Origin: Strigamia acuminata
Lineage: Eukaryota
Assembly (NCBI GenBank): GCA_949358305.1
Contig: OX442314.1
Coordinates: forward strand, 5,890,001 to 5,954,000
Reading direction: 5' to 3'
Length of the DNA: 64,000 nucleotides
In this document: piece after piece, positions 1 to 64,000 of the stretch
How the letters are laid out: each line of letters begins with the position of its first letter
Numbering within the stretch: position 1 is the stretch's first letter
Notes under the pieces: generated by a model
The model's database searches: none
Told to the model about the DNA's origin: nothing
The model's input: the letters and a program-made list of their open reading frames with translations, nothing else
Position numbers and translations under genes: made by a program

Positions 1-936
1 TTTAGTCGTGATGCTTTCGTTGAACAATGTATCATCGAGTGGATTCAAGAAAGCTTTGAAATCGTCAACCTTGGACCGGTGACTCTTTTATTAGGGATTC
101 ACTTTGAAAGGAAAAATGGGGACATTTTAGTACATCAAAAGAGTTATATTGCGAAATTAGTCGAGAAATACGACATTGACCCGTGCCATAAAATTAAAAT
201 CCCAGTCACAGTCGGTACCATGATACAGAAGGTACAACCGGGCGAACAAATAAACTCGACGTTCCCATACAGGTCCCTAGTAGGGAGTTTACTTTTTATC
301 GCGAATAGAACGCGTCCAGATATTCTCTTCAGCGTTATTGTATTATCTCAATACAATGAGACCCATTCTAACAGGCATGTTAAAATGCTAATACAAGTGT
401 TGAGATATCTGGCGAATACCCCCAATTATGTTATCAACTTAGCTAATTGTAAAAACAACAATTTAACGGTTTACACCGACGCGTCCTTTGCTTTGGACCA
501 AGACAGTAGGAGAAGCTTTGGTGGTCACATAGTTTATTTGGGAGGGGTTCCGATTTCATGGAATTGTCGAAAACAATCCATGACTTCACTGAGTATAATG
601 GAAAGCGAGTTTCTCGCAGTTGTCGATGGCGTGAGAGAAGTGATATGGCTTGAACGCTTGTACGAAGCTGATATCATCTTATGTTTCAACCGAAATGTCC
701 CTTGCGTCTATGCCGATAGCATGCCGGCAATCAACTATGCGAAAAACAAGATCGAGAACCGTGCAAATAAACATATAGATGTTAAATTGCACTTTCTTCG
801 TGATTGGTATGAAAAAGGCGTGTTTAGTATTAAACATGTGCCTGGCGAATTGAACATCGCGGATTTGATGACAAAGTGGTTGCCGCGCCCCAGATTATGT
901 CAGCTCTGTGAGCATATTTTTGTTGTAGTCAAATAG
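1..936 (+). CDS. Ty1/copia pol 3' end (RT C-terminus + RNase H), 5' part outside window
   Basis: Copia motifs YRSLVGSLLF, TRPDILF, YTDASFA, KQSMTSLSIMESEF, KHIDVKLHFLRD, NIADLMTK. Confidence 0.93.
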   Translation, partial: FSRDAFVEQCIIEWIQESFEIVNLGPVTLLLGIHFERKNGDILVHQKSYIAKLVEKYDIDPCHKIKIPVTVGTMIQKVQPGEQINSTFPYRSLVGSLLFIANRTRPDILFSVIVLSQYNETHSNRHVKMLIQVLRYLANTPNYVINLANCKNNNLTVYTDASFALDQDSRRSFGGHIVYLGGVPISWNCRKQSMTSLSIMESEFLAVVDGVREVIWLERLYEADIILCFNRNVPCVYADSMPAINYAKNKIENRANKHIDVKLHFLRDWYEKGVFSIKHVPGELNIADLMTKWLPRPRLCQLCEHIFVVVK

Positions 937-953
937 TTGCGCAAAGGGGGATT

Positions 954-1253
954 TGTTAGAAAAATGCCCAACTGTTTGATCTTATCGGTTGCATGTTTCC
1001 GGTTAAATGCAACGTGTGTGTCATTGCAATTCTGTATCCGTGTTACATTGGTTGATATTGACTTTTAAACCCTTGTTCCTGTGCTAAGTGCCCCAACCAA
1101 TGTGCTTATTAGCAATGACATGCCCATATGTCGTCTGCTCTAATATGAGCGCTTATCTTTTAGTTTCTCATGGCCCTTGTTTACATTATCGATTGTTTAT
1201 GCCGAGTTTACTTTACTTTTGTTATGTAAAGAATGAATCCTTGTCTGCTAACA
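954..1253 (+). mobile_element. 3' LTR of the copia element
   Basis: Polypurine tract AAAGGGGGA (943-951) followed by TGTTAG...CTAACA inverted termini, 300 bp. Confidence 0.75.
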
Positions 1254-1407
1254 ATGATTCATTCTACTTCAAGTTTTGTAGCCTCGAAAGAGGTGCGCTT
1301 TTTTGCTTTTGCCTTATCATCTCGATGAATAAAGATGGCGGTCGCACGATGCGAGTTCCCGCACCTGTTAATTCGAGTCTCAGCTCTTTTCCTTTGATGT
1401 CCGGCGC

Positions 1408-3624
1408 CTACAAGCCTATCACCTTCTGCTGTTCCAGTCCCCACATCCACGGAGTGTCGTCGCGCGTCAAACGGTAAAGTGGTTCTAGTAATGTAGATAA
1501 ATTGTTAATAAATCTTCCGTAATAATTTACGAGCCCCAGAAACGATTTCAATGATAACACATCGTTGGGCTGCATGGCGTTGCGAAGTGGAGCCAGCTTT
1601 GAGTCGATGGGCGTGATTCCTTGCTTGGAAATGTTCAGCCCTAAAAATTGCACGCACAAACGCAAAAACTTGCACTTTTTTCTATTCAAAGTTAAATTCG
1701 CCTTATTAAATGCACCCAGGAGCTGGTCCAAGTTGCACAAGTGAGCTGCATTTGTGGCACCGGTCACGGCCGAATCATCAATGAAGGGCTGCGTGCTCTC
1801 GACTTTGGCGGTTAATTTATCCATCTCGCGTTGAAAAATGGCTGGCGCGCTGGAAATTCCATAGAAGAGCCGGTTCACTGTAAATAGACCCAAGTGGGTA
1901 TTAATTGTACACACTTCTTTGCTCTCCTGATCTAATTCGAGCTGATTGTAGGCGGAATTCATATCCAAAATGGAATATGTCTCACCGCCTGACAACTTTG
2001 CTGCGACATCGTCGAAGAGAGGCAAAGGATAAGAGTTGGGGAGAACCGCTTTATTTATGGTCCTATTATAGCATCCCGCTATCTTAAGTGTGCCATCTGA
2101 TTTTAGGACATGCATAATTGGTGTCGCCCACTTGGAAGAGGCGACGGGTGTAATGATACCCAAGGATTGCAGTTGGCGCAGCTCTTCCTCCAGTCGTGGC
2201 TTCATTGCGAGCGGAACTGGATAATTCTTCAGGAAAATCGGCTGAACAGTCGGATCGATGTCGATGTGGACCTTGTGGACATTATAACAGCCTATTTCGT
2301 CTCGGAAAACGTCGGCATGGCGTGCCAAAATCTCGTCCAATCTGTTGGACGACGGTGTATCGAGTTTCTCGGGCGCAGGCGTCGATGTGGACAGCGAGAA
2401 TACTTCCGCTCCCACCAAATCACCAGTGGCTGACAACAAACCGAATGCTTCGAGCCAGTCGCGGCCAAGAAGAGGAATCGGGCCGTGAGTTGCCACACAC
2501 AACGGCAAACGAAAGTCGCGATCACGATAACGAACCGGAACTTCGCACACCCCTTCCATTCGGAGTGTCGTGCCGCCGTACGTGTTCATCTGGATCGGAA
2601 GGGGCTGCAATGAAAAATTTGAAAAATATTTAGTGTAAGTTTCGAGATTTATAAATGTAGCGCCTGCTCCCGTGTCCATTTCCATTAGGAGATTGACATT
2701 CGCAATTTGTATGGCCATAATAATTGGTTGCGTGGCTTTAATGCCAATTGCATTCACGGTCGTCGACAAATCTGGCTCCACGGCGTAATATGTCAGCTGT
2801 TGGGGCATCTCGACTGAGTGGACTGGAGCTGGTGACTTCAAAACCGACCGGCAAACTGGTTTGATGTGGCCAGTTTTCCCGCATCCGTGGCACGTGGCAT
2901 CGCGAAAACGGCACGCTTCGCACGTGTGCGACTTACTGCCGCAAGCGGAACACACCGACGCATTTCCTTTCGAATTGGATGGTTGGCGGACTGCTTGAGA
3001 TGAGGTAGTGCCCCTCGAGGAGCGTTTTCTACCTTTAAACGCATCGTGACGTGGCCTGGAGTCGTGTTGGAGTTTGTGCACCGGCAGCGTCGACGCATTT
3101 TGCGTCGCGATCGTCGAAAATTCCTTTTGCGACACTTCTGCAGCGGCAGCGAACTCGACCGCGTCGTCGAACGTCAAATCTTTCTTCAACGTGAGCGCCT
3201 GCTGCACTTGCTCATTCTGGAGGCCGCAAAGAAAGCGATTTCTTAATTCATTTGTTTTGTCGGTAAACTCACAATTTTGGGCCAGGTCCTGAAGAGCGAG
3301 AGAATATTCCAACACAGATTCATTCGGCAGTCGATCACGGCGGTGAAAACGGCGAATTTCTCCCAGCACGAGCGGCTTCGCGCGTGCATTCTTCTGCATT
3401 AAAGCCACCAGTTCCGCGTACTTCAATTCGGCAGCTTCCTTCGGCGCCGCGAGCGTGTCCAGCTGCTTAAACGTCGGCATGCCGACGTACGACAGCAGCG
3501 TGTGGACCTTCTCCTGGTCATCGACGATTTTATTACAAGCAAAAATACTTGTCATACGCTTGCAATATAGGCCCCAATCCTCTGTTGGATCGTATTCCCG
3601 CGGTGTCCCTTTTAGAGCTGACAT
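1408..3624 (-). CDS. Ty3/gypsy (Mag-like) gag-protease-RT polyprotein, truncated before RNase H/integrase
   Basis: Two CCHC knuckles (CSACGSKSHTCEAC, CHGCGKTGHIKPVC), protease DTGA and PLLGRDWL, RT motifs LDMNSAYNQL, YGISSAPAIFQ, FIDD, SFLGLVNYY. Frame stops just after WMWGLEQQK. Confidence 0.92.
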   Translation of the reverse strand: MSALKGTPREYDPTEDWGLYCKRMTSIFACNKIVDDQEKVHTLLSYVGMPTFKQLDTLAAPKEAAELKYAELVALMQKNARAKPLVLGEIRRFHRRDRLPNESVLEYSLALQDLAQNCEFTDKTNELRNRFLCGLQNEQVQQALTLKKDLTFDDAVEFAAAAEVSQKEFSTIATQNASTLPVHKLQHDSRPRHDAFKGRKRSSRGTTSSQAVRQPSNSKGNASVCSACGSKSHTCEACRFRDATCHGCGKTGHIKPVCRSVLKSPAPVHSVEMPQQLTYYAVEPDLSTTVNAIGIKATQPIIMAIQIANVNLLMEMDTGAGATFINLETYTKYFSNFSLQPLPIQMNTYGGTTLRMEGVCEVPVRYRDRDFRLPLCVATHGPIPLLGRDWLEAFGLLSATGDLVGAEVFSLSTSTPAPEKLDTPSSNRLDEILARHADVFRDEIGCYNVHKVHIDIDPTVQPIFLKNYPVPLAMKPRLEEELRQLQSLGIITPVASSKWATPIMHVLKSDGTLKIAGCYNRTINKAVLPNSYPLPLFDDVAAKLSGGETYSILDMNSAYNQLELDQESKEVCTINTHLGLFTVNRLFYGISSAPAIFQREMDKLTAKVESTQPFIDDSAVTGATNAAHLCNLDQLLGAFNKANLTLNRKKCKFLRLCVQFLGLNISKQGITPIDSKLAPLRNAMQPNDVLSLKSFLGLVNYYGRFINNLSTLLEPLYRLTRDDTPWMWGLEQQKVIGL

Positions 3625-3808
3625 TTTGATGGCAAAAGTCGGCGTTGAGTACGAAAACGCGAGGAAATTACGACAATGGAACGTAGGCCTAACGTCGGGA
3701 CGGCGTGGTCAGCAACGGGCCGAAAAAGCGCTCAAAAAGTTCGAAAAACACGATAAAACTTGCGTCGCTACTGGATTCATCAGTTGCACGTGGATTTCGG
3801 ATCCTTAT

Positions 3809-3975
3809 CTCGTCGCCATTTAGTATGTATCTTACTAATAACAATTTATGTTGAGGATGGTTGAAATGAAAGGTCAGTCATATTAGGCTAAGAACTAACA
3901 AGTGTTTTATTCGGGTCAAATTACATAGGTGGCGCTGGGGGTACAGCGCCCAAAGCAAACGTGGCGGTCACCACA
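3809..3975 (-). mobile_element. 5' LTR (~155 bp) and primer-binding site (PBS) of the gypsy element
   Basis: Minus strand TGTGGTGAC...AATAAA...CATACTA then TGGCGACGAG (3818-3809), complementary to a tRNA-Ser 3' end. Confidence 0.6.
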
Positions 3976-5221
3976 CAAAGTATGCAGTGAAGCCGAACAC
4001 AGCACAACTCATAAGCAAACTTAAAATTATTGAATTAGATGGATCGAAGTATTTTTTGTTTGTTTGACCGTGCATTCGAGCGACCAAAAATGACAAAAAA
4101 ATATTTTTTTTTAAGAATAAAATCAATTTCAATTGTTTCCTAAAAGGGCGGTCAAGATAGTCAAGTCCATATTTTTTATATTTTCCATAAATCAATCAAT
4201 CATCGTCATAGACAGAGTTACCATGAGACATAAGACATTACAGTAAACAGAATTGAAGAGCCAAGTCTAAACTCAGCTCTGGTCTGATCCCAAATACGGA
4301 AAAATACTGTATAATGCAGAAAAAATACTTGGTGGGAAGAAATATGCAAAGAATAAGAAAACTACGTACAGAAATTCAACTCGTGATAAAAGATAATGCC
4401 ACCAAACCAAACTGCAGTTTAATTGGTCTGGATGATTTCGTAAACAGTAGAAAACATTGGAGCAGACGTCATACACATTGGCTAATTTTGCTTCTATTTT
4501 GCACATGCATGTTCACTTATCAGACCTACGATCGAATAATGCATTACTTAAGTTATCCTACGGCTGTTGACGTAACGACTACATCGGAAGATATTGAATT
4601 ACCAAATTTGATGATCTGCAGCGGCAACACAAAAGAAATGGCCAGGCTCTGGAATAAAACTTATGAGAACATCAAGACTAATGGACCAATTGATTACGGT
4701 TCAGTCCCATATGGATGTGCAAACATGGTCAAAAGTCTGATGGCAATTCCAAGTTATGATATGGATGAACTTTGGAGAGCGACCAATTTGGCCAAAGAGG
4801 TAGTCAGCATTAAAATAAAGGTAGGAAAAATAAAATTAATTTTTTAAATTTTCGTCCTAATTTAATTTGTTCAGGGATTTTCAAACAAAACAGCTGTTTT
4901 GACGGAAACTGACACTTCGTATGGAATATGCTCAACATTTCAATTTTGTAACTATAAACAAAAAAAAAAGAATGTGTGCTTAAGACCACACCTTAGAAGT
5001 TAACCTTCTTGACATATAAATTGTATTTTTGTAATCTTAATTTATAATTTTCGGTACTCTGAGACCAAAATAATTACACTTTGGGCCAAAATCATTATAA
5101 TTTTGGGCCATTGGTGATTACGAACGAAATGTCACACAAAATATCAAACGAGATGTGTTACAAAAAACAATAGAATCGTTGAATTCGTTGCAGCAAAGTA
5201 CGGAAATACCACGTCGCAACC

Positions 5222-5660
5222 GGTTATAGTCATTTTAGCGACGCTCATTTTAGCGATTTTTACAAAAAAGTCCCATATTAGTGATCACGTTTTAGGTAAT
5301 TTGCCATTAGTAATCGACACGTTTTAGCGACGTGACATTTTAGCGATCGCTACGTTTTAGCGACGCGACACGATTTACCGCGACAAGCCGGCTCAAAAAA
5401 GTGGTTTGCATCAAAATCCAGTAAGGTTAGGTTCGCGGGGGGTGAAGGGGGGCTTAGCCCCCCATGTTAGCCCTTCCTAGGAATTAAACCTAAACTACAT
5501 GGTTAGGTTAATATTAGTGTTAGTATTAGTGCCGTTTTAGCGACCATCACTTTAGCGAACATGTCATTTTAGCGATTTTTGTGCCGCTAAAATGACATGT
5601 TCGAGAAAATGGTGTGTCGCAAAAATAAAATCGCTAAAATGAAATAGCTAAAATGAAGTA
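5222..5660. mobile_element. MITE-like element with TTTTAGCGA subterminal repeats
   Basis: Many TTTTAGCGA motifs on the left mirrored by CGCTAAAATG on the right. Related fragment at ~12271-12366. Confidence 0.5.
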
Positions 5661-5704
5661 CATTCGTTGCAACGGTGTGATCGGGGATCCGTAATATTCG
5701 CAAC

Positions 5705-6744
5705 TAGGCCTGTGCGAATTTGCGATTAATCACAATGCGATTTTTTTTTTGGTGAATATCGCAGCTAGTTAAGTCACTAGCTGTCGTTTGCGATATATCG
5801 CAAACGCAATTATTGCGATTATTGCGATATTGCGATTATTGCGATATTGCGATTATTGCGATATTGCGATTATTGCGATATTGCGATTATTGCGATATTG
5901 CGATTATTGCGATATTGCAATTATTGCGATATTGCGATTATTGCGATATTGCGATTATTGCGATATTGCGATTATTGCGATATTGCGATTATTGCGATAT
6001 TGCGATATTGCGATTATTGCTATATTGCGATTATTGCGATATTGCGATTATTGCGATTACTGCAATTATTGCGATTTAACTTAAATCGCACATACAAATA
6101 ACTTATTGAAATGTATTTTCTGCTGGGCATTGTGGGCACCGAAATTGGAGTGAAGAATATGAAAATTGAACCGGACGTCGTTGCTGCGTGGGACGCGAAA
6201 GACTGTGCACGTGCAGTGCACGAATCTGGACGACTTCTGCAGACGTCAACGCGATTAGTAATCGTCTGCACACTCTGCAGAAGTCGTCCGTCTTCGGCGC
6301 ACAAGTCTAATCGCCGATTACTAATCGGCGATTAGATTTGTGCGCCGAAGTCAGCTGAGCCGATTCGGCTCGGCGGCTGGTCGGCTAGACGCCAGCCGTC
6401 GCTGCCGTGGGGTGACAATTTACAAGCCGCCGCCGCTGATTTTCCATCGTCGAATGGCTTAAATTTTTTTTTCTTTTTGCTTTTTTAGGCGATTCAAAAC
6501 AAAGAAAGCGTAAATTCAATAAATTGCGAGGCATTGTGATATTGCGATATTGCAATTATTGCGATATTGCAATTAGTGCGATTCGTGCGATTATTGCCAT
6601 TATAGCAATTATAGCGATTAGTGCGATTATTGCGATTAGTGCGATTATATCGCGATATATCGCGAATGCGATATATCTGCGATATAATCGCAACAATCTA
6701 ATATTGCATTCGCATTCGCAACAATCCAACATTGCACAGGCCTA
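5705..6744. mobile_element. hAT-like MITE with internal 17-bp tandem array
   Basis: Terminal inverted repeats (TIRs) TAGGCCTGTGC / GCACAGGCCTA. 8-bp TSD TTCGCAAC / TTTGCAAC (7/8 match). Confidence 0.75.
5809..6075. repeat. 17-bp minisatellite (ATTATTGCGATATTGCG)n
   Basis: Direct tandem units. Translations in all three frames repeat every 17 aa. Confidence 0.95.
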
Positions 6745-6875
6745 TTTGCAACATTCTTACGTGCGATAATACCAATCGCATGTAAAAATGGAGTTGCACA
6801 CTGCAAATATTCGTTCAGGCGACAATGTGGGCATATGCGACGTCACGCTTATGAATACACAGAACATGTAAGCTA

Positions 6876-7000
6876 CAGTCGTGTTCAAAAAAACTGGACC
6901 CTCATTATATGCAGGCAATTGACCTTGTCAGTAATTTCGTGTTGCAAACAGTATAAAGGCCCGACGTGATCATGTGTTGTTCCAGTTTGCCCACAGGCGG
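6876..7000. mobile_element. Single end of a Tc1/mariner-like MITE
   Basis: TA|CAGTCGTGTTCAAAAAAACTGGACCCTCA is identical to the terminus of the 32803-33827 element. No partner TIR seen. Confidence 0.55.
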
Positions 7001-7515
7001 CAGTGCTTTTCGTGAGAACTCGTGAAGCGACATGTCTCCTGTGACATCTCGTCCCGAAAGAAGTTTAACTTCAAAAACAAAACCTACGTGATAACACAAA
7101 TATTATTCATTGGTACAGCTAAACCAACTAGCAAATCATTTGTCCGGAAATTATTGAAAGCAACTATTGGAAACACATATTATTACGTCTGCCCAATAGC
7201 TCCGTATCTAGTATGTTGTACAGTATCCAGTATAATGTATCAGAAAATGTAGTTTTTGTTATTTTTTCTTCTTTCTATCATGTCATTTTACGATTATGGA
7301 AGAAACATTCATGTAGCAACACAAAACCTTGGGACCACATTAAAAATAGATTTGAGTTTTAACAAAGTAAACTTTTCAATTGTCTGATAAAACTTGCAAG
7401 TAATATTTATATTACTTTTGACATTTTAGTTCATATTTTTTAATTCCCCGAAGAGTTCATGCTCCAGTGAAAGCGAATACAAAGAATGCTATCGTGGATG
7501 TTTGAGGAAAAAATT

Positions 7516-10044
7516 TGTGACGATTCTACTTTTAGGCTAATTTAATAGCCAATTTGAGATAGACTAGCCACAACCTAACCGAGATAAGCTACGGAAGTCT
7601 TTACAACCGTGAATACGTGATTGAATAGAAATAACTTACAGTTTTGTGTGACATAACATATTTATTAATCATAATAACATAAGAGAATTCTGGGCGCGTG
7701 TAAACAGGCGGCATCAACTGGTTGAGGATCCGGGCGAAGCCAGCGGGATACGGCTGACTTGCGGTATCGTCACAAATAACGCTACGGAGACGTATTTGGT
7801 CCGCAGCTCGATTATCTAATAATGCGAAGAGTCCTTCGCATAAATTGGAATATTCGGCAGAATATTCCATGTTTCAAATGAATAAAAGTAAAGTGATTAA
7901 TGTAATATAACGAATGAATTGTTATATAAATATTAATTGGGCGGGGACCGTCACGACAATTGAGAGAACGTCGCGGGAGTTGTTGAGACTCCATCCGCCA
8001 GCATGCCTTACGACGACAAGATCTCGTGATCAGGCGCCGAGTATTTAATTGTAAACGTTAATTCGCTATTATTGCCAATACAGGATTACCAATGCCCGAG
8101 TAATTTGTTTAGCAGTGTTGTTCAACTCCTGTTCACGGGTTACTAACCCGGAGTGTACAATGGGGCGGGGACCGTCACGACGGTCGAGGGAACAATCGCG
8201 GGAGGATTTGACTCCTCCATCCGCCAGCATGCCTTACGATGGCGGGATCAGTAGATCGAGCACCGGGTAAAATATTAATCAGCCACTGCTGTTGGATTAC
8301 CATTGTCCAGGTAGTTATTTAACGCAATGTCTTCACGGATATTGCTCACGGGCTACCAACCCGGTGAAGCCGGGTTGTTTAGTCGACTTTCACTTAGTCG
8401 ACGCCGTTTAGTCGACGCCGTTTAGTCGACAAGGTCACTTAGTCGACGAGTATTGTCGACTAAGTGACCTGGTCGACTAAACGGCATCGACTAAACGGCG
8501 TCGACTAAACGGCGTCGACTAAGTGAAAAGTGTAATGATACGAGTGTAGCTAGTGACTAGTTGAGACTAAGTGTGATTTTCTACCACTGCAGAACTATTC
8601 AGCTAATATTTTAATGGCTATTGTAGCTGCTATTCACAGTAGCCATCTGTAGGAAAAAGAGTTGCTCTAAGTGTTCATTCTGTCAAATCTCATTGGGTAA
8701 AATCAATTTTAACAGGAAGATAAGCAGTGGCGCAACTACAACGCAACGTTACAGTTTGTGGAGTTACTTTAGTCCGAAAATGACACTCAAAAGTGTTGGA
8801 AATAAACCTGAACTTAACCTAACCTAACCTGGCTTAGCCTATCCTTAACCTAACCTAGAATAGGCCAGGCCAGGCCAGGTTAGGTTAAGGTTAGGTTTAT
8901 TTCCAACAATCTGGAGTGTCATTTTCGGACTCAGGAGGCTTTATTTGATAAGTTTACAAAATTTTGGCCCATTCTGAAGCGGGCCATATTCTTAAGTAAC
9001 TCCACAAACTGTAACGTCGACAAAACGTGCGTCGACTGGATGTACCGTCGACAAGACGTGCGTCGATAAGATGTACCGTCGACAAGACGGAAGCGAACAG
9101 TTGGTCGACTAGCCGACCAAAAATTTGCCGTCGACGAAACGTTTGTCGGCAAAACGACTTGTCGACAAAATGAACGCTTTAAGTCGACTGTCGACTAAAC
9201 GACCGTCGACTAAACGATCTGACCCGAACCCGGTGTAGTGTGCCTGTGAATAAGCCATTGACCGGCCTTTAACATGCGGAGGGACCAACCACGAATGTGG
9301 GGGCCCCGGAAGAACAATTTACAACAACCATCCTGCAGCGGGCTGTGGCCAGTTAGCTGAGGGACCTACTTTCATTTAGCAAGGTCTTACTGTATAAGAC
9401 CGTTATATTAAGCCACCGTACGAACTCTAACTGTCCCGTAGAACAGCAAGCTAACGTTACGGGGCCATTTCATGTTATTAACATGTCTATTACCGGAGTT
9501 AGCCTTCCCGAAATAGCCCTACAACAACAATAACAATCTAGTAATGAATACTAATTGTGGAGAGCTGAGGTGGCCTGATGTGTCGATAGAGAAAGTGAGA
9601 TCAAACGATAACAACATATCAACTACAGACAATATAAACATATTCAGAATCAAGCCAGGGGGATACTGGGTGGAAAACCAATGCTTATATAGTTCTGGAG
9701 AACTACTAGATTGGCGACAGCCAATCAGTGTACGAATCGGCGGATTCGTGGGTCACTAGTCCAGACCTAATATATGACTATGTCCAGATGGGCCCAATTT
9801 GGGTCAAGAAGGGTCTGATTGGTTCCCTTCGACAGGTAAGTAACGTGGATATTGATTCGATAGAATCAACATTGTCAAGTAAGAAATACTTAATTTATAT
9901 TGAATAAAATAGTTATATTTTATTCACTGTGTCAAAGTAATGATTTATCACACTTTCTAGTTTTATTGAGTTTGAATTACGTGCGTTCGTTAAACAGCGC
10001 CATCTATTGTGAACATTGATAAATACCGATTTGTTATCATCACA
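7516..10044. mobile_element. Large solo LTR (with nested insertion) inside exon 5 of copy A
   Basis: TGTGACGAT...ATCATCACA termini, 4-bp TSD AATT, homologous along its length to 28830-30536. Confidence 0.85.
8367..9226. mobile_element. Mutator-like MITE with GTCGAC-rich arms
   Basis: 9-bp duplication AACCCGGTG (8358-8366 / 9227-9235). Absent from the sister LTR at ~29740. TTTAGTCGAC / GTCGACTAAA repeats and a central hairpin at 8771-8930. Confidence 0.7.
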
Positions 10045-11058
10045 AATTTAAAGAACATTTGACATGCAGGTGAGAATGCGTGATGGCTACAATCAGAAAA
10101 ATAAAAAATAATTTTCTTTGCAAGCTTACCCTTTACAAAGACCGATTTACCACCTTGTAAATGTTCAGATAAGACACATGAGCTGTATGGTATTGCGAAT
10201 TGAAACAACAGATCCAAGTGCTGATTGTATTTGTCGACGTCCATGCAAACATTTAATAATTATAACATACACTGATGCGGGCATAGCAGATGATAAAAAC
10301 CGTCTATTTTTGTCACTAGCGATAACTAATAATAAAATCAATGTGTATGAAGAACGGTTCACATACGATATTATTGCTTTACTATCAGATTTAGGAGGCA
10401 ATCTGGGCCTATTTCTCGGTCTATCTTTAACCTCGTTGCCTGAAATCGCTTGGTACCTAGCAAACATTCGGAAAAAAAGACCGGTTAATAAGATTCACCG
10501 AGTTTATGACAAATGTACAAACAAAATAAGTCAGAGTAAGATGCAAATTAAAAGATGTGTACTTTCACGTATTCTTAAGACAATTCTGGTTATAATTTGT
10601 TCCTGGTTCACCTTGTATTGCTTGCAAATTCGTTTGAACTACTACATTGAAGAACCGGTAACAAAAATTGTGAGAATAGTTACACGACGCTTTACCCAAT
10701 ATCCAACGGTCACGGTCTGTGGCGAAACACAAGATGATGATATTGATGAAGCCAGATTGAATTGGTTGAAACAAACTAAGAAAACCTGCAATAATGTATC
10801 ACCGTGGCAATTGCTCAACGGCAACCTGTCATTGCAAGACATCTGGAACACACTAAATGTCCATGACACAGTCTCATTTAATAATGACGTAACTAATACG
10901 GTACATTCCTAAATATAATCATGTGACGAAAATTTGACCGAATTATTTGATATTTATAGCATTTTCGTGGATATAAAACAATGCTTAATGCATCAAAAAG
11001 CCTTCTTCCCCTTCCTTTTGGACATTGTACACAAATCAATTCAGGTATACGTACATAA

Positions 11059-11240
11059 ACACGGGTAAATACACGTACACACGGGTAATTACACGTACAC
11101 ACGGGTAAATACACGTACACACGGGTAAATACACGTACACACGGGTAAATACACGTACACACGGGTAAATACACGTACACACGGGTAAATACACGTACAC
11201 ACGGGTAAATACACGTACACACGGGTAAATACACGTCCAC
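11059..11240. repeat. 20-bp minisatellite (ACGGGTAAATACACGTACAC)x~9, intronic
   Basis: Near-perfect tandem units just after the exon-7 donor of copy A. Confidence 0.95.
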
Positions 11241-12589
11241 ACTTAGATTCAATCTCCTTACAAGCTTAAGCTTAGTTCTATTGGCAAATATAATCTTCTA
11301 CTAATACTCTCACTGCTTTTACTGACCCCGAGTCTTATTTCGGTGATGCGTAAAATCCGCGAGAATGGTTGGCGCGAAATTCCAATTTGCACCAACCAAT
11401 CTCGCTAGGGACAGCAGAAGATCCAAAAGCGCGACGTCGCACTTGCTGATCAGTAAGTGGTACTCTGGTCCTGTGCACTAAACGTGCGCAATAAGCTAGT
11501 TTTGGTGTAACAAAGGAATTTGTTGCACCAAATCCATTGGTTCTGCAAATTACCCTGGCTAAGAGAGGGCGAAGTGTGCCTGGGGAGTTTCCACCCCCAA
11601 GAGACACTTGGCTTGTGTTTAAGTGGTGTTGATGATTTTATATGACATAAAATCAGGATCACCACAAACTAAAATAATTAATACATATTAAATTGAACAT
11701 TGTGTATATAGTAAATTTTTTTGAGATACCCTTAGTGTATTGTGTAGTGTGTAGTGTAGTGTGTAGTGTAGTGCTTGTATTATCAGGCTAGTTTTATGTG
11801 GGCCACCCCGTAGTTACAGCACATTCACACTAAATGATTTCAACACTACATGGTGCTTGCTTTGCTATTACGCCATCAGCTTTATGAGCAGTTACTTGTA
11901 CTTGACTATAATTAAAATTGCACTCTAGATCTAGCTGAAACTTCTGAAAATTGACTGTAATCTCTCAATTATTTTCTAGAAAATACACACAACATAATAG
12001 TTGAGCTTATGTTTACATTTGAATTCCTACAACCTTCAGATGTATGCTACCATGATATGAAGGTAAGCTAAAATCATTAAACAGATAAATACCTTACCCT
12101 CAACAGACTAGAATCCAAACGACTGGATTTCTGTAAATCAGGATTGAAGAAATTTTAAGAGGGGTTCCAAAATAAAAACCTAGTCGTTTGGAGCAGCAGA
12201 AGCAGACCAACCATGTGTTGCGCCATCAAATTTGGAATATTCCTCTGTTTTTTAAACTTTCAGCTTGAGACCACTTTAGCGATGGCCATTTTAGCGACTG
12301 GGTCATTTTAGCAACTTAGGCGACGCTAAAGTGCCGTCGCTAAAACGGGGTCACTATAATGTACCCGATTCAATATGCAGCCACATAATTTTTAATTATT
12401 TCTAATATTATTCAGTTATTCCTAAATAATCTAGCTGAGGAAGTTAACATTTTGGAACCATTGGCGTTAATCTATGGATGGACAAATGATGTTATACTTC
12501 GAGAATTTATGGTAACAAATTAAACAATATACCGGTATGTAAAAAATGTAGTATATCATGTTTACAGAGTATACTGAACTTTATTTTAT

Positions 12590-14695
12590 TGTAAACTATT
12601 AAAGCTGACTCCAAATAAACAAAATGGCGGACCCGCTGGTCCGCGACGCACACACTAGCTTGTTAAAATTCAAAGTGACTTTATTAACAAAACAAACTGA
12701 TTAAATATGAGACTGGTCAGCCCTGATTGGCTGACCACAAGGAACAGCCCCCAATTGGCTGTCTACCCCCAAAACGTCTATCGGACATATTCGCGTATGT
12801 CCGCCCGCCCCCTGGCGATCGTTATCGCCCGTCGAAACCCGAAAAACTCCACACTCGGTCATCCGACTAAACGTCGGCGTCCTCGCCGACGCCTTGTCCT
12901 CTGCTCCCGACATTGCGTCGTCTTTGAACCTCCATTTCCTCATCCGATCACTTGATTTGAGTCTCGTACGCCGATTTCGATTTGTCTTGTTTCCAACTCT
13001 TTGCCTGCGCTTTTTCTCACCGCTCGTTTTATTCTCGTGGCCCGTTTTCCGATCCTCTACGCCTCTCGTGGGTCGAATCAACGCCACCTCCTTCTCTTCC
13101 GCTCGCGTCCCCGTTGCATCGCCGCTCGTTATTCTAATTTTCCGTCGTTTTCCGTTCCTTCGTCGTTGGTTTTCCATCCCTCCATCGCCGTTTGATCCCG
13201 CCATTCCTAGGCCTACGTTAATTTCATCCGGACTCGTCTCACTCGCTTCAGATCTCAAGTCAATTCCATCTAAATTCACGCCTAATTCATCCGTCTTTGC
13301 ATTTAGATTCGATTTAAATGTTTCGGCATTTGTCCCGTCTTCTTCGGCTCGGAAATCGCGTCTATCTCCGCCGCCCTCGAACGTCGCGTATCGTGCTTCT
13401 CTGCCCGGCAGGAGCCCGTCCAACGCGTTGTTTCCGTCAAATTCCACTGGCTGCGCATCCAATTCTTCCGATCTTGCATCGTCTGGACTCGTCTCGATTG
13501 CGTCTTCGTCGTGAATTATCGCCAACACGATCCCCGTTTCTTCCGCTGTCACCGACTTGCCCGAGTTGATTTCTTCGGCAGCTACTCGTGCTTTCGTGTC
13601 GACCTCGTTCATCGCGATTTCCCTCGGTCCGTCGTTGATTCCTGTTACCGGCTTCGCCGCAATTTCATCTTCGCTTTGAGCCGTCTCCTCTTCATCGCTT
13701 TCGTCATCTTCTTCGTCGTTTATGTCCTCTTCTGCGACTCCTAGCTCTATAATTACGGCTTGTCGCAACGCGATAATCATATTGCGCTTTCGTTTCGACA
13801 GCGCAATATTCCGCCCAACCAACAGTGGCTTGATATCTTCGATTCTCAACTTGTCCCACTCAGCCTCAGTTGGAAATTCTCTACGTCTGATCTTTGCTAA
13901 AACTGCCTTTGATGCGGCCCTCTTTTCGTTCGTAATCTTCGTCGTGTTCTTCACTTCTTTCGTCTTTTTTTCCAACGACTGGTTCCATATCGCCGTAAAT
14001 TCTGCTGTTAATCGCGCCGCTTCTTCTTCAATCTTCATCCATCTAGATGTTGGAATTTCTTCGCGTAGGAATTTTTCTAAAATCGCTTTTGTTCCGGCCA
14101 TCGCAATTCGGCTAACCTTCGTAACACGTGTTGTTCCAGCGAATCGACTCTCGTTTCCCGAACCGTCCACGCGCTATTTGCTACCCCGAACTCCGCTTCC
14201 GTTGCCAAAAACAATCGTCGCTTTTTCTACTTCTTCTACTTTTCGTCTACTTTCGTCTACTTTTTCGTCTACTTCTCGTCCCGTAACTCGGCTAACCCTC
14301 GTAACGCGTGGTGTTCCAGCGAATCGTCTCTTCTATTCCCGAACCGGCCACGTAGTTAATTGTTAACCCGAATTTCGTCTGCTTATTCATCTACTTTATC
14401 GTCGCTTAAGATCCATCTATCCCACTTCTGATGTAAACTATTAAAGCTGACTCCAAATAAACAAAATGGCGGACCCGCTGGTCCGCGACGCACACACTAG
14501 CTTGTTAAAATTCAAAGTGACTTTATTAACAAAACAAACTGATTAAATATGAGACTGGTCAGCCCTGATTGGCTGACCACAAGGAACAGCCCCCAATTGG
14601 CTGTCTACCCCCAAAACGTCTATCGGACATATTCGCGTATGTCCGCCCGCCCCCTGGCAATCGTTATCGCCCGTCGAAACCCGAAAAACTCCACA
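12590..14695 (-). mobile_element. Non-autonomous LTR retroelement with a single ORF
   Basis: 264-bp LTRs 12590-12853 and 14432-14695 (one mismatch seen), TG...CA ends, 4-bp TSD TTAT, PBS-like TCAGAAGTGGGAT (tRNA-Leu) on the minus strand. Confidence 0.9.
12701..14170 (-). CDS. Gag-like protein (up to 489 aa) with SAP-like motif, acidic and basic low-complexity tracts
   Basis: Open frame fills the element. WDKLRIEDIKPLLVGRNIALSKRKRNMIIALRQ resembles a SAP helix-loop-helix. No protease, RT or integrase motifs. True start may be MAGTK. Confidence 0.6.
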   Translation of the reverse strand: MDGSGNESRFAGTTRVTKVSRIAMAGTKAILEKFLREEIPTSRWMKIEEEAARLTAEFTAIWNQSLEKKTKEVKNTTKITNEKRAASKAVLAKIRRREFPTEAEWDKLRIEDIKPLLVGRNIALSKRKRNMIIALRQAVIIELGVAEEDINDEEDDESDEEETAQSEDEIAAKPVTGINDGPREIAMNEVDTKARVAAEEINSGKSVTAEETGIVLAIIHDEDAIETSPDDARSEELDAQPVEFDGNNALDGLLPGREARYATFEGGGDRRDFRAEEDGTNAETFKSNLNAKTDELGVNLDGIDLRSEASETSPDEINVGLGMAGSNGDGGMENQRRRNGKRRKIRITSGDATGTRAEEKEVALIRPTRGVEDRKTGHENKTSGEKKRRQRVGNKTNRNRRTRLKSSDRMRKWRFKDDAMSGAEDKASARTPTFSRMTECGVFRVSTGDNDRQGAGGHTRICPIDVLGVDSQLGAVPCGQPIRADQSHI

Positions 14696-16774
14696 TTATA
14701 AAATAGATTATACAAAGAAATACAAAGCGCAATCCATGTGAAGACAACAAAACTACATATTTGATGTGTAAAAATGCTTGTATACAAAACAATTTATTTA
14801 GAAGCATTAACTGCAGGTATACTAGCCAATTGACACATTTTGTTTTATTCACATCTCAGTGCTGATTTGGTGAACTGGCATGAATGTTTATATTTATTCA
14901 AACATCTATGTTTGCTTGTTTCACATTTAATTTTATTTATTGTCACATTTTATTGTCATCTATTTCTTAATTACTTGTTATAATGACATTTCAGATTGCC
15001 TTATATGACAGCATCAAATTTACCATATTGCAACACTACAAAAGATGCTACTACCACTCATCTAATGTACTTCAATAACTACGCATCGAATCAAAAACAG
15101 TGCAAATGTAAGCGACCTTGCAAAAATATGTTTTACCAAACTATTTTGCATAGGAATAAGATGCCAGTCAACTTTTACACGTTTGTGATCTTTCGATTAG
15201 TTGATAGTTTAACCGAGACGATGGAAGAGCAGCAGAAATATCCAATGTCTCAATTGTTAAGCGATATCGGCAGCATTCTAGGATTAACTTTGGGACTGTC
15301 ATTATTATCGTTCTACATTTGCATTCTAAACACTTTTAATTGGTTCAGAGACTGTTTTGTAAATCGTCGTTAATTTTGGGGCGTTGTTTACAATTTTCAA
15401 ATCACAATTGCACAATTACACAATTTTAGACAACTTTTCCAAATTTTTCCAATTGCCATTATATTTCGATTTGAGTTGCAAAAACTATTTTGCGATGAGT
15501 CAAATGCCTTTTGAACCCCCAGCACATCTCACAATCTAAACTCTACTGCAAAGGCACTAATAATTGAAAAAGTAGAAATTCATGTATCAGTTAGACTTCC
15601 GTATATTATTTCATTGTACGATGTAATTGTAAGTTTAAGCATTAATAAATCAACTTCGTTTTCGTGTTGTTCCATTATGGTGTTAGCATCCGTTCTTTAT
15701 CATTAATATAAAACTAATAACGCAGTTTTTCTCTGAAGGACAGGACATCTAAATCAGCTACCGCAAGTAATTAACGGTTGTCGATTCGTTTCTGCCACGC
15801 GGTTGCCAATTTTATATCGCACACCGGATGTTGTAAAAATAATTTAAAGAGTTGCACAAATTTATCTCACCTGCTTGTTGGTGTATTTTGTGCCAAGGAA
15901 TTGATTACCATTGATGGTTTTTGAGACAACATCACGGACAGGTGGGATTTCTGAGGATGGTTTTTCGGCCATTTGCGTCTACCTCGCACTTTTGATGACG
16001 TCAGATATCCAGAATTTGGGGTTTAACTCAATTTTGAAGTGATTTTAAGATCAGTAAGATAATATTAAATGTTTCTATTAATTATAATATTATTCGATGT
16101 TTTGAAATAATGAATACGTTACTTGATTGGAATGTACCGGCATTTAAAATTATCTCGTTGAAATTGGTCTACAAAGTTTGTTGGAGTTTTTGAGATATCC
16201 TATGATTTTCTACGAGTTGTTATTTTGGACCTGACAGGTCGTTTTCTTGTGATTAAAGGATTGATTGCGAAATTAGTTAGATCTATTCATGGATGTGTTT
16301 CCACAGAAGCTCTGAAGATACTTATTATTTTAAAATATCGTTTTCTGATTATGTAAGTTAATCTGTATAAATTCAGTCATGATTTGTAATTATTGTTGCT
16401 GTTTTATAGATCAGTACCTAGTGGAATTGGCATGCACTGCTCGATCTTACCTTGAGCCGGCCATGTTGAATTGTGTATATTACCGGTATTTGATTATTGA
16501 TTGTAAAATGTAGTTGTAATTTCAAGAATTAATAAATCAGCTTCGTTTTCATGTGACAAAAAATTAATTATTAAAAGAAAAATCATTTTGGACAAAAATA
16601 CGCGTATTCTTGTGAAAAATGCGATTTTCATGACTATCTGGGGGCACTTTGGAATTGAAGGGGGTTGGCAATGGCACCCCGACACATCACGTAACACATC
16701 GGAAACACTCCAAAAACTGCTCTGCATCTCATCGTTGTGCCACAAGAAGCATTCAATGATTAGAAAAAGAAACC

Positions 16775-18604
16775 TGGAGTGTCTCGCACTCCATAGGTCA
16801 GTCTTGACCACCTATCTTGTAATAAAATCACTCTTGTCACCCATCACCAACAATGACGGTCGCACATTAATTCAATCCAACACCATCACGAAAACGATCA
16901 GCAGAAAACACTACATTGACGACGAGGATTTGATCATTATGTACCCACGTACGATACAGTAATGTCTACGAACTTTTTTTTGAGTGTTTTTGCGTGCCTG
17001 ATGTTGTTTCTGACCACCATTTTTAGCCATTTTTAACCATTTTAACCATTTTTAGCGAACTTTGTGTGGGTCTTTCAACGCCTTTCAGCCACGCTGACCA
17101 CGTCGTGACCACACTTTAGACCTAAGGGTCTTTCAACTGTTGCCAGTGTTCGTTCGCAAGTCTCCCTGAGAAATGGATCTGCAAGTAACCGTAACCCAGC
17201 CTTCCAACCGTTACTTATTCCAGAATTTATGTGTGCTCAAATTAACCCTTTTTTCAAACCTGTTCGGACTGTCCACTATGCGGCCCACGCATTAGTCCTA
17301 AGGGTACAGTGCGTTTTGTGTGCTTTGTGTATTTTCTTGTGCGTCGACTCCACCATGGCAGATATAATCGGTTTGTTACAGCCTTTCTGCCAGGAGCACG
17401 ACTGGTCACGTTCTTGCTGGCCAATTGCAAAATTTTTATTTTGTGTGTTTAAAAGAAAATTCGTTGCGCGCAAAAGTTGCGGCATCCATCTCCAGTGTTG
17501 GGCCGCAACTGGCTTGTCGAGCTCGATCTGCAACCACATGAGAGCGGCGGTCCACTCCGTGGCCCCTCTCATCTGCTCCAGCTCCAAGTTTCGCACCTCT
17601 TCTGTCCACATTTCGGACCCGACGGTGACATCCGTTTTTCGATCGTGCAGTCGGCTCCAGTGCCACCGCTCTCGATTGTGCCACCTGCTCCTGTGCAAGT
17701 GCACCAACCAGTTCCACTCGTGGAGGCAGAATGCTTCACCTCCAATCGCTGGGACGCGTTAGATTCCTGCACTCCTGCTACCAACTCGTGTGGATGCTCT
17801 TCAAGTCATGCTACTGACTCCCACACCAGTTCATACAGTCGTTGAACCTTTGTGCCGGCGTGTGCATTGCAAATGATGTCACGAACGATCGTCGGTCTAG
17901 CCGCACTTTTCGCCTTCAAAACGCTATCGTACGCGTTGGGCACGGGCCACTTTTAGCCCTCTTTTGTTTGACTTTGTGTGAGGGGAAGAGAGAGTCGTTC
18001 CGACTTACATTTCTTCTCCCGGTACAGCTGCTGAATCCTCAAATTCAATTATTGTTCATGTATCATGTTGCATTTCAATGTTTAACGTTATTCATTGTTG
18101 TAATCAAAATTTATGTTATGTTCAATTTTACAAGTTTCATATCGTGCATAATTCAGTAGTTTTAAAATCCAAGTATTTTATTGTTCAATTTAAATCTGCA
18201 TTTCATGTCAAACTGTCACTTTGAATTTACTAATTGCTCTCCTAGTTGGTTCACAATTGAGGGGATGATGGAGTGTCTTCACTCCAATGCATGTTACTTG
18301 TTACCTTTTAATTCATTGTTCAATTGATTGTTTTTAAACCCACTTTAATTACATTGCATCCTTGTAGATCAATTGATTTCACTGTATTCTAAATTGTTCC
18401 TTCCCCCATTCCACAATTGAGGGGATACTGGAGTGTCTCGCACTCCATTGGTCAGTCTTGACCATTGTTATATATTGTGACGCTGCTACTACAGCGCCAC
18501 CTATCTTGTAATAAAATCACTCTTGTCACCCATCACCAACAATGACGGTCGCACATTAATTCAATCCAACACCATCACGAAAACAATCAGCAGAAAACAC
18601 TACA
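16775..18604 (+). mobile_element. Internally deleted Mag-like gypsy derivative
   Basis: LTRs 16775-16915 and 18429-18604, 5-bp TSD AAACC, PBS-like TGACGACGAGG, polypurine tract GAGGGGA. Remnants MADIIGLLQPFCQEHDW (gag start) and PVLGRNWL (protease end). Confidence 0.82.
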
Positions 18605-19073
18605 AAACCTTAGGCTGAAAATGGCGCACGAGCCCTCATTTTGATACACTTTATAATCTCACTTGTCAAGATTACCGATCCAAGACAGTGTTTGCCTCAT
18701 AAAAGCCAGAAAAGATAAAGGTGAATAATACTGTAGCAACGCTCAAAAGAGGGATGGTCAAAATAGCAACGCCTAGAAAGATAAAGCCATTGCTTGTTTT
18801 ACTATTTCCAGAGTCGCTATTATGATGGGAAATTAACGAGCGACACTCATTTCAGCATTGCATTTCTAGTGTTTTCCGCCAGAAATGATTAAGAGATCAC
18901 AGTGCTGATTCATTAATGCTGAAAGACAACGAAATAAAAGATGATCTGAATAATTGAAAAATGTTTATTTATATTTGAAATTACAATTTAAATTTGTTTT
19001 AAATCTGTGCCAGATTGTGCTGAAATTAATAAACTTTAATTTCATTCATGCACTGTGATTGAAAATAATTCTT

Positions 19074-22000
19074 TCACGTAAAAATTGGTTTAATAAACTT
19101 GGTAGTTTTGTGAGTTAAAAACCAATTATAAGTGTTTATAATCCAAATGTAAAATGATAGCAATGACATTCCCAAAGCTAAGCCTACAATACTGCCGACA
19201 TCACATAGCAATTGAGGTGTTGGATACGCCTGTTTCTCGGTTATGGTCTCAATGAAACTATCTGCTAATTTCACCTCCACAACTGTGTAAAATTCATAAT
19301 CCAATTTTACATCAAACAGAGAAATTTGGTAGAAAACATTTGTACAAAGCCGTTTGCATTTGCATCTTTTTTGATTCGAGTCATAATTGTTTAAAAACAT
19401 GAAATGGGCTCGAGTAATGTCTTGTGTAGTGTTGCAATCTCGCAAAGCAGATGTTGACATGTAGGGCAAGCTGAAACAAGCAGTTGTTGAATCAAAATAA
19501 TTTGTCACATATGGTGTTACAAGTACCTGCAATTAATCACTTGATATAAATTATTATGCGTGCAAGCAGATCGACACTTCGTATAAGTATCTTTGTTTGT
19601 TTCACATGGATTACGCTTTGTATCTCTTCGTTCAATCTACTTCGTATAAATTAAGTCAGTTTAAGCATTAAAAAATTCTTTTTGATCTTTGTTACCTTAA
19701 ACATTTTAAACATTATTGTATTAACCCATCCATAGTTCATCTTCAGTGGTGCCAAAATATTAACTTGCTCATCTGGGTTATTTACAAAACCCTGAAAAAG
19801 ACAGTGCAGAAAGATGTGCATACCGGTTATTCATATTTGTGTTTATCTAATTCCCTTAAATTTATCGTAACGTAACAAAAGATAGACTACGTATTCGTTT
19901 GTGCAATGGTTAAATAGTATATACCCATAAATGCTGTTTACAAACTTTTGGTGGATACAAAAATTCGAACGAAACGCGAAGGGTGTCAAAGAGATGCGAT
20001 TTGTCTAAAAGATTGAAAAGAACAAATAAAATCAATGTTAGTGATTGTCATTATTTATTGAAAATGAAAATGTCATCACATATGTTTCTAACACTCCAGA
20101 ATAACGTTAAAACTTTTGCGCCTGGTAAATCAAACTGAAAAATCACCCGCTGTGTGCACAAAAATTAAATTATACAGTGCATCATTTAAACTTGTATTTT
20201 TGTTAACAAAAACCAAGACTTCAGGCACAGACTACAGCAAATTCCCTACATACATACTACAAGTCCAGATGAATAAATTATTAATACTAAATTAAGAAAA
20301 CAGTTTAAATTTTATGGTTATTCATTGGCCCACTTGTATTTGCAGTTTTCGCTTTACTTAATGGTTTGGCGGTAAAAACCTTTGCAATCTTGCAATCGCG
20401 GTAGTTTCTTGCTACGGAAAATCATGGCAATAGATATTTATAGTTGTTTACTAAATTACCTGCATTTAGTTGTGAACAATGACCAAAAGGAAGTGGAATA
20501 AGACTTTTTGTAATGTTTAGTGTTGTATTATATCCATACGAATACTACTGGCAAATATATCAATTATTAACAACTCAAATTATTGTTCAAGTGTTTTAAC
20601 CGTCTTACCTCAGTTACATGATCATTAGTATTGATTGATTCATGGATATTGACAACACTCCAAATATCTTCCAACGATAAATCATTGCTGAACAATTGCC
20701 AGGGTATTTGCAAGTTATCGCAGGTTTTGTTCGTGTCTTCAAGTAAATTTGATCTGGCTCGGTCCATTCCATCATTTTGTTCTTCACCACAGACTGTGAC
20801 GGAAGGAAATTCAGTGTGGCGCAGTAGAACTACACTAATGACTTTTGTTACTGGTTCATCTATGTAGTAATTGAAACGATATTGCAACATGTATACAGTA
20901 AATCCTGTGCTAATTATCGCCAAAATTAACTTGAGCTTCATTAATATTCCATTTGTTTTCATTTTCTGATCACTAGCAACTTTTGTCTTCTTACACAGCC
21001 CATAAAGATGCTGAATCTTATTAACGGGTCTTGTTTTAGAAATGTTTGATGCAAAGCAGTATAAATACCAGATGACTTCGGTTAACGAGATTATGGACAG
21101 ACCGAGAAACAGTCCCAAATTGCCTCCTAAATCTGATAGTAAAGCAATAACATCGTACGCGTAACGTTCTTCATACACATTAATTCGCTCATTGGTAATT
21201 GCTAAAGAAATGGATATCATTTTTTTATTCTCGATTGCCCCTATTTCAACATATGGTTTAGAAATCAGTTGTTGACACGGACGACGACATAGGCAATCAG
21301 CAAATGGATCGGTGTTATCAATTATTTTATTTGCCGCACCGTATTGTTCTAGTGCCTCATTTGAACATGTACAGCGAGATAAATTGGTTTTCAAATAAAT
21401 AAATGGAAAACTAGAACGAAAAAACTGTAATCAATAATTATCTGATTTTTGTTGAGACCCAGACGAAATTTTTGAAACTTTGAATTTTGAACTCCAAATA
21501 ATAGTGAAGCAACAAAATTCCAGTGCTTTTATCACAATATGGATAACAGTTTAGATTGCCAGACACTGGCAAATATAGAAAATGTTTCTCTTTTCCTGTT
21601 TTGTAAAAACTAATAAGCTTGCTAGGAATGTGTTACCCAAACAATAAATGCACACTCACATAATAAGCATCCAGGGACAATGTATCCATGGATTTAGGCC
21701 TTTAACTGTTGTTTAAGGGTTGGCGAATGCTAGCTATGACCCTGTGACTGGTATGGTCTTCGCCAAGCTAACCCGGGGCCTGGTTATCCTGGTTTGGGAC
21801 GCATACTCACTAAATAAATGACACAGACTCCCTATTATTGGTGGTTGGCCTTTAATATGTTGTCTAGGGGTATGGGGAATCTCCTCACCCGTTGCGGCAA
21901 CCGACCCGTCACATGCGGGGCGTGAGCCCCATGGGTGACCTGGTCGGTTCAACATAGCATTCATGTCGTACTCACCTACGACTCGTGCATCCACTCATGG

Positions 22001-23820
22001 AGAGTGCACTATGGAGACCGCCATAGTACTGAGCTTCTTCGTGGTGAATGGCAAGGAGTGCAGAGTTCACAGCCCGGGACACGTCCTGTCCCTTCGATGG
22101 TTACAGCTCCTCAGCTCTCTCCCGGTCAGAGAGGTCCTTTCGTCTCTCTCACGGCCGGTAACAGACTGAACCTCACTCCTCTCTTCATCACACCACTCGG
22201 CTTCCTCCTCCCCCAGGCTAGATCAGTTCACCCAATGAGGGGATGACCTTTGGGGCCGTTTGGTGGTGTGTGTTGCAGTGCCGCAGATCACCTGGGTGGC
22301 CAAGCAGTCACAACCCCTAAAGGGCTTGCCATGTACAGTAGCAATACAAAACTGATAATAAAGGACTGCAATACAGGACTGATAAACCCCATGTACAGTG
22401 TAGGGTGAATCCTGATTACTCTTGTTTTAAAAGTGTGCATTCCTTAAGCTGTGCTGGGCTACTTAATCTCATTTTTAGTAGGACTTTCCGGAATGTGTGG
22501 TACATTTCGTGCTACTTTTGATTTCGCAAAATCTCGTGGTGGATACAGCTAAAAATGCTCATTCTGCAGGTGAGCTACAAGCTAGGCTGAGACGATTTTT
22601 ATTACTAAGCCTGTACAGGTTGAAAGATCCATTCGTCTGTTGTTCCTAACTTCTAAACCGATTGACATATATGCAATAAAATAAATTCATATTCACGATT
22701 TACCTGCAAGTTAGCTTCTTATTTAATTTTGTTTTCAGGCAACTGTGGAAACAGTTCCTGTACTCATTTTCAGTGGAGCATAAATTTATAGTTGAATTGA
22801 TAAATATGTACTGAAATGAAATACAAGTTGGATTAAAAACAAATGGGACAAAAATAGACCACAAATTTTAAAATTTCACTTTTTTGTAACTCAAATTGAT
22901 TTTTGAGTTTATCCCAAGGAATGTATACGTTTTAAAATAAGGTCTTTCAAACTCATTTAACGTTAGAAGAATCTAATGCAAATAAGTAAAATCAGTATTG
23001 TTATTACATAATGTTAGAAAAATTACATAGTAAGGAGTTGCAGGGCAGATATAATCATAAAGTTTTTCAATATCAACCGTCAGCGATTTTCCAACAAATG
23101 ATTTACTGGAATCTTTACCAAAACAAAAGAATGTCGAGAGATTTAATCCTCTGTATTAAGTAATAGTTAACAGTAACATATTTACGAAATTGAAATTCCG
23201 AGCACATTCCATGAGTAGTGTAGGTTTCTGTCTGACCAACTGTTTTATTTGAATATCCCTATGAAACAATATCGCAATCATTATTTTCTTCACAAAAAAT
23301 GATTCAGCTCCATTACTTTCATTTTTATGCTAACTATCTCTTTTGTCATATTGGTTGCTTTCCAAAGTTCATCCATGTTGTAGGTTGGAATTTCCATCAG
23401 AGTTTTCACCATATTTGCACATTCAAAAGGCTTTGAGTCAATATCATCTAGTTTTTTAGTTGTGAAGTGTGGATACGTTTTATTCCAAAGCCTGGCCATT
23501 TCTTTTGTATTGCTACTACAGATCAACAAGTTGGGTAGAAGAACCTCCTCCGCTTTGGTCGTCACATCAACGGCCGTAGGATAACTTAAGTAATGCATTA
23601 TTCTGTCATACGTCTGGTAAATGAACATGCATGTGCAAAATATGAGCAATAGTAGCCAAAATGCATGATGCCTGCTCCAATGTTTTCTACTGTTTACAAA
23701 ATCATCCAAACCTATTATACCACAGTTTGGTTTATTGGCATCAGCCTTAATCATCAGTTGAATCGAAGGACGCAGTTTTCGTAATCTTCGTCTATTTCCT
23801 ACGGTCAAGTAATTCTGCAT
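19074..23820 (-). CDS. Copy B: two-module DEG/ENaC channel, 11 exons, ~810 aa
   Basis: Exons 23820-23317, 23258-23186, 23112-23027, 22972-22880, 22810-22704, 21410-20609, 20544-20460, 20004-19925, 19791-19696, 19636-19527, 19470-19074 (2433 nt, in frame, GT-AG). Motifs YLSYPT..LPNLLIC, CLCRRPC, SDLGGNLGLFLGLS, FPSVTVC, CKCKRLC, CDVGSIVGLALGMS. Confidence 0.9.
21743..22312. mobile_element. Solo LTR (TGTGAC...GTCACA family) in intron 5 of B
   Basis: 4-bp TSD ACCC. Reverse-complement homolog of 60566-61148. Confidence 0.8.
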
Positions 23821-24929
23821 TATAATTCTGATAATTGAGTCAGACCAGAGATGAGTTCAGACTTGTCTAGCACAATTGATGTCTTAATAAATTATCCAAG
23901 TAAATGCGGACGTCTCTAATGGCAAAATGGTGCCAAAGTTCAATTAAAAACTACAAAATTGTAATGTTTACCATCGACAGTGCTAATTACCACATGGTGC
24001 TTGAAGGAAATTCTTTTTTTTAAAACTCTATGGTCCTCTCAAGTTCAGAGCTTGTTTGTTCGGTGTTGTATCTTTCAGTAAACAAGGTAACTACGTTGTT
24101 CGTTTCTCGTGGAATTCAAAATTGATCCGAGTTTTTATTCCCTAGTAACACTTGTAAAACTCGTAAAATAAAAATTATCCAAGCAGCAGGAATATTGATA
24201 TACTGTAAAATTCCATTGATTTCGTAAGTAGAAGGCAAGTGTCAGATACTAATAAAAACTTGCACGTCTCTCACTCATGAGGTGGAGAGACAAGGAAGCG
24301 AGTAAAATTTTAAAGGTTGCTTTTACTTGAAAAAGCGGCTAAAAACTCGCCCGCTTGAGCAAACACAAGCTTGCGTTTTTATTCAAAGCTTGTACTGACC
24401 CTGTCCAATCAAATTGAGGTTGATTTACCAGCTGCAAGGTTGCTGGTGTTTTAGTCATGTGACTGACAACCAATCAGAAGCGTGAGGAAATTGTTGGAGG
24501 AGATTTTGGCGGGAATTTTTGACTAGCTACCTAGCTAGCTTGAGTTTGCGGGTCAAGTGACCTTGTAAATGGCTAGTTCACTCTTGCACCATTCAGATTT
24601 TGGCTTCTACTTATACTTTTGGTTCTTGAAGGTGACTTCTCAGACCAGCAACCAAAGCTTTACATCAATGTAGCAATCCACACATGAAAATTTTAAATCT
24701 CTTGTGTTATAAAGTTTAAAAACAAATTAAGTCTGATCACCATAATTGTCAGTTTGAACTGCATGAACAAGAATCATTCTTGTAAAACTGAAATTGCCCG
24801 TAGTTTCCTCAGAATATATTTTTAGACTACACATTAATAGGCCCATTCAATGTAATGTATAACTGAAAGTGGTTACACACAGGTCCCAGTGAAGGGAGAA
24901 CGACAAGTAAGCTGATCCATGATTTCATA

Positions 24930-25800
24930 AGAGATTATCAGTGACAATCGTTTGGAATCATAAATCATAAATAAAAATACCATGTTTATGGAGTTCCGAG
25001 GATGGTATCAAGGTCGTTGGGCTGCGTACGACATCATTATTACAACCATAAGACGTGACTTGCTAATTTACATTGCTTTTCATAGCCATCATGATTTTCG
25101 AGCTGCCGTCTTGATTTCGATAGGCAAAGACATTTTTCTGTGGTAGCTTCACCCAACTTGAAGAAGAAATTATTATCTGGAATAAAATTAATCGTAAATT
25201 AGTATTTTGGCGACAATCAATAAGCTAAACATCATTTCCGACTCACGGCTACAAAACGCCAGTATCCTCGCTATTTGAAATATATTCATTTTTATAACCA
25301 GATGGCGCTGCGTATCCACTTTATTATGTTTTGGAATAGATTAGTATTTTAAACTCTGTTTTCGACCAGATTAAGAAAAAGTTTTTAAAGTTTAATAGTT
25401 TAATAGTTAATAGTTTAAGTAACATTTTTTGTACAAAAAAGTCGCTTTGTATATTCATACGCATCGACATCTGGTGATGAAAATTAATATATATTAGGTA
25501 GTGAAGATACGGAGAAGATACTGGCCTTGTATAGTGTGAGTCGGAATGATTTTTGGCTTGTTAATTGTCCACAAAATACTAATTTACGATTAATTTTATC
25601 GTAGATAATGCTCCCTTCTTCAATTCGTGTGAAGATACCACTGAAACATGTCTTTGCCGTACGAAAATCAAGACGGAAACTAGAAAATCAGGATGGCGAC
25701 GAAAACCAATGGAAGTAAGCAAGTCACATCTTATTACGGTGATGTCATAGGCAATCCAACGTTCGTGATACTATTTTCGGAACAGCATCAGTTATTACTT
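24930..25800. repeat. Diverged inverted repeat between divergent copies B and C
   Basis: Arms ~24930-25320 and ~25460-25800 are reverse-complement homologs. Same structure at ~59440-60320. Confidence 0.7.
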
Positions 25801-25804
25801 TTTA

Positions 25805-27724
25805 TGACAAGCTATTTATGACAAAATAAAAGGGCTATAAATGCCTGATTTTACACCAGAAGGCGCTGTTGCGCCATTTTGACGGTAATTTTACTGTATT
25901 TGTTGTAAACCCGATGTAATTCCTAAATAAAGTTATTTATGATGTTTCAGAAGCAAAGTTGTTGTATTAATAAATATTAACTGACATTATTTCGTGATAT
26001 CAAAGTATCACGGCCGAAATTACAGAGAATCGTCTGCTAAAACCGCATTCGTCAATGAGCAATGTTGCCACTAGATGGCGCTATCGCAAATAAGCGGTAA
26101 ATTCGGAATACAGAAATAAGTATTGAATAACATTCAATATGTTAAATAAATATTTAATATATTCGCGTAGATTATTTTACTTAACAATAATAGAAAGATA
26201 TATTATTGTATTGAATGATTGGAAGAAAGAACTGGTCACATTCTTGGAAATATGACCATGCGGATTAAAGGATTAATGTGTGACTTGGAAATGTGTCCTC
26301 GGTATCCATTTCCGGTCCTGAGTATCCAGATCCGGTTTTGTCAAGGAATTAGCATAATCCGAATTATGCTCCTCCGTATCCATTTCCTGTGATACGGGAT
26401 TGGTGGAACTTAATCCCACCAAGTATATAACCTCCTGTCAACAGGAAGCTAGTCAGTTGTAACTGGAAAAAGATATATTTTGTTTGTTTGGTTATTTGTT
26501 CATGTTTCATGTCAAATAACCGTCCTTTTATAACTCAGGCATGGTTCTACCGAACCATGCAACCCCCGTCAATTGAAGGCGAAGGTCAGGATACTAATGT
26601 TTCTGTCAACGGTCTCGCCGAGGAGAAAGCCTTTCGCACAAGTATTCTAGTGGTCGGACAATAGAGCCACGTGTGGTACAAAAGTATTCAGTGACCGTTA
26701 GTAGCACTGTTACTGTATGAGATTGACTCCATCACCTGATGGTGCCAAAACAGTCTGCATGCAAAACATGTAGTTACCGCCAGTAGCACCAAGTGTTTGG
26801 GCACGCCAATTTCCGCGGTAATGGTGCCAATTCAGTCTGTTTATTAGTAGTACCTCGGGTGGTTAATTCTGTTGTGCGGAGTTGCGAGCTATACCCCCCT
26901 GAGTACCAGTACCGTCTCTCACCGTACTGTTACTTAGGGCACGCGCGATACTGCTCTACTCGACAAGGCGAACTTGACGGCAATTGTGTGTTGCGATGCC
27001 TAACCCTAATATTTTTTGACAGTGATATAATAAACTCAATTGTTTAACTTGAAGACAAGTTAACAATCCAAATAAAGTCAGGAGACTTGTTTGTTGTATA
27101 CGAGACAATTCGTAACGATAAGTTGGAAACAACTTATTAAACAAATCAGTTAAAACATTTAACTTCACAGCACCACGAATTAAATATAATTCGTAAAGCG
27201 GAACCTTGGTGAATAAATGACTCCATTTATTCATAACCAATGTCCACCCTAGTTGTGGCGGTGCACATGAGTCAACCGCACCTCTCGGATCAACCCAAGC
27301 AGCATTACACGAACCAGTTACGCGATACGAACCAGGAACGCGAAGGAACCAGGAACGCGAAGGAACCAGGAACGCGAAGCCGACGGAAGCCACGAGGACA
27401 CAGCCAGCCCGGCTAAGCGATGACATCTATAACCTCGGTCGAGCGGGCGTTCTGCCGTTCCCGAATCCAGTGATCCAAGGAAACCGTAATGTTATTATTT
27501 TAGCGCCATTCGGCCACTTGTTGTATAGTTTAACTTGTATTCTTAACTTGCCAAATGTCGGCTTAATTCTTGTATAACTTTTAGTATTGATTATATTGTT
27601 TAACGACAATAAATGTTATGATTTGAGAAACTATTCTTGTCTTTATTATCTCGTATTATTCACTATTTCCCGCGACTTATACCCGGTACTATCATGCGAT
27701 AGGAGTTGTGGTCGTCACCGTCAC
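25805..27724. mobile_element. Probable large solo LTR-like insertion
   Basis: Absent from the paralogous F/G spacer (~59460), ends GTCACA, contains TATA- and AATAAA-like motifs and a 17-bp repeat at ~27329-27380. Left end and TSD unresolved. Confidence 0.5.
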
Positions 27725-28009
27725 ATATTATCAGCGACAATCTCTTAAAATCGTAAATTAAAACTTTTTGTTAGCTTTTTGCGTTTAACTCTTTTTTTGT
27801 GCGCAATTCTTTATTTAAAAAAAATTTTTGAAACACAACTTCAACTTTGTGAATCAATCGGATTTTATATCAATATTCCTGCAGTTTGGATAATTTTACG
27901 AGTTTTATATGCGGTAGTGCGTTGCTTGGGAACAAATATTATGGGAACAAACAAAACATACGGCAAGCTGCTCCTTTCCACAAACATAAGGCATTTTTAA
28001 CCTAACAAA

Positions 28010-28500
28010 ATGATGCGCAACACTTACGTGATGAGGAAAAATGGTCGAGGATTGAGAAAACTTCGCTTGAAAATTCATGAATTTATGAAAGACGATGAAA
28101 ATCGGCCAAGATGCAGTTTAATTGGTTTGGATGATTTTGTAAACAATAGAATCAGTTGGCGCAATTGCTACGTATTTTGGCTGCTTTTATTCTCATGTTG
28201 CACATATGCATGCTCTCTTACAATAATAGAGTAATGAATTACTTAAGTTATCGTAAGGCAGTCGATGTAACCAGTTAATCAGAAGATGTCATTTCACCAA
28301 ACTTGATGATCTGTAGTGGCAATACAGTCAAAATGGCCCCGCTTTGGAATAAAACTCATCAGATCTTTAAAAAGGAAAGAGAGTGATTGATGAAATGCGC
28401 AAACATGGTGAAAACTTTGTTGAATATCTCTACTCAGGATGTTGATAAACTTTGGAAAGCAACTAATGTGGCCAAACAGATAGTTCACGTAGACATGAAA
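28010..28500 (+). pseudogene. Copy C: exon-1-only pseudogene, paralog of F
   Basis: MMRNTYVMRKNGRGLRKLRLKIH matches F. Frameshift near 28215, in-frame stops near 28276 and 28384, homology lost after ~28545. Confidence 0.85.
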
Positions 28501-28829
28501 GTAAAAAGAAATATTCATAGTTTTCTTTTGAAATTATAAGTTTCTACGCCTATTCCTAAAGGATTGATTGCTAATTTAGTTAGATCTATTCATGGATGTT
28601 TTTTAAGTGTTTCCATGGAAGCTCTGGTGGTACGTATTGTTTAAAATTATCTTTTTCTGATTAAGTAAGTTAATGTGTTTAATTTCTCGGTTCTATGCCG
28701 TTATATTGTTTCAGGCATAATTTGTGATTATTGTTGCTGTTTTAAAGATGTTAGATTTTGTGACCGTACATTTGTCATCGTAATGAAGTGTTTTAGTAAG
28801 TGCAAATGCACTCTACAACAGATTGTGCT

Positions 28830-30536
28830 TGTGACGATTCTACTTTTTAGCCAATTTATTAGCTAATTTAAGCGAGATATATCGGTTTATACGAGACGTT
28901 GCTAAGTTTAGCAACAACCCAACCGAGATAAGCTACGGAAGTTTATACAACGTGAATATGCGAACGAATAGAAACAACTTACGATTTTGTGTGATATAAA
29001 TACATTTATTATTCATAATAACAATGGATAAGGGTTCTTAACGCGTGTAGACGGGCGGCATCAACTGGTTGAAGATCCTGGCAAAGTCAGAGGGATACGG
29101 CTGTCTTGCGGCATCGTCACAAACAACGCTACGGAGACCTATTTGGTCTGTAGCACGAATATCTAATAATGCGAAGAGTCCTCCGCATTTAGTAGAAATA
29201 TTCTTTAGAATATTCCCAGCTCAAATGAATACAAAACTATTAGTGGAATATAACAAATGGATTGTTATATTATTATTATTTGGGCGGGGACAGTCACGAC
29301 AGTTGAGAGAACCATCGCGGGAAGTGTTGACACTTCCATCCGCCAGCATGCCTTACGACGACAAGATCTCGTGATCAGGCGCCGAGTATTGGGTTGTGCA
29401 CGACAAGTCGCTGTCGGTGATACTAACTACCGAGTAAACATTTCTATGGACTTGCCAATACAGGATTACCAACACCCGAGTAGTTTGTTTAACACAGTAT
29501 GTGAAATACTGTTCACGGGCTACCAACCCGGAGTGTACGATGGGGCGGAGACCATCACAACGGCCGAAAGGACCATCGCGGGAAGTGTTGCCACTTCCAT
29601 CCGCCAGCATGCCTTACGATGGCGGGATCCATTGATCGAGCACCGGGTCAAATATTAATCAGCCGTCGCTGTTGGATTACCGTGATCCAGGTAGTTCTTT
29701 ATCGTAGAGTCTCGTGGACAATACTCACGGGCTACCAACCCGGCGTGTCCCCTGTAGATTGGCTCTTTACCGACCTTTAACGTACGGAAGGACCAGTCAC
29801 AAAAGACGGGGACCTGAGGGATCTTTTACAACAGCCATCCTGCAGCGGACTGAGGCCAGTTAGCTGAGGGGCCCAATTCCATCTAGCAAGGCCTTACTGT
29901 ATAGGGCTGTTATATTAAGCCACCGTACGAACTCCTACTGCTCCTTAGAGCAGCTGGCTAACGCTACGGGGCCATTTCATGTATTTAACATGTTTATTAC
30001 CGGAGTTAGCCTTTCCGAAATAGCCCTACAACAACAATAACAACATAGTATTTATACTAGATGTGAAGAGCTGAGGAGGCCTGATGTGTCGATAGAGAAA
30101 GTGAGATCAAACGATAACAACAATTCAACTACAGACAATATAGACATATTCAGTTATCAAGCCAAGGGGGGAACTGGTTGGAAAACCAGAGCCTATATAG
30201 TTCTGTAGAACAATCAGATTGGCGACAGCCAATCGGGTGCCTGAATCGACGGATTCGTGGGTCGTTAGTCCAGACCTAATAGAAGACGAGGGCCACAAAG
30301 GGTCCGGTTGGTCCCCTTCGAGAGGTAAGTAATCAAAGTAATAATTCGGTAGAATTAATAGTTTTTTAAGTAAATAATACTTAGTCATGTTAAATAAAAT
30401 ATTTATATTTTATTTATTTCCTCTAAGTAATGATTTATCATAACTCTTAACATTCTCCAGTTTTTAAACTGCGCGCGTTATTTACATAGCGCCATCTAAT
30501 GTGAACATTGTTAAACACGAGTTTATAATCGTCACA
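28830..30536. mobile_element. Large solo LTR (~1.7 kb)
   Basis: TGTGACGATT...AATCGTCACA termini, 4-bp TSD TGCT, internal duplicated blocks. Same family as 7516-10044. Confidence 0.85.
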
Positions 30537-30968
30537 TGCTTATACACATGCCATCTAGCGGCAATACTTTACTTACAAGGTCGTTAAGGACACTTGATAA
30601 TATTGGTAAATATCTTTATTTATCAATTGGAAGTTGTATTGGTAAACTCGTATTCGAATTTACCGCTTCTAAGTAATGGCGCCATCTATTGTCGATATTG
30701 CGCATTGACCATAACGGTCATTGGGTGTGGACCGTGACCGATATACATTCTCTGTCAAAATTGAGGGTAAAACGAACAACATTGCCATAAATAATTAAAC
30801 AGTGTAATTATCTCCCAACGTCTAAATTATACAGTCACGTTAGCAAGAAATAATTGAATCAATAATTATGGAAAAAGTTACCATGGGAAATAAGACATTA
30901 TAGTAAACAGAAGACAAGAGACAAGTCTGAACTCAGCTGTGGTCTAGCTCAGAAAATACAGCTGGAAA

Positions 30969-33900
30969 ATGCAAAAAAATTACTTGATCGGAAGAAATAT
31001 GCGAAGGTTAAGAAAACTACGTACAGAAATTCAACTCATGATAAAAGATGAAGCCAACAAACCAAACTGCAGTTTAATTGGCCTGGATGATTTCGTAAAC
31101 AGTAGAAAACATTGGATCAGACGTCATACAATTTGGCTAATTTTGCTCCTACTTTGCACATGCATGCTCACTTATCAGACATACGATAGAGTAATGCATT
31201 ACTTAAGTTATCCTACGGCTGTTGATGTGACGACCAAAGCGGAGGAGGTTATTTTACCGAACTTGCTGATTTGTAGTGGCAATACAAAAGAAATGGCCAG
31301 GCTTTGGAATAGAACGTATCCACACCTCACAACTAAAAAACCAGATGTTATTGACTCAAACGCATTTCAATGTATAAATATGATGAAAACTCTGATGGCA
31401 ATTCCAACCTATAACATGGAAGGACTTTGGAAAGCAACCAATATGACAAAAGAGATAGTTAGCATAAAAATGAAAGTAATGGAGCTTCAATCATTTTTGG
31501 TTAAGAAAATAATGATTTACATATTGTTTTGTAGGGATATTCAAATAAAACAGTTGTTCAGACAGAAACCTACACTACTCATGGAATGTGCTCGGAATTT
31601 CAATTACGTAAATATGCTACCATTACTATTACTTAATACAGAGGATTAAATCTCTTGCGATTCTTTTGTTGTGGTTAGGTAAAGATTCTAGTAAATCATT
31701 TGTTGGAAAATTGCTGACAATTCATATTGAAAAATTTTATGATTACATCTGCCCTATAACTCCTTACTATGTAATTTTTCTAATATTAATATGTAATAAC
31801 AATACTGATTTTCATTATTTGCATTAGATTCTCCTAACGTTAAATAAGTTTGAAAAACCATATTTTAGAACGGTTTCACACCCTGGGATAAACTCAAAAA
31901 TCAATTTGAGTTACAAAAAAGTAAAATTTTAAAATTTGTGGTGCATTTTTGTTCCATTTGTTTTTAATCCATCTTGTATTTCATTTCAGTACATGTTTGT
32001 CAATTCAACTATAAATTTATGCTCCACTGAAAATGAGTACAGGAATTGTTTCCACAGTTGCCTAAAAACAAAATTAAAAAAGAACCTAACCTGCAGGTAA
32101 ATCGTGAATATTAATTTTTTTGATTGCATTGATGTCAACTGGTTTAGAAGTTAGATACCACAGAAGAAGGAATGTTTCAACCTTTACAGGCATGGTCATA
32201 AAAATCGTCCCAGTCCAGCTTACTGTATATGTAGCTCACATGTAGAATGAGCATTTTCAGCTGTATCGACCACATGGTGCAAACGCACTAATAGGCTGGA
32301 ACAAATTGACATTTAAATGATGTTAATCTTCTAAACACATGATATGAAGGTGATTTAAATGTTCATTTGTCAGTTGAAAACACATATTCTTCAAGCTGGA
32401 CTGGGACAATTTTTAAGACCTAGACTGTACTAGTACCTTTAAACCTAACACAGGTTAAAATAAGTACTTATAAATTATTATTAGTTATTAGTTGCCAGTA
32501 TTTCTTCCATTTTAATTCGCACTTTTATCTTTTTAATAACATCTCTAAAAACAGGGTGCGTCTTACATCGATGGCGTTTTTAAATGGAAGAAACACATTA
32601 GTTCAATTTTTAAAATCTATTACACCTCAGACTATGGGGCTATCCATTTAGAACGTTACGCTAAAATCGGCTTTTTTTAGACCCCCCCCCCCTCCCCCCA
32701 TGTCACACTAATGTCACGCTAAGCTTTACCCTCCCTACCCCCTATGTCACAGTCACGGTTTATTATCATTAGGTCTTTGTGGTTTGCATAGGTTTACATG
32801 TACAGTCGTGTTCAAAAAAACTGGACCCTCACTCCGTGCTGGCAATTGAAATTGTAAGTAATTCCATGTTTTGCCACTAGGTGAAACACCAGACATCAAC
32901 AGGTGATAATATAGCCTTGTCTACAGTGATCCTTTCATAATTTAGTGGACAGTTTTAAAAAGGAAAATATAAGTTATTTTCATAGAAAAAGTGTATTAAG
33001 AAATAAAAAATTAATTTGTTAAATATTTTCTAACAATAAAGAATATTTTCTAACAATAAAGAATATTTTCTAACAATAAAGAATATTTTCTAACAATAAA
33101 GAGAATTTGCCACTAGCTTTGTCTAAAAATAGCCGCGAATGAGATTAGGGCTAACAAAACAACAGTCAGTCTCCCGACCAATCCTTTCACTATCTCATTT
33201 GTACTATCTCATTTTCACTATCTCATTTTCACTATCTCATTTTCACTATCTCATTTTTACTATTTCATTTACATTATCTCATCTTCACTATCTCATCTTC
33301 ACTATCTCATCTTCACTATCTCATCTTCACTATCTCATCTTCACTATCTCATCTTCACTATCTCATCTTCACTAGTGATAGTGATCTTATCTGACAGTGA
33401 AAATAAGATAGTGTAAATGTGATAGTGAAAATGAAATCGTGAAAATAAGATAGTGAAGATGAGATAGTGACAATGAGATAGTGAAAGAATTGGTCGGAGA
33501 CCGATTGTTGTTTTGTTAGCCCTAATCTCATTCGCGGCTATTTTTAGACAAAGCTAGTGGCAAATTCTCTTTATTGTTAGAAAATATTCTTTATTGTTAG
33601 AAAATATTTAACAAATTAATTTTTTATTTCTTAATACACTTTTTCTATGAAAATAACTTATATTTTCCTTTTTAAAACTGTCCACTAAATTATGAAAGGA
33701 TTACTGTAGACAAGGCTATATTATCACTTGTTGATGTCTGGTGTTTCACCTAGTGGCAAAACACGGAATTACTCACAATTTCAATTGCCAGCACAGAGTG
33801 AGGGTCCAGTTTTTTTGAACACGACTGTACATGTGTGCAAGCAAGCAGAGTTTACGGAACAATGAAAATTATGTAAACAAATATGCATAATTAAAAATAT

Positions 33901-36900
33901 AACTAGACATTTGAAATTACAATCGGCACCGATGATTTATTTGACCGTATATTAAATTTATTACAGGATAATTTAAGGGCTGGTTATCCTGGCAACCACC
34001 CACATGTCTTCAAGTTGTATCTGACAGATCTTTGCCTGTGACGTCACATTTCCAAGAACCCCCCCTTCCTCCCCCTATGTCACAATTTGTCATGAGATTG
34101 GCTTACCCCTCCCTCCCCCCTAAGACCGTGACGTTCTAAATGGATGGCCCCTAGTGTTGGGATGCTACTACAAAAAAGTAGCGGTAAAGCGGAATGCGCT
34201 ATGTTAGATCTTGGAAGATTTTGCGAGATCATGAAAATAAAATTAGCATTGAAATTGTCAAGTATATCTAAGTCCAATTTCAGTCAACACATTCAACTAG
34301 AAAAGCATAGAAATAATTTTTTTTTTTTAGCCACGTCATGTTATTTGTCAGCTATGTAAATACAGCGACTAAAGGTCGAATGCCGTGGTTTGCCTTAGCT
34401 AAGACCGTTAAAACCAGTAAAATACACACAATATGGTTAAAGGAATAAGACAGTGTGACCTACGTTACTCCACACACCGCCTAGTGGCCCCAAGGCCGTC
34501 CCCCCTTGTGGAGTGGAATGGCCTAGCCGGGGAGGACGGAGCTGAGTCGTGTGATGAGAGAGAGACTCTGTGGGAGAGCAAAGAGGAAGGACGTGTGGTA
34601 CTCGGGAGAGAAGTTTGTGCTGTTGCAGTTCCAACGCCAGTAGAAGCAACCCTGCTTGCTACCAACTCTGCTCCTTTCACCATTCACCAAGTTGACGCTC
34701 AGTAACATGGCGCGGTGCCTGTTGCAGCCTCCATAAGTGGTCGCATAAATCCCCAGACTGCAGTGGGTAAGACCATATCCAGTCACAACAGTTTATCACT
34801 GGGGTTTATGCCTTACAACGAATATGTGTGAAAGTGAAGTTGGACAATGTGTTGTCCAAGACAGCATCTCTGGTTCCACGTGGCAATCGAAACTGCAATC
34901 CATATTGTGATAAAGGCACCGGAATTTTGTTGCATCACTATTATTTGGAGTTCAAAATTCAAAGTTTAAAAAAATTTGTTTGGATTTTAACAATCGACAT
35001 AATTCTTGAATGTAGTTTTTTCTTTTTAGTTTTCCATTTATTTATTTGAAAACCAACTTATCTCGCTGTACATGTTCAAATGAGGCACAAGAACAATATG
35101 GTGTGGCAAATAAAATAATTGATAACACCGATCCATTTGCTGATTGTCTATGTCGTCGTCCGTGTCAAGAACTGATTTCTCAACCATATTTTGAAATAGG
35201 GGCAATCGAGAATAAAAAAAAGATATCCATATCTTTAGCAATTACCAATGAGAGAATTGATGTGTATGAAGAACGATACGCATATGATGTTATTGCTTTA
35301 TTATCGGATTTAGGAGGCAATTTGGGCCTGTTTCTCGGTCTGTCCATAATCTCATTAACCGAAGTCATCTGGTATTTATACTGCGTTGCATCAAACATTT
35401 CTAAAACAAGACCGGTAAATAAGATTCAGCATCTTTATGGGTTGTGTAAGAAGACAAAAGTTGCTAGAGATCAGAAAATGAAAACAAATGGAATCTTTAT
35501 GAAGCTCAAGTTAATATTGGCGATAATTAGCACAGGATTTACTGTATACATGTTGCAATATCGTTTCAATTACTACATTGATGAACCAGTAACTAACGTC
35601 ATTAGCGTAGTTCTACTGCGCCACACTGAATATCCTTCTGTCACAGTCTGTGGTGAAGAACAAAATGGTGGAATGGACCAAGCCAGATCATATTTTCTTG
35701 AACACACAAACAAAACTTGCGATAACTTGCAAATACCCTGGCAATTGTTCAGCAATGATTTATCGTTAGATGATATTTGGAGTGCTGTCAATATCCATGA
35801 ATCAATTAATATTAATGATGATGTATCTTTGGTAAGACGGTTAAAACACTTGAAACAACAGTTATTAATAATTGATATATTTGGCGGTAGCATACGTATG
35901 GATATTCTACAATACTAAACATTACAAAAAGTCTTATTCCACTTCCTTTTGGTCATTGTTCACAACTAAATGCAGGTAATTTAGTAAACAACTTTAAATG
36001 TCTATTGCCATCATTTTCCCGTAGCAAGACACTACCGTCATTGCAATATGGCAAAGGTTTTTACCGCCAAACCATAATTTCCCATTTTTTAATGGAAAGC
36101 TAAAACTGCAAATGCAAGGAGTGCCAATGAATAGGAATAAATAAAATAGAAACCATAAGATTAAAACTGTTTTCTTAATTTAGGATTAATAATTTTTCCA
36201 TCTGGACTTGTAGTATGTGGGAATGGAATTTACTGTAGTCTGTGCCTGATATCTTGGTTTTTGTTAATAAAAACACAAGTTTAAATTGTCATGAACCGGT
36301 TGTTTAGATAATCAAAACCGCGTTTGAAGGACGCACCAGTACGACTTGGGAAAAGCCTGGTCCCAAATAAGGGCCCGGATATAGATAAAGCCGGCTGAAG
36401 GGTGGCGGCAAACTTATCCCCCTATTCGATTATTTGCACAAATTTTAGCTGGGTTTGTTGGAACCGTAAAAAAGAAGAAATAATGCACACGCGTGGACTC
36501 AACAACACTAGCGTGGCTATGCTAAATTTGGATGGGACCCCTAATGGCGGAGCGACCAAATCGAGCAAACGCGCACTAATCGCGCGCAACGGACAAAATA
36601 ATAACTCATCGGCTAAATTGAATTAAATCTCAAATCCTTCGGCGCGTGTCAGCGGCATAAAATCACAATGAAACAAAAGGTCAACGAAAGGAAAGGTAAT
36701 CAAAGGTGAAACGCAGAATCAACCACGCAAACTGACAATGAAAGAACTCAAACATGCATAATTCAATAGCATGGAGTCACACTGTGAGTTAACTCAGGGA
36801 AAAGATCGCCAAACGCCAACGGCTAGCTAAACCTCTTACAGGGCTCATGGGCTTACACCTTTCGATCAGATCTGGCTTGTGTCAGCCCTGAGGTAGACTT

Positions 36901-38411
36901 GGGCCAGATCTATCACAGAAAATGAGGGGAAGCTAATGAGGTAACAACACACAAGCCAATCAAACGCATTCGTGAATAATTATCACGATGACTAAGGCGC
37001 GAGTGATCAAACATTTAAATTAGCCAGAATGAACTAAAGGAATTTAGGAGGAGTGGCAGTGGATAATACCCAACTTAGACCGGTCTGATGTGGCAGAATT
37101 GAGCCACACCAGACCAAGTCAAGGGATAAACATGAATAGAAAATAAGAAGACAAGGTAGGACAAATCAAATTTAGGTTTAGGATTTATTAGAAATCAAAC
37201 AAAACAATGATTAGAAACAATAAGTAGAAACACACGGATAACGCGTACAAAACAAAAATTAGGCAGGATTACAGAGCGCTTAAATGCCGGGCCGTGACAA
37301 AATGATGCACAATATAATTTAATTTTTGTATACAGAGCTGGTTATTTTTTAGTTTGATTTACCAGGCTCAATAGCCTTTAAGTTATTCTGGAGTAGTAGA
37401 AGCATTTGTGATGCCATTTTCAATACGTAATGACAATCACTAACATTGATTTAATTTGTTCTTTTCAATCTTTTAGACAAATCACACCTCTTGGCCACCC
37501 TTCGCGTTTCGTTAGAATTTTTTTATCCACCAAAAGTTTGTAAACAGCATTTATGGGTATGTAGCTACTATTTAACCATCGCACAAACGAATATGTAGTC
37601 TATCTTTTGTTATGTTAAGTCAAATTAAAGGGAATTAGATAAACACAAATATGAATTACCGATATGCACATCTTTCTGCACTGTCTTTTTCAGGGTTTTG
37701 TAAATAACCCAGAAGAGCAAGTTAATATTTTGGCACCACTGAAAATAAACTATGGATGGGCTAATAGACTAATGCTTAAAATGTTTAAGGTAACAAAGAT
37801 GAAAAAGAACTCTTTAATGCTTAAACTTACTTAATTTTTACGAAATAGATTGAACGAAGAGATACAAAGCGTAATCCATGTGAAACAAACAAAGATACTT
37901 ACGCAAAGTGTCAATCTGCTTGCATGCAGAATAATTTATATAAAATGATTAATTGCAGGTACTTGTAACAGCGTATTAGACAAATCATTTTGATCCAACT
38001 ACTGCTTGTTTCAGCTTGCCCTACATGTCAACATCTGCTTTGCTAGATTGCAACACTACACAAGACATTAATCAAGCCCATTTCATGTTTTTAAACAATT
38101 ATGACTCGAATCAAAAAAGATGCAAATGCCAACAGCTTTGTACAAATGTTTTTTACCAAATTTCTGTGCATGATGTAAAATTGGATTATGAGTTTTACAC
38201 AGTTGTGGAGGTGAAATTAGCAGATAGTTTCATTGAGACCATAACCGAGAAACAGGCGTATCCAACACCTCAATTGCTAAGTGATGTTGGCAGCATTGTA
38301 GGCTTAGCTTCGGGGATGTCATTGCTATCTTTTTACATTTGGATTATAAACACTTATAATTGGTTTTTAACTCTCAAAACTATCAAGTTTATTAAAACTA
38401 TTTTTACCTGA
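30969..38411 (+). CDS. Copy D: two-module DEG/ENaC channel, 11 exons, ~813 aa
   Basis: Exons 30969-31475, 31535-31607, 31679-31770, 31828-31920, 31990-32096, 35030-35831, 35891-35975, 37477-37556, 37694-37789, 37849-37958, 38015-38411 (2442 nt, in frame). Two TM1/cysteine-rich/TM2 sets. Confidence 0.9.
32636..34151. mobile_element. PIF/Harbinger-like MITE hosting a nested foldback
   Basis: TIRs GGGGCTATCCATTTAGAACGTTACG / CGTGACGTTCTAAATGGATGGCCCC. Flanks TAT / TAG (imperfect TSD). Confidence 0.65.
32803..33827. mobile_element. Tc1/mariner-like foldback MITE
   Basis: TA TSD, CAGTCGTG...CACGACTG ends, ~350-bp near-perfect inverted arms with 20-bp repeats, central 14-bp (CTATCTCATCTTCA)n array. 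Confidence 0.85.
34454..34787. mobile_element. Short solo LTR (TGTGAC...GTCACA family) in intron 5 of D
   Basis: 4-bp TSD ACAG. Shares motifs with 60566-61148. Confidence 0.75.
36287..37299. mobile_element. Solo LTR (~1.0 kb) in intron 7 of D
   Basis: TGTCA...TGACA ends, 4-bp TSD AAAT. Empty site present in the paralogous intron of B (~20185). Confidence 0.82.
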
Positions 38412-39297
38412 AAGAATTATTTTCAACCACTGTGCACGAATGACATTAAAGTTATATCTATTTCAGCACAATCTGGCACAGATTTAAAACAAATTTAAAT
38501 TGTAATTTCAAATATAAATAAACATTTTTCAATAATTCAGATCATTTTTTATTTCGTTGTCTTTCAGCATTAATGAATCAGCAGTGTGTGATCTTTTAAT
38601 CAATTCTGGCATAAAGCAACAGAATTGCGACGCTGTAAAGAGCAACGCTCATGAATTTCCCATTGTAATAGCGATTCTGCAAATAGCGACGCAACGTAAG
38701 TGCGAAGCAAGAATGAGCGGCGTAAAGTAACAGCAAAGACATGAAAGAGCGACGTCGCTCATTCGTGAGTCACTCTTTCCTTCTTTGTGGCCACTTTTTC
38801 TTTGGCAGTTTGAAACTAAATTCATTGATAAAATTGTCGATCTTTTATTTGATTTACTTAAAGCCATCGCTATTTCAGCATTGCTTTTTTAACCATCGCT
38901 CTTTTGAGCGTTGCTATTATTATTTTTCATCTTTTCTGGCCAGGGCTGGACAGGGAACAAATTTATTGCTGGGAAATCTGGATGTCTGGGCCACAATTAA
39001 TAAAGTCGGGACAAGCCACAGCTGACCGCGACAAGCCACAGCGGCCACGGGCCATCGGGAAACTCCCGGTATCCCGCCGGGCCAGTCCAGCACTGTTTCT
39101 GGCTTTTATCAGACAAACACTGTCTTGGATCGGTAATCTTAGCAAGTGAGATTATATGGTTTATCTAAATCTGCCATCGCTAACCCCCTTCAATTTCAAA
39201 GGGGCCCCAGATACTCGTAAAATCGCATTTTTTACAAGAATATGCATGTTTTTTTCCTAATTTTTCCGATTGCCATTATATTATATACGGAGTATTA

Positions 39298-39579
39298 TAT
39301 ATCTTCCGATTTTGTTGTTACGTCAACAGTCGTAGGATAACTTAAGTAATGCATTATTCTGTTGTATGTCTGGGAAGTGAGCATGCATGTACAAAATAGA
39401 AGCAAAAACAGCCAAGATGTGGGATGCCTGCTCCAATGATTTCTAGTGTTTATAAAATCATCCAGACCTGTTAAACTACAGTTCGGTTTGTTGGCATCGT
39501 CTTTCATCATAAGTTGAATTGCAGAACGTAGTTTGCTTAATCTTAGCATATTTCTTCTTAACAAGTGATTTCCCTGCAT
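39298..39579 (-). pseudogene. Copy E: truncated exon-1 fragment of the DEG/ENaC gene
   Basis: MQGNHLLRRN...CSLTGLDDF...YLSYPTTVDVTTKSEDI, then homology ends. Upstream sequence resembles B/G 5' flanks. Confidence 0.82.
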
Positions 39580-40084
39580 TATATTAATGCAGTTCCTGTA
39601 TTTGGGGCCAGACCAGAGCTGAGTGCAGACTTTCAATCAACAATCATCACCTAATGCTTGGACAAATTGTTTTTCAAAACTATATGAGAGCTTGTCTGTT
39701 TGGTTTTGTATCCTTGAGCAAACAAGGCAACTATGGTCTTTATTTACAGTTAAATACAGAATTGATCCGTGTTTTTATTCCCTAGTAACATTGGATGTAA
39801 AACTCATGAAATTATCCAAGCAGCAAGAATATTGATATAACATACCATCAATTTAGAAAGTAGCAGTTTACAGTAAGTGTTGGATCTAACTTCCTTAAAA
39901 ACTTGTATGTCCCTCCTTTTGTGCATAGAAACCCTAGTAAGAGCAGGACCCAAATGAAACTGTTTTGAATTGAAAGAATGGGCGCTGAAAACTGAGATCT
40001 CTTTATCATTCCGGATCGCAGCGAATCTACAAACACGTTTTAACAATCGGCGTTGACTATTTTTTTCTGTTGAGAATCTTCCAT

Positions 40085-40452
40085 TGTGATCTAGGGTTTA
40101 CCCTAAGATTTCCAGTTCGGTCAGGCTTATCAGCCGGACCATTTCGTGAAGTTCTCCGACTTCACACTTTCTTTCCTACTTCGCAGAGTTCGCGCGACGT
40201 CGAGTCGCCATTCCTGCATTGCTTTTTCCCGCCCACCGGAATCTCGCGCTGTCTCGAACACGCCGCCTTCTACGTGGACGACATCGTTTTAATAGTATTG
40301 TAATTGAATGGAGAATGATCACATCGATAATCGGAGATTTAGTTTGTTTATTAGCACATACACATACACATTGACACGAACCGCACGCTGTTGTCACGAT
40401 ACAAGAAGTGACCGGAAGTCACGTGACAATGTGATTGGTCCGTAAGATTACA
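40085..40452 (-). mobile_element. Possible LTR remnant
   Basis: TGTGATCT...AGATTACA ends with a purine-rich tract adjacent on the minus strand. No partner LTR. Confidence 0.35.
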
Positions 40453-41205
40453 TCCAACTCCCTCTGGCGGTGAGAGACCCTCATTCGGAGATTTAACAAT
40501 ACAATAAGCCAGGTGAGATAAAATACCAACAAATAGAACCAGTACTTTTATCATTTTCTTCCATTTATTCTTGTAATTGAAGTAAATAAGTCCATTTTTC
40601 CATTGTTTTCTTTGTAAAGTAAAACATTTAGTCTTTATTTGCGGAATAATGCCTAGTCATGTTACAAGCCTTATTATTCCCTTTGTTAATCCGATATACG
40701 ACCCCGTTGCGGCATTCGACTGCCTTCCACAGATTGAGCATTGGGACCTCTCTCATTTGAATTATCTCAACAAATATAAATTTAGTGTAAAAATCAATTG
40801 GATTCGCAGGAACGGAACAACAATTGCGAATTTTTTTGCTGTTAGGAAAAGTGTCGCAAATCTGGTGTAACGCCTGATCAAGTGTAGCGATTGCCGACTG
40901 TCGCGAATCCGTGAATCAAGATTTAATTGCATGTGCAATTAAATCGCAAAAAAAAAAATCGCGAATTGTAAAAAAAGAAACCCGTTGCGGCCGTCAGCTG
41001 TCGGTAGTGTCGGTACCAAAAACGATCTAGCGACAAAAAGTGGCAGTTTTTTTCAAAAATGGCTATTTTTAGCCATTTTTCAATGAAAAAATGAGTAAAC
41101 ATGTGGTGATCTCACTTTATTTTGTCATTGTATTTAATAAATATCACCACTGAAAAGATAAATTGTGTTATTTTATTTCACAATAGTCTGGCGTATGCCA
41201 GACTA

Positions 41206-41800
41206 TGTCACGCGACTTGGGGGAGAATACTCTCCTAGCATATTTCACCCTAAATTGGCTGGGGTGAACGATAATTAACTGTTTTGGTGCAACAGATTTC
41301 TTTTTTGCACCAAACTAAGCTAATTGCGTAGATCTTCTGCACAACTCAGAAGTGTAGCAAGCCTGGAACCCCAATTTTGGCACACTCTTGAATTTACGCC
41401 TTTGAGAAGTAGAAGTTCAGACTCCTCGTGAACCACCGCCTTCGTGAGCGCGCGAATGCTTGCTATCGTTGTCGTACGAGGAGTCCTTGCTCGCCATGAA
41501 CCATCGCCGTCGCAGGAGCCACCGAGAGCCACTCAGGAGTTCCCGCTCAGCCATTGTACGTGTGAGTTAATCGTAAAAGAAGACGAAGCCATCTTAACAA
41601 CGAGCCGCTGTTATACACGCCGTTTGCTTGTTGCGTGTAACCTTTGTTACACGCCATTTGCCATTCATTTCCATTATCATTATTTACGCGACACAGCCGC
41701 ATTTCACTATTTATTATTGTATAAAATCCATCGAATAAATTATTGTGCTTTTGTTTTAAAACCACACTTGTGTTTTTTCCCCAAAACCCCCCTAGCCACA
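41206..41800. mobile_element. Possible solo LTR abutting the BEL element
   Basis: TGTCAC...GCCACA ends and AATAAA near the right end. TSD not found. Confidence 0.35.
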
Positions 41801-41801
41801 G

Positions 41802-44800
41802 TGTAAAAACTGTCGTTTAAAAGGACGAATTGGAGGTGGCGCCATGTTTGGTCACCAGGGGTCACTTCTGTGGCCCCCTTTTGTAAAACTTGTCATTCTA
41901 AAGGGGGGGACGTGGCGAAAAATTAGCATATCCTGTTTTTGAATAAAATTTAGTATTCGATGTAAAACCACTGTGTTCGCATGCTTTATTGTCAATCTTC
42001 AACAATCAGTTTCAATCCGTTGTCATCCAACTTTTAAATTGACTTCAAACTTCTCCAAATACAATTCGTAGTTGCATCCGCAACATTTGGTGCCGAAACC
42101 CGGGAGATACTTTGGAAAAAACCAGGAAAAAGTTCGAAACAATGGCTGACTTGGAAAAGAATCGCAGACAACGAGATGCGTCGAGAGCGAACATTCGCAA
42201 CATTTTTAGCACACTGAAGAATGAGCTGAAACAGGATCCAGTTAACGAGGTAAAACTGCAGTGTATCCAAGCTACATTAGAATCGAAATGGCCGAAGATT
42301 GAAAAATTAGACGCTCTGATTGCCGACCAAATAACCGATATCGAGGAGGTGGTAGAAGACACCACAATGGCCGAAGAGTACCAGGACGAATTGTTGGTCG
42401 CAAAAGTGACGCTCAAGATCGCGTTGAAAGAAATCACGTCCATGAAATCGCAAGTACCAGTTCTGAATCCAATAATTAATAATCCTCTCGTCCCACAACC
42501 CAATCCGAACCAACAATGTGCGAGTATGAAACTGCCCAAGTTGGAAGTAGTAAAGTTTCAAGGGATGCCCGAGACGTGGACACGATTCTGGGCAAACTTC
42601 CAGCTCAGCGTACACAACAACCCTTCGCTTCCCAAAACGGCGAAATTCGTTTACTTACGGTCGATAGTCAAGGGATTGGCGGCCAATGCGATAAGTGGCT
42701 TGACGGTGACCGACGGAAATTACGACAGCGCGATCGATTTGCTGACCAATCGAATTGGTAAACCCGATTTAATTATCAACGCTCACATGCAGAAGTTTCT
42801 TGAAATGAAACCCGTAAAAGATGCGAATAACATTGTTGCTTTGCATGAACTGTACGATTTTTGTGATTTACATATAACCAGTTTGGAGAATTTAGGAGTA
42901 GATGCCTCGACATTTGGAGCGCTTTTGGCTCGTTCAACCCCTGACTCGATGCAACATGATTTTGCGAGGCCAAGAGGTGACACACCGTGGTCAATGAAGG
43001 AGTTCTTGAACTTTTTCAAATTTGAAGTCACGATGCGCGAGAGAACCAAGGCAACCAACGACAAGAGCGATACGAACGAAAAGAAGGACACTCCAGCTGT
43101 CAAGAAACAAGAAGAGGTATTCAAAAAGTTTACAAACAAAATTAATTCGAATGGTTCCGCTTCAGCATTGTCGGCGATCGTTTATAAATGCACTTTTTGC
43201 AACAAGACCGAGCATTCAAGTCCTGATTGCCCGCTTACCATCGAGGAACGAAAAGAAGTTTGCAAGAAAGCGAGGAGGTGCTACCGAGCAAATCGAAATT
43301 TAAATGCAAAAAGTGTGAGCGCAACCATCACACGTACATCTGCGATACGGAGGTCGTGAAGGAACCAGAAATCACCAAGACATCAGCCGTCGCCAACCAG
43401 GAGGTTCAAGAATCAACTTTGATGTCACAGATCCTCGTAGTAGAAGCTTGTGGGGCAACGAAAAAACGAAAAGTGCAGTGTTTTTTCGATGGCGGGTCGC
43501 AGAAGAGTTTTATCACCGAATGATTGTCGCGAGAATTGGGTTTGAAGACGATTGAAGAACAAAACATTGCATTGTTAACGTTTGGAGAGACTGAGCCTAC
43601 AATTACAACTCGAAAGCGTGTGAAATTTACCCTTAACAATTGCAATAACTCTAATTATAGTTTAGAACTTGAAGCAATGGAATCACCATGGATTATGGAG
43701 TCGGTGAGGGAGAGAACTGATCCGAGAATCATACGCAAATTGGAAAAAAGAAATATTACTTTGGCCACCGATAAAAACATTCAATTTGATAATGGTATTT
43801 CGATTTTAATCGGTTGTGATAATTTTTGAAAGGTGACGACTGGCCGACAAGAACGAATCGAAGAGAAGTTGATGGCAATCGAGACTGTATTCGGATGGAC
43901 ACTACATGGAGCCACGAAAGGAGCAGAAAAAACCGTGTCCACTCTGATTAGAGTAAATAAGGTTGTAGTTACTGACCATTTGAATGAACTTCTAGAACGC
44001 TTTTGGAGTCTCGAGTCTGTCGGCATCAAGCACGAAACGGTGGAACAGGGCGTGGACGACTTAAACACGATGGAACAATTCGGCAAGAGTATCAAATGGG
44101 TGAACGATCACTACTAGGTCGGGTTACCATGGAAACTCAACAGGAAAGAACTCGACGACAACCGTGAAGTAGCCAAAAAGCAATTTTGGAGCTTGGTGAA
44201 TCGTTTTCGAAAAAACCCGAAGTTGTACCTGGAATATAAGAAGGTGATCGATGAACAACTGCTAACTGGTATTGTTGAGAAGGTTCCAAGCGTGAGTACA
44301 TCAAATACAATTTATTATATTCCACATCGACCTGTGATTGACGAAACGCGCACAACAACAAAGCTGCGTATTGTTTATGACGCGTCTTCGCGGATACAGA
44401 AATCCCAGAGAATGTGAGGAAAATCTGGTCGGACTGGTACATTCAAGTGCCAGAAATTAAATGTTTGTCTTTTCCAAGGCAATTATTTAATTGGGGAGAT
44501 GATTTAGAAGAGAGACAGATTCACATTTTCTGCGATGCGAGTCCTCGTGCGTATGGCGTGGTCGCCTACACTCGAGTGACAAATAAAGAAACAAAAACTA
44601 TTAATTGTCAATTTGTCATTTCTAGATGTCGCGTGGCCCCATTGAAAGAACTAACACTGCCGAAATTGGAGTTAATGGGTGCCCTAATTGCAGCTCGCTT
44701 GGTGCCAACGTTACAGTCAACACTCGGATCCAGTCGCATTACATTGTGGACAGATTCGAAAATTGTTTTGCATTGGTTGAGAGAAACCAAAAACAGACCA

Positions 44801-46843
44801 GTCACCTTCGTTTTCAACCGAGTGAAAGAGATCGGCGAAACGACTGACAAGGATTGCTGGCGACATTGTCCTGGCAAAGAAAACCCAGCGGATCTGTTGA
44901 CTCGTGGTGTAACAATGCAAAAACTAACTAATAATGTTTTTTGGCAAGAGGGACCTGAGTGGTTGAGTAAAGACGAATCCGAGTGGCCAGTCGAGAGCGA
45001 TATTGCGGTGGAAATGGACAAAAACGAAGAAATAATTGTGAATGCTGTGAACGAGAAAGTCCAAGTGATTGACTGCACGAGATTTAGTCGGTGGACAAGA
45101 CTGAAAAGAGCAACGGCATGGGTATTTTGATTTATTACGAATTTGAGAACTAATGATAAAATTAAAGGCGAGCTGACTGGAAACGAGATAATTAAAGGCG
45201 AGCAGTACTGGATTGGACATTTGCAAGAATTGAATTTTGCTCAAGAGTTAAAGTGCCTACACGAGAAGAAAATGATTGAAAAATCATCGGTGCTTGCGCA
45301 AATGGCGCCAATCCTGGACGAAGACCGGTTAATGCGAGCTACACATCGATGGACACTGGCAGATGTCGAACGAGATGTGCGGGAACCATACGTCTTACCA
45401 AGTAATAATTATGTCACGAAATTAATAGTCAAGGATGAACACGAGCGTGCCATGCATGGAGGACTCACCGATACACTGTGCAACTTTCGAGAGAGATTTT
45501 GGATGACGCGAGCGAGGAAAACGATAAAAGCAGTATTGTGTCGATGCGTGCGCTGCCGGAAAATACAAGGGCGTTTGGCCAAGGAACGATGGGGATTGTT
45601 GCCACTCGACCGAGTAACACCAAGTGCGCCGTTCGAAACGTGTGGTGTGGATTTTGCCGGTCCACTTTACTCCGATTGCGGTGAGAAACTTTATATTGCT
45701 TTATTTACGTGCGCGGTCACGAGAGCCGTGCATCTTGAATTGTTATCAAATTTGTCTGCTGATCGTTTTGTGGATGCACTTAAGAGATTTATTGGGAGAC
45801 GTGGAATTCCTGCTACGATTTATTCAGATAATGCGAAGACTTTTAAGAGAGCGGATAAGGAATTATGTGTGTTTTTTGAGAATGTATTACCAGAACAACT
45901 TCAACGATTTTTGAGTTTGAGAAAAATAGTTTGGAAATTTATTGTTGAGATTGCGCCGTGGTGGGGTGGTTTCTGGGAGCGCATGGTGCGTTCCGTTAAA
46001 GCGGCATTAAAGAAAACAATTGGTCGCACCTCATTGAATTACGAGGGGCTGACGACTGTATTGATCGAGGTGGAAGCAGTGATTAATTTGAGGCCGCTCA
46101 CTTATGTTTACGACGGTCCCACAGAACAGCCACCCTTGACACCGGCACATTTTCTCGTGGGGAAACGATTGATTAGTTTACCAGATGTTCCAACCACGGC
46201 AAATAAACCTGAAGTTCAAGCGAGTATCTTGCGTGTTTGGAAGCGACGACAACTAATTATTGATCATTTTTGGCGGAGATGGACGAAGGAATATTTGGTG
46301 GAGTTGCGCCAACAGAGAGGAAATTCAAGCGATACGAAATTTCGAGTCGGCGATCTTATCCTAATCGAGGATCAGAATCAACCAAGGCTAACCTGGAAAA
46401 TGGGAAGGATAATCGACGTGAAAGTCGGTCGTGATGGGTTAATACGATCTTGTGAGTTGCAGCTTCCGAATCGCACAAAGCTTCGTCGACCGATTCAACG
46501 ACTGTGCAACTTAGAAGTCGAATCCGAGTTAGAACGTCCCCGGGAGGGGGGACTGTAAAAACTGCCGTTTTAAATGTATAAATTGGAAGTGACGCCATGT
46601 TTGGTCGCCAGGGGTCAACTCGTTGACCCACCTTGTAAAACGGGTTGTTCTATTTTCATGTATTAAGGGGGGAACGATTGATATTTGCATATCCTGTTAA
46701 GAATAAAAAATTAGTGTTCAATGTAACTTCAAAGTGTACGTGTGCTTTTATTGTGAATCCAACAAAATCAGTTTCAATCCTTTGCCATCTGCTTTAGTTG
46801 CTTAGTTATCTCCAAATACAAATTCGAATTGCTAGTCGCAATA
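41802..46843 (+). mobile_element. BEL/Pao LTR retrotransposon, degenerate, RT deleted
   Basis: LTRs 41802-42085 and 46554-46843, PBS TGGTGCCGAAACCCGGGA (tRNA-Phe), gag MKLPKLEVVKFQG with triple zinc knuckle, protease FDGGSQKSFI, RNase H FCDASPRAYG, integrase GVDFAGPL / SDNAKTF / PWWGGFWERMV. Several stops and frameshifts. Confidence 0.92.
45143..46558 (+). CDS. BEL/Pao integrase region (remaining open segment)
   Basis: HHCC zinc motif, DDE core, PLTPAHFL, C-terminal RRPIQRLC. Confidence 0.8.
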   Translation: MRTNDKIKGELTGNEIIKGEQYWIGHLQELNFAQELKCLHEKKMIEKSSVLAQMAPILDEDRLMRATHRWTLADVERDVREPYVLPSNNYVTKLIVKDEHERAMHGGLTDTLCNFRERFWMTRARKTIKAVLCRCVRCRKIQGRLAKERWGLLPLDRVTPSAPFETCGVDFAGPLYSDCGEKLYIALFTCAVTRAVHLELLSNLSADRFVDALKRFIGRRGIPATIYSDNAKTFKRADKELCVFFENVLPEQLQRFLSLRKIVWKFIVEIAPWWGGFWERMVRSVKAALKKTIGRTSLNYEGLTTVLIEVEAVINLRPLTYVYDGPTEQPPLTPAHFLVGKRLISLPDVPTTANKPEVQASILRVWKRRQLIIDHFWRRWTKEYLVELRQQRGNSSDTKFRVGDLILIEDQNQPRLTWKMGRIIDVKVGRDGLIRSCELQLPNRTKLRRPIQRLCNLEVESELERPREGGL

Positions 46844-47559
46844 AACCTCCAGATTGTAATGCTAAATTTCACTCCTGCTTTAAGTTGGTCAATTTTTTCA
46901 ACAACTTCCTGTTTGTTCAGCTCATAGAAACCAAGAACTAATTTCATGATATCTGTTTCACATGTTAGCAGATTGAATACTCGTGTTGCAAGTGATGGTA
47001 GCATAAACTGACAATTGATTAAAAAAGAAAGAAAGAAGGGGTTTCACCAGTGGGTTTCCAAGGGGTTCTTGAATCCAAAAGAACCCACCACCCGTCTTAT
47101 ATTACGTCAACACGACGTCTTTTATCTATCCTCCCGCAACAAAAAAAAGCCAACTCTTTCCTCCATTATCTCGCAAAAAACACCAATAAAAACCAATAAA
47201 ACCAATAAAACCGATGCTGGGTTTTTTGAACGTATCGGCAACGAAAAACACCTAAAAAGTGTGACAATTGAGATGTTTTTCATACGTTTCGGTAATTTTC
47301 TGCCGAAACGTATGCAAAACGTGTCATCCCGTATGTCATCCTTTTTTGGCACATTTCGGGCCTCCAATTGTGTACCCGCGCGCAATTCGAAGCCCGCGCG
47401 TTATTGGCAAAAATAAAATTTGCCCCGCGCGTAATTTGAAGTCCGCGGGCTAATAGAGGCCCACGTAGTAATCGATAATATACGGTATTTCACTCGTGAT
47501 ATGGCTAGATTGGACATGCAATATCCGATACTTTTCCAATTTTTTTAATTCTTTAAGGG

Positions 47560-47880
47560 TCAAAGGAACGACCATTCTAGTTTTAATTTTCAGCATTCGG
47601 ATGAATCACAACGTCCATGCAGTGGCTTGAATTAATTTGTACCTGGTTCAATCCGATTGGCATCAAACAGTGGTGGAATCATCACGGTTGTGCAAGTCAA
47701 AACTATCTGTCTCTCTTTTGATTTCTGCAAGTTCAGTGAAGTTGTCCTGTGAGGTCAGGGGCCAAAATTCTTTTCGCGTTTTGAACAATTTGAGATCATT
47801 CCACCAAAGCCTGTCATTCTGGAGATCACTGAATGTTATTCCCCGAGTAAGTGTGCAATTCTCAACTACTGGCAACTTCG
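47560..47880 (-). mobile_element. Old BEL/Pao pol fragment
   Basis: LTRGITFSDLQNDRLWW...FWP...KLIQATAW parallels LTRGVTMQKLTNNVFW...RLKRATAW in the adjacent BEL element. Confidence 0.6.
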
Positions 47881-48126
47881 GAGAAGGTCAAAATTGTAGA
47901 AAAAAGTAAGAATTATTAACAACTGAAAGGTTCACATTGAAAGACAAACAAATGAAAAATAGACTCAAATATTGATAAGTTTTATTTTATATAGTATGCA
48001 TTTATTATATTTTTACATTTGTAACCCGTGCCAAAAAGTGCTAAAATTAATGAAACTTTTTTGTAAGTAGTGCAAAGTTGCATAGTGGTTTATCAAAATC
48101 AAAAATTATTTCAGATAGAGATAGTT

Positions 48127-51100
48127 TCAATAAAATTTGATTGATTTTTGGTTTCGAAACAAATCGTAACTGTTTTTAATCCACATGTAAAAAGACAGCA
48201 ATGACATTCCCAAAGCTAATCCTACAATGCTGCCGATATCGCTTAATAATTTTGACATCGGATACGCCTGTTTCTCTTCTATAGTCTCTACGAAACTATC
48301 AGCAAATCCCAACTGTAGAGCAGTGAAGGTAGCACCCGATCTTATGTTATAAAAAGATGTTCGGTAAAATATTTTTGTGCAAGGCTCTTTACATTTGCAT
48401 CTTTTTTTATTTGAATTATAATTGTTCAAATACATAAAATGCGCATTAGTAATGTCTTCCGTCTTATTGCAAACTGACAAATTAGAAGTTGACATATATG
48501 GCAATCTTAAAAAGAAATAGACGATAATAACAACTTTTCTATAATGTATTAAAGAAGGAATTCCATTTGTTTTATCCCCCAAAAGAAGAGCTACACATAC
48601 GTGCAATTAATCCTTTGATATAAATTGTTCTGCACGCAAGCATTCTTGCACTTTGAATAAGCGGTTTTGCTTCTTTCACAGGGATTACGCTTTGTATTTC
48701 TTCCTACAGTCTATTTCATGAAATTAAGTCAAAACACATACTTTAATCACCTTGTTTGTTACCTTAAATGTGTGAAGCGTTACTGAATTCCAAAATCCAT
48801 ACTTTATCATCAATGGTTCCAAAATGTTAACCTCTTCAGGATTGCTCAGATAAAACTTAAAAGTATTGTAATTGAAAATATTTTTGCTCAAATTTACAAA
48901 GTTTCTGACTACTATTAAAAGTAACTTTCCCAACCCATCAACGATCCTATGTTACTAATTCCCTCTAGTGTTAATCTTTTAAATAAAATTACACGTGTAG
49001 AATTCCTGGTTTACATGGATTTATCATACCCATAGATGCTGGTTACATTCTTCTGGTTCTGGAGGATAAAGCCCGTGGAATAGAATGACAATTTTAGCTG
49101 TTAAGCGGCTTGATTCATCTACAAAATTAAAAGACATTAGTCCATACAAACCAAACTGCTTAAATTTGTTTGTTTTCCTGTTCACTGCTACAAAACCAAT
49201 TTTAAGTGATAACGAAAGGTTAGGATATGATTTAATGGCCCCCCAGAAATATCAGTTTTTCCCCCCGAATAAAACTAGTTTTTCCCCAAAATAAAACTAA
49301 ACCAAAAAACCTGCTCCTCCCCCCAAAAAAACCTCTTTTGCCCCCCGAAAATGCTGATTTTTCCCCCGAAAAAAAAAACAGAAAAAAATCATTTAACCCC
49401 CAAAATAAACCTCAGAAGAATAAATTATTGGGCCATCAGTGCCTTTTTTGCCTTAAACGGCCTGCCACGTTTTCTTTTTTGACCTAGAGGGACATTTTTT
49501 TCCTCAAGTGGAACAGAGTATACTAGTATGTCGTAGCTTCTCACCAATCGCTACACCTAAAATGTGTTTACACATGTAGGTCTTAAAGAAAATACTTCAG
49601 GAATTGAACAGACCTGAAGTACGAAACCATTATATATTTATTGTAAGCGTTCAATTAACACTCATTTATCAGATAATTCTTGCTAATAAGCCATTCATGT
49701 TTAGAGAAACAAGCTTTATAGACGACACTTTGATGCTTACAGAGTTCTTATTTGGGTGCACACGTGTGACCGATTCTCGGGCACAGCAAATAATACCCGC
49801 ATGGCCCAGTCCAACTCTACCTCGCCAGGTGGAGTTGACGATTGAGGAGTAGTGACCCCGATAACGTCACATCCAATCACTAATCCTACAACCAATGAGA
49901 AAAGGTACTCACGTACCCATGGTGCAAGAGTGGATTATAAAAGAGCCAACATCCTGTTGGGGCCCTGACTTACTTAGGAACAGCTCTGGTTAACACCTGG
50001 CTATTCTCCACTCTTGTTCACCATGGTGATACTTATGGACTTGGCTGGTCTGCCAGTCCCAGTAACGTAAGCGATCTACCGATCTATGGGTCGAATGAAC
50101 AACTGTCTGACCACGCTACATAACCAGTTAACCCTAACCACATGTGCCACATGTGATCACAGGTCTGCTGCAGCAATGCAGCGCTAGCACTACGAGAGGC
50201 ATTGTGAAATGTGTAGTAAAAAGAGACGTTTTCGAGTGGAGTGAAAAGAAAGTGAAAAAGCAACTTTACTTGTCAAATGTTTGCGAACAAGTGCGAGTTT
50301 TACAACAAGTGCACGTTACCAATACAGATTGGTAGCCGTAGCAACAGAAACGACAATTGCGCGTAAAATCTAATTATTACAATACAACAAATCCTCCATT
50401 AGATTATACTCGCTTGTCATGACAAAAAATGAATGTAACTTAATAACTAACATAACATTTGAAAAACGAAATACAATAAAATCTTCAATCGTCTTTCAAT
50501 TTTTCTTCATCTTTTTCTCTGGCTCTGCATTTTCTCTCAGCCCGACTTCATTGCAACTCATCATCATCTTTTCTGCCGGGACGGCCTTCGTGAGGAAATC
50601 TGCAGGTAATACGTTCGAGGGCATGTGGACCAGGTGGATGTTACCTAAATAAGCGTCTTGACGGACAAACATTAAATGACGATTTATGTGTTTCGTCCTG
50701 CCGAATTGATTTGCGCCAATCACCACGTCCATTGCTCCCGTACTGTCTGTGTAGATGGGAATGCTTTTTGGAATAAGCGCTCCCTGTCCTAATCCGTGCA
50801 GCATACTCCGGACCCACTTCAACCCTTTGAGGAGTTCGCATATTGCGAGAATCTCGCTTTCGCACGAGGACATGGCTATCAGCTGTTGTTTTTTCGTCTT
50901 TCAGTATATCGGGGCGTTCCCCAACTTGATTAAGACGCCTGAAAACGATCGTGCTGTTTTCGTGGAGCACCAGCTCGCGTCCGAGTAGCCGGTGACGCTT
51001 CCGCTTGTCGAGGGAAGAAACAACTTGAAGTCTCGCGTCCGTCTCACGTAACTCAATACGCGCTTCAGCGCACGAAAGTGGATTTCCCGCGGGTCCCTTG

Positions 51101-54100
51101 AATATGACGAGAGTTTGCTTACAGCAAACGAAAGGTCTGGTCTCGTGATGACCATCAGGTGCATGATGGATCCCAAAATCCGCTGGTAAGCTCGTTGATC
51201 AACGTTGTATGAATCCCCGAACACGTCAAGATCTTGACCCACCACCATTGGTGTGCAGGCCTTTGCACGACCGTGCAGGTCGAATGTGTCCAGAATTTCG
51301 TCCACGTATTTCTGCTGACCAATCCAAATGCCTTGCTCCGTGATTTGTATCTCGATTCCGAGCAAATAATGGACTTCGCCTAATTCGACGAGATCAAAGA
51401 CCTTTTTCAGTTCCACCAACAGCCATTCCATAATCTTTTCGTCCGAGAAGGCGGCTAGCATGTCGTCCACGTACACCGCGAGGATCAGAATTCCATCTCG
51501 TTCCACGTAAACATAGACGCACGCATCGTCTGCAGTTGGTTGAAGTCCTAGTCTTGTGAGCTCGTCATCCAGGCGCTTATTCCAGCAGCGCCCGGATTGG
51601 CGCAATCCATAAAGGCTTCTTTCAAGCAGGCAAACTTCTTGGTCACTCTGCGAGAATCCCTCTGGTTGATCCATGAAAATTTCGACATCTAAATCTCCGT
51701 GGAGATAAGCTGTCTTGACGTCAAACTGTTTGGTTTTTAATCGCAAGGTCGCCACCAAAAACAAAATTATGCGTAACGACTCGGTGCGGACTACTGGCGA
51801 GAATGTCTCGTTAAAGTCGATGCCAGGGCGCTGGGCATAGCCGACTGCCACAAGTCGCGCCTTGTATTTGCTGATGGACCTGTCGACATTTAATTTAATC
51901 CGGTAGATCCATTTACTGCGAATCGTGCGCATCTCCGGCCGTCGCTTGACCAGTCGCCAAACCTGGTTGACTTGAAGAGAGTCAATTTCGCTCTTCATGG
52001 CGTCGATCCATTTTTCGCGATCAGGACAGCTGATTGCCTCCCCATACGTCTCTGGCGTGTACAACTCGCGCGTGTCTTCTTCTGCGATATTCGCCATCTC
52101 GACGCGCCCTGCCACACGTTCAGAACGACGCACGCCCGACGCAACCAATTGTTGCTCGCGTTCGCGTCTTTCATCTTCGCGACGCAAAGCGACGGCTTCG
52201 GCAGTCGCACCTCGGGGTCGTCCTGCAGCTCGCTCCACTTCTGCAACATCTGGCAATGCTTGTGGTTCTACCACCGGATCCCCGTCTTGCTCCTCCTCCT
52301 CGCGAGCAGGCGGATCCGCTCGAACATCGACCGGTTCGTCTAACTCACGAAGTATTTCTTCCTGGTGTCCGTCCGAACCACGAGCGTTGAGAATCTTTGC
52401 CCCGTTTGACGCTTCATCAAAAACGACTGAGCGTGCTTCCACAACGTCTCCAAACTCAGGGACAAAAATCCTGTAAGCCTTTCGCGTGGCAGAGTAGCCA
52501 ATGAAAACGCCTTGTCGCGCCTTCACGTCAAGCTTGCGTCGCTGACTGTCTGGAATGTGTAGCCACGCTACGCAGCCAAAGACACGAAGAAAAGTGACGG
52601 TGGGCTTCCGCCCCGTCCAAATCTCTTCAGGAACTAATTGACCGTTGGGTTTAGTGGTCGTCCGATTTTTGACGAATGCAGCTGTCGCCAACGCTTCTGC
52701 CCAGAAACGTAAAGGCAGCTTCGAATGTGCCAACAATGTTCTTGCCGTTTCGACCAACGTCCGGTTGGAGCGTTCGGCGATTCCGTTACTGGCCGGATTA
52801 AATGGGACTGTGAGCTCGTGGTCAATCCCATTTGCTTCACAAAAAATGGCAAATTCTCTGCTGGTGAACTCGCCTCCATTGTCCGTGCGTAGTCTGCAAA
52901 TCGTGTTGCCTGTTTGTTTTTCCATCATCAATTTAAATGTTTGGAAAAATCCCAATGTTTGCGATTTCTCCTTCAAGAAATAGACGAATTTCTTCCTGGA
53001 GAAGTCATCCGTCAAAACAAACGCGTATCTCGAACCCGACAACGACGGAACTTGAAATGGTCCCACCAGGTCAGCGTGTATTAATTCTAAAATTTTCTGT
53101 GATTGCTTGCCTGTTATTCGTTTGTGTGGCGCTCTCGTCAGCTTCCCCTCAATGCACGAACTGCATTTGGACAGTTTTTCATCACCGAATTTTATTCCGT
53201 GAACTGCTTCGCGCGCACGCATCTGGTCAAGCGTTTCCTCGTTTAGATGACAGAGTCGTTTGTGCCACAACTCCTTTCCAGTCGTCGTTGACGTTTCTTG
53301 TGCCATGGCGACCGTTTGTTCCTTTTTATTTTCCAAAAAGAACATGTCACCACTCTTCTTGCCTTGTGCCACGAGTCGGCCATTGGGGTCAAGCACGTCA
53401 ACAATTTGGTCGTTAAATACCACCTTGCATTTCTTGGCGGTTAGCTTGGGAATGGAGAGTAGATTTCCTTTCAGCTCCGGAACATATAAAACTTGCAAAA
53501 GCGTTATTTTCTTCACTGTCTCGTCCGGTAAGCGACATTCGATTATAATGTCTCCTCTCCCTTTGGCCATCAACTCCGTGCCTTTCTTCGCCGTCGTGAC
53601 CGTGGCTTCAAATTCTTCCATGTCTGCAAACCATTCGCGGCGGCACGACATGTGCGATGAAGCGCCGGAGTCCAGAATCCACTTGGATCTCGTTGAAAGA
53701 TCGTCTCCCAAATCGACAACGAACGCATGGTGAACGGGCGTTGTGTACGTTTCGTCCTCGAGAACAGCTACGTACGCGTGTTGCGGCGACTCCACCTGTG
53801 CGATTTTTGCCGCTTCCTTCTGCTGCTTGGGTCGTTTCTCGGGGAATCGCACCCAGCAATCCTTGGCTATGTGGCCCGCCTTGCCGCATTCAAAACATGT
53901 TCGTTTATTCCCGTCCTTCGGTTTCTTTCCACCTGAGTTTCTGCCCGCCTGCGCTTTGAGCGCGATTGAACTTGGCACGCTGGTGTTATCGTTCATTGCA
54001 GGTCCCCACTGCTCCTCCGTGAGGAGTCCAGCTCGCAAATCCTCGATTTTTGCATCCAATTTTGAACGATAGTCGCGCCCTGTGGCGTGGTATTTCGGCA

Positions 54101-57100
54101 AAAGTCCCTTAGTGGCGTATAAAATTACCTCTCGATCTGGTATGTCGCGTCCCACGGCCTTTGCCTTGGCCTGGATGGACCTCGCTCGATTTACGTATTG
54201 GTCCACTGACTCGTCTGTACGCATTTTGAGTGTGGTCAGTCGGGCGGCCGCATCAACTTGTTTTTCGACGGTCAACGCGGCGTGTTGGGTTTTCAAATGT
54301 TCCCACATTTCTTTAGCATTCGTCATGCTCATGCACGTCGTCGCTTCCTCGTCCGAAATCGTTAATGCGAGAATTCCTACCGCTTCGCTGTTGTTCTTTG
54401 CCCACGCCTTATGAATTTTGTCCTTGTCATCAAAATCTGCCGCTCCTACAACCGGTTTTTCCGGCTCCGCATCCGTTAATGCACTGGTCAGACCTTTCGC
54501 CTCCAGTAGTGCACCAACCTTGAACCTCCAGACAAAATAATTTCGAACACTGAGCAGTTCTATTCTGTTCAGCGAGCCTGCTGAAATCGCGTCGGCCATT
54601 TTCGAACGTTTCGCGCACGTTTCGATCGTTCTTCGTTCTTTGTTCTTCGTTCTTCTCTTCCTTCTTTATAACTTCGATTTCTTCAAAGTTATATCACAAA
54701 CGTCTTCCTTTTTGACCGTGAATCGTGTCCAAACCCGACTCTGCTACCAAATGTGAAATGTGTAGTAAAAAGAGACGTTTTCGAGTGGAGTGAAAAGAAA
54801 GTGAAAAAACAACTTTACTTGTCAAATGTTTGCGAACAAGTGCGAGTTTTACAACAAGTGCACGTTACCAATACAGATTGGTAGCCGTAGCAACAGAAAC
54901 GACAATTGCGCCTAAAATCTAATTATTACAATACAACAGGCATGAGATTCTGACCCCTAGGATAGAATAAAGGTCATAAACCATTAATACAGTCTCTTGT
55001 GTTCACTTCTATCTAAAGTGTCGTGCATCTGACGCTGTTTAGGCATGCTCGAATGGCATCTGTCCACTCTCACACAAGAATTAAATCTAGAAGGACCGAA
55101 GCAAAAATACTTAAGTGTACTTTTTGAAATTATCAAACGTGGTACTGCTGTTGAGGCAACATTTGACCAAACGGATTTGACAACATGCACCTCTAGCTGC
55201 TTGCTAGTAAAAACTTGGAAGTACTATAGGAAGTACTAAGTAGAAGAGCTTTCGATTAAATTGGGAGTTTTGATGACATTTCAAAGAGACGAAACAAAGT
55301 TATTGTAAAATATTCCATAATCGGTACCTGCATTTATTTGTGAACAATGGCCAAACGGAAGTGGAATGAGATTTTTTGTGATGTCTAGTGATGCTTTATA
55401 TCCAGTAACTTGCTAGAAATTTAAAATAAATTATATAATTATTGTCGAGAATGTTTTAATACTATTACTCGAATTGAATCATCTTTGATGTTGATTGCTT
55501 CGTGCACATGAAGTGATTTCCATATATCTTCCAATGACAATTTCTCATTGAACAATTGCCAGGGCGATGTGTGTTTGCAGGTTTTGTTTTTCTTTAATCT
55601 AGCTTGTTTCATCTCTTCAGTGAAATTTTCACCACAAACAGTGAAAGAAGGAAATTTGATAGTCTGCCGTTGAACTATACTAATGACTTTAGTTGCAGGG
55701 TCACCAATGTAGTGGTTTAAACACATTTGCAACAAATATAAAGTAAATCCTGTGCTAACTATTACCAGTATTAACTTTAGCTTTGCAAAGAGTCCATTTG
55801 GTATAATTTGCTGATTACTAGAAATTGCTTTCCTTTTTAACATTTCATAAATGTGATGAATTTTAATAATTTTATTAACCGGTCTCTTTTTGATAAAATT
55901 TAATAGAATGCAATATAAATACCAAAGTGTTTCGGTTAATGAAAGTATGGATAGACCAAGAAATAGGCCCAGATTGCCTCCTAAATCGGAGAGTAAAGCA
56001 ATAATATCATAAGTGTACCGTTCTTCATACACACTGATTTTCCCATCAGTTATAGCTAAAGATGTAGAAATAATACTGTCATTAACTGCTTGCTCTGTAT
56101 CAATGAACGCTTGAATAACCAGTTGTTGACATGGACGATGACATGAACAACTAGCAACCGAATTGATGGTTTCAACCAATTTATTAGCAATACCGTATTG
56201 CTTGTGAGTGTCAATTGAACTTCTGCAAAGTGGCAAATTTATCTTCTTATCAATAAATGGAAATCTTAAAACAAATACAGAATAAAATGTTGTTGATTAG
56301 ACTAAGAATAAATGCATACATATAGAAATTATTATTTTGCATAAATAACCAAAATTGACATAAAATGCATTAACTGTGGAAATTCGTAAAATAAATACTA
56401 GTACATACACAGTATTGCCATTTTGCCACCATAAAAAAGCTCAGTTATTGAATTTTAAGCCAAGAAAGAAATCAAAATTTTGAATCTTAGACCCATGAAA
56501 ACCAAATTTGGAATTTTATGACCATGAAATCCAAATTTTGAATGTTTCACCAAAAACATCACAAAATTTTGATCATACAAAAACAATATAAAATTTAAAA
56601 TTTAAAAATTATACCATAAATTTTATAAAATGGGGAATTTTATGTCTAATAGTTCAGTTTTAATGTCTAATAGTTAAAAAAAAACCTCCGAAGACGGGGT
56701 ATCTCGCTAAAGCGGGAACTTTCTGCTGGATCCGCCTCTTTGGCCCTCAATAATTCTTAAGCTTATTGAGACAAGCACAATCACACATTGATTCCCGTCA
56801 CCCAAACGTTGCTACAAGCTACACCTTGAGCATGGTGGTGCTGTTGTCTTTGGACAAATAAGTCAGCTCCACCCTGTCCTGTTTACCTGGATCTGTGTAA
56901 CCTCATTAAGTGTTGTGTGTGGCCCGTAATGTCCCTGCTTTTCCGAGGGGGGGAGACGGGACCGCTGGGCCACCCAAAGCTGACCAACGTCACTGCCACA
57001 CACCGCCCGGTGGACCTAAGGTCATCCCTCCTTTGCAGAGTGGTATGATCTAGTAAGGGAAGAGAAGAGAATAGGGGGCAGAGAGTAGGAGAGAGGACAG

Positions 57101-59156
57101 AGGAGAGTGCTTGGTCTCATCTGAGACAGGTGCACATCTGAAGAAGGTCCTGAACCAACAAGAACTATCGTGCTCCGTGCTGACTCTGCTCTTTTCCCCA
57201 TTCACCACTGTGACGCTCAGTACTTACCTAGGTAAGTACGACAGAATGATAATGTTTCCCTGACCACGTCATACATAGGGGGGTTCTCGCCCTGTGTGTG
57301 ACGGGTCAGTTGCCGGTGTGACGTGGTTTCATGGCATCGACAACACGCAGGTGATGGGGGTCTCCAACCCCTAGAGTAACGATTAAAGGGACAAAACCAA
57401 CAATCTGGAGTCTCTTGTCATTATTACGTGAGTATGCATCCCAAATCATGGTAACCAGTCCCCAGGATGCCATTGCGAAGATCATACCAGTCACAGAAAC
57501 CAGCATAATCATACATCTTACCTGCAGGTTAAATTTTCCTTCAATTTCTGTAACAGGCAACTATTATGGCATTCTCTGTATTCACTTTCACTGGAGCATA
57601 AATCCGAAGATGTATTGAGAAATATGTACTGAAATTTAAAATTAAATAAACACTGGAATGATTTAAATTTCTGAGTTTCAAACTGTACTTTGCTGTAACT
57701 CAAACTAAATTTTGTTTTAATCTTAAGATTTGTTCGAGAGATAAAAGTAATTTGTTTTCCAAAATCATTGGGTGACAGCACTAACTAAATATAGAAAAAA
57801 AGTAATAAGAATTAGGTTTCTTTTGTTATGATATTCAAGTTATGAACATTACTTGGTAAGAAGCTACAGGGCAAACTTGATTATTAGATTTTTCAATATC
57901 CACTGTCAGTGATTTTCCAACAAACGAGCTAATCGAATTCTTATCTGACCAAATAAAAATTTTATTTGCCACTTACTATTCACTATTAATAACAGCAATC
58001 GGAACAATTATTCTTTACAGGCCACAAAAACGAAAGCAGAAATCAGGAAATTAACGATCAGATATTCTACTTTCAATTGCCCTCATATAGCCCATTATTT
58101 AAATTTTTTAATTGCATTGTTATAGCTGTCAGCATTGTTGTGCACGTGCTTTTTCTTTTCATATTCAAGGAGGGGTTCTGCCCCCCTGATCCACGGCCCC
58201 CGCCTTTCCCCGACCCCCCTGCCCGCTAACTAGGGTTTCTCTGCCAGTATTTACCAGTATTACAAAACCCATTAAAGAAGTGTGTTATTAACTGCTTTAA
58301 GCAGACACATTAACCAGAAAATATATTTTTTTAAATCAGAACGTGAAATATATTAAATATTTTATACAAAAAGTGAAAAAATCATCAGAAAAAAAATATT
58401 TTTTAAAATTTTACTTTTTAAAATAGGAAAATGAATATAAAAGTATCTATTTACCGAAAAATAGCGGTTTACCGGTTTTTTTGAACATTGATTAGGTGGC
58501 CCATAAAGTATAATTATACCCAGCAATTTATTTACGAAATTGAAACGCTGAGCACATTCCTAAAGTGTAGTCAATTTCCTTACGGACAAAACTTTTGTTT
58601 GTAAATCCCTACGAAAAGAAACTATAAATTGCAAAAGAAAACTATGAATATTTCTTTTTACTTTCATGTCCACTCGAACTATTTGTTTGGCCACATTAGT
58701 CGCTTTCCAAAGTTCATCCACGTCATGAGCAGAGATATTCAACAAAGTTTTCACCATGTTTGCGCATTTCAACATTTGGTCTCTAGGGTTTTTAAAGATC
58801 TGATGAGTTTCATTCCAAAGCCGGGCCAATTCGACTGTATTGCTACTACAGATCATCAAGTTTGGTGAAATGACATCTTCTGATTGACTGGTAACATCGA
58901 CTGCCTTAGGATAACTTAAGTAATGCATTACTCTATTGTAAGTCTGATAACTGAGCATGCACGTGCAACATGAGAATAAAAGCAGCCAAAATATGTGGCA
59001 ATTGCGCCAACTAATTCTATTAGTTACAAAATCATCCAAACCAATTAAATTGCATCTCGGCCGATTTTCGTCGTCTTTCATAAATTGATGAATTTTCAAG
59101 CGAAGTTTTCTCAATCCTCGACCATTTTTCCTCATCACGTAAGTATTGCGCATCAT
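48127..59156 (-). CDS. Copy F: two-module DEG/ENaC channel, 11 exons, apparently intact
   Basis: Exon 1 at 59156-58662, small exons ~58609-57522, junction exon ~56266-55468 (SDLGGNLGLFLGLS...FPSFTVC), exons near 55370, 49070, 48810 and 48650, last exon ~48506-48127 (SDIGSIVGLALGMS). No disabling lesion seen. Confidence 0.85.
50203..54938 (-). mobile_element. Full-length Ty1/copia retrotransposon in intron 7 of F
   Basis: 187-bp LTRs 50203-50389 and 54752-54938 (2 mismatches seen), 5-bp TSD GGCAT, PBS TGGTAGCAGAG (tRNA-iMet), polypurine tract next to the left LTR. Confidence 0.96.
50496..54599 (-). CDS. Copia gag-pol (gag, PR, IN, RT, RNase H) with one in-frame stop at 50901-50903
   Basis: CFECGKAGHIAKDC, WILDSGAS, LWHKRLCH, RTDNGGEF, KARLVA, YVDDML, YSDASW. 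ORF 50496-50873 continues in the same frame. Confidence 0.93.
56955..57495. mobile_element. Degenerate LTR (TGTGAC family) in intron 5 of F
   Basis: Homologous to 60566-61148, ends ACCAGTCACA, preceded by polypurine-like GAGGGGGGGA. Confidence 0.65.
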
Positions 59157-60565
59157 TTTTTTAGGTTAAAAATGCCTTAGCTTTGTGGAAAAGAGCCGCT
59201 TGCCGTATGTTTTGTCGCTAAATTCATAATCGACAAGGTTTTTGTTTGCTTCAATAATATTTGTTCCCAAGCAACGCACTACTGCATAGAAAACTCATAA
59301 AATTATCCAAACTGCAGGAATATTGACATAAAATCCCATTGATTCACAAAGTTAAAGTTGTGTTTCAAAAATTTTTTTAACAACGAATTGCACACAAAAA
59401 ACGCAAGAAGTTAACAAAAACTTTAAATTAACGATTTTAAGAGATTATCGGTGATAATAGCAACGGTAAAAATAAGTAATAACCATGTTTGTGCTGTTCC
59501 GAGAATGGTATCACGAACCTTGGATTGCGTTTGAGATCACAATAAAATGTGACTTGCCGTACTTATTTCCATTGGTTTTCGTCGCCATCTTGATTTTCGA
59601 GCTTACGTCTTGATTTTCGTATGGCAAAGACAAGTTTCAGTGATAACTTGACACAAATTGAAGAAGGGACCATTATCTACAATAAAATTAATGGTAAATT
59701 AGTATTTTGTGGACAATCAACAAGCTAAACATCATTCCGACTCACAGTGTACAAGGCCATTATCCTCTCTATCTAAAATATATTAATTTTTATCACCAGA
59801 TGACGCTGCACATTAATATACTAGAAAAAAATGTAAATAATTATTTTTAATTTGGTCGAAAACAGAGTTTAAAAAAACCAATCTCTCCCAAAACCTTGGA
59901 CGTCCAAGCCAAAACGTAAAAAAAAGTGGATACTAATACGCACCGCCATCTGGTGATAAAAATTAATATATTTCAAATAGCCAGGATAATGGCGTCTTGT
60001 AGCCGTGAGACGGAAATGATGTTTAGCTTGTTGATTCTCGCCAAAATACTAATTTATGATTAATTTTATTGTAGCTAATAATTTCTTCTTCAATTCGGAT
60101 TAAGCTACCACAGAAAAATGTGTTTGTCTATCGAAATCAAGACGGCAGCTCAAAAATTATGATGGCTACGAAAAGCAATCGAAATTAGTAAGTTACGTCT
60201 TACGGTTGTAATGAATGATGTCGTACGCAGCCCAACCATCGTGATACAATTCTCGGAACTCCATAAACATGGTATTTTTATTTATGATTTATGATTCTAA
60301 GCGATTGTCACTGATAATCTCCTATAAAATCATGAATAAAGCTTGTAGTTCTCCCTTCGCTGGGACCTGTGTGTAACCACTTTCAGTTATACATTACATT
60401 GAATGGGCCTATTAATGTGTAGTCTAAAAATATAAACTGAGGAAACTACGGTAAATTTCAGGTTTACAAGAATGATTCTTGTTCGTGCAGTTCGAACTGA
60501 CAATTCTGGTGATCAGACTTAATTTTTTTTAACTTTATAATACAAGAGATTTAAAATTTTCATGT

Positions 60566-61148
60566 TGTGACCGTCGGGCCACCTGGGGTGACCTACGTCA
60601 CTGCCACATACCACCATACGGCACAAGATCACCCCCTGATTGGGCAAGGTGATCTAGCCCGGGGGAAGGAGGGAGCTGAGTGGTGTGGGGAGGAGTTGCA
60701 GAGAGAGAGAATGCGGACACCGACCAGGACGGTCGTGTGTTGAGAGAGTCTGAGGTGCTGTAGTATCGTGGGGACAAGACGTGTCCCGGCTGTGAGGACT
60801 CTGCACTCCTTCCCATTCACCACAGAGACGCTCAGTGTCATGGTGTCGGCCATGATGCAGCGTCCATGAGTGGCTACTGTGGGTCGTAGGTAAGTACGAC
60901 ATGAATGTAACGTTGAACCGACCACGTCACCCATTGGGCTCCTGCCTAGTGTGTGACGGGTCGGTTGCCGGTGCGGCGTGCCTTCGTGGCACCCCTGCAA
61001 CGGGTAACGGGATTCCCCATACCCCTAGACAACGCAATAAAGGCCAACCAACCAATATTGTGGGAGTTTCCGTTATTTACGTGAGTATGCGTCCCAAACT
61101 AGTGTTTGCAGTCCCCTGTTTGCACTAGGCAAGACCATAGCAGTCACA
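60566..61148. mobile_element. Solo LTR (583 bp) upstream of G
   Basis: TGTGAC...GTCACA, 4-bp TSD ATGT. Empty site in the paralogous region at ~24685. Confidence 0.88.
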
Positions 61149-62241
61149 ATGTGTAGATTGCTACATTCATGTAAAGCTTTGGTTGCCAGTCTGAGAAGTC
61201 ACCTTCAAGAACCAAAGGTATAAGTTGAAGCCAGCAAGGGTGACCTAGCCCTCGCCACTCAAGAACCCAACCATGTTATTCGTTTCCATTGAAATATTTT
61301 GCAAATTTTATCTCAAAGTTCTAGACGAAAAACTTTTTTGTCATCTCATGACAGAATTGTTTGGACTTGTTCTTACATGGATTTCCATACATAAGCTTTA
61401 AGGTGGAAATACAAGGGAGCGGATAAAAGTCCAAAGCTTGCTAGTACAAGTTTAAAGAGGGAGTCATTTACAAGTTCACTTGACTCGCTTTTGGCATACC
61501 AGCTTGAATGGCAAACTCAAGCTAGCTAGGTAGCTAGCCAGAAATTCCCGCCAAAATCTCCTCCAAGAATTTCCTCACTAGTCTGATTGGCTGTCAAAGT
61601 CACATGACCAAAACACCAGCAAGCTTGAAGCTGGTAAACCGAATGCGATTTGATCGTACCGGATGAATACAAGCTTTGAATAAAAACGTAAACTTGTGTT
61701 TGCTCAGGTGGGCGAGTTTTTAGCCGCTTTTTCAAGTAAAAGCAAGTTTTAAAATTTTACTCGCTTCTTTGTCTTTCCATCTCATGAGGGAGAGACATGC
61801 AAGTTTTTATTAGAATCTGACACTTTCCTTCTACTTACTAAATCAATGGAATTTTACAGTATATCAATATTTCTGCTGCTTGGATAATTTTAATTTTACG
61901 AGTTTTACACGTGTTACTAGGGAATAAAAACTTGGATCAATTTTGAATTCCACGAGAAACGAACAACATAGTTACCTTGATTACTGACAGATACAACACC
62001 AAACAAACAAGCTCTGTATTTGAGAGGACCATAGAGTTTTAAAAAAAAGCATTTTCTTCAAACATCTTGCGGTAAGTAGCACTGTCGATGGCAAATATTA
62101 GAATTTTGCAGTTTTTATTTGAACTTTTGCACCATTTTGCCATTAGAAACATCGGCATTTACTTCGATAATTTATTAAGACGTCAATTGTGCTACAAGAG
62201 TCTGAACTCATCTCTGGTCTGACTCAATTATCAGAATTATA

Positions 62242-64000
62242 ATGCAGAATTACTTGACCGTAGGAAATAGACGAAGATTACGAAAACTGCGTCTTTCGAT
62301 TCAACTGATGATTAAGGCTGATGCCAATAAACCAAACTGTGGTATAATATGTTTGGACGATTTTGTAAACAGTAGAAAATATTGGAGCGGGCATCATGCA
62401 TTTTGGCTATTTTTGCTCTTATTTTGCACATGCATGTTCATTTACCAGACGTATGACAGAATAATGCATTACTTAAGTTATCCTACGGCCGTTGATGTGA
62501 CGACCAAAGCGGAGGAGATTGTTTTACCGAACTTGTTGATCTGTAGTAGCAACACAAAAGAAATGGCCAGGCTTTGGAATAAAACATATCCACACCTCAC
62601 AACTAAAAAACCAGAAGATATTGACTCAAACGCTTTTGCATGTGCAAATATGGTAAAATCTCTGATGGCAATTCCAACCTACAACATGGATGAACTTTGG
62701 AAGGCAACCAATATGACAAAAGAGATAGTTAGCATAAAAATGAAAGTAATGGAGCTTAATCATTTTTTTGAAGAAAATAATGATTGAGGTATTGTTTCTA
62801 GGGATATTCAAATAAAACAGTTGTTCAGACAGAAACCTACACTACTTATGGAATGTGCTCAGAATTCCAATTTCGTAAATATGTTACCATTACTATTACT
62901 GAATACAGAGGATTAAATCTCTTGAAATTCTTTTGTTGTTGTTAGGTAAAGATTCTAGTAAATCATTTGTTGGAAAATCGCTGACGGTTAATATTGAAAA
63001 ACTTTATGATTATATCTGTCCTGCAACTGCTTACCATGTAATTTTTCTAATATTATGTAATAACAATACTGATTTTCATTATTGCATTAGATCCTTCTAA
63101 CGTTAAATAAGTTTGAAAAACCTTATTTTAGAACGTATACATATCTTGGGATAAACTCAAAAATCAATTTGAGTTACAAAAAGGTAAAATTTTAAAATTT
63201 TTGGTTTATTTTTGTCCCATTGTTATTAATCCATCTTGTATTTCATTTCAGTACATATTTATCAATGCAACTATAAACTTATGCTCCACTGAAAATGAGT
63301 ACAGGAAATGTTTCCACGGTTGCCTGAAGACAATATTAAATAAGAAGCTAACCTGCAGGTAAATCGTAAATATGAATTTTTTTGATTGCATTGATGTCAA
63401 CCTGGCACGTCTTCACCCTCGGCTCTCTCAGCAACGTCTGTCTCTCACCACATCACTCTGCTCTTACCTCCCCTGCTAGGCCGGTCCACTCTTCCAAGAG
63501 GGGCATGGCTTAGGGCCACCAGCGGGTGTGTGTAGTGACGTAGGCCACTAGGGTGGCCAAACGGTCACATTCTTATTCAAAGTTTCAAAAAATTCGTATG
63601 GGTCGTAACAATCGACGTAATTATTGAATATAGTTTTTTCTTTCTAGTTTTCCATTTATTTATTTGAAAACCAATTTATCTCGCTGTGCGTGTTCAAATG
63701 AGGCACAAGAACAATACGGTGCGGCAAATAAAATAATTGATAACACCGATCCATTTGCTGATTGTCTATGTCGTCGTCCGTGTCAACAACTGATTTCTAA
63801 ACCATATGTTGAAATAAAGGCAATCGATAATAAAAAAATGCAATCCATATCTTTAGCAATTACCAATGAGAGAATTAATGTGTACGAAGAACGATACGCG
63901 TACGATGTTATTGCTTTACTATCGGATTTAGGAGGCAATTTGGGCCTGTTTCTCGGTCTGTCCATAATCTCATTAACCGAAGTCATCTGGTATTTATATT
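62242..64000 (+). CDS. Copy G: DEG/ENaC gene, closest paralog of B, runs off window end
   Basis: Exon 1 at 62242-62745, four small exons to ~63358, exon 6 from ~63648 with SDLGGNLGLFLGLS. Module 2 is not visible in this window. Confidence 0.85.
63405..63569. mobile_element. Truncated LTR (TGTGAC family) in intron 5 of G
   Basis: Reverse-complement match to the start of 60566-61148, ends ACGGTCACA. Confidence 0.6.

What the first reader, a model, noticed from the sequence alone, without database searches (positions are those of the whole stretch)
4314..64000. Family of natural tandem-dimer DEG/ENaC channels: two subunits in one polypeptide
Seen: in copies A, B, D and F one uninterrupted exon (e.g. 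35030-35831, 21410-20609) encodes the CxCxRPC ectodomain end and TM2 (LLSDLGGNLGLFLGLS), a ~40-aa basic linker with no stop, then a second TM1 and (F/Y)P(S/T)xTVC. A second ectodomain and TM2 follow, giving ~810 aa with four TM helices. Established: DEG/ENaC/ASIC/pickpocket subunits have two TM helices and assemble as trimers. Inference: a covalent dimer cannot form a symmetric trimer alone. Options are a 2+1 assembly with a separate subunit, three chains forming two linked pores, exclusion of one module, or linker cleavage. Retention in several diverged paralogs suggests selection. I cannot tell whether this architecture has been reported before.
Basis: partly seen in the sequence, partly recalled or inferred. 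Interest (0 to 1): 0.92.

Follow-up and report, generated by a model that had tools for sequence, protein, structure and literature searches.

The report
Centipede two-in-one ENaC channel genes
Three intact genes in this window, likely from a centipede, each join two different ENaC/ASIC-type channel subunits in one reading frame; these channels normally work as trimers, so the predicted two-subunit chain likely needs a separate third subunit, an arrangement I did not find in the papers searched.

Summary
Confirmed and extended. Copies B, D and F splice to open frames of 810, 813 and 803 aa with two Pfam ASC modules and four predicted TM segments. The TM2-linker-TM1 junction lies inside exon 6. 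Both modules have the same five introns at aligned positions but share only ~21% identity. dN/dS is ~0.4, and lower in both pore helices. Copy A is a pseudogene. Strigamia maritima models carry the same junction (16 of 21 proteins looked up). In a tree, first modules group with first and second with second: one old fusion, then whole-gene duplication, not merged gene models. The closest characterised relatives are the centipede antennal homotrimers PDPNaC1 and BRTNaC1. Most likely the chain supplies two subunits of a heterotrimer and a free subunit completes it; this is inferred. There is no transcript or functional evidence. A separate, unnamed lineage appears to encode three-module single chains. 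Ten literature searches found no natural multi-module DEG/ENaC.

The parts
30969..38411 (+). Copy D, intact 11-exon tandem DEG/ENaC gene, 813 aa. Exons 30969-31475, 31535-31607, 31679-31770, 31828-31920, 31990-32096, 35030-35831, 35891-35975, 37477-37556, 37694-37789, 37849-37958, 38015-38411
35030..35831 (+). D exon 6: end of ectodomain 1, TM2 of module 1 (~35283-35381), linker (~35382-35495), TM1 of module 2 (~35496-35567), start of ectodomain 2
19074..23820 (-). Copy B, intact 11-exon tandem gene, 810 aa; exon 6 at 21410-20609; exon 3 needs an AAG acceptor shifted by a small deletion
48127..59153 (-). Copy F, intact 11-exon tandem gene, 803 aa, ~55% identical to B and D; exon 6 at 56264-55469; copia element in intron 7
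4314..15373 (+). Copy A, pseudogene of the same two-module gene (exon 5 split by an insertion, frameshift in exon 6, LTR element just before exon 10)
62242..64000 (+). Copy G, module 1 open through TM2; cut by the window end before the linker
28013..28512 (+). Copy C, broken exon-1 relic closest to F
39298..39579 (-). Copy E, truncated exon-1 relic

Best explanation
These genes join two diverged DEG/ENaC subunits (A then B) in one reading frame, and the predicted four-TM chain likely fills two of the three positions of a heterotrimeric cation channel, with a separately encoded single-module subunit likely filling the third. Shown: the open junction, the repeated exon structure, the position-specific clades and purifying selection on both pore helices. 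Inferred origin: the last exon of one gene fused to the first exon of its tandem neighbour; the linker is the trimmed N-terminus of B; the fused gene then duplicated many times. Inferred function: a sensory, probably weakly selective cation channel with fixed A-B order and an asymmetric pore, like its centipede antennal relatives. The stimulus and the third subunit are untested.
For: Open frames in B, D and F. Intron phases 0,1,0,0,2 repeat at aligned columns (within 3 columns) in both modules, which are 20-23% identical. dN/dS 0.36-0.40 overall, 0-0.15 for TM2 of A and 0.13-0.19 for TM2 of B. All 10 second modules in the tree form one clade with one free protein (99/96), and all 12 first modules another (86/87). 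AU tests reject grouping by gene (p 4e-8 and 2.5e-5). At the PDPNaC1 lower-gate position Gly375, 23 of 23 readable first modules have Gly (1 of 24 not parsed), against 1 of 10 second modules (7 Ser, 2 Asn). PDPNaC1 is a homotrimer (PMC12714832), its entry and the BRTNaC1 entries have three chains each, and the Pickpocket 26 entries have a 1:2 chain ratio. Single-module proteins exist in the same clade; P0076 groups with the B modules and has a full N-terminus.
Against: No transcript, protein or current was seen. No free subunit lies in the window, and the species of P0076 and the other single-module proteins was not looked up; P0076 could be a split model. Engineered ASIC1a dimers gave currents when expressed alone, though with lower-mass products (PMC4529235), so a third gene may not be needed. 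The linker itself is weakly constrained against F (dN/dS 0.62 and 0.79), and a neutral linker would stay open in 9-17% of simulations at 0.5-1 substitutions per site, no indels modelled. Support for the first-module clade is moderate, long branches meet, and one second module (P0009) joined its clade only after a chimeric model (P0116) and 13 other proteins were dropped.
Confidence: 0.55

Rival explanations
1. The chain assembles with itself: a trimeric pore takes A-B from one chain and one module from another. The spare module either hangs out or joins a second pore, so that three chains form two linked pores (A2B and AB2).
For: Engineered ASIC1a 2-mers and 4-mers conduct when expressed alone, and the authors consider exclusion of a subunit (PMC4529235). 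Both TM2 helices are constrained. No free subunit is in the window.
Against: A 36-39 aa linker would hold two large ectodomains very close. A module that is routinely left out would not need a constrained pore helix. Free relatives exist in the clade.
Confidence: 0.2
2. The modules are made or end up separate, through linker cleavage or through separate transcripts for A and B, so the channel is an ordinary heterotrimer with co-ordinated expression.
For: The linker is rich in Lys/Arg. 19 of 23 linkers hold a Met. F has poly(A)-type hexamers in its linker. ASIC concatemers give lower-order by-products.
Against: There is no stop after TM2 of A in A, B, D or F. Met density in the linkers equals background (25 of 927, p 0.37) and its position is scattered. 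The linker is predicted to be cytosolic, away from furin-type proteases (established topology). Intron 5 is only 289 nt in G and 55 nt in A, little room for an internal promoter. The linker hexamers are absent from B and D.
Confidence: 0.13
3. Two chains form a four-module (AB)2 channel, a tetrameric DEG/ENaC.
For: It is the simplest symmetric use of a dimer, as in K2P and TPC channels (recalled). Cross-linking data were read as an ASIC1a tetramer (PMC4529235).
Against: The centipede relatives' PDB entries have three chains each and PDPNaC1 is described as a homotrimer. The trimer-type Cys pattern and TM2 motifs are kept.
Confidence: 0.08
4. Artefact: two neighbouring genes joined by assembly error or gene prediction.
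For: Such merges occur: the modules of P0037 (Polypedilum), P0065 (Abscondita), P0043 and P0148 group by gene, with irregular junctions. The S. maritima evidence consists of automatic models.
Against: Here the junction is inside one exon in four copies on both strands, contigs cross it unchanged, and the modules group by position.
Confidence: 0.03

Closest known systems
PDPNaC1 (PDB 9JF7; Scolopendra subspinipes mutilans; PMC12714832)
   Same: Best PDB match to exon 6 (E 6e-12); same myriapod branch (97, FastTree); compact ~420-aa module; no His-Gly motif; Asp372, Gly378 and Gly382 positions largely kept in both modules.
   Different: A single two-TM subunit and a homotrimer; eight introns. 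Position 376 is Asn (module A) or mostly Ile (module B), not the Ser behind its proton block.
BRTNaC1 (PDB 8YMR and others; PMC9974506)
   Same: Best PDB match to the last exon of module B (E 3e-4) and second for exon 6; centipede antennal DEG/ENaC.
   Different: A single 431-aa two-TM subunit; heat-gated. No gating data exist for the tandem genes.
Strigamia maritima uncharacterised UniProt models (T1JEH2, T1JGJ4, T1JEG4, T1IYF0, T1JD34, T1ITL7, T1J963, T1IPM9 and others)
   Same: Same TM2-linker-TM1 junction; T1JEH2 is 56-58% identical to B, D and F. The architecture therefore already sits, unnamed, in public databases.
   Different: Automatic, often partial models labelled 'Uncharacterized protein'; I found no paper on them.
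Engineered ASIC/ENaC concatemers (PMC4529235, PMC10329638)
   Same: Head-to-tail subunits in one chain; such constructs conduct.
   Different: Artificial; they have added linkers between full subunits, whereas here the linker is natural and the two modules are ~21% identical.
Tandem-domain P-loop channels K2P, TPC, Nav/Cav (recalled)
   Same: Fusion of channel subunits into one chain, which fixes order and allows an asymmetric pore.
   Different: An unrelated fold with four-fold symmetry, which two or four repeats satisfy; two repeats do not satisfy three-fold symmetry.

Membership tests
DEG/ENaC/ASIC superfamily (Pfam ASC PF00858), per module | Match to PF00858 above the curated cut-off | tested here: met
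   10 of 10 exon-sized pieces from both modules score 39-72 bits against a cut-off of 23.6
DEG/ENaC/ASIC superfamily (Pfam ASC PF00858), per module | TM1, Cys-rich ectodomain, TM2 in each module | tested here: met
   Hydropathy and module alignment; TM1 of F module 1 is below the hydropathy cut-off but aligns
DEG/ENaC/ASIC superfamily (Pfam ASC PF00858), per module | TM2 Asp/Gly pattern and GxS motif | tested here: met
   GLS in module A and GMS in module B of B, D and F
DEG/ENaC/ASIC superfamily (Pfam ASC PF00858), per module | Pre-TM1 His-Gly motif | tested here: not met
   Module A has Ile-Gly; module B has lost the segment. PDPNaC1 also lacks it and conducts
Canonical DEG/ENaC subunit | Two TM helices and one ectodomain per polypeptide | tested here: not met
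   Four predicted TM segments and two ectodomains per open frame
Canonical DEG/ENaC subunit | Assembly as a trimer | not testable with these tools
   Needs subunit counting or cryo-EM
Canonical DEG/ENaC subunit | Amiloride-sensitive cation current | not testable with these tools
   Needs expression and recording
Myriapod PDPNaC1/BRTNaC1 branch | Modules fall in one clade with PDPNaC1 and BRTNaC1 | tested here: met
   54-row clade, support 97 in FastTree with long branches; P0040 and P0081 identified by matching length and aligned range to the PDB chains
Insect pickpocket subfamilies | Closest relationship to insect ppk | tested here: inconclusive
   Pickpocket 26 is only a weak PDB match (E 0.03); the two named insect proteins fall outside the clade; no ppk reference set was in the tree

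The most novel reading that the evidence does not exclude
DEG/ENaC channels have taken the Kv-to-Nav route more than once. Centipedes fused two subunits, and their chain breaks the trimer rule by forming (AB)3 twin linked pores or an (AB)2 four-module pore. A second animal lineage (P0063, P0113 and at least 12 related proteins) fused three subunits into a single-chain pseudo-trimer. The repeated-fusion half is fairly well supported (about 0.7); the non-trimeric assembly is the bold half and sets the probability.
Probability: 0.22. Interest if true: 0.95.

Novelty: new variant of a known kind. Interest (0 to 1): 0.82.

Why it matters
The DEG/ENaC papers read here describe two-TM subunits that form trimers, and concatemers only as lab constructs. 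A natural, old, expanded two-subunit chain creates a symmetry mismatch that evolution has solved somehow. It gives a natural test of subunit order, pore asymmetry and the old trimer-versus-tetramer question. It also points to a large undescribed channel family, probably sensory, in centipedes, next to their known heat and acid sensors. Pipelines that require two TM helices or split double-domain models would miss or break these genes.

Tried and rejected
No whole genome is held, so copy number and free subunits elsewhere in this genome are unknown. RNA: no RNA holder listed; the two listed runs show no joints at the predicted introns among those printed and behave as DNA; this says nothing on expression. 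Loose ends around the junction continue as paralog-like sequence in the 12 rows shown of 87; no conclusion on free module-A genes. Word-index protein searches found only T1JEH2 or the query itself. The single-sequence AlphaFold model of T1JEH2 was unusable (pLDDT 32); no model of a window protein was made. No complex prediction was run: a tandem chain plus a third subunit exceeds 1000 residues, and cut modules would pass by likeness to solved trimers. A metagenome scan with the junction alignment found nothing. A scan for the three-module family gave 3 loci, none with a multi-module frame among ORFs of 100 aa or more, so that family is not confirmed at DNA level. The Atlas gave only single-module ASC clusters for P0113; the exon-6 query did not complete. 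A mixture-model tree of 146 modules did not finish; FastTree and LG+G4 were used. A conserved internal start codon was rejected. Copy A as a functional gene was rejected. Earlier scan notes held no fused-subunit case.
Full report
Observation. Motif and self-similarity scans show seven related copies in the window. Spliced at GT-AG borders, D (30969-38411, +), B (23820-19074, -) and F (59153-48127, -) give 11-exon open frames of 813, 810 and 803 aa. Pfam ASC matches 10 of 10 pieces scanned, and exon 6 in two stretches. A is a pseudogene: an 8-nt deletion early in exon 6, a ~2.5-kb insertion in exon 5, and an LTR element ending 11 nt before exon 10. C and E are exon-1 relics, and G is open until the window ends. 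Contigs from two public runs cross the D linker with no difference, but they may be the source sample.

Origin. The two modules are only 20-23% identical, yet each has five introns of phases 0, 1, 0, 0, 2 at aligned positions. Exon 6 therefore reads as the last exon of one gene joined to the first exon of a diverged paralog. B and D are 86% identical, and both are ~55% identical to F. dN/dS is 0.36-0.40 overall, 0-0.15 in TM2 of module A and 0.13-0.19 in TM2 of module B (Nei-Gojobori counts). The linker is constrained between B and D (0.12, on few changes) but weakly against F (0.62, 0.79). One neutral linker would stay open in 9-17% of simulations at 0.5-1 substitutions per site (no indels modelled), so the window alone does not prove selection on the junction; the wider family does more.

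Relatives. The best database match is Strigamia maritima T1JEH2 (57% over 98% of exon 6), so the window is probably from a related centipede. HMMER found 233 proteins and listed 150. Of these 150, 43 have a TM2 block followed by a TM1 block (46 of 153 rows including my three models). By junction and tree I sorted the 43 into four groups: 21 of the window's two-module family, 4 of a second Strigamia group, 11 of a three-module family, and 7 others. Of 21 proteins looked up, 16 are S. maritima, 1 Polypedilum, 1 Abscondita and 3 unnamed. All named S. maritima entries are automatic 'Uncharacterized protein' models, many partial. In an IQ-TREE tree of 38 modules, all 10 second modules group together with one single-module protein, P0076 (99/96), and all 12 first modules group together (86/87), with similar sub-branching. 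In the earlier 52-row tree the second module of P0009 sat with the first modules beside P0116, which looks like a chimeric model. I dropped P0116 and 13 other proteins before the final tree. AU tests reject the two F modules as a clade (p 4e-8) and all window-type modules as a clade (p 2.5e-5) (groups named after seeing trees, LG+G4, long branches). By contrast, the modules of P0037, P0065, P0043 and P0148 group by gene, as merged neighbours would. The centipede genes thus descend from one old fusion followed by whole-gene duplication.

Pore. Using PDPNaC1 numbering (PMC12714832, passages), first modules keep the lower-gate Gly375 in 23 of 23 readable cases (24 examined), with Asn376 in 22. 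Second modules have Gly375 in 1 of 10 (7 Ser, 2 Asn). Both keep Gly382 in every case. This is a conserved asymmetry; from memory, alpha-ENaC has Ser and beta/gamma-ENaC Gly at this position. Neither module has the pre-TM1 His-Gly motif; the paper links that loss in PDPNaC1 to broader cation selectivity.

Mechanism. The closest solved channels are the centipede antennal channels PDPNaC1 and BRTNaC1. They are single two-TM subunits, with three chains per entry (PMC12714832 and PMC9974506, passages). The Pickpocket 26 entries have a 1:2 chain ratio, and ASIC2a/3 heteromers are 1:2 (PMC10329638, listing and passages). With both pore helices constrained, the simplest reading is an A-B chain plus a free third subunit. 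Single-module proteins exist in the clade, and P0076 has an N-terminus that aligns with the natural start of module A; its species was not looked up and it could be a split model. I put this at 0.55; the one-chain architecture alone I put at about 0.9. Self-assembly with a spare module or linked pores (0.2) is kept alive by engineered ASIC1a dimers that conduct alone, although with smaller by-products (PMC4529235, passages). Separate modules (0.13) lack a stop codon, a conserved internal Met (25 of 927 linker residues, p 0.37) or room for a promoter in the short intron 5 of G and A. A tetramer (0.08) and an artefact (0.03) are unlikely. No RNA, protein or current was observed.

A second, independent case. 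Eleven multi-block hits, plus P0093, P0107 and P0150, align as ~1000-1300-aa proteins with three TM2-like motifs (P0053 is a partial 725 aa). Their first and third modules form separate clades (99 and 97, FastTree) outside the myriapod branch. P0063 is on 5.2-kb and 10.5-kb contigs, and P0113 (1272 aa) is on a 4.7-kb contig, which leaves little room for introns. An alignment-based model of P0063 (pLDDT 67, pTM 0.54) has six long helices at the expected places and matches ASIC1 structures. The organisms are unnamed and DNA-level confirmation failed. In most members the middle ectodomain is shrunken. S. maritima T1IU28 and T1IZL2 also show two junctions each, but their modules group together, so these may be recent fusions or merged models.

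Literature. Ten full-text searches listed no paper on natural two- or three-module DEG/ENaC proteins. Term look-ups found no 'fusion' or 'fused' in the mite ENaC survey (PMC5203786), the insect PPK survey (PMC8438182; it counts 46 PPKs with three to five predicted TMs) or the Nematostella survey (PMC9822975). 'ENaC' does not occur in the main text of the Strigamia genome paper (PMC4244043), and the decapod passages mention no multi-domain forms (PMC7067487). I read passages only, and no supplements. Vizueta et al. 2020, which annotated Strigamia candidates according to PMC8438182, was not seen, and subscription papers are missing from the library.

Verdict. Each module belongs to the DEG/ENaC superfamily, but the polypeptide fails the two-TM subunit definition: a new variant of a known kind, present but unnamed in databases. 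Interest 0.82.

Noticed in passing
database proteins P0063/P0151, P0113, P0097, P0045, P0053, P0055, P0064, P0067, P0073, P0085, P0093, P0107, P0108, P0150: A family of apparent three-module, six-TM DEG/ENaC single chains from an unnamed animal lineage, separate from the centipede family, with position-specific module clades; the middle ectodomain is shrunken in most.
   Followed up: partly
P0005 (T1IU28), P0006 (T1IZL2), P0010, P0014: A second Strigamia maritima group with two or three closely related modules per model; recent concatemers or merged gene models.
   Followed up: partly
window 30969-31124 versus 23820-23668: The first ~50 codons of B and D differ far more (dS ~1.0) than the rest (0.07-0.46); the D start resembles A and the B start resembles G, which suggests exon-1 gene conversion or mosaic duplication.
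   Followed up: no
window 50203-54938: Near-intact copia retrotransposon in intron 7 of F, with ~187-nt LTRs 98.9% identical.
   Followed up: partly
window 41802-46789, 1411-3708, 1-933, 12590-14695: BEL/Pao element, a gypsy-like pol frame (Pfam RVT_1; class judged by eye), a copia fragment, and a small LTR element (264-nt repeats, 99.6%) in intron 9 of A.
   Followed up: partly
window ~38290-38320 and ~19200: TM2 of module B has a Leu-to-Ser change before the GxS glycine in D, and Cys instead of Ser just before the conserved Asp in B; these may alter pore properties or mark early decay.
   Followed up: no
L002 703-1260 and 1604-3170: Two separate ENaC-like genes head to tail with a stop after the first TM2, the arrangement from which such a fusion could arise.
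   Followed up: no
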